Assembly: GCF_013004595.1 (NCBI RefSeq) | Contig: NZ_JABEMC010000008.1 | Location: forward strand, 1 to 64,000 | Reading direction: 5' to 3' | DNA length: 64,000 bases | DNA from: Brevibacterium luteolum | Lineage (GTDB): Bacteria; Actinomycetota; Actinomycetes; Actinomycetales; Brevibacteriaceae | Part shown: piece by piece, positions 1 through 64,000 of the stretch | Numbering within the stretch: the first letter of the stretch is position 1 | Layout: the number at the start of each line of letters is the position of its first letter | The notes under the pieces: generated by a model | What the model was told of the DNA's origin: nothing | Databases searched by the model: none | Seen by the model: only the letters and a program-made list of their open reading frames with translations | Position numbers and translations under genes: made by a program

Positions 1-73
1 CCGGATCGGCCTGAGCATGGATGACAAGCTCTACGGCACGAGCCTTAAGTTCGTCGGTGTATTTCACTGGCAA
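1..73 (-). CDS. IS3-family transposase OrfA, N-terminus (partial)
   Basis: TTG at 73-71, 8 nt after SD; translates MPVKYTDELKARAVELVIHAQADP, the typical K/R-Y-x-x-E-L-K/R-x-R-A-V OrfA start. Confidence 0.85.
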   Translation of the reverse strand, partial: MPVKYTDELKARAVELVIHAQADP

Positions 74-127
74 GAGAGAATCTCCTTCTTCCAATCTCCC
101 TGCCTCTATTATCCCCGGGGCGATTCA
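1..127 (-). mobile_element. IS3-family (IS51/IS6110-like) insertion sequence, left end; continues beyond window start
   Basis: Minus strand from 127 reads TGAATCGCCCCGGGGATAATAGAGGC, resembling IS3-family 5'-TG termini (IS6110: TGAACCGCCCCGG); followed by SD AAGGAG (87-82) and a transposase-like ORF. Confidence 0.85.
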
Positions 128-1750
128 AAACCCAGGACGCTTCAAGGGTGGTCACGACCTCGTGGCGGTGCGCATCACCGCCGGTGTTAAGGATCAGCCC
201 ACATACACGGACGGTCAGGAGGGCAAGCCGCGGTTCTTCTTTGGCACTCAGACGCACTCGCGCGAGATTATCACCAGTGAGATGGCCTGGCGCTTCGCTA
301 GCGAGATCATCGGAGGTTACGGCAAGGACGCCCAGATCACCTCTCTTCTCGACTCGACCGAGGTGTGTGTGGCGTTCCAGCACAATGCCGACAGCGTCGA
401 CGTCGTCGAGAAGGCATTCGCCGACGGTGTCGACACGACTCCTGCCGGTGATGGCAATCCGGATTCGCGATCGAAAGCATGGCAGCGCAAGAACCAGAAC
501 GCAACGGGCTTCGAAGACAAGGGCGCCCCGTGGTCGCGCAATCAACCCAGCATCGACCTCAACCGCAACTGGCCCTACCAATGGGGCGGTGCTTAAACGA
601 GCAGCGATCCGGCGAGCATCCTCTACAAGGGATCTGCTCCGGCCTCCGAGCCCGAGGTGGCAGCGCTGAAGAAGCTGCTCGAAGGCCTGTACGGAACCTA
701 CAGCGTCGAAACGTCGACGCCGGCCCCGAAGGACCGGAACGGAACCTACATCCACCTGCACTCGTACTCGAACCTCGTTCTGTACCCGTACGGTTTCGAC
801 AACTCAGCCAAGGTCCCCAACTCGGACGCGCTGAGGGCTGGAGCCTTCCGCCAGTCCCACGGCAATGACTACGCCACCGGCGCACCGGGTGACGTTCTCT
901 ACAACGCTTCCGGCGGGGACTTCGATTGGGTCTACCGCAAGCTCGGAGTGCCGGGATATGTCTACGAGATCGGCACCGGCGAGGAAGGCGGATTCTTCCC
1001 CGGTTTCCAGCGCGCTGACAACTACTGGAAGAAGGTGGGCCCGGCCTCCGCTTCGCTGCCGAGGCCGCGTACGAGCCGTACACCACCTCGCTCGGCGGAG
1101 CCGTCTCCGAGCTCAAGACTGAACGTCAGGACGACGGTTCGATCACCGTGACCGGAACCGCAACAGACGAGGCCTACGGCAATGATGCCAATTCCTCACC
1201 GCGACGTCCGAAGGTCACCGACATCTCCGACGTGGAAGTCGCCGCGGCTGTCGACCGCAACGCGCTCGACGCGGGGGAGAAGACCGGTGCTGATGGGAAG
1301 ACGGTGCCCACGCTGGCGAAGACCGTCAAGTTCGACACCAGCGTGCCGAAGGCAGGGTCCGAGAAAGCGAAGTACGTATTTGCGCGGGCCAAGAACGGCA
1401 GTGGTGAATTCGGCTCATGGCAGGCCGTCTTCGTCGACCCCGCCGGTGACGAGGGCACACCCGAGCCCGAGCCCATCGACACTGAGACCCCGGATCCGGA
1501 CCCGACCGACACACAGTCGCCGAATCCTGAACCGACACCGTCAGATGACAGCAAGAACGACGGCTCAGATGACAACGACAGCGATGGCGGCCGGGATAAT
1601 GACAAACCCTCGCGCGACAACGATGCACGGGGCCGCGACGATCGTTCGTCGCTGCCCCGGGCAGGCACCGGACTCTGACCGCTTGCCGCCGGAGCCGCGC
1701 TGCTTGTCGAAGGTGGACTCGGCGTCTGGTCAACTCGGCGCAGGAGCTGA
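128..1750 (+). pseudogene. M14 zinc carboxypeptidase with LPXTG-like anchor; 5' end cut by IS, two premature stops and a frameshift
   Basis: HSRE (HxxE), IDLNRNW, HLHSY and YEIG motifs; in-frame TAA 594-596; 1-nt deletion near 1044; P/T/D-rich linker; LPRAG then TGA 1676-1678, with the hydrophobic and basic tail PLAAGAALLVEGGLGVWSTRRRS continuing in frame to TGA 1748-1750. Confidence 0.85.
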
Positions 1751-1781
1751 CCGCTCTCTGCTGAGGAGCTGAACAGCTGAT

Positions 1782-1829
1782 AAACGGCGGGTGCGGTGTC
1801 GCAATAGGGCGACGTCGCACCCGCCGTTT
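1782..1829. terminator. bidirectional hairpin terminator between convergent genes
   Basis: AAACGGCGGGTGCG...CGCACCCGCCGTTT inverted repeat. Confidence 0.7.
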
Positions 1830-1873
1830 CATGTCATCGATGAGTTACCCGCAGCGAAGCGCGCAGGTGGTGG

Positions 1874-2533
1874 CTACGAGGTTGCGCCGATGTCGGTGCG
1901 AAGATCGCCGTCGCGGACCGAACAGCTCAGCTTTGCAGCACTCACGACTGCGGCATCGATGAGATGTTGTTCGACCGAGGGCGTACCCGTGTCTGAGCCG
2001 GGCTCAGTCGCCGACGGAACGTGGACGAACCCAGTCCGCACGTCCATGCCCGTCGTCTGTGCATGCTCCGCCGCCGCATACGCGACCGCATTGCACACAT
2101 ATGTCCCGGCGGTGTTGGAGAGGCTCGCCGGGATGCCCTCATCCCGGAGCGCCTGGACGATCGCCTTGTTCGGCAGCGTCAGGAAGTGCGCGGCCGGACC
2201 ACCTGCAACGACCGGTTCGTCGATCGGCTGTGCGCCCGAATTGTCGGGGATCGGGGCGTCCATGACGTTGATCGCCACGCGCTCGGGCGTGATCTCGGTC
2301 CGTCCTGCCGCCAGACCCAGACTGATAACCATATGCGGCTGGTGCTCGTCCATGAGCTCGCGGACGCGCGTACAGGCGGCATCGAACTCAACCGGCAGCA
2401 CCTCGGTGACAGCACCGGGGCACTCGCGAGCCACCGCCTCGGCGGCGGCGATCGTCGGGTTTGTCTCATGCTCGCCGAACGGTTCGAAAGCCGTGACGAG
2501 CACACCCTCGTACGGCAATTGGTCGCGTGCCAT
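1874..2533 (-). CDS. pcp: pyroglutamyl-peptidase I
   Basis: VLVTAFEPFG, PERVA, GTYVCN and GFVHVP (E/C/H triad); start placed at the TGATG overlap with the upstream gene. Confidence 0.92.
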   Translation of the reverse strand: MARDQLPYEGVLVTAFEPFGEHETNPTIAAAEAVARECPGAVTEVLPVEFDAACTRVRELMDEHQPHMVISLGLAAGRTEITPERVAINVMDAPIPDNSGAQPIDEPVVAGGPAAHFLTLPNKAIVQALRDEGIPASLSNTAGTYVCNAVAYAAAEHAQTTGMDVRTGFVHVPSATEPGSDTGTPSVEQHLIDAAVVSAAKLSCSVRDGDLRTDIGATS

Positions 2534-2802
2534 CAGCGCCTCCGCCACGACGGCGGCAGGGGCCGGCGCACTTTGCGCCTCGGATCGGCGAACCCTCCAG
2601 CCTTCTTCACCGGCTCCTCGGCAGCGGCACCGGCAAGCTGACGCACAGCCACAAGTGCTGCCGCCACAGCAGCACGGGCCAGGCGGCGCTCCTCGTCAGC
2701 CGACAGCGTCGTGCTGCCGGCCTGCTTGTCGAAGCTGACCTCGATGCCGTCGAGATCCGTGTCGCTGGCCATGATCGGGTTCTCTGCCTGCTCGTCACTC
2801 AC
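2533..2802 (-). CDS. small protein, probable acyl-CoA carboxylase epsilon subunit
   Basis: 89 aa, coupled to the beta subunit gene; Ala-rich helix and C-terminal ...PPSWRRR typical of AccE/PccE. Confidence 0.6.
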
Positions 2803-4385
2803 AGCGGGATGTTCCCGTGCTTACGAGCTGGCGGATCGATGTGCTTGTTCTTCAGCGCGCGCAGCCCGCGGATGATCCGCTCGCGGGTCTCGCTCGGCTT
2901 GATGACCGCGTCGATGTAGCCCTCCTCGGCGGCCTTGTATGGATTCAGCAGCGCATCCTCGTAGTCCTGGATGAGCTCATCGCGCAGCGCGTCGACGTCC
3001 TCGCCGGCCTCACCTGCGGCCTTGAGCTTGCGGCGGTAGACGATGTTGGCAGCCCCCTGGGCGCCCATCACGGCGATCTGGGCGCTCGGCCACGCGAGGT
3101 TGAGGTCAGCACCCAGTTGCTTGGAGCCCATGACGCAGTACGCGCCGCCGTAGGCCTTGCGGGTGATGACGGTGATGAGCGGGACGGTCGCCTCACCATA
3201 GGCGTAGATGAGCTTCGCGCCGCGGCGGATGATGCCGCCGAGCTCCTGGTCGGTGCCGGGCAGGAACCCGGGCACGTCGACGAACGTGAGGATCGGGATG
3301 TTGAAGGCATCGCAGAGACGGACGAACCGGGCGGCCTTCTCCGAGGCGTCGATGTCAAGCGTGCCAGCCAGCTGCATCGGCTGGTTGGCGATGACACCGA
3401 CCGTCGTGCCCTCGACGCGTCCGAACCCGGTGCACACATTCGGGGCGAACAGCTCGGAGATCTCCAGGAACTCACCCTCATCGAGCACCCGGGTGACGAC
3501 ATCGAGGATGTCATACGGCTGGGAAGGCGAATCCGGCATCAGCTCATCGAGTGCCAGATCCTCATCATCAACCGTCAGATCGGCCGGGGCATCGAAGTCC
3601 TGGGCATCGTCGAGGTTGTTCTGCGGCAGGAACGACAGCAGATCGCACACGAAGTTCAGCGCATCGGTCTCATCGGCTGCCAGGTAGTGGGCGTTGCCGG
3701 ACACCGAGTTGTGCGTCCGCCCTCCGCCGAGCTCCTCATGGCCGACGTCCTCACCGGTGACGGTCTTGATGACATCCGGCCCGGTGATGTACATGTGGCT
3801 GGTCCCATCGACCATGATCGTGACATCGGTCAGCGCAGGGGAGTAGACCGCACCACCGGCAGACGGGCCCATGATGAGCGAGATCTGCGGGATGACACCA
3901 GACGATGCGACGTTCCATTTGAAGATCTCAGCGAACAGCGCAATCGAGCCCACGCCCTCCTGAATGCGGGCGCCGCCGGAGTCGTTGATGCCGATGATCG
4001 GGCAGCCGAGCTTGAGCGCGAGCTTCTGCACCTTGACGATCTTGCGGCCATTCGCCTCCGCCAGCGACCCGCCGAGGACCGTGAAGTCGTGGGCGAACAC
4101 CGCCACCGTGCGTCCGTCGATCGTGCCGAGACCGCAGACCACCCCATCGCCGTCGGGCCGGTTGTTCTCCATCCCGAACTGCGTGTTGTGGTGGCGGACG
4201 AACTCGTCGATCTCCTGGAACGACCCGTCATCGAGCAGCTGATCGATGCGCTCGCGGGCAGTCTGCTTGCCTCGCTTGTGCTGATTGGCAACGGCACGCT
4301 CATTTCCGGCATGCGCGGCCTGACGACGGGATTCGAACGCGGCGATGCGTTCGGCGGTGGTACGCGGCACAGTGCTTTCGGTCAT
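2799..4385 (-). CDS. pccB: acyl-CoA (propionyl-CoA) carboxylase beta subunit
   Basis: [34 protein letters not shown] and KHGNIPL; leaderless TACATT-N6-ATG start. Confidence 0.95.
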
Positions 4386-4448
4386 GGCACTAATGTACCG
4401 CCCGCCTCCTGCGTTGTGCGAAGCCGCCAAAAGCCATACAGTGATCTG

Positions 4449-5297
4449 GTGCACACCGTTCCTTCCCGCCCTTCTTTTGATATCCCTGCCCTGCGATCCG
4501 CGCTCGCCCGCGCCGAGGTCACCGTCCCGCGCATCGAGTGGCCAGCCGCCTGCCCGTCGACCAATGATGCGCTCGTCGAGGCGATCGCCACCGCTCCCGA
4601 GGAGTGGCCTGACTATGCCGTCTACGGCACCGATCATCAGACCGCCGGCCACGGCCGGCTCGGCCGTACCTGGACCGTCCCGGCTGCTGCCAGCCTGACG
4701 TTCTCGACCATCATGCGGGTGCCCGTGGGGTTCGATCTGGCCGGCCTAGGCTGGCTGCCGCTCATCGCCGGCTGGGCCGTCGCCGAGGCCGTGGGAACCG
4801 CCGGTGTCAACGCGCAGGTGAAATGGCCCAATGACGTACTCGTCGACGGGAAGAAGATCTGCGGGATCCTCACCCGCGCCACCCAGCTGCCGAAGACCGA
4901 CGAGGCCGAGATGGCCGTCATCCTCGGCATCGGCATCAACGTCGACATGACCGCAGACGAACTTCCGGTCGAGACTGCCACCTCGCTCACGCTGGCCGGC
5001 GGGTCGATCTCCCGGGAGGTGCTGCTGGCCGAGGTGCTGCGCCGTCTGCACCAGGCGACCCCGTTCCTGCTGGCCTCCTCAACCGCCGAGGCGTTCTCCC
5101 AGTCCGTGGCCGCCGATGAGATCCGCAACCGCATGGCGACCCTCGGCATGGATGTCCGCGCTGAGCTTCCCGGTGACACCCAGGTGCGCGGCCGCGCCGT
5201 CGGTGTCGATGCCGGCGGCAACCTCATCATCGACACCGGCACCGGCCGCGAGGTGGTCAGCGCCGGCGACGTCACCCACCTGAGGCCCAGCCGATGA
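4449..5297 (+). CDS. birA: biotin-[acetyl-CoA carboxylase] ligase
   Basis: [29 protein letters not shown] and GIGIN; TACAGT-N6-GTG start; divergent from pccB. Confidence 0.93.
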
Positions 5298-6529
5298 GCG
5301 AAACGCCCAACGACGACGAGAACCTCGCCTCTGAGGAACTCGGCGACGAGGCGCTCGACGCTGTCGCCGCAGCTGCCCAGGAGGCCTTCGCCGCCCGCCT
5401 GGCCGGATCCCGGCCGGTACCCGAGACCGTCGACGAATCGATCGTCGACGAGCGTGAGAAGGCCGAGATCGAAGACACGATCTACCACCTGCGCTCAGCC
5501 GCCCAGAAGCTCGAGGAAAGCCTGCTCGGCGGCAAGCGCGTGCTCACCCGCAAAGAGGTCGCCCAGCTCGCCGGCGTCTCCACGGTTGCGGCCCGTAAGT
5601 TCTGGCGCGCCCTCGGTATGTCCCGCGTGCCCGAAGGCCAGACCGCCTTCACCGTTGAGGACGCCAAGGCGCTGCGCGAGATCGCCTCGGTCGTCGATGC
5701 CGGTGTGCTCGATGAGGCGACAGTGCTTTCGCTGGCCCGCGCCATCGGTCAGACGAGCGACCGGCTTGTCGTATGGCAGATGGAGACGCTCGTCGAGTAT
5801 CTGTCCGATACCCGCGGGCTGGAGGAGACGCACGCCCGCCAGCAGGCGATCGAGCTGTTCGAGAGCAGTATCGAGCCGCTCGAACGGGTCCTCGTATACG
5901 CGTGGCGCCGCAATCTCGCCGGCGCACTCGGGCGCATGAACGTCAATGTCGCAGAAGGCCTGGCGATTGAGAACCGGCAGGGCTGGTACGACTCCCAGAT
6001 GCCGCTGGCCCGCGCCGTCGGCTTCGTCGACCTCGTCTCCTACACCCGTCTGTCCCAGCGGCTGGAGCCCAAGCAGCTGGCTTTCCTCGTCAAGCGCTTC
6101 CAGGACATCGTCTTCAACGTCGTGGCCACCGGCAACGGCCGGGTCATCAAGACCGTCGGCGATGAGGTCTTCTTCGTCGCCGAGACCCCGCAGGCCGGTG
6201 CGGAGATCGCGCTGACGATCCGGGACCTCATCATCGACGACAAAGAGTTGCCTCAGGCCCGCCTCGGCCTCGCGTGGGGGCGCGTGCTCTCACGGCTCGG
6301 CGATGTCTTCGGCTCGACGGTCAACCTCGCCGCGCGTCTCACCGCGATCGGCGAGCCCGGAACCGTCGCAACCGACTGGGAAACCGCCCGCATCCTCGAA
6401 CGCTCAGGGGAGTACGTCTTCTCCAACCGCCAGACCATCACCCTGCAGGGCCTCGGTGAGATCTCGATGTTCCAAATGGACCGCGGCACCGCCGAAAGCC
6501 TCGACCTGTCGATGGATGGGGACGAGTAG
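5294..6529 (+). CDS. class III adenylate cyclase with N-terminal regulatory domain
   Basis: GFVDLVSYT, KTVGDEV and DVFGSTVNLAARL motifs. Confidence 0.9.
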   Translation: MSETPNDDENLASEELGDEALDAVAAAAQEAFAARLAGSRPVPETVDESIVDEREKAEIEDTIYHLRSAAQKLEESLLGGKRVLTRKEVAQLAGVSTVAARKFWRALGMSRVPEGQTAFTVEDAKALREIASVVDAGVLDEATVLSLARAIGQTSDRLVVWQMETLVEYLSDTRGLEETHARQQAIELFESSIEPLERVLVYAWRRNLAGALGRMNVNVAEGLAIENRQGWYDSQMPLARAVGFVDLVSYTRLSQRLEPKQLAFLVKRFQDIVFNVVATGNGRVIKTVGDEVFFVAETPQAGAEIALTIRDLIIDDKELPQARLGLAWGRVLSRLGDVFGSTVNLAARLTAIGEPGTVATDWETARILERSGEYVFSNRQTITLQGLGEISMFQMDRGTAESLDLSMDGDE

Positions 6530-6765
6530 CAGCTCATCAGTGGCTGTGAAGGACGTCTGAGTCTGCGTTGATCCTCCGAACGGGGCGACGCTTGATTCGC
6601 TCCCATGTCTTTCTGCTGGCGTTCTGGAAGCGGACCCGAAAGGTTTCAGTCGCGCCGAGATTGCCGTCGGGGAACTGAATGACCACCTGAAGTTCTGCAG
6701 GTGGCGTGATGGCGGGACAGGAGTCGGGTGCAGAAGCTAGCCCACCGCAGAGCTAAGGCGTGCTC

Positions 6766-6784
6766 GTCGCACGGGTGCTACACT
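6766..6784 (+). promoter_or_regulatory. vapBC operator palindrome overlapping -10 (leaderless)
   Basis: GTCGCAC-GG-GTGCTAC (one mismatch) overlapping TACACT, 6 nt before ATG 6791. Confidence 0.6.
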
Positions 6785-6790
6785 TGAGTC

Positions 6791-7072
6791 ATGAGTGTTG
6801 CCCAGCCCGAATCCGAAAGCCTGTCTCAGCGCGAACTGCGAAATGAGTCAAGTCGTGTCCTGCGCGAAGTGAGCGAAGGTCACTCCTTCGTGCTGACAAA
6901 TCGCGGAGTCCCGGTCGGTCGCGTCATCCCTTTGGATGCGCCTGCGCCCGGACTTGAGATCACCCGTCCTGCCAAGCGCATCGGCGGCTGGTCGGACCTC
7001 AGTATCAAGCGCAGGCGCAGCGAACGATCTGTGCAGAAGCTCATCGATGAGCAGCGTGAGGATCGGGTGTGA
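6791..7072 (+). CDS. Phd/YefM-family antitoxin (VapB-type)
   Basis: SQRELRNESSRVLREV..G..FVLTNRGVPVGRVIP; overlaps the toxin start. Confidence 0.9.
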   Translation: MSVAQPESESLSQRELRNESSRVLREVSEGHSFVLTNRGVPVGRVIPLDAPAPGLEITRPAKRIGGWSDLSIKRRRSERSVQKLIDEQREDRV

Positions 7073-7464
7073 ATGCCAGAGTCGTCTACGTTGATACCTC
7101 CGCGCTGGCAGCACTCCTGAAGCCTGAGCCGCAAAGCGAATCTTTGGAGCGCTGGCTCGACGACACTTCGGCGACGCTGGTCTCCAGCATCCTGCTTGAG
7201 ACTGAGCTCCGTCGCGTCGCCGTCCGCGACGGGCTGAGCCAAACTGATGTGACAGCGCTGCTCGACGGAGTGGCTCTCGCTTCGCTCGACCGGGCAGTCT
7301 TTCGCAACGCTGGGTTCCTGCCGATGGAGATGCTGCGGACTCTTGACGCGCTGCATCTTGAGGCCGCTATTCGCCTCGATGCCGACGCCATCCTGACGTA
7401 CGATCATCGTCTCGCGCAGGCGGCCGAATCCGCTGGACTGACAGTCATCGCGCCCGGCCGCTGA
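7069..7464 (+). CDS. vapC: PIN-domain toxin
   Basis: VYVDTSA, ETELRR, LRTLDALHL and LTYD acidic PIN residues. Confidence 0.92.
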   Translation: MNARVVYVDTSALAALLKPEPQSESLERWLDDTSATLVSSILLETELRRVAVRDGLSQTDVTALLDGVALASLDRAVFRNAGFLPMEMLRTLDALHLEAAIRLDADAILTYDHRLAQAAESAGLTVIAPGR

Positions 7465-7469
7465 GCCGC

Positions 7470-10097
7470 TCAGAACAGCGCGCCGCCCGCATCGTCCTCG
7501 TCACTGGAGACGATCACGACAGGGGAATCGTCCTCATCACGAGCCTGAGCGATCTCCTCCTTGCGGCGCGCCAGCTCGGCGGCACTGAGCCCACCCGCTG
7601 CGCCAGCATCCGCGGCGCTGCCAGCTCCCGCCTCGGGAACGGGCACCGCACCAGCTTCTGCACCGTAGTCATGCGCCACGGTGCCGATCGCATCGACCTT
7701 CGACTCCAGCGGTTGACCGGAGCCATCCCGCCTACCCAGCTCTGTGGGCAGCTTGCGGGCACCGCCGCCGGTGGCTGCGCCCTGCGGTTCGGGCCCGGCG
7801 AAGGCGGTGACGAGCTCGGTCTCGCCCTTGAGGAAGCGATGCGCACGCACGCCGGCGGTCGCGCGTCCCTTGGTGGGGAACTCGGCGAGATCGGTGACCT
7901 TGACGCTCAGCGCGGTCTCACCGTAGAAGTTCTCACCCGTCGCGATTGTCACAACGCGGTTCTCCGCCGCGGGATCGACAAGGCTGAAGGCGATGACCGA
8001 GGCATCGGCGGCGACCTTCATGCCGGTGACACCTCCGGCGTTCCAGCCCTGGGCGCGCAGCAGATCGGTGCCGAAGGTCAGCAGCTGGGCGTTCGAGGTG
8101 ATGAGCACCGCGCGGGCGGCGTCGATGTCGGGCAGCTGGCCGGCACCGATCACCGTGTCACCGGACTTGAGGTTGATGACATCCCAGGCATCCTTGCCCT
8201 TGGCAGGCTCCGCACCGGCAACGCGCTTGATGACCCCGCGGGCGGTGGCGAGGACGAAGTCCTTGGTGATGTCGACGAGCCCGAGCACCTTCTCCCCGGA
8301 GTCGAGGGTGACGAACTCACCGACCTTCACACCTCCGGCCAGGCCCGGCCGGGTGGCCTGCGGCGGCAGGGCCGGCAGGGCAACAACGTCGACGGTCAGC
8401 AGACGGCCCTTCGAGGTGATCGCACCGATGATCCCGCGGGTAGTCGAGGCGACCTGAGAGACCAGCGCGTCATGAGCTAAGCGCTTGCCGCCGGTCGGCA
8501 GAGCCGAACGGTCAGAGGTGCGGGCGATCCGACCCGAGGTTGAGAGCAGCACCCACGTCGGTGAGTCGGCGACCTGCAGCTCCGGTGAGCCCTTCTTGCG
8601 GCCGCGGGCAGTGATCTGCTTGTGCGAGCCTTCGACGAGCACGGTGCGGCGCGGGGAGTCGATCTGCTCGGCGACGGCGCCGAGCTCCTCAGAGACGACC
8701 TGGCGCAGCTTCGCCTCATCGTCGAGGATCGACTGCAGGTAGTCGATGCGCTTCTTCAGCTCATCCTGCTCCGCCTCAAGTTCGAGCCGGGAGAACTTCG
8801 TCAGCCGGCGCAGCTGCAGGTCGAGGATATAGGTCGCCTGCACCTCGGAGAGGTCGAAGACGCTCATCAGCCGGGTGCGGGCGATCTGCGCATCATCTGA
8901 GGATCGGATGAGTTCGATGACCTCGTCGATGTCGAGGATCGCGGTCAGCAGGCCCTCGACGAGGTGGAGGCGGTCCTTGGCCTTGCCGAGCTGGAAGACT
9001 GTGCGCCGGCGAGTGACGGCGATGCGGTGGTCGACGTAGACCTCCAGCAGCGCCTTGAGCCCAAGCGTGCGCGGCTGCCCGTCGACGAGGCAGACGTTGT
9101 TGATGCCGAAGGAGTCCTCCAGCGGGGTGAGCCGGTAGAGCTCTTCGAGCACCGCATCGGGGTTGAAACCGTTCTTGATGCCGATGACCAGCCGCAGGCC
9201 GTGCTTGCGGTCGGAGAAGTCGTCGATCGAGGCGATGCCGGCGAGCTTCTTGCTCCCGACGACGTCCTTGACCTTCTCGATGACCTTCTCCGGGCCGACG
9301 AGGTAGGGCAGCTCGGTGACGATGATGCCCTTGCGGCGGGCAGTGATGTTCTCGATCTTCACCGTCGCCCGGGTGCGGAAGGACCCGCGGCCGGTCTCGT
9401 AGGCCTCACGCACACCGGACAGCCCGATGATCCGGCCGCCGGAGGGGAGGTCGGGGCCAGGGACGTACTTCATGAGCTCCGAGAGCTCCGCTTCGGGGTT
9501 GTCGATGAGGTGCTGGGCTGCGGCGATGACCTCGCCGGGGTTGTGCGGGGCCATGTTCGTGGCCATGCCGACCGCGATTCCCGAGGCGCCGTTGACGAGC
9601 AGGTTCGGAAACGCACTCGGTAGGACTTCGGGCTGGGTGGTCGAGGAGTCGTAGTTGGGCACGAAGTCGACGACGTCCTCATCGAGGCCGGCGATCATCG
9701 TCAGCGCTGCGTCGGTCAGGCGGGCTTCGGTGTAGCGCGGGGCGGCCGGGCCGTCGTCAAGCGAGCCGAAGTTGCCGTGGCCGTCGACGAGCGGGGTGCG
9801 CATGACGAAGTCCTGGCTCAGCCGCACGAGGGCATCGTAGATGGCGACATCGGAGTGCGGGTGCAGTTTGCCCATGACGTCGCCGACGATGCGGGAGCTC
9901 TTGACGTGCGGACGGTCAGGGCGCAGGCCCATCTCGCCCATCTGGTAGATGATGCGCCGCTGCACGGGCTTGAGACCGTCGCGGGCATCTGGCAGTGCCC
10001 GGGAGTAGATCACCGAGTAGGCGTACTCGAGGAACGAGGTCTCCATCTCCTCGGAGACGTCGATATCGACGACCTGGCCAGCGACCGGCTCTGTCAT
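7470..10097 (-). CDS. parC: type II topoisomerase A subunit, actinobacterial topoisomerase IV-type paralog
   Basis: [16 protein letters not shown], catalytic [21 protein letters not shown]; no adjacent gyrB and no clear GyrA-box. Confidence 0.85.
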
Positions 10098-10182
10098 GGA
10101 ACTCCTTCGACGGGCGAAACGACAGGCCTATGCTACCGGCAAACCGACGCGAAGCCCGGGATTTCGCCGGGTGCGGAGGTTC

Positions 10183-12864
10183 TCACCCCATGCTCATGCG
10201 CCGGCGCAGCGAATCCATCCGGTCGGCTTCAGCGGCGAGTTCGACTTTGACGGAGAGCAGGTACGCATCGCCTTCGGTCACCGAGATCGGCCGCAGCTCG
10301 ATCTCACGCACAGCCGGGAACTCCTCGACGAGTGCTGAGAGCCTGAGGATGACCTCCTCGGCCGGTGCCATGTTCATCACCGGCAGGCCCTTGTAGCCGA
10401 ACAGCCGTGGTGAGGACTTCAGCGAACGGACCATCTCCCTGGCGTCGACATCGGTCAGCGGTGCGACCCGATGGGCGACGTCATCGAGCAGCTCAGTCGT
10501 ATCCCCGGCCAGGGAGAAGGACACCATCGGCCCGAGCAGCGGATCCTCACCGGCGGAGATGACACACGCGGTGCCGGGCGGGGCCATCGGCTGCACATCG
10601 ATGCCGTGGTCCTCGTCCTCGTTAAGCAGCGAATCGATGACCTCGGCGATGCCCTCCCAGTCCTCGGCGAGCTCTTCCGGGGTGTCGATGTTCAGCCGCA
10701 CCCCGCCGAGCTCCATCCGGTGCCGCAGCCGTTTGTGCACGGCTTTGAGCGCGACCGGGTAGCCGAGCTTCTCAGCGGCGGCGATGCCCTCCTCGACGGA
10801 GTACGAGGTGATGTAGGGCAGGCATTCGACGCCGTAGTGGGCGAGCAGCTGCCGGGAGTCGTCCCGGCTGAGGATGACCCGTTCACCGGCGTCGACGCCG
10901 TCGAGGTTGCGTTCGATGATCTTGCGGGCTGCGCGCACATCGAGGTCGTCGAACTCCGGGTAGACGCCGTGGTCGGCCTTCTTCCACATCGCATAGTCGG
11001 TCGCCCGAGCCAGCGCCCACACAGCATCTTCGGGGCCGATGTAGCTGGGCACCGTGTGCGCGGTCGTGGTGCCCTCACCGTCGTCGATGCGGGCGGTGAG
11101 CTCGTCCTGCACACCGGTGATGCCGAGGAAGCAGGCGACGGTCGTCTTGCCCGAGGCCGCGGCCGTCTCCGCCAGCACGGTGGCGATCTCCCGCTCATCA
11201 GCACCGGCCGAGGGGGTGAAGGTGACGACGACGGTGTCGATCGAGCTGTCGGCGTACATGTCCTCCAACTGTCGGCCGAACTCCTCGACGCTGACCTCCG
11301 GGTGCATCGACACAGCAGGCGATTCCACCCGCAGCCCTTCGGAGCGGGCGCGCTGGATGATCAGCGTCGAGAGAGCCGCGGAATTGCCGATCACTCCGAC
11401 CCGCCGGCCGCGCGGTGCCGGCTGGGTCGCGAAGACCTGGGCTGCGTCGAAGAGCTGGTGGATCGTATCGGCGCGGATCACCCCGGCCTGCCCGAGCACC
11501 TGGTCGAGTGCCTTGCCCGACAGACTCGACAGACGCACCTGGTGCCCGGGCGGCAGCTCCCGGCCGGTGAGATCGGATTTGATGACGATGACCGGTTTGA
11601 CCCGGGAGACCCGGCGGGCGATGCGGGAGAACTTGCGCGGATTGCCGATCGACTCCAGATACAGGCCCACCGCCTGCGTCGCCGGGTCCTCCTCCCAGTA
11701 CTGCAGCATGTCATTGCCCGACAGATCCGCCCGGTTGCCGGCAGACACGAACGTCGAGATCCCCAGCCCGCGGGTCTTCGCCGCAGCCAGGAGCGCGGTG
11801 CCGAGCGCCCCGGACTGGCTGAACAGGCCCAAGGTTCCCGCCTCGGGCAGGAACGGGGCGAGCGAGGCGTTGAGCGAGACCTCGGGCGAGGTGTTGGCCA
11901 CGCCGAACGAGTTCGGGCCCACCACCCGCATGCCGTGGGAGCGGGCGGTGGTGACCATCTGCCGCTGCAGCTCCAGGCCGTGCTCGCCGGTCTCAGCGAA
12001 ACCAGACGAGATGACGACGCAGGCCTTCACGCCGTGGGCGGCGCAGTCGCGGACCACCTGGGCACACGATTCGGCAGGCACGGCGATGATCGCCAGGTCG
12101 GCCGGGTCGTCGAGCTCATCGAGCGAGCGCACCGCGGGCACACCGGCGACCGCATCGGCTTCGGGGTGGACGACGGAGAGCGTGCCGGTGAAGTCGGCGC
12201 CGACGAGGTTGCGCAGCAGCAGGTTGCCGGTCGAGTTGTGGGTGCGGCTGGCGCCGATGACGACGACTGAGGTCGGGTGCAGGACCTGGCGCACCGAGAT
12301 CGCCTCTGCGCGGTGCTCGCGGGCCTCCTGGACCTGCATCGACTTCTCGGTCGGGTCGATGTCGAAGCGCACGGCGACGACCCCGTCGTCGAACTCGCGG
12401 GAGACCTCGTAGCCGGCGGCGGCGAAGACCTGCAGCATCTGCCGGTTCTGGGGCAGCACCTCGGCGGTGAAGACGCTGATCCCGCACTCCCGCGCAGCAG
12501 CGGCGAGGTGCTCTAAGAAGATCGAGCCGATGCCGCGGCCGTGGTGGGCGTCAGCGATGTTGAACGCGACCTCCGCCGAGGTGTCGTCGAGCCGGTCGTA
12601 GCGGGCGGTGCCGATGATCTCCTCGCCGATCGTCATGACGAAGGCGACCCGGTCGTGATAGTCGACGTTGACGAACCGGTCGAGGTCCTTGGCCGGGATC
12701 ACCGGCAGGGGAGCGAAGAAGCGCAGATAGATGGACTCCGGGGACTGCTTGGAGTGCATCTCCTGCACACCGGCGGCATCCTCCGGCACAATCGGGCGCA
12801 GATGAGCCGTGGCTCCATCGCGCAGGACGACATCGGCTTCCCAATACGCTGGATATGCTCCCAT
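10183..12864 (-). CDS. GNAT N-acetyltransferase fused to NDP-forming acyl-CoA synthetase-like domains (Pat-like)
   Basis: N-terminal AEVAF...HGRGIG GNAT, CoA-binding VIGAS/GPNSFG/SQSG and ATP-grasp C-terminus; TATGCT-N6-ATG start. Confidence 0.88.
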   Translation of the reverse strand: MGAYPAYWEADVVLRDGATAHLRPIVPEDAAGVQEMHSKQSPESIYLRFFAPLPVIPAKDLDRFVNVDYHDRVAFVMTIGEEIIGTARYDRLDDTSAEVAFNIADAHHGRGIGSIFLEHLAAAARECGISVFTAEVLPQNRQMLQVFAAAGYEVSREFDDGVVAVRFDIDPTEKSMQVQEAREHRAEAISVRQVLHPTSVVVIGASRTHNSTGNLLLRNLVGADFTGTLSVVHPEADAVAGVPAVRSLDELDDPADLAIIAVPAESCAQVVRDCAAHGVKACVVISSGFAETGEHGLELQRQMVTTARSHGMRVVGPNSFGVANTSPEVSLNASLAPFLPEAGTLGLFSQSGALGTALLAAAKTRGLGISTFVSAGNRADLSGNDMLQYWEEDPATQAVGLYLESIGNPRKFSRIARRVSRVKPVIVIKSDLTGRELPPGHQVRLSSLSGKALDQVLGQAGVIRADTIHQLFDAAQVFATQPAPRGRRVGVIGNSAALSTLIIQRARSEGLRVESPAVSMHPEVSVEEFGRQLEDMYADSSIDTVVVTFTPSAGADEREIATVLAETAAASGKTTVACFLGITGVQDELTARIDDGEGTTTAHTVPSYIGPEDAVWALARATDYAMWKKADHGVYPEFDDLDVRAARKIIERNLDGVDAGERVILSRDDSRQLLAHYGVECLPYITSYSVEEGIAAAEKLGYPVALKAVHKRLRHRMELGGVRLNIDTPEELAEDWEGIAEVIDSLLNEDEDHGIDVQPMAPPGTACVISAGEDPLLGPMVSFSLAGDTTELLDDVAHRVAPLTDVDAREMVRSLKSSPRLFGYKGLPVMNMAPAEEVILRLSALVEEFPAVREIELRPISVTEGDAYLLSVKVELAAEADRMDSLRRRMSMG

Positions 12865-12944
12865 GACGCCAGCATAGTGACTCGGCTGCACCCGGTGGTA
12901 GTGGCCGGTGGGGTGCAGGCCGGGCTGTGGGGCACAATGGGGGC

Positions 12945-13547
12945 ATGCCCACGATCCCGCAATCACTTGCCCACGACCTGCAGTCAGCCGGGTACTATCC
13001 GCAGCTGGCCGCTGAGATGCTGAGCGAATCGCTGTTCGGTGAGCCGGTCGTCTCACACCTGGTGCACATGGAGACCCACGTCGATCTCGACGCGATCCAC
13101 CGCCACCTCACCGCCTTCGTCCTCACTCCGACCCGGCTGCTGCTCACCCACATCGACGACGAACCGCAGACCGAGCTTGGCAAGATGCCCCGAGGGCTCA
13201 CCACCACCGAGGACATCGCGCTCGCCCGCGTGAGCAACGCCCTCATCTCCCGCACCTACGACAATCCAGCCGACTTCGAACCCGGTGAACGCCCCGTCGA
13301 GGTCGCCCTCACCTTGGGCTGGGGATCGATGCGCCGCATCGACACGGTGCCCGAATCCTGCGGCGACCCCGACTGCGACGGCGACCACGGCTACTCCGGC
13401 TCCAGCTATCCCGAGGACGTCACCCTGCGGGTCTCCGCCCAGGCCGAAGGGCAGGCCGCTGTCGACCAGGCGCTCGACTTCGCCCTCAACCTGCGCCGTC
13501 TGGTCTTCGAGGCCCGCCGCAGCGCTGGTCTGCCCGGCGGGCTGTGA
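12945..13547 (+). CDS. conserved actinobacterial protein (DUF5998-like)
   Basis: AGYYP, HLT..VLTPTRL and CGDPDCDGDHGY motifs; CACAAT-N6-ATG start. Confidence 0.8.
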   Translation: MPTIPQSLAHDLQSAGYYPQLAAEMLSESLFGEPVVSHLVHMETHVDLDAIHRHLTAFVLTPTRLLLTHIDDEPQTELGKMPRGLTTTEDIALARVSNALISRTYDNPADFEPGERPVEVALTLGWGSMRRIDTVPESCGDPDCDGDHGYSGSSYPEDVTLRVSAQAEGQAAVDQALDFALNLRRLVFEARRSAGLPGGL

Positions 13548-14698
13548 GCATGCAGACGCGCCAAGCCCCTGACTACCGGAACTCCCCGCTGCTCTCCGAT
13601 GTCATCCCGGCTGCCGCGATCAGCCTCGGGGCCCGGGAGATCCTCGACGACGGAGCTGCTGAGCGGGCGCTGAAGCTCGGCTTCGATGCCGAACCGCGGG
13701 TGGTCGTCGTCGCGCTCATCGACGGACTCGGCGCCGAGCTGCTGCGCGCCCGTGCTGCGCACGCCCCGTTCCTGCGCGGGCTGCTGCCGGACATGCTCGC
13801 CATGAGCGCAGGCTTCCCGTCGACGACGGCGAACTCGCTGTCCTCCCTGGGCACCGGGATGCTGCCCGGCGCCCACGGGGTGGTCGGCTACCAGCTGCTC
13901 GACCCGGAGCGCGAGATCGTGTTCAACCAGCTGACCTGGGACCCCGAGGTCGATCCCGAGGTGTGGGTGCCGGATGCGACGATGTTCGAACGCCTCGTCA
14001 GCACCGGGGTCGACGTCGTCAGTCTGGGAGAGCCGAAGTTCGCCGGCCGCGGGCTCAACCAGGCATCCCTGCGCGGCGGCCGGTTCCGCGGCTCACGCAC
14101 GATGAGCCAGCGCGTCGATCACGCCCTCGAAGAGATCCGCCGGCCCGGCAGGCGCCTCGTCTACTTCTACTGGGGCAACCTGGACAAGACCGGCCACGTC
14201 CACGGCGTCGACTCATGGCATTGGCTCGAAGAACTCGAAGAGGTCGACGGGCACCTGTCGCGACTGGCCAACGGCCTGCCGCATGACGCCCAACTGGCCA
14301 TCACCGCCGACCACGGCATGGTCGACATCCCGCATGAGGGCCGCCTCGACCTCGCCGACCATCCGCACCTGCGCGAGGGGCTGCGTGCTGTGGGCGGCGA
14401 ACCGCGTGCGGTGCACCTCTACGTGCGGCCCGGCGCCTGCGAAACCGTCCACACCGCCTTCGCGGAGGCTCTCGGTAACCGGGCGCTGGTGATGACCCGT
14501 GAGCAGGCGATCGCCCGTGGCTTCTTCGGACCCGTGCGCCCGCAGAACCTCCAGCGCATCGGCGATGTCATCGTCGTCTGCGAGGCCGGCACCGGCATCG
14601 TCGATTCGGAGCACGACTCACCCTCGGCGCTCGCCCTCATCGGTCACCACGGCGGCATCACCAGCCAGGAGCTGGCGATCCCGCTCTTACGCACGTAA
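13544..14698 (+). CDS. alkaline phosphatase superfamily / nucleotide pyrophosphatase-phosphodiesterase
   Basis: LIDGLG, FPSTT, LDKTGH, TADHGM and GHHG. Confidence 0.88.
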   Translation: MSMQTRQAPDYRNSPLLSDVIPAAAISLGAREILDDGAAERALKLGFDAEPRVVVVALIDGLGAELLRARAAHAPFLRGLLPDMLAMSAGFPSTTANSLSSLGTGMLPGAHGVVGYQLLDPEREIVFNQLTWDPEVDPEVWVPDATMFERLVSTGVDVVSLGEPKFAGRGLNQASLRGGRFRGSRTMSQRVDHALEEIRRPGRRLVYFYWGNLDKTGHVHGVDSWHWLEELEEVDGHLSRLANGLPHDAQLAITADHGMVDIPHEGRLDLADHPHLREGLRAVGGEPRAVHLYVRPGACETVHTAFAEALGNRALVMTREQAIARGFFGPVRPQNLQRIGDVIVVCEAGTGIVDSEHDSPSALALIGHHGGITSQELAIPLLRT

Positions 14699-14735
14699 GC
14701 CGGCCACCGCCTCGGGCGCGGGGAGTGACACGCGG

Positions 14736-15197
14736 TCAACCGCCGTCGACGTTGAGCACCTCACGGCGGTGCTTCCGGCGCCTGGGGGTCACGCGGTAGA
14801 CGACGAGGCGGTACATAAGGTAGCGGAAGATGTTGCCCAAGCCGACGCCGACGACATTGGCGGAGATGTTGTCGGCCAGTGCCGAGCGGAAGCCGAGCAG
14901 GTAGTGCGAGACCCACAGACACGCCATCGCGATGAGCAGGCCGATGGCGTTGACGACGAAGAACCACACCGCCTCACGGGTCGCTGAGCGGTTCCTGCCG
15001 TCTCTGAACGTCCAGTAGCGCGAACCGAGCCAGGCGACGAGGGTGGCGAGGGTGACCGAGATGATCTTCGCCCACATCGGGCCGATCCCGAGAGCCTCGG
15101 GGCGCAGCAGGTTGAAGACGAGGAAGTCGACGCCGAAGGCGACGAGGCCGACGACGGAGAACTTCGCGACCCGCTTGGCCTCCTTGCGCATCTCCAT
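14736..15197 (-). CDS. GtrA-family membrane protein
   Basis: KFSVVG..AFGVD, RYWTF, four hydrophobic segments; usual position divergent from purK. Confidence 0.85.
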   Translation of the reverse strand: MEMRKEAKRVAKFSVVGLVAFGVDFLVFNLLRPEALGIGPMWAKIISVTLATLVAWLGSRYWTFRDGRNRSATREAVWFFVVNAIGLLIAMACLWVSHYLLGFRSALADNISANVVGVGLGNIFRYLMYRLVVYRVTPRRRKHRREVLNVDGG

Positions 15198-15321
15198 GAC
15201 CGCGCACCTGTCTGTCGTCGGGATCCGTCATTCCTGCCGTTTCCGAGATTACCGGACGCGCATGCCCGGCGGTCGCAGACCCTCCGGCTGCCCACGGTGT
15301 GGTGACGGGTACAGTGGTGCT

Positions 15322-16536
15322 GTGACTTTTCCCAAAGTAGGAGTGATCGGCGGAGGCCAGCTGGCGCGCATGATGGCCCCGGCCGCCGAGGCGCTGGGCG
15401 TGGGATTCCACGTGCTGGCCGAAAGCGACGACGTCTGCGCCACCGAGGTCTCCGCCCATGTGACCGTCGGCGACTACCGCGACTATCCGACGCTCAAAGC
15501 CTTCGCCGAGACCGTCGATGTCCTCACCTTCGACCACGAGCACGTGCCGCCGGAGCACCTGCGTCAACTCGCCGCCGCCGGCCACCCGTGTCATCCCGGT
15601 CCCGAGGCGCTCATCCACGCCCAGGACAAGCTCATCATGCGCGCGAAGATGGACGAACTCGGCCTGCCGAACCCGCGCTGGGCGCAGGTGAGCTCGACCG
15701 AGGAGCTCGAGGCCTTCGGTGCCGAGATCGGGTTCCCGCTCATCCTCAAGACCCCGCGCGGCGGCTACGACGGCCACGGCGTGCGCGTCATCGACGCCGC
15801 CTCCGAGGCCGCCGACTGGCTGGCCGAGGGCGCACCGCTGCTGGCGGAGGAGAAGATCGACTTCACCCGCGAGCTCGCCGTCATGGTCGCCCGCTCGCCG
15901 ATGGGCCAGACTGCCGTGTGGCCGGTCGTGGCAACCTACCAGCAGGACGGGATCTGCAAGGAGGCCCTCGCCCCCGCTCCCGGTCTCGACGCCGAGCTGG
16001 CCCGGCAGATCTCTGCCGATGTGCTGCGGGTGGCCGGCAGCCTCGAGGTCACCGGCGTCATGGCGATGGAGATGTTTGAGACCTCAGACGGCTACGTCGT
16101 CAACGAGCTGGCGATGCGCCCGCACAACACCGGCCACTGGAGCCAGGACGGCTCGATCACCTCGCAGTTCGAACAGCACCTGCGCGCCGTCCTCGACCTG
16201 CCGCTGGGCGACCCGGCAGCCCACACACCGGTGACCGCGATGGTCAACGTGCTCGGCGCTGACCGCGACGACCTCTACCACGCCTACCTGCACGTCATGG
16301 CCCATGACCCGCAGGTCAAGATCCACATGTACGGCAAGCAGGTGCGGCCCGGCCGCAAGCTCGGACACGTCAACCTCACCGGCACCGACGCCGCCGAGGT
16401 GCTGCGCCGGGCCCGGCATGCCGCCGACTACATCGCCGGCACCGACCCCGACCCGCACCCGGACCACCGCACCGGGGGAGCAGAGCACCTCGTCGGCGGG
16501 GGCGCCGGCCCAGCTGCAGAAGGGAACCGTTCATGA
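15322..16536 (+). CDS. purK: N5-CAIR synthetase
   Basis: [35 protein letters not shown] and RKLGH; TACAGT-N6-GTG start. Confidence 0.96.
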
Positions 16537-17066
16537 CTGAGCCAGCCACCGCTGCGAAAGCGGGCCCGGTCGGCATCGTGATGGGATCGGACTCCGACTG
16601 GCCGACGATGCGCGCGGCCGCCGAGGTGCTCGGCGAGCTCGGCATCTCCGCCAGCGCCGAGGTGGTCTCAGCCCACCGGATGCCCCACGAGATGATCGAA
16701 TGGGGCACCACCGCCGCCGAGCGCGGGATCCGGGTCATCATCGCCGGCGCCGGGGGAGCGGCCCACCTGCCCGGTATGCTCGCTTCGGTCACCTCACTGC
16801 CGGTCATCGGCGTGCCGGTGCCGCTCAAGCAGCTCGACGGGATGGATTCCCTGCTCTCAATCGTGCAGATGCCCGCTGGCGTGCCCGTGGCGACCGTCTC
16901 GATCGGCGGTGCCAAGAACGCCGGCCTGCTCGCCGCCCGCATCCTCGGGGCAGGCGAGTCAGAGGACGCTGCTGCGATCCGGCAGCGACTCGATGGCTAC
17001 CGCAACGAACTCAAGGCCACCGCCGAGGCCAAAGGCCGCGCGCTGCTCGACCAGCTCGACGGCTGA
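16533..17066 (+). CDS. purE: N5-CAIR mutase
   Basis: [20 protein letters not shown] and [10 protein letters not shown]. Confidence 0.97.
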
Positions 17067-17124
17067 CCCCCACTCGACCCGACCCGGCACCTGGGTGCCG
17101 GAGCATCACCTGACAAGGAGAGAC

Positions 17125-18273
17125 ATGTTCGACATCTATAAGCTGAGCGAGGACCACGAAGCGATCCGCGAAGCCGTCCGCGAGGTCGTCGACGCCAAGA
17201 TCGCCCCGCACGCAGCCGACGTCGACGCCAGCGCCCGCTACCCGCAGGAAGCCCACGACGCGCTCGTGGCCACCGACTTCTTCGCCCCGCACATCCCCGA
17301 GGAGTACGGCGGCGTCGGCGCTGATGCGCTGGCCACCGCGATCGTCATCGAAGAGGTCGCCCGCGGCTGCATGTCGTCGTCGCTCATCCCAGCGGTCAAC
17401 AAGCTCGGCTCGATGCCGGTGCAGATCGGCGGATCCGAGGAGATCAAGCAGAAGTACTTCCCGGCTGTCGCTTCAGGTGAGTCAGGATTCTCCTACGGCC
17501 TGTCCGAGCGCGAGGCCGGCTCTGATACCGCGAGCATGAAGACCCGCGCGGTGCGCGACGGGGATGACTGGGTGCTCAACGGCGTCAAGACCTGGATCAC
17601 CAATGCGGGTGTGTCCGACTTCTACACCGTCATGGCCGTCACCGACCCCGATGGGCCGCGCGGACGCAACATCTCCGCCTTCGTCGTCGAGAAGTCCGAT
17701 GAGGGCTTCTCCTTCGGTGAGAAGGAGCGCAAGCTCGGCATCAAGGGCAGCCCGACCCGTGAGCTGTTCTTCGAGAACTGCCGCATCCCCGGCGACCGGA
17801 TCGTCGGCGAGGAGGGCCAGGGACTCAAGATCGCACTGCAGACCCTTGACCACACCCGCGTCACCATCGCCGCGCAGGCACTCGGCGTGGCCCAGGGTGC
17901 GCTCGACTACGCGATCGGCTACATCAAGGAGCGCAAGCAGTTCGGCAAGCCGGTCTCGGAGTTCCAGGCGCTGCAGTTCATGGTCGCCGACATGGGCATG
18001 AAGCTCGAAGCCGCCCGCCAGCTCACCTACGCCGCCGCGGCCAAGAGCGAGCGCAACGACGACGACCTCGGCTACTTCGGTGCTGCTGCCAAGGCGTACG
18101 CCTCGGATGTCGCCATGGAGATCACCACTGATGCCGTGCAGCTGCTCGGCGGCGCCGGCTACGTGCAGGACCACCCGGTCGAACGGATGATGCGCGATGC
18201 CAAAATCACCCAGATCTACGAAGGCACCAACCAGATCCAGCGCCTCGTCATGGGCCGCAAGCTGCTGGGGTGA
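17125..18273 (+). CDS. acyl-CoA dehydrogenase (FadE25-like)
   Basis: LSEREAGSD, NGVKTWITN, ERKQFGK and QIYEGTNQIQR; SD AAGGAG. Confidence 0.93.
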   Translation: MFDIYKLSEDHEAIREAVREVVDAKIAPHAADVDASARYPQEAHDALVATDFFAPHIPEEYGGVGADALATAIVIEEVARGCMSSSLIPAVNKLGSMPVQIGGSEEIKQKYFPAVASGESGFSYGLSEREAGSDTASMKTRAVRDGDDWVLNGVKTWITNAGVSDFYTVMAVTDPDGPRGRNISAFVVEKSDEGFSFGEKERKLGIKGSPTRELFFENCRIPGDRIVGEEGQGLKIALQTLDHTRVTIAAQALGVAQGALDYAIGYIKERKQFGKPVSEFQALQFMVADMGMKLEAARQLTYAAAAKSERNDDDLGYFGAAAKAYASDVAMEITTDAVQLLGGAGYVQDHPVERMMRDAKITQIYEGTNQIQRLVMGRKLLG

Positions 18274-18283
18274 TGTGACGCTG

Positions 18284-18326
18284 ATGGGGCCGGTGCGGAC
18301 GCGTTACGCGTTCACACCGGCCCCAT
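18284..18326. terminator. hairpin terminator between convergent genes
   Basis: ATGGGGCCGGTG...CACCGGCCCCAT. Confidence 0.7.
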
Positions 18327-18359
18327 TATCGTCTCCGGATTACTCTCCGTCCTGTTGGG

Positions 18360-19790
18360 TCAGCCGATCGCCGACAAGATGAGGAGATAGGTGCTGACGA
18401 CGCCGATCATGACGAGCACCGGCGGCACCGTGTAGCCGACGACCTCACCGAACTTCAGCTTGAAGTTCGCGAGGTACGGCAGCGCGAAGAACGGGATGAG
18501 GAGATTGAACACCGCGTCACCCATCTGGTAGGCCTGCATGACCAGGCTGAAGTCCGCCTGCAGGTCGAGTGTGGTGGGAACGATGTACGGAGCCTCAATG
18601 ACGAACTTGGAACCGCCGGACGGGACGGCGATGTTGAGGATTCCCGAGTAGAGGAACGCGATGAACGGCCAGGTCGTCGCGTTCGAGATGGCGGTGAACG
18701 CCTGCGAGATCAGGACGCCGAGTCCGGTGGCACTGATGAGGCCGAAGATTCCTGCGTAGAACGGGAACTGCAGGATGAATCCCCACGTGCCGGAGATGCC
18801 CTCACGCACGAGTCCTGCGTAGTATTCAGGGCCCTGATTGGCGCACAGCAGAATGCCGAGGGTCAGGAACAGGAAGTTGTAGGCGTTGAGGTCGAGGCCG
18901 GCGATGCCGGTTGCAGCGATATTGAGGATGCTGAAGGCCAGACCGATGCCGCCGACCACGATCATGACGATGCGGCTGGCGTTGGCGCGCTGTGCCGGGG
19001 TGTTGCGTTCGACGATCGCCGAGGCGGCACCTGACTCAAGCTCCTCGAAGACCGAAGCGTCGACCTGCTTCATCTTCGTCTGGTCCTTCGGGTGCATCAG
19101 CAGCATGAAGATGATGCCGACGAGCATGCAGGCGACGAGCAGAAGGCCGAAGTCCGGACGGACGACGGTGTCGGTCAGCGGCACGGAGACCGGGGTCGCT
19201 TCGACGTGGGAATCAGGCACCAGATCGCGCAGGTACTCCGGGGTGGCTGCATACAGCACTGCGGCTCCGGACATGCCGGCTGCTCCGGGGACCATGCACA
19301 TGAACAAGGTGGCCACGAGGACCGGTGCGTGGAGTTTGATATCGCGCTTCTTCGCCTCGGCCAGGAGCTCCTTGCCGAGGACGATGCCGCCCATCATGCC
19401 GAGTCCCCAGTGCACGAAGCCGAGGAGGCTGGCAACGGTTCCGGCCAGGATGATCACCTGTGTGCGGTTCTTCGGGATCCGGGCGACCCAGGTAAGCAGG
19501 CGCTTGGCCGGGGGAGAGGTGGCGACCGCGTTGCCGGTCGCCAGCAGCACTGTCATCTGCATCGTGAATTCGAGCAGGTTCCAGAAGGAACCCGTCCATG
19601 CAGACACGAGCGTGACCTCTTCGGCATCCGATGACCAGAACGAGGTCCCGGTGAGGAAGAAGGCGAGCGCGCCGACGATGATGGTCAGGGCTAAGCAGAT
19701 GACGAACGAATCCGGCATCCAGCGGATGAACCAGGCAAGGTACCGGTCGAGGAACTTTGGCTTACGTTCGAGGTTGGTGGTCGAGCTCAT
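18360..19790 (-). CDS. atoE: short-chain fatty acid transporter (AtoE/TIGR00366 family)
   Basis: RWMPDSF, FWNLLEFTMQM, QFPFYAGI and VPSGGS motifs; multi-pass hydrophobic. Confidence 0.85.
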   Translation of the reverse strand: MSSTTNLERKPKFLDRYLAWFIRWMPDSFVICLALTIIVGALAFFLTGTSFWSSDAEEVTLVSAWTGSFWNLLEFTMQMTVLLATGNAVATSPPAKRLLTWVARIPKNRTQVIILAGTVASLLGFVHWGLGMMGGIVLGKELLAEAKKRDIKLHAPVLVATLFMCMVPGAAGMSGAAVLYAATPEYLRDLVPDSHVEATPVSVPLTDTVVRPDFGLLLVACMLVGIIFMLLMHPKDQTKMKQVDASVFEELESGAASAIVERNTPAQRANASRIVMIVVGGIGLAFSILNIAATGIAGLDLNAYNFLFLTLGILLCANQGPEYYAGLVREGISGTWGFILQFPFYAGIFGLISATGLGVLISQAFTAISNATTWPFIAFLYSGILNIAVPSGGSKFVIEAPYIVPTTLDLQADFSLVMQAYQMGDAVFNLLIPFFALPYLANFKLKFGEVVGYTVPPVLVMIGVVSTYLLILSAIG

Positions 19791-19849
19791 GTGTGAAGTT
19801 CTCCTTGGAAAATGTGCGTGCCGGCGGGCATGCGCGAATGACGCTGGGC

Positions 19850-21376
19850 TCAGCTGTGCTCGCGCAGCTGCTTCTTGTTGATCTTGCCGACGGCCGTGAC
19901 GGGCAGAGCGTCGGTGAGGTGGACGTACTTCGGCCGCTTGTAGCTGGAAAGCACGTCCCGGGAGGCGTTGATGATGTCGCCGGGCTCGACACCCTCACGT
20001 GCGGGTACGACGTAAGCGGTGACCGCCTCACCCCAATCCGGGTGAGGAGTGCCGACGACAGCGACGTCTTGGACGAGATCGAGCGCAGACAGCGCCTGTT
20101 CGACCTCGCTGGCGTAGACGTTGAAGCCGCCGGTGATGATCATGTCCTTCTTGCGATCGACGAGGTAGACGTAACCGTCTTCGTCCATGTAGCCGAGGTC
20201 GCCGGTGTAGAGCCACCCGTTGCGGACTGTCTCCTCTGTCGCTTTGGGACGGTTGAGGTAGCGGTCCATGACATAGGGCGCGCTTCCGATGACTTCGCCG
20301 ACCTCATGCGGATCGCAGTCGGTGTCGTCATTGCGCACGACGCGCACGGCGGCCATGAGCGAGCGCTGGCCACAGCTGCGCAGCCGTTTGGGGAAGCGGT
20401 CGGCGTCGTGGTCGTCTTTGCGAAGGCGTGTGAGGAAGTTCGGTGCCTCGGTCTGTCCGTAGAGCTGCATGAACACCGGGCCGAAGATCCGCAGTCCCTG
20501 ACGCAGTCGCTCCTCCGAAATGGGGGAGGCGCCGTAGAGGATCGTCTGCAGTCGGCCGGGATCGAATTTCGGGCGTTCCTCGGTCGCATCCAGAAGCCGG
20601 TTGATCATGGTCGGCACCATGAACAGATACGTCACGCCACCGGTCTCGATCTTGTTTAGGGTGGACTCCATGTCGAACTGCTTCATCACCTCGACAACGG
20701 CTCCCTGCAGCAGACCGGCGAGTGCAAGGACGCCTGCGCTGTGGGGGAGCGGCGAGGACAGCAGCAGGTGATCGTCAGCCGTGATCTCGGTTTCGATGAC
20801 GTGCGAGAGGAGATTGGAGGCGAAGCCCTTCTGCAGGTGGACGACACCCTTCGGCCGGCCGGTCGTGCCTCCGGTGTACATGATCAGCGCGATATCCTCG
20901 GCGCTGACAGCAGGCAGCTCCTGTGCGGCATCTGCTGTGAGCGGGCCGTCGGCGTCGGCCACCGCGACACGTCGTTCGTCGGAGACGCTGAGGATGAGCT
21001 TCTCCAGAACGGATTCGCCTGTCGCATCGGACAGCGTGCCTCTGCGAGCATCCGATGTCAGCACCAGCTTCGCACCGGAATCGGATAGGATGTAGGTCAT
21101 CTCTGCTGGCGAGAGCATCAGGTTGATGGGGACTTTGGCAGCGCCGACGGATGCGATCGCCAGGTCGGCGACGAGGTATTCGGCGCTGTTGTCCAGCATG
21201 ATGGCCACCGGGTCGCTGGCTTTGACCCCTCGTGCGATTAGAATGCTGGCGACTTCGCGTGCGGCATTGTGCAGCTCCCGGTACGTCCAGGTTCGTCCGT
21301 CGGCGATGACGGCTGTGCGGCTCCCGTGCTTCTTGACTGCCGGCAGAACCAGGTCCCGGATGACATCACATTGCAT
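19850..21376 (-). CDS. AMP-forming acyl-CoA synthetase
   Basis: YTGGTTGRPKG, YGQTE, TGDLG, RKKDMIITGGFNV and GKINK. Confidence 0.92.
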   Translation of the reverse strand: MQCDVIRDLVLPAVKKHGSRTAVIADGRTWTYRELHNAAREVASILIARGVKASDPVAIMLDNSAEYLVADLAIASVGAAKVPINLMLSPAEMTYILSDSGAKLVLTSDARRGTLSDATGESVLEKLILSVSDERRVAVADADGPLTADAAQELPAVSAEDIALIMYTGGTTGRPKGVVHLQKGFASNLLSHVIETEITADDHLLLSSPLPHSAGVLALAGLLQGAVVEVMKQFDMESTLNKIETGGVTYLFMVPTMINRLLDATEERPKFDPGRLQTILYGASPISEERLRQGLRIFGPVFMQLYGQTEAPNFLTRLRKDDHDADRFPKRLRSCGQRSLMAAVRVVRNDDTDCDPHEVGEVIGSAPYVMDRYLNRPKATEETVRNGWLYTGDLGYMDEDGYVYLVDRKKDMIITGGFNVYASEVEQALSALDLVQDVAVVGTPHPDWGEAVTAYVVPAREGVEPGDIINASRDVLSSYKRPKYVHLTDALPVTAVGKINKKQLREHS

Positions 21377-21499
21377 CGTTGCGACTCCCTCTCCCTTGAG
21401 CGATGTGGCCCGCGCCACGTTGTCAGTCAGGATGTCGCACGCATGCAGGGCTGGCTATGTGAATCGGGTACAGACTTCCGGCCGTCGCCTGTCAGATCG

Positions 21500-23179
21500 T
21501 CACAGGGCTGTCGTTGGTGTCGTGCGGGCCGCTAGCACGGCAGCCATGCGCACGGCAGTCTCCGCGCGATACCGGTCGTCGGTGCGGGCGAAGCTGAGGT
21601 CGAGCAGTTCTTCGATGCGGGCGATGCGGTTGCGCACAGTGTTGTAGTGCACGTGGAGCTCGGCTGCGGTGTCGCCGAGGTGTCGGTCGTTGGCCAGGTA
21701 CGAGCTGATGGTTGTCATGTAGTGCGTTCCGTGGCGCTCGTCATGGGCAATGATCGGCCCGAACGTGTCCGTCACCATCGCCTGGAGCTGGGCATTAGGG
21801 ATGCTCGCCAGCCCCTGAAGACCCAGAGCCCGGGCGCTGGCGAACCCGTCGATGCTGGTCTGCGGGTTGGACATGCCCACGGTGCATGCGGCCCGTGCTT
21901 CATCGTAGGAGATGGACACCTCATGCAGCTGTTCTGTGCGACGTCCGATACCGGCGACGAATCTGCGGCTGTCGCCTGGGCTTCCTTCGGCCGTGCCTTT
22001 TCGCTTCCGACGATGCTCTTCGCGGCCAAGCAGATCTGCGATCTGAAGTGAGAGCTCTTCTTCCGACCCGCCGTTGCCGATGATGACGACAGTGGACTCA
22101 TCGCGATGATCGACAAGATAGTCCGGGAACGTCGTGCGCAGGTCGCTGTGGAAGCGCTCAGAGATCTGATCGGCCTGGTCCCGTGCTCTGATGACGATAA
22201 CCCGTGCATCTGATCCGATCGGTGAGCACCCGATGAGCGCGAGTCGCCGCTGAATATGGGCCGAATTGGTAAAGTTGCCGGTCAGCAGCTTCTCCTGGAG
22301 GTCTCCGCGTAGCGTCTCGATTGTCGCCGACCGCTCGCAGAGGCGCAGCAGCTGAAGCTTGAGCGCATGAAGAGCGATCCGGGCAGACGGCTCGGTGAGG
22401 GTCGTGTCCTCATCGACGCAGGACAGGTGCACCGTCAGTCTGCTCTGCGGGCTGAGCCGGCTGGAGATTTCTACTCCATGGCATGATGCCCGGTCTGGAC
22501 CGGATGCTCCGATGACTGAATTGTGGCGGTCATGCAGTTCGATCCGGGCGTTGAGGTAAACCGCGACTGCATCCAGAGCGTGATTGACCGCCGATGCCGA
22601 GCTCAGCAGCTCGACCAATTCGATGGCCGACGTCAGGTGGGAGTCGGCTGCTTCGGCTCGTCGCCGGGCGTCGCTGGCCCGAGCTTCTGCCAGGCGGACG
22701 CGATCGAGCTGCGCCAGGCGCACCGAGAGATGGTCGGCGATCGACTCCAGCTCGTCGATGTCCTCTGAAGTCCAATTCCGCTGCCGTCGGTCTGCGGCAT
22801 ACAGCACCCCAAGCGCTGCGTCGTGTGCCATGAGCGGAGACACGAGCACTGACCCGATCTTCTCGTTGTCGATCAGCCGTTTGGCGGGCACCCTGCGTGA
22901 GTCGTGCAGATAGTTGCTGCTCTTCTGCGTGCGCTGCAGCGACGCAGCCTTCCCGCCGATTCCCTCACCGACGGCCAGATGCCAGTCCGCTGCCATCTCT
23001 GGCGTCTGAAGTCCGTGGTGGGCTCCGATGTGCATCTCAGCATCAGCCTTGACCACACCCGTCCATGAGATGTCGCACTGCACCACCGCGACGACATGGC
23101 GGACCGCCGCCTGCATCGCCTGAGTTGAATTGTTCGCTGTCAGAAGGGACGAAAGAAACTGTCCCGTTTCAGCTGCCAT
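21500..23179 (-). CDS. GAF-domain PucR/CdaR-family transcriptional activator
   Basis: N-terminal GAF (GEGIGG, LGVLYAADR); C-terminal HTH TAAELHVHYNTVRNRIARIEELL. Confidence 0.88.
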   Translation of the reverse strand: MAAETGQFLSSLLTANNSTQAMQAAVRHVVAVVQCDISWTGVVKADAEMHIGAHHGLQTPEMAADWHLAVGEGIGGKAASLQRTQKSSNYLHDSRRVPAKRLIDNEKIGSVLVSPLMAHDAALGVLYAADRRQRNWTSEDIDELESIADHLSVRLAQLDRVRLAEARASDARRRAEAADSHLTSAIELVELLSSASAVNHALDAVAVYLNARIELHDRHNSVIGASGPDRASCHGVEISSRLSPQSRLTVHLSCVDEDTTLTEPSARIALHALKLQLLRLCERSATIETLRGDLQEKLLTGNFTNSAHIQRRLALIGCSPIGSDARVIVIRARDQADQISERFHSDLRTTFPDYLVDHRDESTVVIIGNGGSEEELSLQIADLLGREEHRRKRKGTAEGSPGDSRRFVAGIGRRTEQLHEVSISYDEARAACTVGMSNPQTSIDGFASARALGLQGLASIPNAQLQAMVTDTFGPIIAHDERHGTHYMTTISSYLANDRHLGDTAAELHVHYNTVRNRIARIEELLDLSFARTDDRYRAETAVRMAAVLAARTTPTTAL

Positions 23180-23468
23180 CGAAGTCCGATCTGCGAAGTG
23201 CCAGTGGAGCCCTCATCTTAGGGGAGCCTGCGGCACAGCGAGGGGGCTTCTCACAGCTTGTACACGACCGACTGACAGCAAGACACGCGGACACTCGCAG
23301 CCGGATTCTCCCAGGCAGTCTCAGGCTTGAGCGCTAACCTGGTTCAGTACCGACGCGACGTCCCCGTGCGGCGCAGTTGCCGCACCCCGCGTCACACCGC
23401 CTCCGGAGCGTGCGACCTGCCCCATGACGAGGACGTGAGAGCGCACGCCAGCAGACGGGAGGCAGCCG

Positions 23469-24953
23469 ATGGCCGAGCGCAGGCCCCTGAAGTACATCGA
23501 CCCGGTGCGCTATCCGGAGCATGCCAACCAGCCGGTGCGCAACGCCCGCGGCTGGATCCTGCTCGCGTCAACGGTCCTCGTGCCCGGCTCCGTGCAGTCG
23601 CTGTTTCGGGTACGCCGCTGGGCGAAGATCTCCCTCATCCTCACCCTCATCGGCTGGGCGCTGCTGCTCATCGCCGCGCTGACGGCGATCTTCGCCCGCG
23701 GCTTCCTCATCACCTTGGGCACCAACCCGTTCGTGCTCACCGGCGTCACCGCCTTCCTCGCCGTCTACACGCTCAACTGGATCGTGTGCCTGCTCGACAC
23801 TGTGCGCCGGGTGAAACTCGTGACGCTGTCACCGAAGGTCCGCCGCACATTCCTGGCCGCCAGCCTCGTGTGCACGCTCGTCATCGGCGGGGGACTGGCG
23901 TGGGGGACGATGATGATCAACAGCCAGCGTCAGCTCATGACCGATGTGTTCGCCGCCGGCTGGGGTCAGCGCGCCGTCGACGGCCGCTACAACATCCTGT
24001 TGCTCGGCTCCGACGCCGGCAAGGGCCGCACCGGCATCCGGCCTGACAGCCTCTCGCTCATCTCGATCGATGCGAAGACCGGCAAGGCTGTGAGCATCGG
24101 GATGCCGCGCAACATGCAGAACGTGCCCTTTCCCGAGGAGTCGCCGCTGCACAAGCACTATCCGCAGGGATTCAACTGCGGCGACGAGTGCATCCTCAAC
24201 GCCGTCTACCAGCAGGGTGAGAAGCACGCCGACGAGTTCGACGGCAAGACCCCCGCCGGCATCCAGGCGACCAAGGACGCCGCCGAAGGCATCACTGGGC
24301 TCAAAGTGCAGTATTACGCGATGATCGACCTCAAAGGCTTCGAGCAGCTCATCGACGCCATGGGCGGCATCGACATCGTCTCCGGCAAACGCGTGCCGAT
24401 CTCCTCGAAGGTCAACCCGAAGACCGGCAAGCACGGCCCGGTCAAAGGCTGGATCGAACCCGGCGAACAGCACCTCGACGGCTACCACGCGCTGTGGTAC
24501 GCCCGCTCCCGCGAGTTCTCCAGCGACTATGAGCGCATGGTTCGGCAGCGCTGCGTGCAGCAGGCGATGCTCAAGCAGCTCGATGCCTCGACGGTGATGC
24601 TGCGGTTCCAGGACATCGCCAAAGCCGCTCCCGAGGTGGTCTCCACTGATATCCCGCAGCTGCAGGTTGATAAGTTCGTCGACCTGGCGATGAAGTCGCG
24701 GGAGCACCAGATGGAATCGCTCAACCTCACCCCGCCGAAGGTCAACCCGACCCACCCGGACTTCGGTGCCGTCCACGAGCTCGTCTCCTCGACGATTGAG
24801 GCCTCCGAGAAGAACGCCGAGGACACCGCCGCGGGCCTCTCCGCTCTGGCTGGCGTGGCCCTGGCCACCGGCGGCATGCACATCACCGCAGCCCAGCCGG
24901 AGGGCGGCAATGGCACGGACGAGGACGACAAGGCCATCTGCCACGTCCCTTGA
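23469..24953 (+). CDS. LytR-CpsA-Psr (LCP) family cell-wall polymer ligase
   Basis: N-terminal TM helices; NILLLGSD, RPDS, PRN, ALWYARSR and SDYERMVRQ. Confidence 0.92.
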   Translation: MAERRPLKYIDPVRYPEHANQPVRNARGWILLASTVLVPGSVQSLFRVRRWAKISLILTLIGWALLLIAALTAIFARGFLITLGTNPFVLTGVTAFLAVYTLNWIVCLLDTVRRVKLVTLSPKVRRTFLAASLVCTLVIGGGLAWGTMMINSQRQLMTDVFAAGWGQRAVDGRYNILLLGSDAGKGRTGIRPDSLSLISIDAKTGKAVSIGMPRNMQNVPFPEESPLHKHYPQGFNCGDECILNAVYQQGEKHADEFDGKTPAGIQATKDAAEGITGLKVQYYAMIDLKGFEQLIDAMGGIDIVSGKRVPISSKVNPKTGKHGPVKGWIEPGEQHLDGYHALWYARSREFSSDYERMVRQRCVQQAMLKQLDASTVMLRFQDIAKAAPEVVSTDIPQLQVDKFVDLAMKSREHQMESLNLTPPKVNPTHPDFGAVHELVSSTIEASEKNAEDTAAGLSALAGVALATGGMHITAAQPEGGNGTDEDDKAICHVP

Positions 24954-25155
24954 CCGGTCGTCCAGCCCGGTTTCCGCACTGACTCCCCACCGCCTCGGCG
25001 GCGGTGCTCCCGTGACCCGGATGTCAGCAATCTCACCGAGTTCGCAAGGGGATCACAAAAAATTTTCAGCCCTCTCGAAGCGCATGAACACGCGGAACGA
25101 CATCGTTGTAATTCTTCTCACGAGGGATTTTTCAAAGCGACACGCCGCGAAGTAT

Positions 25156-25174
25156 GTAACAATTCTGTCATGTT
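25156..25174 (+). promoter_or_regulatory. candidate MtrA box upstream of autolysin
   Basis: GTAACAAT-tct-GTCATGTT direct repeat with 11-bp period in AT-rich promoter DNA. Confidence 0.5.
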
Positions 25175-25212
25175 GAGCTGATTCGTCATCTTGCCAATGA
25201 CGGCAATCACTC

Positions 25213-27897
25213 GTGAAGCCTATCTTCCCTGTCTTCCTCGCAAAGGCTGAAACGATGAGAATACTGATACCCGCTGTGGCGACGTGTGCCGCAGCCGTCA
25301 TGACCTCGACCCTGGGACTGGTGTTGCCGGCCTCGGCCGACACCGTCACGCCCGACGTCGAGAAGAAGTCGCTGACCGATGTCAGCGAGCCAGGTCTCGA
25401 AGCCCCCGGCGCCCGCGCAGCCTCCGGCAGCGCAGCCGATGCGGCGAATCAGTCGATGACCAATCTGCCCAACCTCATGAAGTCCGATGCGTTCATCCAG
25501 CAGATGAGCGTCGGCAGCTCCGGCGTCTTCGGCGCCAGCGCCGCACCGATGAGCACCGCCCCGGGCGAGCTCGGCGGCGGCGAGGCCCCTGAAACCGGAG
25601 GCGGCTCGGACGAATCCACCGAGGCCCCGACTGAGACGAGCAAGCCGGACATGTCCGGCAGCGTCCAGGAGAAGACCGAAGACGGCGTCAACATCGCTGC
25701 GATCTCCGACGTCCTCGACGTGCCCGCCGGCCGCTCCTCGGTCATCGGCGCGGCCTACCAGGGCACCACCAACGTCACCATCGAGGTGCGCGTGCAGTCC
25801 GCCGACGGCTGGTCGCCGTGGGAGGAAGTCGAGCACGAGAACGGCCAGGGAGAGGGCACCGAGGGCACTGAGCCCTTCATCGTCAACTCCGCCACCGCCG
25901 TGCAGATGCGCGTGCTGGGCGAGGCCGCGCCGCAGAAGGCCGAACTCGTCCTCGTCGACCCGAAGTCCTCACCGGCAGACGCCGATGCCGTGGCCAGCAA
26001 CGCCCCGGTCGTTGACGCCGCTGGCGCGACTGACGGCGCTGAGACTGAGGGAACTGCTGACACCGGGGCCGGAGATCCGGCCGGGGAAACCGATGCGCAG
26101 CAGCCCGAGCACGACGCACAGAACGCCGCCTACGTCCCTGGTGACGCCGCTGTGGCGAACACCTCGTTGAAGAAGGTGCCCAAGCCCTCGATCGGCTCCC
26201 GCAAGTCCTGGGGTGCCAAGGAGAGCCTGCGCAAGGGCAAGCCGAGCTACGCCAACGGCGTCAAGGCCACCGTCATCCACCACACCGCAGGCTCGAACAA
26301 CTACAAGGCCTCCGATGTGCCGGGCATCCTGCGCGGCATCTACAGCTTCCACACCAAGGGCCGCGGCTGGTCCGACGTCGGCTACAACGTGCTCGCCGAC
26401 AAGTACGGCCGCCTGTGGGAGGGCCGTGCCGGAGGACTCGACCGGGCCGTCATCGGCGCCCACGTCGCCGGCTACAACACCGGCACGTTCGGCATCTCGG
26501 TGATGGGCACCTTCGAGAAGTCCGCACCGCCGAATGAGACCCTGCGCGCCGTCGAGCACGCGATTGCCTGGAAGCTCTCGGCCAACGGCGTGCCCGCCAA
26601 GGGCAAGACGACCGTGGCCGGCAAGCGGATCAACACGATCGTCGGTCACCGGGACCTCGGCAACACCTCGTGCCCGGGAGCTGCTTTCTACTCCAAGATC
26701 GGCGGCATGCGCAATGCCATCGAGAAGATGCAGAAGGACGGTTCGGGCCCGAAGGAGGAGAAGCCAAAGGAGGACAAGCCGAAGCCGAAGCCGCCGAAGC
26801 AGACTCCGATCGACAAGTACGCCGAGAAGAACGCCGACAAGCTCGGCAAGGCCACCGGCAAGGAGTACGGCTTCCAGGGCGGCACCGCCCGCGACTTCGA
26901 GAAGGGCGCGGTCTTCCACAAGAACGGCAAGACCTTCCTGCTCAAGGGCGCGATCCGGAGCATGTACAAGGATTCGATGCGCGACACGCTCGGCTTCCCG
27001 ACCTCCGATGAGCGCGGCGGCCTGAAGAACGGCGGTGTCTACCAGAAGTTCGAGAAGGGCTCGGTGCACTGGACGAGCGCCACCGGCGCGCAGCCGACGC
27101 ACGGCATCCTGCAGAAGTACTGGGGCTCGAAGGGCTACGAGAAGGGCCACCTCGGCTACCCGACTGAGGCGCCGAAGTGCTCCGACGGCCGCTGCGAGCA
27201 GGTCTTCGAAGGCGCTCGCCTGGTCTGGGCCAACGGCTACGGCACCACCGAGTTCTCGCCCACTGGTTCGATCGAGGGAGGGGCCCGGGATCACAACCGG
27301 GCCTCGCCCCCGGGCGACGACAACGATTCGCCTGCTGACGACGGGGAAGGTCCAGCAGACGACGACAAGAACAACAAGGACGATAAGAAGAAGGACGATT
27401 CCAAGAAGAAGGACGATTCCAAGAAGAAGGACGATTCCAAGAAGAAGGACGATTCCAAGAAGAAGGATGATTCCAAAAAGAAGGATGACTCCAAAAAGGA
27501 CAAGCCCAAGAAGGATGAGAAGAAGTCCAAGGCTCAGCAGGAGAAGGAGCTGCGGGACAACATCATCAAGACCGCCCGCAAGGGCATGGGCGTCCGCTAC
27601 GTCTGGGGCGGCAACACCACCAAGGGCTGGGACTGCTCGGGCTACACCGTGTGGGTCTACAAGCAGAACGGCATCAACCTGCCGCGCCACACCTCGGCGC
27701 AGAAGGCTGCCGGCAAGGTGATCCCGGCCTCGCAGGCCAAGCCCGGTGACCTCATCTGGGTCCCTGGCCACATCGGCATCGTCTCCGAGACGAAGGGCCA
27801 GATGTACGACGCCGGCTCCAAGCGCACGGGCACCACGAAGCGCTCGTACAGCTGGATGCTCAAGCGCGGCGCGGTCTTCGTCCGAGTCATCGACTGA
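25213..27897 (+). CDS. secreted autolysin: N-acetylmuramoyl-L-alanine amidase + LGFP repeats + NlpC/P60 (start may be ATG 25255)
   Basis: signal peptide; HHTAGSN, GWSDVGYN, GHRD and TSCPG amidase motifs; LGFP/LGYP repeats; WDCSG...HIGI NlpC/P60. Confidence 0.9.
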   Translation: MKPIFPVFLAKAETMRILIPAVATCAAAVMTSTLGLVLPASADTVTPDVEKKSLTDVSEPGLEAPGARAASGSAADAANQSMTNLPNLMKSDAFIQQMSVGSSGVFGASAAPMSTAPGELGGGEAPETGGGSDESTEAPTETSKPDMSGSVQEKTEDGVNIAAISDVLDVPAGRSSVIGAAYQGTTNVTIEVRVQSADGWSPWEEVEHENGQGEGTEGTEPFIVNSATAVQMRVLGEAAPQKAELVLVDPKSSPADADAVASNAPVVDAAGATDGAETEGTADTGAGDPAGETDAQQPEHDAQNAAYVPGDAAVANTSLKKVPKPSIGSRKSWGAKESLRKGKPSYANGVKATVIHHTAGSNNYKASDVPGILRGIYSFHTKGRGWSDVGYNVLADKYGRLWEGRAGGLDRAVIGAHVAGYNTGTFGISVMGTFEKSAPPNETLRAVEHAIAWKLSANGVPAKGKTTVAGKRINTIVGHRDLGNTSCPGAAFYSKIGGMRNAIEKMQKDGSGPKEEKPKEDKPKPKPPKQTPIDKYAEKNADKLGKATGKEYGFQGGTARDFEKGAVFHKNGKTFLLKGAIRSMYKDSMRDTLGFPTSDERGGLKNGGVYQKFEKGSVHWTSATGAQPTHGILQKYWGSKGYEKGHLGYPTEAPKCSDGRCEQVFEGARLVWANGYGTTEFSPTGSIEGGARDHNRASPPGDDNDSPADDGEGPADDDKNNKDDKKKDDSKKKDDSKKKDDSKKKDDSKKKDDSKKKDDSKKDKPKKDEKKSKAQQEKELRDNIIKTARKGMGVRYVWGGNTTKGWDCSGYTVWVYKQNGINLPRHTSAQKAAGKVIPASQAKPGDLIWVPGHIGIVSETKGQMYDAGSKRTGTTKRSYSWMLKRGAVFVRVID
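27385..27492 (+). repeat. 18-bp tandem repeat x6 encoding KKKDDS
   Basis: AAGAAGAAGGACGATTCC: four exact copies plus two with synonymous changes. Confidence 0.95.
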
Positions 27898-27907
27898 CAC
27901 CACTGCC

Positions 27908-27944
27908 ACAGGCGCCTCGCACCCTCCCGGTGCGGGGCGCCTGT
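27908..27944 (+). terminator. hairpin terminator after autolysin
   Basis: ACAGGCGCCTCGCACC-ctccc-GGTGCGGGGCGCCTGT. Confidence 0.7.
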
Positions 27945-28053
27945 TGCATTCCCAGGACACCTCGGCGTCACCTGCGGTTCACAGCTGCCGCCTACGGTTG
28001 GTCTTCGTCCTCGTGCAGCCCTAGGCTGACACCATCGAAGCGAAGGGAAAGAC

Positions 28054-29274
28054 GTGCGGTTCCTGTCAAACACAGTTCAGCGCTACGCCTGGGGGGCACC
28101 CAGCGGCATCCCCGAGATCCTCGGCCAGCCTGTCACCGGCGAGCCGGCCGCAGAGCTGTGGATGGGCGCCCATCCTGTCGCCCCCTCCCAGCTGCTCGAC
28201 GCCGACGGCCAGCCGGTCGCCTCGCTGCTCGAATGGGTTGAGACCGCACCCGAGGCGACACTTGGGAAGGCATCGATCGGCGCCTTCGGCAACCGGCTGC
28301 CGTTCCTGCTCAAGATCCTCGCAGCGGAAACCGCCTTGTCGATCCAGGCGCACCCATCGCTGGACCAGGCACGTGCCGGCTACGCCCGCGAGAACGCCGC
28401 CGGCATCCCGCTCGATGCTCCTGAGCGGAACTACAAGGACGATTCGCACAAGCCCGAACTCATCTACGCGCTCACCGAATTCCACGCCCTGTGCGGTTTC
28501 CGCCGTCCGGAAGCAATCACTGCGATGCTCGACCGCTTCGCCTCAGCCCTCGACGCCGCTGGTGAGCAGACTCAGCTGCCGGCCCTGGCCGATTGGCGCG
28601 ACGCCCTGGCGTCTGAAAATCTGCAGCAGGCGACGGGCCTGCTGCTGCGTGAACGCGACACCTACGGCAGTCTCGCCGACACGCTTGCACACATCGCCAT
28701 AGACCCGGTGGCTGCCGACGATCCGTCACATGCAGGCTCGGCCGTCGACCCGGCCCTGACCCTGCGGGAAGTCCAGGCCGATTTCCCGCACGATCCCGGC
28801 GTGCTCGTCGCGCTCATGCTCAACCGGCTGCGGCTCGAGCCGGGCCAGGCGCTGGCCCTTGACGCCGGGATCCTGCACGCCTATCTCGGCGGGCTCGGCA
28901 TTGAGATCATGGCCTCGTCTGACAATGTGCTGCGCGGCGGACTGACGAGCAAGCACATCGACGTTGAGGAACTCGACGCCGTGGTGAGCTACACACCCGG
29001 CCAGCCTGAACTCGTCACTGCTGATGATTCCGGCGTGCTGCGCGGGCCGAGCGATGATTTCGCCCTCCAGGTCATCGACACCGCCGAGGACCAGGAGATC
29101 CACCGGGCCGGGCCGGCCCTCCTGCTGTGCACCTCGGGCACCTTCACCTGCAGCGACGGCACCCGCCTGCAGGCAGGCGACTCCGTGTTCCTCGCTGCCG
29201 AGGCCCCGGCGCTCACCGTCACCGGCTCCGGGCGGCTGTTCGTCGCCACCACCGGACTGCCTGATCAGTCCTGA
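28054..29274 (+). CDS. manA: mannose-6-phosphate isomerase class I
   Basis: YAWG, AELWMGAHP, LSIQAHP, NYKDDSHKPE, LHAY and SDNVLRGGLT. Confidence 0.96.
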   Translation: MRFLSNTVQRYAWGAPSGIPEILGQPVTGEPAAELWMGAHPVAPSQLLDADGQPVASLLEWVETAPEATLGKASIGAFGNRLPFLLKILAAETALSIQAHPSLDQARAGYARENAAGIPLDAPERNYKDDSHKPELIYALTEFHALCGFRRPEAITAMLDRFASALDAAGEQTQLPALADWRDALASENLQQATGLLLRERDTYGSLADTLAHIAIDPVAADDPSHAGSAVDPALTLREVQADFPHDPGVLVALMLNRLRLEPGQALALDAGILHAYLGGLGIEIMASSDNVLRGGLTSKHIDVEELDAVVSYTPGQPELVTADDSGVLRGPSDDFALQVIDTAEDQEIHRAGPALLLCTSGTFTCSDGTRLQAGDSVFLAAEAPALTVTGSGRLFVATTGLPDQS

Positions 29275-30014
29275 GCTACGGGAACGCGCGCACTGTCGCG
29301 GATCGCCTCCTGGTCGTCTTCCGTTCTGAATTCGACGACGATCTCTCCGCCGATTTCGGAGCGGGGGAATCCCACGAAGCCGAGCTGGTGGGAATCGGGG
29401 AGGAGACGTCGCGGGAGGACGGAGTTGAGGCCGTGGTCGACCTGCTCTCCACCGGGATTCCGGTAGACCGCTGACGTGACCGGTTCGATGCTTCGGTCGT
29501 AGGAGTGGAATCTGATGACGACGACGAGCAGCTGTTCGTCATCTGCTGACTGGGCAGCCGACAGCACCTCGAAGCCAGCGATATCGCGGGACGTGACCAT
29601 CTTTCCGTCGCCGATCACGAGGCGCTCGCCGACGCTGGTGCCGTTGGCTGAGAAGTCTGACAGCTTCCCGTCTTCGAACGTGAAGTCTGCGTAGTCGGTG
29701 CACCTGCCGTGCTGACACACCGATACCGCATCGTCAGCGACTTCGACATCGCTGCTGCGATGATCCAGCCCGTTGGCGTTGTTTGCCCTGGCCACATTCA
29801 GCTGATGAGCGAGATAGCGGGCCGCCGTGGAATCCTCGACAGCGGTGTCCGCGGCGTTCTCGATCTCCGCCGGATCGCTCGAGGCGAATGCGGTGAAGTA
29901 CGCGTCGACGACTGCCTTTTCCGATTCCGGTTCAGGCTCCGGAGCAACCCCGCTGCATCCGGCCAGCAGCAGTGCGGACCCGGCGGCTGCGGAGACGAGT
30001 GCGCTGATCTTCAT
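29265..30014 (-). CDS. hypothetical lipoprotein
   Basis: MKISALVSAAAGSALLLAGC lipobox; SD-like GAGG upstream. Confidence 0.75.
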   Translation of the reverse strand: MKISALVSAAAGSALLLAGCSGVAPEPEPESEKAVVDAYFTAFASSDPAEIENAADTAVEDSTAARYLAHQLNVARANNANGLDHRSSDVEVADDAVSVCQHGRCTDYADFTFEDGKLSDFSANGTSVGERLVIGDGKMVTSRDIAGFEVLSAAQSADDEQLLVVVIRFHSYDRSIEPVTSAVYRNPGGEQVDHGLNSVLPRRLLPDSHQLGFVGFPRSEIGGEIVVEFRTEDDQEAIRDSARVPVAQD

Positions 30015-30045
30015 GACGTCCTCACAGAATGGGAGCTGATCGGGA

Positions 30046-30073
30046 GCCGGCCGCCTCCGGCGAGGCGGCCGGC
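30046..30073. terminator. GC hairpin downstream of scoB
   Basis: GCCGGCCGCCTC-cggc-GAGGCGGCCGGC. Confidence 0.55.
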
Positions 30074-30085
30074 AGCCGACAGCGT

Positions 30086-30742
30086 CTAGAGCTGCATCTC
30101 CGGCACATCGCCGTCGACGTTGAGGGTGGCGCCGGTGGCCTCGCGGATCTCCTCGATACTGACACCGGGGGCACGTTCGACGAGGGTGAACGAGTCGCCC
30201 TCGACGTCGAGCACGGCGAGGTTCGTGATGACCCGCTGGACCACACCCTTGCCGGTCAGCGGCAGCTCGCACTCTTCAAGCAGCTTGTGCGAGCCGTCCT
30301 TGGCGACGTGGTCCATGATGACGAGGACCTTGCGGGCGCCGTGGACGAGGTCCATCGCTCCGCCCATGCCCTTGACCATCTTGCCGGGGATCATCCAGTT
30401 GGCGATGTCGCCGTTGACGGCGACCTGCATCGCCCCGAGGATCGCGACGTCGATCTTCGATCCGCGGATCATCCCGAAACTGGTGGCCGAGTCGAAGTAC
30501 GACGAACCCGGCAGCATCGTGACGGTCTCCTTGCCGGCGTTGATGAGGTCGGGGTCGAGCTCGTCCTCCGTCGGGTACGGGCCCACACCGAGCAGGCCGT
30601 TCTCGCTCTGGAGCACGAGGTGGACGCCCTCGGGCACGTAGTTCGGCACGAGGGTCGGCAGCCCGATGCCGAGGTTGACGTAGGCGCCGTCGGGCAGCTC
30701 CTGGGCGGCCCGTGCTGCGATCTGCTGTCTGGTCAGTGCCAT
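30086..30742 (-). CDS. scoB: 3-oxoacid CoA-transferase subunit B
   Basis: [14 protein letters not shown] (catalytic E) and GMGGAMDL. Confidence 0.93.
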
Positions 30743-30743
30743 C

Positions 30744-31514
30744 TCAAGCCTCCCGTAGGGTCTTCTTCTCAACCGGCTTGTCGGCGGCCTCTTCGGGGCT
30801 GAGCACGACGATCCGGTGGACGTAGATGCCCGGCAGATGCACGTCATCGGGTGCGATCTCACCGGCTTCGACGATCTCCTCGACCTCGGCGATCGTGATC
30901 CGTCCGGCCTGGGCGACCGGCGGGTTGAAGTTCCGGGCCGAGGAGTGGAAGACGAGGTTGCCGTGGCGGTCGGCCTTGGCCGCGCGCACGAGCGCGAAGT
31001 CGGCCGGCAGCGACTCTTCGAGCACGTACTCCTGCTTCTCACCGAAGGTCTCGAAGGTCTTCGTCTCCTTGGCGGGGGATTCCTTGACGACGTTGCCCTC
31101 GGAGTCGTACAGCCACGGCATGCCGCCCTCGGCGACCTGCGTGCCCGCGCCGGTGATCGTGTAGAAGGCCGGGATGCCCGCACCTGCCGCGCGCAGCTTC
31201 TCGGCCAGGGTGCCCTGCGGGGTGAGCTCGACTTCGAGCTCGCCGGAGAGGTACTGGCGGGCGAACTCCTTGTTCTCACCGACATAGGAGGCGATCATCC
31301 GCCCCACCTGCCCGGATTCGAGGAGCATGCCCAGTCCGCGGCCATCGAGGCCGGCGTTGTTGGAGATGAGCTCGAGATTGTCCGCGCCCTGGTCGCGGAG
31401 TGCGCGGATGAGGTACTCGGGCACGCCGACGACCCCGAATCCGCCCACTGCGATCGTCGACCCGCTCGCAATGTCCTTCACAGCCTCAGCTGCTGATGCA
31501 ACTACTTTGTCCAT
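30744..31514 (-). CDS. scoA: 3-oxoacid CoA-transferase subunit A
   Basis: [21 protein letters not shown] and ARNFN; CAGAAT-N6-ATG start. Confidence 0.93.
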
Positions 31515-31538
31515 GCCACCATTCTGGCATGACCCGGA

Positions 31539-32183
31539 TCACATCGAGACGGCAGGTCCGCTCAGCGTCACCGTCCCCGCCACCAGCGCCGCAAGCACTG
31601 CTGCCAGCTCCTCACCATCCACCGGGATTCCGGTGGTCTCAAGCTCCGTTCCCGAGGCGGTGGGCACCTCCCGGCTGTCGCTCGCCACCTGCTCGCCGCG
31701 AGGCAGTGTCAGGCTGATCTGGGTGCCGGGGATCGGGCACACGTCGGGGTGGGCCCGGACCTCGGAGTTGAAGTCGATGCAGCCCTCCGGCGCCTCGGCT
31801 GCCAGCGCAAGTGCCGGTGCCGCGTAGACGAAGACCTCATCTGCCTCAGTGGTGATCTCATCTGCGGCATGCGATTCATCAGCAAACGCGACCCATTCCG
31901 CCTCGGGCGGCTCCGAATCCGCGCCGAGCAGCGCCACCGGCGCATCGAGTCCGAAGGCGGCCAGCATCGCCGCCAGTGCCCGCCAGTGCAGGGGACCGGT
32001 CTCGTCGAGCACAATCCCGACACCCAGATCCGGGCCGACTCCCGCCTCGGCGAACAGGCTCGTGGTCTTGTACACCCAGTTCGCCACCACCGTGCCGGTG
32101 AGTTCCAGCCGCTCACTGCTTTCCGGCAGGTAGGTGAGCACCGGGTAGCGGCGAGAGGAAAGTGCGTCGATGAGCTGCTGCAT
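31539..32183 (-). CDS. TIGR03089-like conserved actinobacterial protein
   Basis: P.LTY....ERLELTG...ANWV.KT and LHWR; typical position near cofE and whiB. Confidence 0.75.
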   Translation of the reverse strand: MQQLIDALSSRRYPVLTYLPESSERLELTGTVVANWVYKTTSLFAEAGVGPDLGVGIVLDETGPLHWRALAAMLAAFGLDAPVALLGADSEPPEAEWVAFADESHAADEITTEADEVFVYAAPALALAAEAPEGCIDFNSEVRAHPDVCPIPGTQISLTLPRGEQVASDSREVPTASGTELETTGIPVDGEELAAVLAALVAGTVTLSGPAVSM

Positions 32184-32198
32184 GGGGTCCTTTTCTTC

Positions 32199-33383
32199 TC
32201 AGGGCTGCGGGTGGGCGAGTTCGATCGAGAGTCTCGCACCGGTCGGGGAGCCGTTGTCAGCCCAGGTGTACTGGGTGCTGGCCTGCAGGTCCTCGCACCA
32301 CAGTGCGGACTGCAGGCGGTCGACGAGGGCGCCGAGGCCGAGGGTCGCTTCGATGAGAGGGTGCCCGCCGGCGACCGACCGTGCTGGGGAGTCGGCAGGG
32401 GAGATGAGGATCTGTCCGCCGGAGCCTGCGACGCGCATCCGCCACGCCGACTGGCCGGGGGTGCGGGCCGCACCGCGGCGCACGACCGCCAGGGCACGCG
32501 AGACCTTCGTGAGGATGTCGTCATCACCGTCAGCCGAGGCCGGTGCGACGTCGAGGCGCCCGCACCCGAGTGACCGGTGGACGGCTTCGACGTGACCGTA
32601 GCGGAACCAGTCCTCGACGAACTCCCGGCCCAGCTCCTGTGCGCTTCCCCCGTCTGCACGCACATGTGCACCCATGCCGCGCACGACGGCAGCCGGCAGG
32701 CCGCGCGCGGCGCCCTTGACGAGGTCGGCAGCAGCGGCGATCTCATCGGCGATCGCCCGCACCGTCACGCCCTGCCGCCGCCCGGAGTCATCGAGCCGCC
32801 CGCGCTGGTCATCGAGCACTTCGATTCCGGCCGCGCCGATGGCGATGTCGGCCACGCCTGCCCGCCATGGCCGGGAGGTCGAATCGGAGATGACAATGCC
32901 GAGCGTCGCGCCCAGCTCGCGTGAAAGCTTCGCCCGCAGCTTCTCAGCCGCCGCATCCGGATCATCCGGCTGCAGCAGCACAGTGCCACCACCGCCTGCA
33001 CCGTCCCGGGTGCCGGTGTTCGAACGATCGAGCCCGCCGGCGGCCTGCACGGTGCCGATCGGGGTGCGGGTGATCGCCACGGTCGCAGGGCCGCGGGCAG
33101 TGTGAAAGGTCCGCGCGGCCACAGTCCCGGTCGAATGCTCGGTGACGAGGCGTTCGAACTCCGTGCGGTCTGCTGCGGTGCGGATGAGCCCGTCGGCCTT
33201 GGCGACGAGCTTCGAGGCTATGACGAGGATGTCGCCGTCCTTGATCTGGATGCGGTTGTTCGCGATCGCCCAGGAGATCTCGACGGCCAGGTCGTCACCG
33301 GGTGAGATCTGCCGGATGCCGGGGATCGCGTAGGCGGTCAGCAGCCGGCTGGAGGGCGGCGGGGTTGGTGCGGGGCCGTTCAT
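32199..33383 (-). CDS. cofE: coenzyme F420-0:L-glutamate ligase-like protein with unrecognised C-terminal domain
   Basis: PGDDL, DGDILVIASKLVAK, DRSN, PDDPD, ISD..RPWR.G and ADEIAAAADLVKG. Confidence 0.8.
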   Translation of the reverse strand: MNGPAPTPPPSSRLLTAYAIPGIRQISPGDDLAVEISWAIANNRIQIKDGDILVIASKLVAKADGLIRTAADRTEFERLVTEHSTGTVAARTFHTARGPATVAITRTPIGTVQAAGGLDRSNTGTRDGAGGGGTVLLQPDDPDAAAEKLRAKLSRELGATLGIVISDSTSRPWRAGVADIAIGAAGIEVLDDQRGRLDDSGRRQGVTVRAIADEIAAAADLVKGAARGLPAAVVRGMGAHVRADGGSAQELGREFVEDWFRYGHVEAVHRSLGCGRLDVAPASADGDDDILTKVSRALAVVRRGAARTPGQSAWRMRVAGSGGQILISPADSPARSVAGGHPLIEATLGLGALVDRLQSALWCEDLQASTQYTWADNGSPTGARLSIELAHPQP

Positions 33384-33525
33384 AGCCTCCATCATGTCAC
33401 CTTGCCCTCAGCGGTGCCCGCGCCAACAGGTATGGCGAGAAAAACCGCAGAGATCACAGAATGGCACCAGTTGTGGTCAGTGCATGCCACGGGCACCATA
33501 TGTAGTGATAAAGGGCACTCTGGGT

Positions 33526-33541
33526 TGGAACACCCGTTCGA
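33526..33541. promoter_or_regulatory. candidate LexA (SOS) box
   Basis: TGGAAC-ACCC-GTTCGA, one mismatch to the actinobacterial consensus TCGAAC-N4-GTTCGA. Confidence 0.6.
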
Positions 33542-33580
33542 ATGGGCTGCGGCTGGGTCCTTTGAATACCAAACAGGCGC

Positions 33581-33612
33581 TTGACTAATAGGTAATGACA
33601 CGCGTGTAATTT
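33581..33612 (+). promoter_or_regulatory. whiB sigma-A-type promoter
   Basis: TTGACT at 33581 and TGTAATTT at 33605-33612, with GACAC in the spacer. Confidence 0.55.
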
Positions 33613-33708
33613 TAGGTACGGGAAGGCCGGATGTCCGTACAGAAGCAGGGGAACGGCACTGAGGTTCTCCAGCGCTTCACGGCATCCGGCAAGCGAAAGG
33701 GGAAGACC

Positions 33709-34179
33709 GTGACTACTGCACGCAACTACGCGAGACAAGAGCAGCCGGCACTGCAGCCGGCCGTCTCCGCACCGGGTGTGACCGCGCGAACCGCCGAAGA
33801 CTGGTTCGTCGATCCGACCCGCGCCACTCCGACCATTGTTCCGGATCCGCTCCAGCTCGATCCACTCGACCTGAGCCCAGTGCCGGGTGAGCCGACCCCA
33901 TCGGAGAGCCTGGCGGCCGTCTCACCGCTGTCGCTGCTGCTCGGCGACGCCGACGAGACTGCGCTGAGCTGGCAGGACCAGGCGCTGTGCGCCCAGACCG
34001 ATCCCGAGGCGTTCTTCCCTGAGAAGGGCGGCTCGACGCGCGAAGCGAAGAAGGTCTGCGCCTCCTGCGAGGTCCGCTCCGAATGCCTCGAGTACGCGCT
34101 GCAGAACGACGAGCGCTTCGGCATCTGGGGCGGGCTGTCCGAACGCGAACGGCGGCGACTGAAGAAGCGGGTCGTGTGA
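33709..34179 (+). CDS. whiB: WhiB (WhiB2/WhcD-type) Fe-S transcription factor with Pro-rich N-terminal extension
   Basis: WQDQALCAQTDPEAFFPEKGGSTREAKKVC..C....C and GIWGG; purine-rich SD before GTG 33709. Confidence 0.95.
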   Translation: MTTARNYARQEQPALQPAVSAPGVTARTAEDWFVDPTRATPTIVPDPLQLDPLDLSPVPGEPTPSESLAAVSPLSLLLGDADETALSWQDQALCAQTDPEAFFPEKGGSTREAKKVCASCEVRSECLEYALQNDERFGIWGGLSERERRRLKKRVV

Positions 34180-37100
34180 GTTTCAGTGTTGCGGCCGTCA
34201 TCCGCACCGGCGGCCACACCGTCAGCCGAGCCTGGCTGACAGCACTGCGGCACCATTTCCCTCAGATCACCTCGGTGGCGCTGCTCGACGACTCTCGGAC
34301 AGCGCAGAAGCTCGCCCGCCGGCGCCGGCGGAATCCCGAACTGCCGGCGGGCGAGACCCTCACCGCAGCCGAACTGGTGTCCTCCCCGGACCTCGAGCGC
34401 GCTGACTACGTCTGGTTCCTTTCCCCTGACTCCCTTCCGGAACCCGACTGCCTCACCCAGCTGCACACCCGGCTCAGCGCCGCCGACACACTGGCCGTCG
34501 TCGGTCCGAAGATCCTGTCTGCCGACGGTGACCTCGTTTCCGTCGGCGTGACGACCACCGCTGATGGCGCCCGCTACTCACCGGTCAGCCCCGGTGAGGA
34601 GGACGCCGGACAGCACAACCGCCGCGAGGACGTCTTCGCCGTCGACGAACCCGGCATGCTCGTCGCCGCCGCCGTCGTCCGCCAGCTCGGTGTGCCCTCT
34701 GAGACCCTGTCGGTGAGCTACCGCGGCATCGAATACTGCGACCGGCTGCGCCGAGCCGGCCACCGCGTCGAAGTCGTTCCCCAAGCCCGCATCGCCATCC
34801 CGACCGAGGGAATCGGCCGCTACTACTCGTCCCCGCGCCCGCTGCCGCACAAGCACATCGTCCGCCACGAGCACCGCTACCGGCTGGCGACCGCCACCCG
34901 CGGCCGCTCGAGCATCATGCAGCTCAAACTCACGCTGCTCGCCGTTCTCAAAGCACTCGGCAACCTACTCGCCAACTCACCCGATGAAGCCTCCTGGTGG
35001 CTCGGCGCCGCCTGGGCGCTGCCGCAGGACGCCCACGCCACCCGCCGGCTGCGCCGCTACCGCACCGGAGGCAGCCTGCCGGCCAGCGTCTACGCCAGCA
35101 AACACGACCTGCGCTCGGCCCGGCGCGAACTCGCCGGAGTCGGCGGCGAGGTCGCGGCCGACCACCTGCGCGAAGACGGCGCGCTCAACACCGCCGGCGA
35201 CCTCGCCGAGTTCTCCGGCATCGACATCCGCACCAAGCGCAGCCTGCTCTTCCACCCGCTCGTCGTCATCATCGTCGTCAGCTCGATTGCCAGCGCGCTC
35301 ATGTTCTACCGGCTCATCGGCCCCGGCGCGATCACCGGCGGCGCCTGGGCCCGCCTCGACGTACCCTTCGCCGAGGTCGTCACCAGGATCTTCTCACCGG
35401 TCCTCGAACTCGGCCTCGGCAGCTCGACGCCAGCCGATCCGCTGCTGAGCGTCCTGGCCGTCCTCAGTCTGCCCTTCGGCGGCAGTCTTGACCTCATGCT
35501 GCGCAGCCTCTGGCTGCTCGCCCTGCCGCTGGCAGCGACCATCATGTACCTGTGTGCTGGCCGCGTCGTGCCCGCCGCCGGACTGCGGGCTCTGCTGGCC
35601 CTCATCTGGATCGCCCAGCCCGCCTTCCTCATCTCCTTGCACGACGGCCGCGTCGGCACCGTGCTGTCCTGGATCGTCGCCCCGGCCGCACTGTGGGCAC
35701 TCGACCGCTCGATCCACTACCGGTCGGTCGCCGCAGCCGCAGCCTGCGGGCTCGCCTTCGCCGTCATCATGGCAGGCTCACCCTTCCTCATCGTCCCGAT
35801 CATCATCGTCGTCATCACGGTCATGATCCTCTACCGCTCCACCAGCTTCATCTGGGCGCTGCTGCCCGGCATCGGCCTGTCCTGGCCGTGGCTCATCGCC
35901 GCCATCCGCCAGCCCGATGCGCTGCTGACCAACCCCGGCCGCGTCCTCGACTACGCCCAGCCGCACAGCTTCCAGCTCGCCCTCGGCTGGGCCACCCGCC
36001 CGCAGCTGGCCTTCCTGGAGAACTGGCTGCCCGCACCTGCCGTTCCGTGGGTGCTCGCCGCCCTGCTGCTGCCGCTGCTCGCCGCTCTCGTGCTCGCAGC
36101 CCTGCGGGTGCGCAACAACCTCGCCGTCCTCGCCCTGGCCGTTGTCTGCTACTCCGCAGGACTCGCCGGCGCGATCGTGCAGGCCGCGCTCGAAGGACAA
36201 CTCACCGCCGACGGACTCGTCGCCTCCTTCACCGGCGACTCGATGCTGCTCATCGGCCTGGGCTTCTGTGGCTTCACCGCCGCCGCGCTGTGGCCGGTGG
36301 CCCTCGACCGCGGCTCCCGGGTGCGCAACTACGCGCTGCGCGGCCTCATCCCAGCCGGCGCACTGCTCATGATCACGGCCTTCACGCTGCAGTCCCTGCT
36401 CGTCGGCACCCCGATCCACCGCACCACCGCCTCGCCGCTGCCGGCCTTCGCCGCCGAACGCCACACCGGTGCGCTCGGCCAGCAGACCCTCATCCTGCAA
36501 TCGGATGACGACCAGCTCTACGGACAGCTCGTCACCCCGGAGTCGAACACCATCCTCACCACCTCGACGATGCACGAAGCGCGCAGCATCAGCGGCCACC
36601 CCTTCGACCGCCGTCCTGTCGCCATCGACGACGCCGACATCGCACTCGCCCGCGTCATCGGCCGGCTCACCAGCGGCAGCGGAGACGACACCCGCACCGC
36701 GCTCGACCAGCTCGGCATCGGCTTCGTCGTCATCCGCGGATCCGGGGCCAGCGAACTGGCCCAGACCGTTGCCGTCTCCCCAGGGCTCACCCGCCTCGGG
36801 GCCACCGATCAGGGGCTGCTCTACCAGGTGGTGCCCGACGGATCACCGCTGTCCTCAGCCTCCGTCGTCGCCGATGACGGCAGCCTCAGCCCCGTCGAGA
36901 TCGTCGACGGCCGCGGAGAAATCCCGGCAGGCACCGGCCAGCGCACCCTCATCCTCGCCGAGCGAGTCGGACTGGCCCGCGTGCAGATCAACGGTCAGGA
37001 CGCCGTGCGCGAGGAGGCCCGCACCGGCGCGCCGAGCTGGCAGGCCGCCTATCAGCTGCCCGACGAGGCATCGACGGTGACCATCAGCTACACCTACCCG

Positions 37101-37262
37101 CAGTACGCGATCGGCGTGGGCATCGGCTGGGTGCTCGTCTTCGTGTCCGTGCTCGTCGCAATCCCCTTCGGCAACCGGTCGCGTGCCCGCACCGCCCCAC
37201 GGCCGGCGACCACCGCCTCGGGCACGGCTGAACACCGGACCGACGAAAGGGTCAGCGCATGA
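34176..37262 (+). CDS. large membrane protein with degenerate GT2 domain and polytopic region
   Basis: GTGA overlap with whiB; GT2-like DYVWFL..D..P.PDCL and VVGPKI; many TM segments; conserved position after whiB. Confidence 0.8.
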   Translation: MSFSVAAVIRTGGHTVSRAWLTALRHHFPQITSVALLDDSRTAQKLARRRRRNPELPAGETLTAAELVSSPDLERADYVWFLSPDSLPEPDCLTQLHTRLSAADTLAVVGPKILSADGDLVSVGVTTTADGARYSPVSPGEEDAGQHNRREDVFAVDEPGMLVAAAVVRQLGVPSETLSVSYRGIEYCDRLRRAGHRVEVVPQARIAIPTEGIGRYYSSPRPLPHKHIVRHEHRYRLATATRGRSSIMQLKLTLLAVLKALGNLLANSPDEASWWLGAAWALPQDAHATRRLRRYRTGGSLPASVYASKHDLRSARRELAGVGGEVAADHLREDGALNTAGDLAEFSGIDIRTKRSLLFHPLVVIIVVSSIASALMFYRLIGPGAITGGAWARLDVPFAEVVTRIFSPVLELGLGSSTPADPLLSVLAVLSLPFGGSLDLMLRSLWLLALPLAATIMYLCAGRVVPAAGLRALLALIWIAQPAFLISLHDGRVGTVLSWIVAPAALWALDRSIHYRSVAAAAACGLAFAVIMAGSPFLIVPIIIVVITVMILYRSTSFIWALLPGIGLSWPWLIAAIRQPDALLTNPGRVLDYAQPHSFQLALGWATRPQLAFLENWLPAPAVPWVLAALLLPLLAALVLAALRVRNNLAVLALAVVCYSAGLAGAIVQAALEGQLTADGLVASFTGDSMLLIGLGFCGFTAAALWPVALDRGSRVRNYALRGLIPAGALLMITAFTLQSLLVGTPIHRTTASPLPAFAAERHTGALGQQTLILQSDDDQLYGQLVTPESNTILTTSTMHEARSISGHPFDRRPVAIDDADIALARVIGRLTSGSGDDTRTALDQLGIGFVVIRGSGASELAQTVAVSPGLTRLGATDQGLLYQVVPDGSPLSSASVVADDGSLSPVEIVDGRGEIPAGTGQRTLILAERVGLARVQINGQDAVREEARTGAPSWQAAYQLPDEASTVTISYTYPQYAIGVGIGWVLVFVSVLVAIPFGNRSRARTAPRPATTASGTAEHRTDERVSA

Positions 37263-38713
37263 ACCGCCGCAACCTGCGCTCCGTGCTCACCTTCACCGCG
37301 ATCGGGCTGCCAGGCCTCATGATCGCGGTGACCGGGTACCTGCAGCCGCTGGCCGGCGGATCCGTGCCGCGCGGGGCCGAGCAGGTGCGGCTGCCAGCCA
37401 CCGACACCGTGTCGATGTGCCCCGGGCCGTTCAAGACCGAAGACGATGCTGCCGGCACCGATGAGGAGTTCCAGACCAGCGAGGTCCCGACCCCGACCGT
37501 GCGCACCGCCTCGGCGCTGACCCAGGCCCCGGACTCGACGATCCTCGCCGCAGGACTCGAATCCCGGACGCTCGGCGGCGAAGACAACTACACGGTCGGG
37601 ACGACCAACGGATTCGTCTCCGGTGCCGACGAGCAGCAGGATCCGACGACCGTCACCGGTGTGGCCGAGGGTGAGAACCCTGCCCTCGTCTCCGCTGTGC
37701 AGGTGACCCGCGCCGATGACGGCGACTGGGCCGGGGTCGCAGCCCTCGAATGCGTCCGCCCGGCCACCCACGCCCGGTTCGCGACCTCCGGTGCCTCGGC
37801 GACCGACGATGTGCGCCTCGTGCTCACCAACCCAGGCGAGACGACGATCACCGCGACGACCGAGGCGACCGGCGCGCACGGCCCGATCGACATCGGCGGT
37901 GATGCGACCGTGAGCCTGCAGCCGCGCGAGCAGCGAGTCATCCAGCTCGGTGCGATCGCAGCTGAGGAACCCGAGGTGGGCCTGACGGTGAGTGCTGACG
38001 GCGGGCTCATCGGAGCAGCCCTGCAGCATGCGAAGCGCTCCGGGCTCACCGCCGAGGGCATTGAGATGAGCGGGCCGGTGGCCGATCCGGCGCGCGAGGT
38101 GTACCTGCCCGTGGCTGTCGGGGGACCGGCACGGCTGCGGCTGAGCAACCCGAACGGCGAGCCGGTCAGCGTCGATGTCAGCGCTGTCGGCGTCGACGGG
38201 CCGGTCGATCTGGCCCGCTCGGGCACCTCGATCCCGGCACACGGCACCGTCACCCTCGACATCGGCGAGATCCCGCCTGCCGCCTTGACGATCACTGCCG
38301 GAGACCGGGTCACCGCCGCCGTCGAGGTCACCCGCGACGGAGACGGCGGAGCTGACTTCGCGGTGTTCCCGGCCGTCGAGAAGCTGAATTCGCGTCAGCT
38401 GCTCATGCTGCCGGAGAACACCGGCGCGACGATGCTGTTCGGCCCCGGTGAGGGCACGCTCGGGGTCGTCGGCCTGCGCGGTGACGGCTCTGCGACCGGG
38501 CAGTTCCCTGTCGACCTGTCCGGCGACCGGGCCACCGAGGTCAACCCCGCCGAGCTGCTCGGCGACGACACCGCTGCGGTCATCATCGAAACGCCCGCCG
38601 ATGTCAGCGCCTTCGCCGCCGGCGTGGCCCTGACCGGCCGGGGCATCAGCTCGCTGACCGTGCCCGATGCGCCATCGGGCATCGGCTATCGCAATATCCG
38701 GCTGACGGACTGA
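37259..38713 (+). CDS. secreted or anchored protein (DUF5719-like)
   Basis: N-terminal hydrophobic segment, CPGP and repeated L.L.NP motifs; synteny. Confidence 0.7.
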   Translation: MNRRNLRSVLTFTAIGLPGLMIAVTGYLQPLAGGSVPRGAEQVRLPATDTVSMCPGPFKTEDDAAGTDEEFQTSEVPTPTVRTASALTQAPDSTILAAGLESRTLGGEDNYTVGTTNGFVSGADEQQDPTTVTGVAEGENPALVSAVQVTRADDGDWAGVAALECVRPATHARFATSGASATDDVRLVLTNPGETTITATTEATGAHGPIDIGGDATVSLQPREQRVIQLGAIAAEEPEVGLTVSADGGLIGAALQHAKRSGLTAEGIEMSGPVADPAREVYLPVAVGGPARLRLSNPNGEPVSVDVSAVGVDGPVDLARSGTSIPAHGTVTLDIGEIPPAALTITAGDRVTAAVEVTRDGDGGADFAVFPAVEKLNSRQLLMLPENTGATMLFGPGEGTLGVVGLRGDGSATGQFPVDLSGDRATEVNPAELLGDDTAAVIIETPADVSAFAAGVALTGRGISSLTVPDAPSGIGYRNIRLTD

Positions 38714-38716
38714 ACG

Positions 38717-39103
38717 TCAGGGCAGCAGATCGTCGGGGTGGCGGCCGCACAGCACTGAGGCCTGCTCGGCGAGCACCTCGGCGACGAGTTCGTTGAGCTC
38801 CTCGAAGTCCTGGCACCGGCTGACGACCGGCAGCCGGTAGATGACGATCGTGGCCGGGCGGTCGCGCCGGGCCGGAAACACCCGGCCGAGCTCCACCTGG
38901 CGCGCCGGCGGCGGAACCTGGTCGACAGCCAGCCGCACCTCGGAGAGATCGCCGTCGGCGCGCAGCCGGATCTGCTCGAAGATGCGGGCGGCCAGGGCGG
39001 CGAAGCGCTGGGCGCGGGTGCGCTTGGCCGGCACCTCGGCGAGGAACAGCTCACCGCGCACGCCACGGCCGTGACGGTCCCGGGGGAGGCGGCGGGCTGG
39101 CAT
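38717..39103 (-). CDS. zincin-like metallopeptidase-family protein (Rv3259-like)
   Basis: RDRHGRGVRG, AVDQVP and IVIYRLPV; TACAAT-N6-ATG start. Confidence 0.8.
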   Translation of the reverse strand: MPARRLPRDRHGRGVRGELFLAEVPAKRTRAQRFAALAARIFEQIRLRADGDLSEVRLAVDQVPPPARQVELGRVFPARRDRPATIVIYRLPVVSRCQDFEELNELVAEVLAEQASVLCGRHPDDLLP

Positions 39104-39128
39104 ACCGCGATTGTATTAGACTCGTGGC

Positions 39129-39461
39129 GTGCCTGGAGTGAGACTGTGCTCGAAGATGAACTGCAACCGTTCAGCAGCGTGGACGCTGACATACGTCCAC
39201 GCTGATGCGTGTATTGTCATCGGTCCGCTGTCCATGCACGCCCAGCCGGGAGCCCACGATCTGTGCAGCATGCACGCCGAGAGGCTGACCGCACCCGTCG
39301 GCTGGCAGCTCATCCGCCTCGGGCAGGGGGAGGAGACCCCGGAGCGCAGCCGCGATGACCTGCTTGCGATCGCCGACGCCGTGCGCGAGGCCGCCAAACC
39401 CAAGCCGGAGCCCGAGGGGCGCACCCACGGGCATCTGCGTGTGATCGGAAACGGAGACTGA
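39129..39461 (+). CDS. DUF3499 protein
   Basis: CSK..C, TLTYV, DLC..HAERLTAP.GW and DDLLAIADAVREA; TAGACT-N6-GTG start. Confidence 0.88.
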   Translation: MPGVRLCSKMNCNRSAAWTLTYVHADACIVIGPLSMHAQPGAHDLCSMHAERLTAPVGWQLIRLGQGEETPERSRDDLLAIADAVREAAKPKPEPEGRTHGHLRVIGNGD

Positions 39462-40894
39462 TGACGACCCGAGCCGCACAGCTTTCGCGCGCCCTCAAGG
39501 CCTACGACATCCGTGGCCGGATCGGCATCGACCTCGACGACGACGTCGTCTTCGCCATCGGCTGGGCGACAGCCCACGTCATGCACCGCGAGCACGGCAG
39601 CAGCCGGGTCGTCATCGGCCGCGATATGCGCCCGGACTCCCCGCGGTTCGCCGAGGCGCTGGCCGCCGGGGTCGAAGCAGCCGGGTTCGAGGCCACACGG
39701 CTGGGCATGACGTCGACGGACCAGCTGTACTTCGCCTCCGGGCACTGGAATGCCCCTGGCCTCATGGTCACGGCGAGTCACAATCCTGCTGACTGGAACG
39801 GCATCAAGATCTGCGGCCCGGCCGCCGCCGGGATCTCCCGTGATTCCGGACTCGACGCCATCCGCCTGCTCGCCCTCGAAGCGCCTGAGCACCCAGGTGA
39901 GACGACTGGGCAGGTGCCCGTCGCCTCGGGCGCGGCCGCCAGCGAACTCGCTGAGGCCTTCGCCCGCCGGATCCGGTCGCTCACCGGGATTGAGGCGATC
40001 GACCGGCCGCTGCGGATCGTCGCCGACTGCGGCAACGGGATGGCTGGCAAGCTGCTGCCCGAGGTGTTCGGCACCGGAGCTGGGCTGGCGGCTGCCCCGA
40101 TCGACGTCATCGGGCTCTACACGGAGCTCGACGGCACCTTCCCCAACCACGAGGCGAACCCGCTCGACCCGGCGAATCTGCGCGATGTGCAGGCTGCAGT
40201 CGTCGGCCACGACGCTGACCTGGGCCTTGCCTTCGACGGCGATGCCGACCGCTGCTTCTTCATCGACGAACACGGTGAGGCAGTCTCGGCGTCTGCGATC
40301 GGCGCGCTTGTGGCCGTCCGCGAGATCAGCCGAGCCCGCACCGAGCGCGGCGAGGAGACCCCGGTCGTGCTGCACAACCTCATCACCTCACGCGCCGTGC
40401 CCGAGGCGATCACCGCCGCCGACGGACAGGCCGTGCGCACGCCGGTGGGTCACTCGCGGATCAAGCAGCTCATGCGCCAGCACGATGCCGTGTTCGCCTG
40501 CGAGCACTCCGCGCACTACTACTTCCGCGACTTCTACGGCGCTGATTCCGGAATCCTTGCCGCCTGCCACGTCATCGCGGCGCTGGCCGAGACGACCCAG
40601 CCGCTGAGCGAGCTCGTCGCCGAATGGAACCCGTACGTCGCCTCCGGGGAGATCAATTCCGTTGTCGACGACCCCGAGGCTGCACTCGCCCGGATCCGGC
40701 AGGCCGCCTTCGAGGGCGTGTTCGACGAATGCCAGGTCGATGACCTCGACGGGGTCATGATCGAGATGCCCGAGGCGTGGTGCAACGTCCGGCCGTCTAA
40801 CACCGAACCGCTCGTGCGCCTCAACTGCGAGGCGCCAACGCAGGAGCGCACCGATCAGCTCGTGTCCACAGCTCTGGAACTCATCCGCCGATAG
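39461..40894 (+). CDS. manB: phosphomannomutase/phosphoglucomutase
   Basis: KAYDIRG, TASHNP, FDGDADR, EHSAH and RPSNTEP. Confidence 0.93.
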   Translation: MTTRAAQLSRALKAYDIRGRIGIDLDDDVVFAIGWATAHVMHREHGSSRVVIGRDMRPDSPRFAEALAAGVEAAGFEATRLGMTSTDQLYFASGHWNAPGLMVTASHNPADWNGIKICGPAAAGISRDSGLDAIRLLALEAPEHPGETTGQVPVASGAAASELAEAFARRIRSLTGIEAIDRPLRIVADCGNGMAGKLLPEVFGTGAGLAAAPIDVIGLYTELDGTFPNHEANPLDPANLRDVQAAVVGHDADLGLAFDGDADRCFFIDEHGEAVSASAIGALVAVREISRARTERGEETPVVLHNLITSRAVPEAITAADGQAVRTPVGHSRIKQLMRQHDAVFACEHSAHYYFRDFYGADSGILAACHVIAALAETTQPLSELVAEWNPYVASGEINSVVDDPEAALARIRQAAFEGVFDECQVDDLDGVMIEMPEAWCNVRPSNTEPLVRLNCEAPTQERTDQLVSTALELIRR

Positions 40895-40909
40895 CCGAGA
40901 GGAATCTCC

Positions 40910-42361
40910 ATGCTCGACCACCGCATCGCAGACCTGTCCCTGGCCGAAGCCGGCCGCCATCAGATCCGCCTGGCCGAACGGGAGATGCCCGGACTCATGG
41001 CCCTGCGCGAGGAGTACGGCGCCGCGCAGCCGCTGGCCGGAGCGCGGATCGCCGGTTCCCTGCACATGACCGTGCAGACGGCTGTCCTCATCGAAACACT
41101 CACCGCGCTCGGTGCTGATGTGCGCTGGGCGTCGTGCAACATCTTCTCCACTCAGGACGAGGCGGCTGCCGCCGTGGTCGTCGGGGACGGCACCCCGGAG
41201 GCGCCCAACGGTGTGCCGGTGTTCGCGTGGAAGGGCGAGACGCTGGAGGAATACTGGTGGTGCACCGACCAGATCTTCCGGTTCGCCGACGGCCCGAACC
41301 TCATCCTCGATGACGGCGGGGACGCCACGATGCTGCTCATCGAAGGTGCCCGTGCAGAAGCCGCTGGCGGAGCGCCGGAGGCAGGGGAGGACGATCCGGA
41401 GGAGAAGCACGTCTTCCTCGACCGGGTGCGCCAGTCGCTTGCCGAAGACGCCCAGCGGTTCACGAAGATGAGCGAGCAGATGCTCGGCGTCAGCGAGGAG
41501 ACGACGACCGGTGTCAACCGGCTGTACCGGATGGCTGCAGCAGGTGACCTGAAGTTCCCGGCGATCAACGTCAACGACGCGGTCACGAAGTCGAAGTTCG
41601 ACAACCGCTACGGCATCCGCCATTCCCTGCCTGATGGCATCAACCGCGCCACTGACGTGCTCATCGGCGGCAAGGTCGCGCTCATCATCGGCTACGGCGA
41701 CGTCGGCAAGGGCGCTGCCGAGGCGATGCGCGGGCAGGGCGCCCGGGTGCAGATCACCGAGATCGACCCGATCTGCGCACTACAGGCTGCCATGGACGGC
41801 TACGAGGTCGTGCGCACCGAGGACGCGATCTCCTCAGCAGACTTCATCATCACCACGACGGGCAATACGAAGGTCATCACCGCCGAGCACCTCGCGCTTC
41901 TCAAGCCGGGTGCCATCGTCGGCAACGTCGGGCACTTCGACGACGAGATCGACCTGGCGGCAATGCGCCGCCAGTCCGGAGTCGAGGTCGTCGAGATCAA
42001 GCCGCAGGTCCACGAATGGACGGTGCCGGTGCCGGCTGAGGCCGGTCTGGATCGGAATGAGACGTCGTTCATCGTGCTCTCCGAGGGACGCCTGCTCAAC
42101 CTCGGCAACGCGACCGGGCACCCGTCATTCGTCATGAGTGCCTCGTTCACGAACCAGGTGATGGCCCAGATCGAGCTGTTCACCTCGCACGAGGACTACC
42201 CAGCCGGTGTGCACCGGCTGGCGAAGGAACTCGATGAGAAGGTCGCGCGACTGCATCTGCCGGCTCTCGGCGCTCACCTGAGCGAACTGACGAAGGAACA
42301 GGCCGAGTACATCGGCGTCGACGTGGCAGGGCCGTATAAGCCCGAGCACTACCGCTACTGA
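40910..42361 (+). CDS. ahcY: adenosylhomocysteinase
   Basis: [35 protein letters not shown] and GHPSFVMS. Confidence 0.98.
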
Positions 42362-43275
42362 GTCATCTGCGAATACACAGACGGGGCTGGTCGCTGCTGG
42401 CGGCCAGCCCCTGTCGTGTGTGCCGCCGGTCCAGGCTGGTGAGTCTCCGGGCGTGGGGCGTCGAGCGACAGGCCGAAGGGCAGCTGGCCGACGCGCTGCT
42501 GGAAGCGCTGGGCTGTGCGAGCGGTCTTCTCCATCTGCCGAGCGTGCTCAGCGCGGGTGCACCCGACGACGGCTGCGAGGAACTCCTCGGGCAGAGTGCC
42601 CTCTGGGGGAGCAGGGGCGATGTAGGGGTTGAGCTCCTCGGCCAACTCGACGGCACGGTCCCAGCGCGACTCGGGTTCGCGCAGGTGTGCCGAGATGAGG
42701 AACTGGGTGATGCGGTAGTACAAGCCGTTGGGGATCGCAGAGATATCCGCACTGCGTGCCCAGGCATGGAGCCGTGGCGGTACGTGGATCTGGGCGATGG
42801 GCGGCATCTTCGCACGTTCGTTGACAGCAATGGTTCCTGCCAGGTAGTCACCGAGGCGTTTCGACTGCGGTGAGAGCAGGCCGACGAGTGCGGCGAGTCC
42901 AGCAGCGGTGCCGAAGATCTCGAATCCGTAGAGCATTGCACGCAGGAACGAATGCCGTGCGCTGATCGCTCCGCCGTCGTCTCGTACGATGCGCAGACCG
43001 CAGATGAGCTTTCCGATCGACCTGCCACGGGTGAGGATCTCGACGGTGAACGGGACGATGAGCAGGCAGAAGACTGACAGCAGCAGAATAACGGTCCGGA
43101 AGATCAGGGGTTCGCTGATCATGAGTTCTTCTATCAACCACGTGGCTGAGACCAGGACGGCGATATAGAGCACCGTGATGATGACGTAGTCGATGGCACA
43201 CGACACGGCGCGCATCGCCAGCGATGCTGGGCGAATGTCTAGGGCGATCGCCTCGCCGGTCACAAGTGAGCTCAC
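42355..43275 (-). CDS. RDD-family membrane protein
   Basis: LVTGEA..LD, R....[17 protein letters not shown] and KRLGD.LAGT. Confidence 0.9.
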
Positions 43276-43481
43276 GCAATCATCCTGGCACAGGTGGGCA
43301 CGCCCAGCCAGTGACCGGTCCGGTCACCGCCAACAGGATTCACTTGTGGGAGCACTCATGAGTAGAGCCGGGCACTATGGAGTTATCAAACATCGTTCTG
43401 TCACTGCGGTGGTGCTGCAGGCAGCGCTGGTAGAGAAACGACTGAGAATCGTTTCGGGTAAGTCGGTGGCGGCGGTGTGGT

Positions 43482-45062
43482 CTAGTCAGTGGTGAGATTC
43501 AGGAGCTGTTGGGCGTGTGCCTGTCCGATGGGATTCGTCGGTGGCCTTGCTTGGAGTTGGTGTCCGCCGGGCAGTGTCCAGGTCAGCATCCCAGTGTCGG
43601 GACTGCGGGTGACTCTGAGTCTGTCTTCGGTTTTCATCTGATGATGCTGCCGGCACAACGGGTGGAGGTTTGCCATTGAGGTGGGTCCACCTCGTCCAGG
43701 GTCTTCATGATTGAACGGTTCGATGTGATCGAGCTCTGCTTTCACGGCGGAGCGATCACAACCAGGCAGAGTGCAGAACTGCCACTTCTCCACGAGAGCG
43801 ATCCGCATCTTCTCCGGGATCGTGTACGTTTCGGCCGCGTGATCGAGGACAGTGCCGTCGGTCGGGTCGGTCAGAATCCGGTAGACCGTCGGATGCCCCG
43901 TACCGGTGAGCTGGCGGGCGGTCTCGGGTGAGATCGGGTGACCATTGACCATCCCCGGAACACGTGCAGCATCGTCTTCCTCGTCGGTGTTCTTGTCGAG
44001 CAGGGTCAGTGCCGGGACCGTGATGGTGATGCGAGCTTGGCGCTTGAGCCACTCGCTATCGACCGGGCACTGAACACCGGTCTCAGCAAGAGTCTCGGCG
44101 ATCTTCTCAGCGGTCGCGTCGACGTCAATACCGGCTGGATTGGCAGCCTCGACAATCGTGGAGTCACTGTCGGTGGGCTGTGTGGTCAGCGTGCCTGCAG
44201 GTTGGGAGCCGGTGAGGAAGTCGAACATCAGCTCACCCATCCCCCGGTCGTCCACGATCTCGCGTCCTTCGGGCACCCCAAGTGGTGCGCCGAGGCCCTT
44301 GATGACGCTGCGGGCCATGCCAGCCAACCGCGCTTCTAAGAGCGCGATCTGGTGGGATGGGCCGCGGGCGATGAGGATCCCCAACCCGTGCGGCTCGTAG
44401 TAGGTCTCAACGGTGCGGCGATCCCGGACTTCTTTCGCGCGTTCCTCGCGCGTAACGAGTGTGGAAATCAGTTGCGTGACTGCTCGTTTGAACGTCGTCA
44501 TATCCGACACCCGGATCCGGACAAGCCCGGCATCGAAGTCCGCCAGATGCTCAGGCTCCAGACTCGTGGCGCGCCGGGCGCCGTGAAGATACCTGTCGTA
44601 GCCGATGACCCCGGCTCTAGCTAGGGACGTGAAGGCTGGCAGCCCGACGAGTCCTGCTGCAGCGACCTGCACACGGGAGCGAACATGCTTCACGGTGGTA
44701 TCGAGTGCGTCTGCCATGTGCATCAGCGACGTCGACGCTGTCCGTTCAACAAGCCAGGCGTAGGCGTTCCGGCGCTGCTCGGCCTCGTTCTTAAAGTCCG
44801 TGCCGTCACGGTCCGGGCGGCCGAGCGCACGCGGGTCAGCCGCGAGCTCACGGACCGCATCGACCTGCAGGGAGACATCCTCTGGTGAATCGGAAGCCGC
44901 ACGGGCGAGGAAAGCATCAAAGAGGAATCCAAGCCCAGTCATGCGGCGGTCGTCGATGTCCCGGTTGGTGGATTTCAGCCGGTAGAGGCAGTCAGCGAAA
45001 TCAGACGTGTCGACCACTGTATCGTTGCGGCGGGTCGTGATGACCTGTTCTTCCACGAGCAT
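43482..45062 (-). CDS. DUF222-type HNH endonuclease (13E12/Rv1128c-like)
   Basis: C-terminal CTLPGC...ELDHIEPF...GGPTSMANLHPLCRQHHQMKT; YRILTDP; SD AAGGGAGG before ATG 45062. Confidence 0.88.
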   Translation of the reverse strand: MLVEEQVITTRRNDTVVDTSDFADCLYRLKSTNRDIDDRRMTGLGFLFDAFLARAASDSPEDVSLQVDAVRELAADPRALGRPDRDGTDFKNEAEQRRNAYAWLVERTASTSLMHMADALDTTVKHVRSRVQVAAAGLVGLPAFTSLARAGVIGYDRYLHGARRATSLEPEHLADFDAGLVRIRVSDMTTFKRAVTQLISTLVTREERAKEVRDRRTVETYYEPHGLGILIARGPSHQIALLEARLAGMARSVIKGLGAPLGVPEGREIVDDRGMGELMFDFLTGSQPAGTLTTQPTDSDSTIVEAANPAGIDVDATAEKIAETLAETGVQCPVDSEWLKRQARITITVPALTLLDKNTDEEDDAARVPGMVNGHPISPETARQLTGTGHPTVYRILTDPTDGTVLDHAAETYTIPEKMRIALVEKWQFCTLPGCDRSAVKAELDHIEPFNHEDPGRGGPTSMANLHPLCRQHHQMKTEDRLRVTRSPDTGMLTWTLPGGHQLQARPPTNPIGQAHAQQLLNLTTD

Positions 45063-45197
45063 CGCGGCCACCTCCCTTGTGATCTACCGTGATCTTTGTT
45101 GTTTTAAGTCTAAGTGTGTTCGATATGCTGGAACAATAGTTTCGACTGCGTTCACATGAAACTCACATAAACATATGCCTGCTTCGAATCTAATCTC

Positions 45198-45219
45198 AGT
45201 CTGCCAGCACCCACTGACA
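45198..45219 (-). promoter_or_regulatory. RecA-NDp/PafBC-type DNA-damage promoter for the HNH gene
   Basis: minus strand TGTCAG-N10-CAGACT versus consensus TGTCRG-N10-TAnnnT. Confidence 0.55.
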
Positions 45220-45315
45220 TCCCTTCCCGCGAGCACCACCGCAACCACCACCTCGGGCACGGCCTGCGGCCTGCCCGCCGGAGGCACCCCTCACTTGCGG
45301 TTATGCTGGGATCCT

Positions 45316-46314
45316 ATGGACCCCGCACTCGTCGCCGAACGCCACGCTGGCGAATGGGAGCGCCTGTCGCGCCTGGCGAAGAAGAACACCCTCAGTCCCC
45401 ATGAGGCTGAGGAGTTCCTGCGCCTGTACCGGGCGGCGTCGAAGGACCTCTCGCGCATCCAGACGGTCGCCCCGGACTCGGAGATCTCGGTACGGCTGTC
45501 GAACATCGTGCACCGCTCGCGCACCCAGCTCACGGGCGTGCCGACCGGGGCAGGCGGGGCGCTCGCGCGGTTCTTCACCATCTCGCTGCCGGCCGCGCTC
45601 TACCGGCTGCGGTGGTTCTTCGTCTTCACCTTCGTCTTCTTCGTCGGCATCTCCGTGCTCACGACCCTCTGGGCCTACCACACGCCCGGCGTGCTGCCGG
45701 CCCTTGCTGATGAGGAGATGCGCCGCCAGCTGGCCGAACGCGACTTCAAGGAGTACTACTTCGAGCACCGCAACGAGGTCTTCGCCGTCGGTGTGTGGAC
45801 GAACAACGCCTGGATCGCGCTGCAGTGGGTGGCCCTGGGCATCACCGGGATCTACGTCATCTACGGGCTCATCGTCAACGCCGTCAACGTCGGCATCTCC
45901 GGGGCGATCATGTTCGAGTTCGACAAGGGCGGGGACTTCTTCTACTACATCCTGCCCCACGGCATCCCCGAGATCACCGGCATCCTCATCGCCGCCGCTG
46001 CCGGCCTGCGCATCTGCGTCGCCTGGGTCGTCCCCGGCCCGGAGCTGCGGCGCACCCGCTTGGCGCGGGAAGCCCGCACGACCATCACCGTCGGCCTCGG
46101 CCTCATCATCTATCTGTTCTTCTCCGGGCTCATCGAGGGCTTCATCACCCCTTCCGAGCTGCCCAACGTCATCCGCATGGGCTCCGGGATCCTGCTGACG
46201 GCGGCGATCTTCGCCTATGCGATCTACTTCGGCCGCCCTGCGCTCAAGGCGGGCCTGAGCGGGGACGTGTCCTCGGACAAGGCAGGCTACGACATCGTCG
46301 CCACAGACCGCTGA
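45316..46314 (+). CDS. SpoIIM/DUF95 family membrane protein
   Basis: MD......H..EWERL, LYR.AS.DLS, WTNN, LPHGIPE and SGLIEGFITP. Confidence 0.9.
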   Translation: MDPALVAERHAGEWERLSRLAKKNTLSPHEAEEFLRLYRAASKDLSRIQTVAPDSEISVRLSNIVHRSRTQLTGVPTGAGGALARFFTISLPAALYRLRWFFVFTFVFFVGISVLTTLWAYHTPGVLPALADEEMRRQLAERDFKEYYFEHRNEVFAVGVWTNNAWIALQWVALGITGIYVIYGLIVNAVNVGISGAIMFEFDKGGDFFYYILPHGIPEITGILIAAAAGLRICVAWVVPGPELRRTRLAREARTTITVGLGLIIYLFFSGLIEGFITPSELPNVIRMGSGILLTAAIFAYAIYFGRPALKAGLSGDVSSDKAGYDIVATDR

Positions 46315-46390
46315 TCCCGCGCCCGAGGCGCCGGGCCGGGTGGCGAGGAACCGCGCCCGAGGCGTGCCTCACCTCGGTGCCGGTGACCGG

Positions 46391-47683
46391 TTAGAGCTTG
46401 CCGCTTGCCTTGAGTGAGATGTAGAGGTCGGCCAGCTGCGGGGCGAGGTCCTCGGGCTCGGCGTGCACGGTGTGGATGCCGGCGTCGGAGAGGGCATGGC
46501 CGAGTGAGCGGGCGGCGAGCAGGTCGTGCTCGGCGGCTGCGGCGCGGTAGACCTGGGCGGGGGAGTAGACCTGGGATGCGAGGTCGCCGAGGTCGGGATC
46601 GGCGACCGAGGCGATCGCCAGCCGGTGCCGGGCGCGCAGCACCGGCAGAGCCGGCAGCATGTCCTGGGCGATGGTCCGCTCATCGAGGGCGGTGAGGAAG
46701 ACGACGAAGGCCCGCTGCGTGCTCAGCCGCAGCGTCTGGGTGACGATCTCGTTCCAGTCGGCGTCGATGAGCTCGGGGAACACATCGGCTAAATCGTTGG
46801 TCATGATGCCGAGCGGATCGGATCCGGAGATCGGGCCGATGTGCCGGCGCACGCGCGCATCGGCGACGAGGATGTCGACGCGGTCGCCGCCTCCGGAAGC
46901 CAGCGCTCCGAGGAGCATTGCGGCCTCCATCGCGGCATCGAAGGCGGTGCCGTCGCCCATCCGGCGGGCGGCCAGGCGCGAGGAGTCGAGGACTATGACG
47001 ACCCGGCGGTCGCGTTCGGGCCGCCACGTCTTGACCATGAGGTGCTGGGCGCGGGCGGTGGCCCGCCAGTCGATTGAGCGGACGTCGTCGCCGCGGACGT
47101 ATTCGCGCAGCGAGTCGAACTCGGTGCCCATGCCGCGGGTCATGAGCAGGGTGCGCCCGTCGAGCTCACGCAGCCGCGCGAGCTTGGACGGCAGGTGCTT
47201 GCGGGAGACGAACGGCGGCAAGACGCGGATCGCCGCCGGCACCTCGACCGACTGCTGACGGAGAGACAGACGCAGCGGCGAGGCCACCCGGACGGTGACG
47301 AGATCGGCCGGCAGCTCACCTCGGCGGGTGGGCACCAGCCGTGTCACGTGCTCATGCTGCTCACCGGCTGCCAGCCGAACCCGCAGCCGGTTGTCCTTAG
47401 CACCTGCCGACGGCGGCCAGGCATCGCGGATGTGCAGACTGGCGGCCCACTTACCGGCATTGATGACCGTCAGCGTCGAGTCCGTCTCATGGCCCAGCCG
47501 CACGCGCCGGCCGGGGGTGCGCTGCAGCCGGATCGTCGCAGGCGAAGCGGTGACCAGCCAGTCGAGGAACGCCACGAGCAGCACAGAGCCTAAGGCGATG
47601 CCGGTGGTTCCCCAACTGGGGAAGACCATGACCGGGATCGCCGCCAGCGCGACGAGGACGACGAAGCGCCAGGTGACGATCAT
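46391..47683 (-). CDS. DUF58 (vWA-like) protein
   Basis: GTEFDSLREYVRGDDVRSIDWRATAR, VVIVLDSSR and GGDRV. Confidence 0.92.
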   Translation of the reverse strand: MIVTWRFVVLVALAAIPVMVFPSWGTTGIALGSVLLVAFLDWLVTASPATIRLQRTPGRRVRLGHETDSTLTVINAGKWAASLHIRDAWPPSAGAKDNRLRVRLAAGEQHEHVTRLVPTRRGELPADLVTVRVASPLRLSLRQQSVEVPAAIRVLPPFVSRKHLPSKLARLRELDGRTLLMTRGMGTEFDSLREYVRGDDVRSIDWRATARAQHLMVKTWRPERDRRVVIVLDSSRLAARRMGDGTAFDAAMEAAMLLGALASGGGDRVDILVADARVRRHIGPISGSDPLGIMTNDLADVFPELIDADWNEIVTQTLRLSTQRAFVVFLTALDERTIAQDMLPALPVLRARHRLAIASVADPDLGDLASQVYSPAQVYRAAAAEHDLLAARSLGHALSDAGIHTVHAEPEDLAPQLADLYISLKASGKL

Positions 47684-48999
47684 CGCGGCACGCGGGTGGT
47701 GTCGATGATCGAGGCGAGCACCTGGTCGACGGTGATGCCGTCCATCTGCGCCTCCGGCCGCAGCATGACGCGGTGGCGGAAGGCCGGCGAGATGAGCGTC
47801 TTGACGTCATCGGGGGTGACGAACCCGCGCCCGGACATCCACGCCTGCGCCTGGGCTGCGGCCAGCAGCCGGGTGCCGCCGCGCGGGGAGATGCCCATCG
47901 CGAACGACGGTGCGCTGCGGGTGGCCTGCACGAGGTCGACGATGTAACCGAGCACCTCGGGATCGACGTAGATGTCACCGACCCGCTTCCCGGCCTCCAG
48001 GATCGTCGCAGCATCGGCGACGCGCTCGATCCCGGCATCGGACAGGCGCCGGCCGTCGAAGCCGTGGGCGTGGCGGGTGAGGATGTCAAGCTCGGTCTCG
48101 CGCTCGGGCAGCGTGAGCATGAGCTTGAAGAGGAACCGGTCGAGCTGCGCTTCGGGCAGGGGGTAGGTGCCGTCGTGCTCGATCGGGTTCTGGGTCGCGG
48201 CGACGACGAACGGCTGGGGCAGCCGGCGGGTCTGCCCGTCGACGGAGACCTGCCGCTCCTCCATCGCCTCCAGCAGTGCGGACTGGGTCTTCGGCGGGGT
48301 GCGGTTGATCTCATCGGCGATGAGCAGGTTGGTGAACACCGGGCCTTCGCGGAACTCGAAGTCGCCTGAGCGGGTGTCGTAGATCATCGAGCCGGTCACA
48401 TCGCCGGGCATGAGATCGGGGGTGAACTGCACGCGCGTCGAGTCGAGTTCGAGCGCCTCAGCCAGCGCGCGCACGAGCAGCGTCTTCGCCACGCCGGGCA
48501 CGCCTTCGAGCAGCACATGCCCGTGGCACAGCAGGGCCAGCAGGATCCCGTCGACGGCCTCATGCTGGCCGACGACCGCCTTGCCGACCTCCGTGCGCAC
48601 CGCGAGGAACCGCTCGCGCAGCTCGTGATCGCGGTCGGCCAGCTGGTGTTCGGCGGCCAGTCGCTCGTTAAGTCCCGGCTGCACCGTGCCCGAGGCGGTG
48701 GTCGCCTGGCCGTGGGCCGGCACCTGGCCGTGCGGCTGGCCTGGCATCTGTCCGGGAGCCGGCGCGTGCCCCGGTTGCTGGCCGGGCTGCTGGATCGGCA
48801 TCTGCCCGGTCTGGGGTGCGTGTTGTGGCGGCAGCGGCGCCTGACCCGGCTGCACACCGGGCTGACTGCCGACCGGACCACCGGGCTGGCTGCCGACCGG
48901 TACGCCGGGCCCGCCCGGCTGACCGCCCGACCCGAACGGACCAGCGGGCTGTCCCGGCTGCTGGCCGGGCTGCTGCGGATGGTGGGGAGTGTCGGTCAT
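47680..48999 (-). CDS. moxR: MoxR-family AAA+ ATPase with P/Q/G-rich N-terminal extension
   Basis: GHVLLEGVPGVAKT, QFTPDLMP, DEINRTPPKTQSALLEAM, ATQNP and AQLDRF. Confidence 0.95.
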   Translation of the reverse strand: MTDTPHHPQQPGQQPGQPAGPFGSGGQPGGPGVPVGSQPGGPVGSQPGVQPGQAPLPPQHAPQTGQMPIQQPGQQPGHAPAPGQMPGQPHGQVPAHGQATTASGTVQPGLNERLAAEHQLADRDHELRERFLAVRTEVGKAVVGQHEAVDGILLALLCHGHVLLEGVPGVAKTLLVRALAEALELDSTRVQFTPDLMPGDVTGSMIYDTRSGDFEFREGPVFTNLLIADEINRTPPKTQSALLEAMEERQVSVDGQTRRLPQPFVVAATQNPIEHDGTYPLPEAQLDRFLFKLMLTLPERETELDILTRHAHGFDGRRLSDAGIERVADAATILEAGKRVGDIYVDPEVLGYIVDLVQATRSAPSFAMGISPRGGTRLLAAAQAQAWMSGRGFVTPDDVKTLISPAFRHRVMLRPEAQMDGITVDQVLASIIDTTRVPR

Positions 49000-50240
49000 G
49001 TCGGGGAGACCTCGCTTTCGATGGCGGTGATGAGGACGGCGATGTCGGAGAGCTGCCGGTCGTTGGCCGGCACTCCCTCAAGATAGGCGTAGCGGACTTC
49101 GGCCAGGTCGCGGCCGGTGTGGGCGGCGATCGCAGCGCACAGCTGCTCGGGCCGCTCCTGGGAGGGCCGGGTGAGCCGCGCGGCGATGCGCAGCAGTGAA
49201 GCTGTGCGCAGCGAGTGCAGCGATGCGGTGCGGGCCCCGGCCCGCTGCATGAGTGCGGCGCGGCCGTGCACGGTCTCAACCGGCGGGACGACGACCGGCA
49301 GTCGTTCGACAGCCAGCGGCCCGAAGCGCCGGACCCGCCACCACAGCAGTGCGGCGGTGAGCGGGATGAGCCACAGCAGCGCGACCCCGAACCACGGCGG
49401 GATGAAGGTCAGCGCATCCGGTGTCTCCTCCTCGCTGGCCGAGGGCTGGTCGCCGGCCTGCGGCAGATAGACGACGAGGTTCTCGTGCTGGCCAAGCGCG
49501 TGCAGCATGAGCGCGGCATGACCCTCCTCGTCAAGCTCGGCGTTCGTCATCCACGCCCGCGCACCGAGCACCGTGACATCGGCGCCGCCCGCCTCGGCGC
49601 GGGCATAGGCACCCGAATCCGGCGGGACGCCGGGGAACGCGTAGCAGGTGGTGACTGCGTCTTCGTATCCCGGCGAGGCCGCGTAGAAGCCATCGGCGCC
49701 GCGCAGCTGCCCGGCGGCCACGGCGGCCGGGGATTGGCAGCCGGGCTGCAGCAGCTCGTTCTGCGCCTCGTTCTCGAAATAGGGCGCCATCCGCAGTGCT
49801 GGGGTGAAGTCCTCGACGTCATAACCGGGATCGGCGAGCACGAGCGAATTGCCGCCGGAGCGCACCGCCTCGCCGAGCTCTTCGCGCGTCTCGGTCTCGC
49901 CGTTGCCCTCAACGTCGAGGTAGAGCACCGTGGTGTCTGCCCCTGCGGCGGCCGTGCGCGCCTCCTGCCTGGATTCGGTGACCGTGACCTCGACGCCGCG
50001 CTCGCGCAGGATGTCCATGAGCGCCTTCGTGCCCGAGGGCTGCACGGACTCCGGGTGCAGCTCGCCGGTCTCCTCATCGAGGATCGAGAGGAAGAACCCA
50101 CCGATCGCGGTCACCAGGATGACAACCGCGGCGATGACCCACAGTGCTGCCGCCCGGGTGCCGCTGCGCAGCCGGTCGACCCGGCCCGGCCCGGTGTGCG
50201 CAGTCGTGCCGCGTACGGCGAGGTCGAGACTCGTGCTCAT
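48996..50240 (-). CDS. DUF4350-like membrane-anchored protein
   Basis: TM segment, P.S..PSGTKAL, RRFGPL..E.LPVVV and ETVHGRA; synteny with moxR. Confidence 0.82.
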   Translation of the reverse strand: MSTSLDLAVRGTTAHTGPGRVDRLRSGTRAAALWVIAAVVILVTAIGGFFLSILDEETGELHPESVQPSGTKALMDILRERGVEVTVTESRQEARTAAAGADTTVLYLDVEGNGETETREELGEAVRSGGNSLVLADPGYDVEDFTPALRMAPYFENEAQNELLQPGCQSPAAVAAGQLRGADGFYAASPGYEDAVTTCYAFPGVPPDSGAYARAEAGGADVTVLGARAWMTNAELDEEGHAALMLHALGQHENLVVYLPQAGDQPSASEEETPDALTFIPPWFGVALLWLIPLTAALLWWRVRRFGPLAVERLPVVVPPVETVHGRAALMQRAGARTASLHSLRTASLLRIAARLTRPSQERPEQLCAAIAAHTGRDLAEVRYAYLEGVPANDRQLSDIAVLITAIESEVSPT

Positions 50241-50962
50241 GCGCCGGCCTCCCCGCTGCCCGCGCCCGAGGCGGTGGTCGCCTGCGCAGGCTCCGCGCCC
50301 GAGGCGGTGGCCGAGCTGGCGGCTCCCGAGGCGGCGGACCGCGTGGAGACGGCCTGGGAGGTAGCGGCGGTGATCCGCTCGGCGCGGGCGAGCAGGTCCT
50401 GCCAGTCAGCGGCTGTGGCTTGGGCTTCGCCGAAGGTCACGGCGTCGAACAGCCCACCGGCGGCATGCGCATCGGCGGTGGCCGGCGGGCAGGCAGAAGC
50501 GGCCGCGCGGGCCAGCTCCGAGGCGGTCGAGGCGGCGGTCATGTCGATGAGACTCAGCGAAACGAACTGGGCGAAGATCGCCCGCACTCCGTTCTGCACT
50601 GCCAGCGTGTAGTCACCCCCGGCGGCTGCCGCATGCGCGGCGTCCCAGAAGGCCTGCGGGTTGATCGTCTCGGCCCGCTGGGCGGGGTCGAAGGCGGCGA
50701 GGTCGACGCCGCCGCTGGTGCCGCGGCGGACCCGCCAGATGACGAGCACGACGAGCCCGATGATGAGTGCGGCGATGACGAGCAGCGTCCACGGCGAGTC
50801 GATCGCGGCAGCGCTGCTGATGAGCCCGTCGAAGAACCGGTCGATGGCCCGGCCGAGCTTCTCCAGCGGGGACAGGTCGGCGTCGCGGTAATCCGGTTCG
50901 GACAGCTTCTTCTCAGCCCAGCGGCGGGCCTCATCGCGCTCAGGGGCCAGGGGAGTGCTCAT
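50237..50962 (-). CDS. DUF4129-like membrane protein
   Basis: P.RDEARRWA...LS.P.Y, TM segment, TASE and FDAVTFG; synteny. Confidence 0.8.
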   Translation of the reverse strand: MSTPLAPERDEARRWAEKKLSEPDYRDADLSPLEKLGRAIDRFFDGLISSAAAIDSPWTLLVIAALIIGLVVLVIWRVRRGTSGGVDLAAFDPAQRAETINPQAFWDAAHAAAAGGDYTLAVQNGVRAIFAQFVSLSLIDMTAASTASELARAAASACPPATADAHAAGGLFDAVTFGEAQATAADWQDLLARAERITAATSQAVSTRSAASGAASSATASGAEPAQATTASGAGSGEAGA

Positions 50963-52074
50963 GTGCTGCGATCCAGCTCCTCGGCCTCGCGCAGCAGCAG
51001 GAGGTCATAGCCTTCGAAGCGCATCCGACGGTCGAAGTACAGGCCGGTGATGACCCCGGACTGGTAGGCGTAGAGGACCGCGGTCGCCGCCGAGGTGAGC
51101 GCGAGCCCGAGGATCGTGAGGGTGGCGATCACGACGGCGCCGAAGGTCTCGGCGCTGCCGGAGTCGAGGATGGTCAGCGAGATGACGATCGCGGCGATGA
51201 AGAAGATGAGCAGCAGCGGGGAGACGATGATGCTGATGAGCTGCGAGGACAGGTAGCACGACAGCAGCAGGGTGCCGGTGGTGGCCCAAAAGCGGCGGCG
51301 CGTGAGCTGCCAGGAGCGGGCGAAGGCCTGCCGGATCGTCATCCGCTCGACGGCGATCGCGCAGCCGACGAAGGCGGTGCGGACCATGAAGAAGACGGTG
51401 AACACGACCCAGCCGAGCGCCCCGAGGCCGGCGAGCAGGAACCCAATGACGGCCTGTGAGGTGAACACCGCGATGATGACGCCGGGGGCGAGCAGCAGCG
51501 CCAGGGCTGCGAAGTGCGCCCCGCCGAGCAGGGCGGTGGCGGCGATGAGGCGCAGCCGCTGGCCGGCGAGCATCCCCCATGTGCGGCGCAGGGTCGTCGT
51601 CTTCTGCCCGCGCGCATCGACCGCACGCCCACCGGGCGGGGTGAAGAAGGCCTGCCGGGCAGGGATCGAGAGCAGCCCGGAGAGGAAGTGAAGGAAGCAC
51701 AGTGAGAGCAGCGAGACCGCGGAGGCTGCGAACTGCATGAGGAAGGACAGCCCACCGGCGGCATCGGAGCTGGCGAAGACCCCGACGAGATAGCCGAAGC
51801 TCAGCCAGATGAGCCCGGCCACAGCGGCGCTGACGGCCAGCAGGAACAGCGTCAGCACGATCATCGCAGTGCCGACTGAGACCCCGGGGCTGAAGCGCAG
51901 CAGCCGGAACCCGGCATCGAGTGACTCGGCGAAGCGCATCGGCCGCTTCGACAGCACCCCGGGCTTCGGCGCCGGCTGCCAGGCGGGGCGGGTGCGGGTC
52001 TGGCTGCGCGGCTGCCAGCGGCCGGTCGTCCAATCCGTCTGCGCATCCCAGGCGGCGCGGTCGGTGACGAACAA
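50959..52074 (-). CDS. polytopic membrane protein (Rv3689-like); start uncertain (TTG 52074 after AGGAGG, or ATG 52110)
   Basis: PKPGV...RP, LD.GFR, RSWQLTR..FW and YFDRRMRFEGYD motifs. Confidence 0.78.
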   Translation of the reverse strand: MFVTDRAAWDAQTDWTTGRWQPRSQTRTRPAWQPAPKPGVLSKRPMRFAESLDAGFRLLRFSPGVSVGTAMIVLTLFLLAVSAAVAGLIWLSFGYLVGVFASSDAAGGLSFLMQFAASAVSLLSLCFLHFLSGLLSIPARQAFFTPPGGRAVDARGQKTTTLRRTWGMLAGQRLRLIAATALLGGAHFAALALLLAPGVIIAVFTSQAVIGFLLAGLGALGWVVFTVFFMVRTAFVGCAIAVERMTIRQAFARSWQLTRRRFWATTGTLLLSCYLSSQLISIIVSPLLLIFFIAAIVISLTILDSGSAETFGAVVIATLTILGLALTSAATAVLYAYQSGVITGLYFDRRMRFEGYDLLLLREAEELDRST

Positions 52075-52287
52075 CGGCACCTCCTGCCTTGGGGTCAGAT
52101 CACGCCCCATTCTATGCACACGACCCCGGCACGCAGGCGACATTCGGGCACTCACTTGCATCACCGCCTCGGCGCCGGACCAGCAGGCGCGCCACGCGGG
52201 CCCGTCATGCAGACTCACCGTGTGAACCTGCCGACACCTGCCGCCCCCTGCGCTGACTTCTCAGCCGGATAGGTGACAATGGATGCT

Positions 52288-52968
52288 ATGAACGCACGGA
52301 TCCTGGTAATCGACGATGACACCGCGCTGGCGGAGATGATCGGCATTGTGCTCAAGAGCGAGGGCTTCGACCCGCACTTCTGCGCCACCGGCGATGGTGC
52401 GATGGAGGCCTTCCACAGTGTCAGGCCCGACCTCATCCTGCTCGACCTCATGCTGCCCGGCAAGGACGGCCTCGAGGTGTGCCGGGAGATCCGTGAGGAG
52501 TCCGGGGTGCCGATCATCATGCTCACCGCCAAGTCCGACACCGTCGACGTCGTCCTCGGACTCGAATCCGGTGCCGATGACTACGTGCCCAAGCCGTTCA
52601 AGCCCAAGGAGCTCGTCGCGCGCGTGCGCGCCCGCCTGCGGATGTCAGAGCCCTCCGCGCCCGAGGTGCTCAACGTCGGCGACGTCTCGATCGACGTCGC
52701 CGGGCACACCGTGACGAAGGGCGGCAAACCGGTGTCGCTGACCCCGCTGGAGTTCGACCTGCTCGTCGCGCTCGCCCGCAAACCCTGGCAGGTGTTCTCG
52801 CGCGAGACCCTGCTCGAGGAGGTGTGGGGCTATCGGCACGCCGCTGACACCCGGCTCGTCAACGTCCACGTCCAGCGGCTGCGCTCGAAGATCGAGAAGG
52901 ATCCGGAGAAGCCCGACATCGTCGTCACCGTCCGCGGTGTCGGCTACAAGGCGGGCCAGGCTTCGTGA
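52288..52968 (+). CDS. mtrA: OmpR-family response regulator MtrA
   Basis: ILVIDDDTALAEM, LLDLMLPG, WGYRHAADTRLVNVHVQRLRSK; precedes mtrB-lpqB. Confidence 0.97.
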   Translation: MNARILVIDDDTALAEMIGIVLKSEGFDPHFCATGDGAMEAFHSVRPDLILLDLMLPGKDGLEVCREIREESGVPIIMLTAKSDTVDVVLGLESGADDYVPKPFKPKELVARVRARLRMSEPSAPEVLNVGDVSIDVAGHTVTKGGKPVSLTPLEFDLLVALARKPWQVFSRETLLEEVWGYRHAADTRLVNVHVQRLRSKIEKDPEKPDIVVTVRGVGYKAGQAS

Positions 52969-54686
52969 GTCGCTCCGCATCGGCCGTGCGACTGGGCCGG
53001 AGCGCCTGGGGCGGCCTCATGCGGATCTACCGGTTCCTCGCAGCGGCTTTCACCCGCTCGCTGCAGCTGCGCATCGTCGTGCTCACCATCCTGCTCACCA
53101 TCATCGCCGTCTACGGCGTCGGCAGCTTCATGGCCCAGCAGATCTCCCGCGGCCTGTTCGAAGCGAAGCTGTCCTCGGTCTCGACGCAGATGTCCGGCTA
53201 TGCCGGTGAGCTCGAATCGCTGTCCCCAGGTGAGGACGACAGCGCGCTGTCCGAAAGCCTCAACGTCCAGCTGCGCGGGATGCTCTCCCGGTCCCCGACC
53301 CCGCTGCGCTCGATCGCGCTGGAACCGCGGGAGCGCTCCTCCCAGGTCCAGCCGACGACCGCGGTCGTTTCCGGGCGCGAGGCGATCGCTCCCTCGGCGA
53401 TGCCGGATGCGTTCCGCAACGCTGTGTCCCAGGCGCAGGCCGGCGAACAGCTCTACCAGTCCGTCGAACTGCCTGGACCTGGCAGCTCACCGGGTCTCAT
53501 CCTCGCCCAGCAGGTGACCGTGCCCTCTGCCGGCCAGTTCGACCTCTACGTCGTCGCCGACCTGCAGGAGGAGCAGAACACGCTCGACTTCGTCCAGCGG
53601 GTGTTCATCGTCGCCGCCCTCGTGCTCGTGGTGCTCGTCGGCGCGGTCGCCTGGCTCGTCACCCGGCTCGTCGTCGTCCCGGTGCGCACCGGCTCCGAGG
53701 TGGCCCGCAAGCTCTCCGACGGCGACCTCGACCAGCGCATGCCGGTTCAGGGCAACGACGAGATCGCCACCCTGGCGCAGAGCTTCAACGACATGGCCGA
53801 CACGCTGCAGGACCAGATCATCCGCATGGAGCAGCTGACGGTGCTGCAGCGCCAGTTCGTCTCCGACGTGTCCCACGAGCTGCGCACCCCGCTCACCACC
53901 ATCCAGATGGCCTCGGACGTAATCTACGAGTCCCGCGACGAGCTCGACGAATCCCATCGCCGCATCGCCGAGCTGCTCAACTCGCAGGTCGAGCGCTTCG
54001 AGGCGCTGTTGAATGATCTGCTGGAGATCTCCCGCCACGACGCCGGTGCCGCCCAGCTGGTGACGAAGCCAGCCGATGTGTGCGAGGTCGTTTCCGGGGT
54101 CATCGACACGCTGTCGATGGTCGCCGATCACGCCGACACCCGCATCGTGCTGCACGCTCCCTCGGCCCCGGTCATGGCCGAGATCGACCGGGTGCGCATC
54201 AACCGGGTGGTCCGCAACCTCATCGTCAACGCCATCGAGCACGGCGAGCAGCGCCGGATCGACGTGTTCGTCGCCGCCAACGCCGAGGCGGTGGCCGTGA
54301 GCGTGCGCGACCACGGGGTGGGCATGACAGAGGAGCAGGTCGAGCACGTCTTCGACCGGTTCTGGCGGGCCGACCCGTCTCGCCGCCGCACGCTCGGCGG
54401 CTCCGGGCTCGGCCTGGCGATCTCCCTGGAGGACGCCCACCTGCACGGCGGCTGGCTGCAGGCCTGGGGCCGGGCCGGGGAGGGCTCGTGCTTCCGGCTC
54501 ACGATCCCGCGCCGGGAGGGCCAGTCGATCACCACCTCGCCGCTGCCGCTGCCGCCGGCCGATGCACGCGTCGGCGGCACCGCACTCGTGGCAGGACCGG
54601 CCACCTCGGACGGTTCGCTGCGCATCCAGACCGGCAGCATCCCGATCGTCGTCGAGACCCAGGAGGCCAGCGATGAGACCGCGTAG
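52965..54686 (+). CDS. mtrB: sensor histidine kinase MtrB
   Basis: RSLQLR, HAMP domain, FVSDVSHELRTPLT, NAIEHGE and GGSGLGL. Confidence 0.96.
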   Translation: MSRSASAVRLGRSAWGGLMRIYRFLAAAFTRSLQLRIVVLTILLTIIAVYGVGSFMAQQISRGLFEAKLSSVSTQMSGYAGELESLSPGEDDSALSESLNVQLRGMLSRSPTPLRSIALEPRERSSQVQPTTAVVSGREAIAPSAMPDAFRNAVSQAQAGEQLYQSVELPGPGSSPGLILAQQVTVPSAGQFDLYVVADLQEEQNTLDFVQRVFIVAALVLVVLVGAVAWLVTRLVVVPVRTGSEVARKLSDGDLDQRMPVQGNDEIATLAQSFNDMADTLQDQIIRMEQLTVLQRQFVSDVSHELRTPLTTIQMASDVIYESRDELDESHRRIAELLNSQVERFEALLNDLLEISRHDAGAAQLVTKPADVCEVVSGVIDTLSMVADHADTRIVLHAPSAPVMAEIDRVRINRVVRNLIVNAIEHGEQRRIDVFVAANAEAVAVSVRDHGVGMTEEQVEHVFDRFWRADPSRRRTLGGSGLGLAISLEDAHLHGGWLQAWGRAGEGSCFRLTIPRREGQSITTSPLPLPPADARVGGTALVAGPATSDGSLRIQTGSIPIVVETQEASDETA

Positions 54687-56367
54687 CCTGCTCGCCGCCA
54701 TCCTCACAGCCGTGTTCCTCATCTCCGGCTGCGCTTCGATCCCGAAGGACGGATCGGTCGGCCACCGTGACGTCAGGGGCGATGACCCGCACGTCCAGTC
54801 GCGCATTGATCCCGACGGTCCTGTCCCCGGGCAGAGCCCGAACGAGATCGTCCGCGGGTTCCTCGCCGCCGGAGCCGGCTACAGCAACAACTTCGAAGTC
54901 GCCCGCTCCTACCTCACCGACAGCTTCGCCGACGAATGGAACCCGCTGTCCTCGGTCACTGTGCTGCAGCCTGGGCGCACACTGGATTCGGTGACGAGCG
55001 AGGTCACCACCGACTCGCAGTCGGTGTCGCTGACGATCCCGGTCGGCGGTGTGCTCGACGACCGCCGCATCTACCGCGAATCGGCCCGCGGCACCCAGGT
55101 CGATATGGACTTCACGCTGCGGCAGGTCAACGGCGAATGGCGGATCTCGCAGGCCCCGGCGGGCATGGTGCTCACCGCCGTGAACTTCTCGACCCTGTTC
55201 CAGCCCTACCCGCTGTACTTCTACTCACCGGGTTACGAGCTGCTCGTGCCCGACACCCGCTGGTTCATCCGCTCACCGGCGACGGCCAGTGAGATCATGA
55301 CCGAGCTGCTCGGCGGCCCGGCCGACTACCTCACCGGTGCCGTCGTCTCCGCGATCCCCGACGGCACCCAGCTCGACCCGCGCTCCGTTGCCGTCTCCGA
55401 CGGCGTCGCCCGCGTCGAACTGTCTGCGACTGCCTCGGGCCTGGATGAGCGCACCAACGGGCGGATCGCGATGCAGATCCAGACAACGCTCAAAGAAGTC
55501 GGGTCGATCACCGCGGCGCGGGTCTCCGGCACGAGCGGCGAACTCGACTACGGCTCCCTGCCCGATGTGCCCACCACGCTGAACATCTCCGGCAACCCGA
55601 TCGCGATCTCCGACCGGCGGCTCGTGCGCATCCTCGGCACCACCATCGAGCCGATCGACGGGGCCCCGCAGCTCGTCGACGGAGCGGCCCGGCCTGCGAT
55701 CGCCCTCGACGAGTCGATGTACGCCTACATCGCCGACGACGCGCAGGCTGTGCGGCGCCTGTTCGCCGACCGTCTCAACGACGAGGAGGTGCTGCGCGGT
55801 GAGAGCTACGCCAGCCTGTCCTTCGACAAGGAGGGCTGGCTGTGGGCGGCGGAGACGGCCTCCGACGGCAATATCCAGGCCATCAGCCGCAACAGCGACC
55901 TCACCGAGGTGGCGGTCCCGTTCCTGGGCGGCCGCACGGTGACGAGCATCGGCGTCTCACCCGACGGCACCCGCCTGGCAGTGCTCAGCAGCGACGGCGA
56001 CGACACCCGTCTGGAGGTCGTCGGCATCTCCCGGGACTCCCAGGGCGCCCCGACCGGGGTGTCCTCGGCGACGCCCCTGCAGGTGGCGACGGGCTTCTCG
56101 AAGATCACTGACTTCTCCTGGTTCGGCTACGACGCCCTCGTCCTGCTCGGCGCCGAACAGGGCACGAGCGTCGAACCGCTGTCCGTGCCGGTCTCCGGGC
56201 CCTCGACCTCGCTCGGCTCGATCGAGGGCGGCACGCAGATCACCTCCGGTGAGGAACAGCGCTCCGTGCGCGTCGGCACCGCTGACGGCGAGATCTACAG
56301 CTACGGGGCAGGCTCGTGGCAGAAGCTCGTCGACGCCCAGACCTACGACCCGGCAGCGCCGGGCTGA
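54673..56367 (+). CDS. lpqB: lipoprotein LpqB
   Basis: lipobox LISGC; EIVRGFL, GEWRIS, LVPD.RW and VSPDGTR; SD AGGAGG. Confidence 0.93.
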   Translation: MRPRSLLAAILTAVFLISGCASIPKDGSVGHRDVRGDDPHVQSRIDPDGPVPGQSPNEIVRGFLAAGAGYSNNFEVARSYLTDSFADEWNPLSSVTVLQPGRTLDSVTSEVTTDSQSVSLTIPVGGVLDDRRIYRESARGTQVDMDFTLRQVNGEWRISQAPAGMVLTAVNFSTLFQPYPLYFYSPGYELLVPDTRWFIRSPATASEIMTELLGGPADYLTGAVVSAIPDGTQLDPRSVAVSDGVARVELSATASGLDERTNGRIAMQIQTTLKEVGSITAARVSGTSGELDYGSLPDVPTTLNISGNPIAISDRRLVRILGTTIEPIDGAPQLVDGAARPAIALDESMYAYIADDAQAVRRLFADRLNDEEVLRGESYASLSFDKEGWLWAAETASDGNIQAISRNSDLTEVAVPFLGGRTVTSIGVSPDGTRLAVLSSDGDDTRLEVVGISRDSQGAPTGVSSATPLQVATGFSKITDFSWFGYDALVLLGAEQGTSVEPLSVPVSGPSTSLGSIEGGTQITSGEEQRSVRVGTADGEIYSYGAGSWQKLVDAQTYDPAAPG

Positions 56368-56439
56368 CGGCCGCCGACCTGAGGTCACAAACGCCGTCTC
56401 CCCGTTGCCCGCGCCCGAGGCGCCGGGCAGGCTGGGACG

Positions 56440-57180
56440 ATGGGCGCACCTCGGGCACGGGGCCCGGTCACAGCGTGGGCGGCCGCAGCCGCCGATGAGC
56501 TCGCCGAGCTCGTCATCCCGCGCGCCTGCGTGGGCTGCGGGGCCGACACCGTCTCCGTGTGCGGACACTGCCTGACCGGGATGGCCACCGAGACCATCAC
56601 CGCGGTGCCGCGCTACGGCACCGCAGCTGTCACCGCCGCAGGGCCCTACACCGGGGTGCTGCGGGCAGCGCTGGTGGCCTTCAAGGAATCAGGCCGGAAG
56701 GACCTCGCCCCGCTGCTCGGCCTGCAGCTGGCCCGGTCGCTCACCGCCTGCCTGCAGGAGACCCCGGCACCCGGCAGGCTCGTCATCCTCGTCCCGGTCC
56801 CGGCCACACCGCGGGCGCGCCGGGCACGCGACGGCAACCACGTCGCCCAGCTGTGCGCGGCCGCCGCAGATCTGCTGAACACCGACGGGCTGCGGGTGCA
56901 CACCGCCGAGCTGCTGACAGTCAGGCGGCACCGCGACCAGGTCGGCTTCGGCGCCCGCAGCCGGCGCCGCAACGTGCGCGGCTCCCACGCACTCGACACC
57001 CGCCTGACACCTCGGGCCCGGCACGCGCTGTCGGAGGCGACCACGATCCTCATCGACGACATCTGCACCACCGGGGCAACCCTTGCCGAGTCGGCACGCG
57101 CGCTGCGCACCGGCGGCATCCTGCCATGTGGAACAGCTGTGATCGCACTCGCCCCCGGCAGTGGTTCCCTCGAGCGCTGA
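56440..57180 (+). CDS. comF: ComF-family phosphoribosyltransferase-like protein
   Basis: CVGC..CGHC zinc finger, LVPVP, DQVG and LIDDICTTGATL; start uncertain. Confidence 0.88.
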   Translation: MGAPRARGPVTAWAAAAADELAELVIPRACVGCGADTVSVCGHCLTGMATETITAVPRYGTAAVTAAGPYTGVLRAALVAFKESGRKDLAPLLGLQLARSLTACLQETPAPGRLVILVPVPATPRARRARDGNHVAQLCAAAADLLNTDGLRVHTAELLTVRRHRDQVGFGARSRRRNVRGSHALDTRLTPRARHALSEATTILIDDICTTGATLAESARALRTGGILPCGTAVIALAPGSGSLER

Positions 57181-57260
57181 GATGGTATGTAATGGAGTAA
57201 CCCCATCCGATCGGATGGGTACGGAGCGATCCGTCTCCCCGACGTGTAAAGGAAGTCACC

Positions 57261-57950
57261 ATGGACATCGTCGTCAAAGGTCGCCACACGACCATCTCCG
57301 ACAGTTTCCGGTCACATATCGAGGACAAGGTCTCCAAGGTCGAGCAGCTGGCGCCGCGCGCCCTGCGCACCGAGGTCGTCGCCACGCACGACGCGAACAC
57401 CAGCCAGCCCGACACCGCCGAGCGCGTTGAGATCACCGTCATCGCCAAGGGCCCGGTGCTCCGCGCGGAGGCACACGCATCCGACCGCTACGCGGCCCTC
57501 GACCTCGCCTGGGCGAAGCTGCTTGAGCGACTGCGCCGGGCGCGCGATCGCCGCAAGGTCTCCCGCAAGGGCGGACACCGCCAGGCCTCGACCGCCGAGG
57601 CGCTCGCCGAGCTCGAAGTCATCGAGCCGCTGGCGCCGAGCCAGGAGGACGACAGCCAGACCGAGCAGCCCAGCACCGACAAGACCAACGGGCGCATCAA
57701 GTCCGAAGGCGATTCGCCGGTGGTGCTGCGCGAGAAGAACTTCCCCGCCAACCCGATCGGCATCGAGGAGGCCCTCAACCGGATGGAGATGGTCGGCCAC
57801 GACTTCTACATCTTCATCGATGAGGAGACCTCCAAGCCCTCGGTCGTCTACCGCCGCCGCGGCTGGAGCTACGGCGTCATCACCCTCGACGAGTCGCTCA
57901 ACGACACCGCCGAGGCGCCGGCCGAGCAGCCGGCAGCAGCGGAGGGATGA
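57261..57950 (+). CDS. hpf: long ribosome hibernation promoting factor
   Basis: MDIVVKGRH, RVEIT, YAALD, EEAL..MEMVGHDF and VVYRR...YG. Confidence 0.93.
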   Translation: MDIVVKGRHTTISDSFRSHIEDKVSKVEQLAPRALRTEVVATHDANTSQPDTAERVEITVIAKGPVLRAEAHASDRYAALDLAWAKLLERLRRARDRRKVSRKGGHRQASTAEALAELEVIEPLAPSQEDDSQTEQPSTDKTNGRIKSEGDSPVVLREKNFPANPIGIEEALNRMEMVGHDFYIFIDEETSKPSVVYRRRGWSYGVITLDESLNDTAEAPAEQPAAAEG

Positions 57951-57971
57951 TCGAGCAGAGCTGAGACCCCG

Positions 57972-59240
57972 ATGAGGGTTCCGACACTCAGCCCGGAAGC
58001 GGCCAGGCGATGCGCCCTGGCCGCTTCCGGCTTCTCCAAGCCCCGCCCGTTCACCGTCAACGCCGGGCACCTCAGACGCACCTTCGAACGCCTCGGCGTC
58101 GTGCAGATCGACTCGGTCGCGCGGCTCGTGCGCGCCCACTACCTGCCGTTCTTCTCCCGGCTCGGGCCCTATGACACGACCCGGCTCGACCGGCTCTTCA
58201 ACTCCGCTCCGCGGATGGGCGTCGAATACTGGAGCCACGAAGCCGCCTACGCACCGATCGAGATCGTCAACGGCTGGCACCGCAGGCGCGCCGAATGGTT
58301 CCGCCGCGACCTCGGCCAGCGGCACCCGGACACCGGCGCGGACTTCGTCGCACTCATGCACGACGTCGAAGACGCGCTGCAGGCCGGACCGGCGACCGCC
58401 CGGCAGCTGGCTGAGCGCGTCGACCACGCGATCCCCGAACGCCCCAAGGACCACTGGGGGTGGAACCACAGCCACACGAAGCGGGCGGCCGAGGCGCTCT
58501 TCCACGCCGGGCGGATCTCGGCGGCCGGGCGCAACCAGCACTTCGAGCGCCTCTACGCCCTGCCCTCATACGTCGACCCGAGACTGACCCGGCCGCCGCT
58601 GCGCTTCGGCCCCGACGACGACCCCACCCTCGGGCTGCGTCCGGGCACCGGACGGATCCCGCGCGGCATCACCGGCATCAGCGATGACATGCTCACCCCG
58701 ATGCGCACCGCCGCCCGGGCGCTGGGCGTCGGCACGCTCGACTGCTTCGCCGACTACTACCGCGCCGGCCGCGCCGACACGGCCGCCGCGATCGCCGCGC
58801 TGACCGGCGCCGGGGAGCTCATCGAGGTCGAGGTCGCCGGGCAGCGCGCCTACCGCTGGCACAAGGCCCCGGTCCCGAGGCGGGTCGAGGCCTGTGCACT
58901 GCTGGCGCCCTTCGACCCGCTGGTGTTCAACCGCCGGCGGATCAGCTGGCTGTTCGACTTCGACTACCGCATCGAGATCTACACACCTGCCGATAAGCGC
59001 ATCTACGGCTACTACGTGCTGCCGTTCCTGTGCGGCGACCGGCTGGTCGGCCGCGTCGACGTGGCCGCAGACCGGCAGCGCGGCGAGCTCAACGTCCACG
59101 CCGTGCACTGGGAGGACTGGCTTGAGGTGGGCCAGCGTGCTGCGTGCCGGCAGGCGCTGGAGGCCGAACTGGAGCAGATGCGGCACTGGCTGGGCCTCAC
59201 ACGCACGGTGTTCGGCGTCAGCGAACAGGAAAGCGCCTGA
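57972..59240 (+). CDS. YcaQ-like (HTH_42) winged-helix DNA crosslink glycosylase
   Basis: QID (QxD) motif, RAHYLPFFSRLG, EYWSHEA, LLAPFDP and YRIEIYTP..KR.YGYYVLP. Confidence 0.85.
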   Translation: MRVPTLSPEAARRCALAASGFSKPRPFTVNAGHLRRTFERLGVVQIDSVARLVRAHYLPFFSRLGPYDTTRLDRLFNSAPRMGVEYWSHEAAYAPIEIVNGWHRRRAEWFRRDLGQRHPDTGADFVALMHDVEDALQAGPATARQLAERVDHAIPERPKDHWGWNHSHTKRAAEALFHAGRISAAGRNQHFERLYALPSYVDPRLTRPPLRFGPDDDPTLGLRPGTGRIPRGITGISDDMLTPMRTAARALGVGTLDCFADYYRAGRADTAAAIAALTGAGELIEVEVAGQRAYRWHKAPVPRRVEACALLAPFDPLVFNRRRISWLFDFDYRIEIYTPADKRIYGYYVLPFLCGDRLVGRVDVAADRQRGELNVHAVHWEDWLEVGQRAACRQALEAELEQMRHWLGLTRTVFGVSEQESA

Positions 59241-59344
59241 GGTTTGCGCCGCCGTTGAGCTCTCAGGCGCTAAGCTAATGGACGGACGACAGTCAGAAGC
59301 AAGAACCACACCCCCTGCACACCGGGTGGGTGACAAGGAGAATC

Positions 59345-62077
59345 GTGGCCAATTTCCTGGAAAAGCTGCTGCGCACCGGCGAGGGCCGGACGCTGAAGAA
59401 GCTGCGCACCTACGTCACGGCGATCAACAATCTCGAAGACGAGTTCAAGGAGATGACCGACGCCGAGATCCGGGAGGAGACCGACCGCTTCAAGGAGCGG
59501 ATTGCCGATGGCGCCACGCTCGACTCGCTGCTGCCTGAGGCGTTCGCGGCAGTCCGCGAAGCCTCTGTGCGCACCCTGGGCATGCGCCACTTCGATGTCC
59601 AGCTCATGGGCGGCGGCGCCCTGCACCTGGGCAACATCGCTGAGATGAAGACCGGTGAGGGCAAGACGCTTGTCGCCACCGCGCCGGCCTATCTCAATGC
59701 GCTGACCGGCAAGGGCGTCCACGTCGTCACCGTCAACGACTACCTCGCCAGCTACCAGTCCGAGCTCATGGGCCGGGTGTTCCGGTTCCTCGGCATGGAG
59801 ACCGGCTGCATCATGGCGCAGATGTCGAACACCGCCCGCCGTGAGCAGTATGCCGCCGACATCACCTACGGCACGAACAACGAGTTCGGCTTCGACTATC
59901 TGCGCGACAACATGGCCTGGAGTGCTGAGGAGATGGTCCAGCGCGGCCACAACTTCGTCATCGTCGATGAGGTCGACTCGATCCTCATCGATGAGGCGCG
60001 CACCCCGCTCATCATCTCCGGCCCAGCCGAAGGCGATGCTGACCGCTGGTACGGCGAGTTCGCCAATGTCGTCAAGCGGCTCAAGTCTGAGCGCGACTAC
60101 GAGGTCGATGAGAAGAAGCGCACCATCGGCATCCTCGAATCCGGCATCGAGAAGGTCGAGAACTACCTCGGCATCCAGAACCTCTACGACCCGGACAACA
60201 CCCCGCTCATCAGCTTCCTCAACAACGCCATCCGCGCCAAGGAGCTGTTCAAGCGCGACAAGGACTACGTCATCCTCGACGGCGAGATCCTCATCGTCGA
60301 CGAGCACACCGGCCGCATCCTGCGCGGGCGGCGCTACAACGAGGGCCTGCACCAGGCGATCGAGGCCAAGGAGAACGTCGACGTCAAGCCGGAGAACCAG
60401 ACCCTGGCGACGATCACGCTGCAGAACTACTTCCGGCTCTACGACAAGCTCTCCGGCATGACCGGCACCGCCGAGACCGAGGCTGCGGAATTCATGTCGA
60501 CCTACAAGCTCGGCGTCGTCCCGATCCCGACGAACAAGCCGATGCAGCGCGTCGACCAGTCCGACCTCGTCTACAAGACCGTCGAGGCGAAGTTCGATGC
60601 CGTCGTCGACGACATCGTCGAACGGCACGCCGACGGCCAGCCGGTGCTCATCGGCACCACGAGTGTGGAGAAGAGCGAATACCTCTCCAAGCAGCTGTCG
60701 AAGCAGGGTGTGCGCCACGAGGTGCTCAACGCCAAGAACCATGAGCGTGAGGCTGCGATCGTCGCCCTGGCCGGACGCAAGGGTGCGGTCACCGTCGCCA
60801 CCAACATGGCCGGCCGCGGTACCGACATCATGCTCGGCGGCAATGCCGAGCACATCGCCGTTGCCGAGATGGCTGAGAAGGGCCTCGACCCGAAGGAGAA
60901 CGAGGAGGAGTACGAGGCGCTGTGGCCGGAGGTGCTCGCTGCTGCCGAGGAACGCGTCGAGGCCGAGGCCGAGGAGGTCCGGGAGGCCGGTGGCCTCTAC
61001 GTGCTCGGCACCGAACGTCACGAATCGCGCCGCATCGACAACCAGCTGCGCGGCCGCTCCGGCCGTCAGGGCGATCCTGGTGAGTCCCGCTTCTACCTGT
61101 CGCTGCAGGATGACCTCATGCGCCTGTTCGGCTCCGGGGCCGCCGAGCGGATCATGTCGATCGCCGATGTGCCCGACGACGTGCCGCTGGAGTCGAAGAT
61201 GGTTACCCGTGCCATCCTGTCGGCTCAGACGCAGATCGAACAGCGCAACGCCGAACAGCGCAAGAACGTCCTGAAGTACGACGACGTCCTCAACCGCCAG
61301 CGCACCGTCATCTACGGTGAGCGCCGCCGCGTGCTCGATGGCGCGGACCTGGCCGAGCAGGTGCAGCTGTTCCGCGACGACGTCATCGACGCCTATGTCT
61401 CCGGCGCCACGAACGGTCCTCCTGAGAAGTGGGAGATCGACAAGCTCTTCGAGGCCCTTGAAGAGCTCTACGACCCCTCCATCACTCCTGAAGACCTGGC
61501 CGATGACGCCGGCGGCAAGGAGAACCTCACCCGCGAGAAGATGCTCAAGGAGATTCGCGCCGACGCCGACCTCGCTTACGACAACCGCGAGGAGGAGCTC
61601 GGCGAGGAGGCGATGCGCGAGCTCGAGCGCCGCGTCGTGCTCTCGGTCATCGACAAGCGGTGGCGTGAGCACCTCTACGAGATGGACTACCTCAAGAACG
61701 GCATCGGCCTGCGTGCGATGGCCCAGCGCGACCCGCTGGTCGAGTACCAGCGCGAGGGCTTCGAGATGTTCAACACCATGCAGGAGGGCATCAAGGAAGA
61801 CGTTGTCCGCCTGACGAACAAGCTCGAAGTCCAGGTCCGCATCAACCCGGGCGAGGACCCTGAGGATCCCAGCGACGACTTCGTCGAGGTCGAAGCCGAA
61901 GAGCTCAAGCCGAAGAAGCCGAAGATGCAGCTCTCCGCCCCGAGCGAGACCGGCGACGCCCAGGTCATGCGCTCCAACGGCCAGACCAGCGGCGGCTCTG
62001 CCGCCGGATCCGACGAAGACTCCGCACCGGCCCCGGCCAACCGGGCTGAGCGCCGCAAGGCCAAGAAGAAGCGCTGA
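59345..62077 (+). CDS. secA: preprotein translocase ATPase SecA
   Basis: [34 protein letters not shown] and [28 protein letters not shown]. Confidence 0.98.
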
Positions 62078-62088
62078 TCACCAGCTCG

Positions 62089-62133
62089 TGATGGCGGTCT
62101 GTCGGCAGCATCTGCTGCCGCAGGCCGCCATCA
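62089..62133. terminator. hairpin between secA and the convergent gene
   Basis: TGATGGCGG..CGGCAGC-atct-GCTGCCG..CCGCCATCA. Confidence 0.65.
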
Positions 62134-62179
62134 GCATTCACGGACGAATCGACGGTTGCCTCAGGCGGTCTCCAGCGGT

Positions 62180-62677
62180 TCAGGCGGTTTCCAGCTGGGT
62201 GACGAGCCACCGGTTGCGGATGTGCTCCAACCGCAGGGCGACCGCACGGTGGCGCCGGCCGGTGTTGACGACGACCGCCGCCTCGGCCACGCGCGGGCCG
62301 ACAAGGCACACCCGCGGGTTGCCAGCAGAGAGCATCGCAGGACGCGGTGGTGCCGCCTTGGCCAGCTGCTGCCGGTATGCGGCATGCGCGCGGATCCGCT
62401 CGAAGAGATCCGGGGCCACCCATTTGCCGACCGATGACGGGGCACGCGTGCCGCCGAAGATTTCGATGATCGCCACCGACAGTGACGACGCGGCCGCCTG
62501 CAGCGCTTCGATGAGGTCCTGTTGCTCGGCCTCCGCTGCGCGGCTGGTCTCGGGTTCCGGTCGCCGCGTGGCAGCCGGAACTGGCGACGGTGCCTGTCTC
62601 GGTGCAGTCTCGGCGCGCGGCCTGGGGCGGGTGAGGGTCAGTTCGCCGGGTGCGGCGTCGGTCATCATCGTGGTCAT
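62180..62677 (-). CDS. Rv3235-family protein
   Basis: IEIFGGTR, AEAAVVV..G.R.RAVALRLE....RW.VTQLE; convergent to secA. Confidence 0.82.
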   Translation of the reverse strand: MTTMMTDAAPGELTLTRPRPRAETAPRQAPSPVPAATRRPEPETSRAAEAEQQDLIEALQAAASSLSVAIIEIFGGTRAPSSVGKWVAPDLFERIRAHAAYRQQLAKAAPPRPAMLSAGNPRVCLVGPRVAEAAVVVNTGRRHRAVALRLEHIRNRWLVTQLETA

Positions 62678-63468
62678 GGCATCTCCAATCGCTGTCCAGG
62701 CATGATGAGGTTCGGGTCGGCACCGATGATGTGCCGGTTGGCGTCGTGGATCGCATCAACGCGATCAATGAGCTCTGCGCTCTCGGCCCCGGCGTAGTGC
62801 TCGGCGGCGATCGTCCAGAGGGAATCTCCTGCGCTCACCGTTGCAACGTCAGGCGAGGCCGGGGTTCTGTGATCATCTGAGTCCCTGCCGTGGTCCGTTC
62901 CCGAGGTGCCGGGCTGCTGCGTGGGAGCGTCCGGATAGGGAGTGGTCGGGTCCTCGTCATCGGCAGTCGGTGACGTCGATTCCTCCGATGGCGGAGCCGG
63001 GCTGTCAGTCGGGCCGGCGGACGGTGAGTCCGGCGACCGGGTCGGCCAGCCAGGGGAGGAGGGCGCTGTCGTGCTCGACTCTGCAGGGCGGGTCGGCCAG
63101 CCGGGAGACGGCGCATCGGGTGCTGCCGCGGCGGCCGTCGCGAAGCCGGTGCCTGTCAGGATGAGGCCGGCACACGAGGCGGCGACAACACGCCGGAACC
63201 TGGCCGGGCTCATCGCAATCGCCGCCTGGGCGCAGCGGTCGGCAGCCACGTGACCGAACAGCCGAGCCGCATGGGCGAGACCACTGAGCACCGTGGCGCA
63301 CGTGAGACGCGCACCGGCGAGGACTGCTGCACTGCCGGCGATGAGCACCAGACCGGCGCCGATGTCACCTTGACCGAGCGCCACCATCAGCTCCGGGGCG
63401 CTGGCACACAGCCACAGGGTCATGACGATGTGTGTGAGGCTCAGCAGCCGTGTCAGCCAGATCAGCAT
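62674..63468 (-). CDS. membrane-anchored LysM protein
   Basis: TM N-terminus, duplicated SPGWPTR, LysM TVSAGDSLWTIA...N...IGADPNLIMPGQRL; SD AGGAG. Confidence 0.88.
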   Translation of the reverse strand: MLIWLTRLLSLTHIVMTLWLCASAPELMVALGQGDIGAGLVLIAGSAAVLAGARLTCATVLSGLAHAARLFGHVAADRCAQAAIAMSPARFRRVVAASCAGLILTGTGFATAAAAAPDAPSPGWPTRPAESSTTAPSSPGWPTRSPDSPSAGPTDSPAPPSEESTSPTADDEDPTTPYPDAPTQQPGTSGTDHGRDSDDHRTPASPDVATVSAGDSLWTIAAEHYAGAESAELIDRVDAIHDANRHIIGADPNLIMPGQRLEMP

Positions 63469-63492
63469 TTCAACTCCTATCAATGTGCTTAT

Positions 63493-63523
63493 AAGAATGA
63501 CAAAGAACAGCAAACGAAGTCAA
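63493..63523 (-). promoter_or_regulatory. candidate promoter of LysM operon within 10-bp periodic repeats
   Basis: minus strand TTGACT (63523-63518), N18, CATTCT (63499-63494). Confidence 0.5.
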
Positions 63524-63633
63524 TAGATACTAAAAAGTAGTATTGAGATTCGACTGGATTCGAATGACAGAGATTGAGCTGAGGTGTGTGCGGAACCCGT
63601 GCCCGGCGTTCGCTGTTCTGCGATCATGGGCTC

Positions 63634-64000
63634 ATGACTGAGCCGACATCACCGCGCGGAGACGACACCTCAGGTGCCGATCGCGTCGAGGCGCTCTTCG
63701 CCGACCTCGCCGCTGAGGAACAGGGGCGCACCGCTCATGAGCGGATGGGTGAGCTCGGGGATCTTGTCGCAGGAGAGTTCGCCGATCACGGTCTCGCCCA
63801 CCGGCTCGCCGGTGCTGTCGGCGCTCCGGTCGAGGTGCATGTCGCGCGCACATGGTTCGACGGCATCATCGATGCAGTGGGGCAGCAGTGGGTGCTGCTG
63901 CGCGGACGGGTGCCCGGCGCCCCACGGGCGCTGGTGAACCTGGCTCGGGTCGACCATCTGCGCATGCGCCGGGTCGCTCACGGCTCTGATGCCGTCATCT
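63634..64000 (+). CDS. conserved actinobacterial hypothetical protein (partial, runs off window)
   Basis: open frame not in the ORF track: MTEPTSPRGDDTSGADRVEALFADLAAEEQG...VGQQWVLL...; 'ALFADL' and 'VG..W.LL' motifs; GATCAT-N6-ATG start. Confidence 0.75.
   Translation, partial: MTEPTSPRGDDTSGADRVEALFADLAAEEQGRTAHERMGELGDLVAGEFADHGLAHRLAGAVGAPVEVHVARTWFDGIIDAVGQQWVLLRGRVPGAPRALVNLARVDHLRMRRVAHGSDAVI

Follow-up and report, generated by a model that had tools for sequence, protein, structure and literature searches.

Sequence-biased DNA uptake has been described for the Neisseriaceae, the Pasteurellaceae and, via methylation, Campylobacter, all of them Gram-negative in the accounts cited here (PMC7811141, 10.1101/2025.10.24.684340, PMC10046745). 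As portrayed in two of these accounts, the uptake sequences known as DUS and USS are asymmetric words present in hundreds to thousands of copies that fill about 1% of the genome, with a strict core, weaker flanks and dialects; they arise by point mutation, are depleted in newly acquired DNA and constrained genes, and show a reading-frame bias (PMC7811141; 10.1101/2025.10.24.684340). About half of them are placed in terminators (10.1101/2025.10.24.684340). In Campylobacter, the methylase CtsM places on self DNA, at RA(m6)ATTY, a mark on which uptake depends (PMC10046745), and methylation of HIP1 is described as aiding transformation (10.1101/2024.09.10.611283). Natural transformation that depends on Tad/Flp pili is described for Micrococcus luteus (PMC4322843, PMC6370729); the term "uptake sequence" is absent from the available text of the first of these reports (PMC4322843).

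We confirmed that a dispersed DNA motif, originally predicted to be a candidate uptake-sequence-like signal in a 64,000-nucleotide stretch of Brevibacterium luteolum DNA (contig NZ_JABEMC010000008.1, positions 1 to 64,000; the window), is real and larger than first reported. All 17 matches to CCGYKCCCGAGGYG occurred at the positions and on the strands originally given, against a mean of 0.06 and a maximum of 1 in 100 dinucleotide shuffles, which bears out the estimate that less than one copy would be expected by chance. The shared flanks of distant copies were also as described: 37205-37227 and 48684-48706 are reverse complements of each other, as are 14701-14721 and 50293-50313, 46316-46336 is identical to 56408-56428, and 48684-48708 matches 50260-50284 at 24 of 25 positions. 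Rather than recent duplication, these flanks reflect the motif itself, which continues more weakly for another 10 bp on its 3' side. The full consensus spans 24 bp (CCG-B-K-C-CCGAGGYG-GTGGYCGCCT), where the sequence common to the copies ends, and has about 1,000 copies in the genome. Exact copies of CCGYKCCCGAGGYG numbered 481 in 2.97 Mb (250 on the plus and 231 on the minus strand), against 2.3, 3.0, 33 and 123 expected from Markov models of orders 3, 5, 7 and 8, and 327 lay inside called genes, where 20 synonymous-codon shuffles gave about 8. Scoring with a matrix gave 1,044 sites, and 598 of 2,564 called genes carried one.

Within the window, copies occur in intergenic DNA and in varied gene contexts, for which the original labels were partly upheld: Pfam agreed for topoisomerase IV/gyrase A, PGM/PMM, MoxR, DUF4129 and MtrA, but the gene at 34083-37262, labeled GT2, had no Pfam match at E<=1e-5. 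Copies lie in the C-tail of the topoisomerase IV/gyrase A gene (7619..7642, minus strand, 21.0 bits, read as PVPEA), in intergenic DNA (14698..14721, minus, 28.9 bits), in an LCP-family gene assigned by Pfam (24625..24648, plus, 16.7 bits, AAPEV), antisense in a gene of 214 aa with no Pfam match (31646..31669, plus, 29.7 bits, TASGT) and in the C-tail of a 1059-aa gene (37204..37227, minus, 29.9 bits, TASGT). The PGM/PMM gene carries one in its inter-domain linker (39912..39935, minus, VASGA) and another in domain III (40395..40418, plus, AVPEA). The copy at 45239..45262 (minus), either 5' of a SpoIIM-family gene or within its N-arm, is accompanied by an additional inverted copy in runs X2 and X6, and the intergenic tandem pair of motif matches at 46317..46374 (plus, 34-bp spacing) has one unit fewer in run X6 and one more in G072 and L001. 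Farther along the window are a near-consensus copy antisense in the MoxR N-arm (48684..48707, plus, 31.6 bits, TASGT), a tandem array in the DUF4129 C-tail (50260..50333, plus) made up of copies at 50260 and 50293 and a one-mismatch copy at 50320, a copy in the linker between the receiver and DNA-binding domains of MtrA (52655..52678, plus, SAPEV), an inverted pair of motif matches 3' of lpqB (56409..56460; 56409 plus, 56447 minus), and a copy probably antisense in the linker of a LysM gene read by eye only (62895..62918, plus). Matrix scoring added minus-strand copies at 2425..2448 (a CCGCCG variant, 21.9 bits), 24981..25004 (17.5 bits) and 56998..57021 (18.0 bits), the last within a comF-like gene (56440..57180, plus). 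This gene encodes a phosphoribosyltransferase fold (PF00156, E 2e-5, short of the curated threshold); it is presumably comF, a label taken from its location after lpqB, and it is predicted to belong to the transformation machinery.

The motif profile was alike among intergenic, sense and antisense copies, as expected if conservation acts on the DNA, which is what the original prediction had proposed. Conservation of the motif extends to intergenic and silent positions. In three relatives, identity of the core at the third position of codons was 0.95, 0.91 and 0.90, versus 0.79, 0.72 and 0.65 for the flanks, and G057 retained the core at 139 of 205 sites, compared with 11 of 42, 38 of 83 and 36 of 85 for control octamers.

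The sites appear to have arisen mostly through substitution at permissive positions. Of 87 coding sites, 68 (78%) aligned without gaps to their orthologues in G048, and only 4 of 87 were at least 80% gapped; identity to G048 was 42% at the sites versus 62% over the whole gene, and the outgroup sequence at gap-free coding sites was often a near-match. This pattern largely refutes a REP- or MITE-like repeat spread by insertion, another suggestion of the original prediction that is now highly improbable, even though some copies fall in linker insertions and a comparison of seven site clusters among relatives, together with strain comparisons, revealed local gains and losses of 33-34-bp tandem units and inverted duplications. 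No Y1/RAYT transposase was found in the 100%-complete genome, nothing common to the copies extends past the 24 bp, and the combination that characterizes REP/BIME elements with a RAYT (a covarying hairpin, a mainly intergenic location and a Y1 transposase) was not observed. The core is asymmetric, with a right half that is weak and does not covary.

Sites were divided 511:509 between leading and lagging strands, a lack of replication polarity that disfavors the KOPS- or Chi-like signal considered at the outset, and the strand skew flipping at ori and ter that marks KOPS, Chi and AIMS was absent. Density nevertheless dropped about two-fold from ori to ter on a synteny-ordered pseudo-chromosome (Spearman -0.79), with 31-77 sites in every 150-kb bin. 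This gradient keeps in contention a site for an abundant chromosome-organizing or nucleoid protein, which would be held by weak selection wherever it is tolerated and whose binding the methyltransferase described below may modulate. Short tandem spacings peaked at 20-21 and 33 bp, close to two and three helical turns, and together with the gradient they suit a chromosome protein, as do a half-site echo (CRCCTC, 5 bp past the 14-mer) at 52 of 662 sites, full 33-bp palindromes at 8, a long and degenerate 22-bit footprint, and the silent-site conservation. Noc, SlmA and matS sites are not known to be spread throughout the terminus half as this motif is, and sites of the matS, NBS, SBS and parS kinds are palindromic, number in the tens and are confined to or excluded from regions, whereas there are about 1,000 here. 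Spacing was clumped rather than regular (CV 1.2), gene order persists between clades whose flanks differ, and the information content exceeds by about 10 bits what 1,000 sites need, a surplus expected of drive. We therefore consider a nucleoid site rather unlikely; of the nucleoid or segregation function raised originally, the gradient fits, and the polarity and regional confinement are missing. The parS sequence itself is a separate word with 6 copies.

Copy density was 12-fold higher just past stop codons (1.54/kb) than within genes (0.13/kb), and 12 of the 32 close inverted pairs found among 1,172 cores lay just past a stop codon, as might be expected of an RNA-level element, such as a terminator, pause or stability hairpin, reused across transcripts. 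Copies downstream of genes showed no orientation bias (44 sense, 50 antisense), the internal palindrome had no compensatory change (positions 13 and 21; Fisher p 0.83), and two thirds of all copies are genic, in either orientation. The predicted fold of the inverted pair at 56409..56460 was likewise no stabler than shuffles (z -0.24), and we regard an RNA element as very unlikely.

Newly acquired DNA was poor in the motif. A prophage had 0 sites versus 13 expected, an element with the relaxase TrwC had 0 versus 8.9 expected, and phage AGM1 had 0.28 cores/kb, whereas the samples from large Brevibacterium genomes had 1.1/kb.

Comparison across genomes revealed that the signal belongs to the genus. 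An 8-bp core, CCGAGG followed by YG or YC, was enriched in 59 of 69 Brevibacterium genomes beyond the maximum among 142 other genomes from the same order. A Glu-to-Asp octamer and synonymous shuffles served as controls, and the core ratios are inflated because that octamer is itself scarce in Brevibacterium. Flanks are clade specific, forming dialects, and gene order is kept between clades while the flanks differ. An artefact of codon and amino acid usage (Pro-Glu-Ala and Ala-Ser-Gly in a GC-rich genome) would account for the two reading frames that hold 293 of the 327 coding copies and for a sense-frame excess of the 8-bp core, up to about 2.9-fold, in other Actinomycetes. Such an artefact contributes partially to 8-mer counts but is ruled out as the source of the 14- to 24-bp word by the synonymous shuffles, by the excess in intergenic and antisense DNA and by the gap between 59 of the 69 genus genomes and all 142 outgroups, leaving it a negligible chance as the explanation. 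In five Arthrobacter/Micrococcaceae loci, the YG excess was small in antisense and absent from intergenic DNA.

Six genomes that carry the methyltransferase gene had YG ratios of 1.0-1.5, with no excess. We rejected the idea that they form a clean loss clade, given that their signal, although weak enough to reflect either a loss or a shift, leans towards CCGAGGYC: CCGAGGCC was in slight excess in all three contexts (sense 2.3x, antisense 1.2x, intergenic 2.6x). In the G000 clade the same sequence stood at 0.5-1.0x, meaning that CCGAGG lacking the right flanks is not enriched there.

A gene for a solitary, truncated, type III Mod-like adenine methyltransferase was present in 66 of the 69 Brevibacterium genomes but in none of 282 others (G000, contig C19, 71088-72512, minus strand, outside the window). 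Its locus is syntenic, with no space for a res gene at five of five loci, and the protein, of about 400-490 aa, lacks most of the N-terminal extension and C-terminal domain of its 614-630-aa relatives. The DPPY and F(F)AGSG motifs are intact and the target-recognition region is conserved; the best sequence and fold matches were EcoP15I Mod (4zcf), H. pylori Mod (6k0w) and Mbo45V (7dsu), with which it shares the beta-class motif order. Unlike these enzymes, and unlike type III restriction-modification systems with an adjacent res and an intact C-terminal domain, it is shorter, has no res neighbor and is vertically kept in the genus. The candidate writer is best described as an orphan Mod derivative with intact catalytic and SAM-binding motifs. 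Type III Mods normally methylate a single strand asymmetrically, and the core carries a single adenine, on one strand only. Members specific for ccgAg and ccgAgc are among those described (PMC4752239). That the enzyme targets the core adenine is predicted, and we judge this, separately from the function of the word, to have an even chance of being right. Recognition-region homologues formed 45 clusters, none of the 20 examined having a stated specificity. Other methylases were rejected as writers, PF00145 and PF02384 each occurring in only two of five genomes.

Gene and motif coincide at the genus boundary; their coupling inside it is imperfect, since G011, G061 and G080 lack the gene and keep the motif (ratios of 2.9-4.5, with a 1.5-5.8-fold core excess by frame class) and the six YG-poor genomes have the gene. 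FastTree placed G011 and G061 basally with weak support (0.27-0.80), and they were nested in another, unrooted tree. The recognition region is nearly invariant across dialect clades, and hence the methyltransferase cannot account for the dialects.

HIP1 is an 8-bp palindrome of cyanobacteria that resembles the Brevibacterium word in being over-represented throughout a lineage and associated with methylases. In an internal drive of this type, orphan Mod methylation, or an enzyme of repair or recombination that reads the mark, would bias mismatch resolution or crossover position, and the word would accumulate with no role in uptake. The co-occurrence of the word with a genus-confined orphan enzyme, the substitution origin of the sites, and core densities that outside the YC clades are lowest in the three methyltransferase-free genomes (0.33-0.45/kb) all fit, and the aid that HIP1 gives to transformation is described as methylation and homology dependent (10.1101/2024.09.10.611283). 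However, the Brevibacterium word is asymmetric, reaches 24 bp and has dialects; a 5-6-bp methylase site with a near-invariant recognition region leaves the 24-bp clade-specific flanks unexplained, and CCGAGG without its right flanks is not enriched. A drive of this kind seems to us quite unlikely.

Our preferred reading, for which the balance between right and wrong is about equal, is that the motif is a self-DNA uptake or recombination signal built up by transformation-linked drive. The Mod derivative would write m6A on one strand at CCGAGG, and the word with its flanks would be favored by a reader belonging to the Tad/Flp-ComEA-ComEC path or to a step right after entry. Favored fragments would recombine more, matching variants would spread wherever tolerated, and changes in the reader would give rise to dialects. 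That the transformation-linked drive and the targeting of the core by the methyltransferase both hold is a more doubtful proposition.

Copy density and spread match those of uptake sequences and support the transformation reading. As in DUS and USS, copies are in excess on both strands without polarity, originate by point mutation at permissive sites, are depleted in new DNA and constrained genes, and differ by dialect; the strict core with weaker flanks, the share of about 1% of the genome and the reading-frame bias are further points in common. The frame-independent profile, substitution origin and mobile-DNA depletion thus favor an uptake-sequence-like signal acting at the DNA level, and our literature search found no description of the motif. 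The word is unrelated in sequence to DUS and USS and its host is a Gram-positive actinobacterium with Tad/Flp pili instead of type IVa pili and ComP, so it is not a member of those families; it also has an ori-ter gradient and an associated methyltransferase. The scarcity of inverted pairs after stops, compared with the DUS and USS copies in terminators, weakens the reading, as does the location of the comEA-comEC region within a 20-kb stretch without a strong site. The closest parallel to the writer is Campylobacter CtsM, in that the word goes together with a conserved orphan adenine methylase, but RAATTY is a 6-bp palindrome, whereas the Brevibacterium site is not symmetric, would be methylated on one strand only and is flanked by long clade-specific sequence, and the candidate enzyme, whose target is a predicted one, derives from a type III Mod.

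As in M. luteus, two tad/flp clusters and comEA, comEC and dprA are present, which, unlike the comF-like gene, lie outside the window; comEC occurred in 69 of 69 genomes and dprA in five of five. These genes permit the transformation model without singling it out, because com and tad genes are equally complete in weak-signal clades. A clade-specific pilin or com gene was rejected as the source of dialects, with tad1, tad2, comEA and comEC found in strong- and weak-signal genomes alike; no dialect-tracking pilin or receptor was seen in the tad and com loci of 10 relatives, and the G018 tad2 pilins had no match within the locus examined.

A genus-wide signal with dialects and a candidate writer makes self-DNA recognition by a monoderm with Tad/Flp pili directly testable, and the same signal bears on the origin of such words. 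Natural contrasts exist within the genus between long and short dialects, YG and YC cores, and genomes with and without the methylase. We tentatively suggest, as a possibility somewhat against the balance, that a domesticated type III methylase serves as self-marker for an evolved Tad/Flp- or ComEA-based reader of a hemimethylated word, thereby combining a methyl mark of the Campylobacter kind with dialects of the Neisseria kind. Uptake-sequence systems would then number three of independent origin, with this one the first from a Gram-positive bacterium, and the system would have rewritten linkers in about one quarter of the proteins of this genome. A simple transformation route for the cheese-ripening species B. 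aurantiacum and B. linens could follow. If the word is instead a nucleoid-protein mark or a repair bias, it is nonetheless a force, so far undescribed, that acts on about 1% of a genome and on proteins in the hundreds.

Strain comparisons indicate that the strains are recombination mosaics, in keeping with the transformation reading, although transduction or conjugation could be an alternative source. Strain X2 is identical over 46459-48385, yet in secA 89 of about 2,450 bases differ. Strain X5 shows 337 differences among the 12,268 bases of 45233-57500 and only 14 among about 2,770 in secA.

The 17 matches to a 14-bp motif that the original prediction had listed in the window all stand where it placed them, with 0.06 expected from shuffles on average, and the four flank identities it had claimed between distant copies are confirmed as well. 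The window corresponds to C20:1-64000 of the assembly. The over-representation extends to the source genome of Brevibacterium luteolum (2,965,761 bp, 67% GC), in which 481 exact copies (250 forward, 231 reverse) compare with 3.0 under a fifth-order and 33 under a seventh-order Markov model. According to a home-made gene caller (2,564 genes, 86% coding, with some genes missed, such as a probable LysM gene at 62895 of the window), 327 copies are genic, 153 lie between genes and one is on an edge. A codon artefact, with codon preference alone yielding the word, is unlikely; 20 protein-preserving shuffles gave about 8 coding copies versus the 327 real ones. Sites are sparsest in genes of strongest codon bias, at 1.4 per 10 kb compared with as many as 4.6 elsewhere.

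Relaxing each position in turn left a near-invariant core, CCGAGGYG (positions 7 to 14), flanked by a strong CCG at positions 1 to 3, loose positions 4 to 6 and a weaker 3' tail, and resulted in the consensus CCG-B-K-C-CCGAGGYG-GTGGYCGCCT. A matrix scan of the genome found 1,044 sites scoring at least 17 bits, occupying 0.84% of the DNA and present in 598 of the 2,564 genes; the reversed genome gave 6 sites at 16 bits and none at 18. Intergenic, sense-frame and antisense-frame copies share an identical profile, and the motif is therefore a DNA word, in keeping with the DNA-level conservation proposed from the window. An RNA structure is an unlikely reading of the partial mirroring of the core by the tail (CGAGGYG-N5-CRCCTC in 52 of 662 sites) and of the density of exact copies just after stop codons (1.54 per kb versus 0.13 in genes); no covariation links positions 13 and 21 (p 0.83), and post-stop copies point either way (44:50 in 701 windows). 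Close inverted pairs number only 32 among 1,172 cores, and 12 of these pairs follow a stop codon. Tandem copies at short range are most often spaced 20 to 21 or 33 bp apart. A separate 18-bp tandem array at 27340-27513 of the window codes for repeated KKDDSK units within an amidase-LGFP-NlpC/P60 protein (25213-27897).

The core is general across the genus, unlike the long word. CCGBKCCCGAGGYG is abundant in the source genome (606 copies) and in genomes G057 (763), G047 (668), G072 (471) and G022 (308), and mostly numbers 25 or fewer in the large-genome Brevibacterium group. The ratio of CCGAGGYG to the control octamer CCGACGYG has a median of 6.3 in 69 genus genomes, 59 of which exceed 4.4, versus a median of 1.3 and a maximum of 4.37 in 142 other genomes of the order. 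In samples of the groups using this core form, its excess is 2.3- to 10-fold in intergenic and 1.5- to 5.5-fold in antisense DNA; seven outgroup pools gave 0 to 2.0-fold and 0.7- to 2.1-fold. The highest ratios outside Brevibacterium (G171, 4.4; G118, 3.9; G187, 3.2) belong to one family of the order, f8; in G171 and G118 there is also another PF01555 gene, ~380 aa long.

De novo word searches revealed clade-specific flanks, or dialects: CCG(CTC/CCG)-CCGAGGCG-CCCTG in G022, CCGAGGT(G/C)G in the clade of G058, which is 58% GC (196 cores in 220 kb, where 24 are expected), CG-CCGAGGYG in the B. celere (L004) group, and CCGAGGCC in G020 and G064. In the clade holding B. jeotgali (L003), six genomes lack the CCGAGGYG excess (ratio 1.0 to 1.5) and lean weakly to CCGAGGYC; G065 has 685 copies of the YG form versus 2,536 of the YC form. 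The G058 samples (L088, L143-L152) also contain a second over-represented word that has no relation to the CCGAGG core, GCTCGCTTTGCGCCGT, which occurs 8 to 9 times in 220 kb.

The largest site-free gap in the source genome is a siphovirus prophage with Pfam portal, coat and tail domains (0 sites versus 13 expected), where the bare 8-mer is fewer but present (17 in 37 kb). The prophage lies at ~45-82 kb of contig C1 (L183, L184), and its capsid is 69% identical to those of B. aurantiacum phages AGM1-16; AGM1 itself has 10 cores in 36 kb versus 6 of the control octamer. Contig C7, with a TrwC relaxase, likewise has 0 sites versus 8.9 expected; this motif-free 25-kb contig (L187) also encodes an integrase-core transposase and ABC and MFS transporters.

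Across 228 orthologue pairs shared with outgroup genome G048, 68 of 87 coding sites aligned gap-free and 4 were mostly gapped, with identity at sites of 42% versus 62% over the gene. Many sites are only a few changes away from the outgroup sequence, so their origin lies in substitutions where the sequence tolerates change. Spread by REP-like insertion is unlikely; no Y1 transposase was found in the source genome, although tandem units are gained and lost (the 34-bp unit at 46317-46350 is missing from strain run X6, and X2 and X6 carry an inverted copy at 45240-45264). Core identity at third codon positions in three close relatives, at 41, 28 and 62 sites, was 0.95, 0.91 and 0.90 versus 0.79, 0.72 and 0.65 in the flanks, and between genes 0.97, 0.97 and 0.85 versus 0.86, 0.85 and 0.67, a gap of which ascertainment (sites chosen in the source genome) explains at most half. 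G057 keeps the core at 139 of 205 sites versus 26 to 46% for three control octamers. The strains are mosaics: run X2 is identical to the window from 46459 to 48385, yet has 89 differences in ~2,450 bases of secA; in X5, conversely, 337 of 12,268 bases differ across 45233-57500 and 14 of ~2,770 in secA. The window's MtrB shares 97% identity with the protein of a B. gallinarum locus (L001) and 65 to 68% with those of three other named Brevibacterium loci, which places the organism in Brevibacterium.

On a pseudo-chromosome of thirteen contig pieces (2.83 of 2.97 Mb), ordered approximately from synteny with 20 G048 samples and dnaA, sites show no replication polarity (511 leading versus 509 lagging). 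Their density per 150 kb is 58-74 in bins flanking oriC and drops to 31-48 in those near the terminus (Spearman -0.79, p 6e-5). A nucleoid-protein site, on which this gradient bears, is a less likely but serious rival explanation. Six copies of the palindrome GTTTCACGTGAAAC, which we take to be a parS-type site, lie at ~360-363 kb of contig C12, just before dnaA.

An origin in point mutations, scarcity in newly acquired and constrained DNA, a core with flanks, and dialects together form the pattern expected from biased DNA uptake with recombination, which would build up the word across the genome. The first three are described for uptake sequences (PMC7811141), as are dialects (10.1101/2025.10.24.684340). 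By this analogy the word may be a transformation-linked self signal, the reading that we favour, at about even odds. Such a self-DNA word would probably carry a methyl mark, as self DNA does with C. jejuni CtsM (PMC10046745) and HIP1 (10.1101/2024.09.10.611283); that both steps operate together is a more tentative proposal. The word would work like DUS/USS and CtsM while being a member of neither. A full-text literature search, with REBASE and most subscription journals beyond its scope, found no description of it, in line with the original prediction, which knew of none for this lineage, nor, in the available text (including PMC6579920 and PMC8259958), of Brevibacterium competence.

Scanning five genomes for three methylase families found one gene common to all five, in the source genome a 474-aa PF01555 protein at C19:71088-72512. 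Orthologues (E<=1e-114) occur in 66 of 69 genus genomes, with G011, G061 and G080 the exceptions, and the 282 other genomes of the order that were searched gave none at E<=1e-60. Among the named records are B. luteolum, B. linens, B. casei, B. epidermidis and B. iodinum. At five of five loci the same permease and oxidase genes flank it, leaving no space for res; an HNH-domain gene beside it in the source genome (C19:72704-74338; L192:10707-12338) was not seen at the other four. Type III Mod subunits are its closest structural matches, and it retains the DPPY and F(F)AGSG motifs; compared with 614- to 630-aa relatives sharing its recognition region, it lacks the C-terminal domain and the greater part of the N-terminal extension. 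Enzymes of the type III Mod family modify asymmetric sites on a single strand. The strict core has one adenine, that of CCGAGG, and this hexamer has none on its other strand. We infer that the enzyme may target CCGAGG. Other Mods with ccgAg and ccgAgc specificities are recorded (PMC4752239), in six supplementary files of which 'Brevibacterium' does not appear; the available full text searched describes no target for this enzyme, REBASE, a possible home of a methylome motif, being beyond its scope. Methylation- or repair-driven bias without an uptake role would fit a genus-wide enzyme and is another less likely but serious rival. The three genomes without the gene keep a weak core signal (ratio 2.9 to 4.5), at the edge of the outgroup range.

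For the transformation-linked reading, comEC and Tad-type ATPases are present in 69 of 69 genus genomes and dprA in five of five. The source genome has comEA and two tad clusters, as does the naturally transformable M. luteus (PMC4322843, PMC6370729). Presence of com and tad genes does not track signal strength, and the comEA-comEC region has no strong site across 20 kb. A 1,297-aa FtsK/SpoIIIE-domain protein follows tad2 (C18:61375-65268; L186:13375-17265), also in 8 of 10 relatives examined, and is possibly a DNA-translocating partner of the pilus. An MrfA/Hrq1-type helicase adjoins tad1 (C1:198191-200641; L185:12194-14641), also in 8 of 9 relatives examined.
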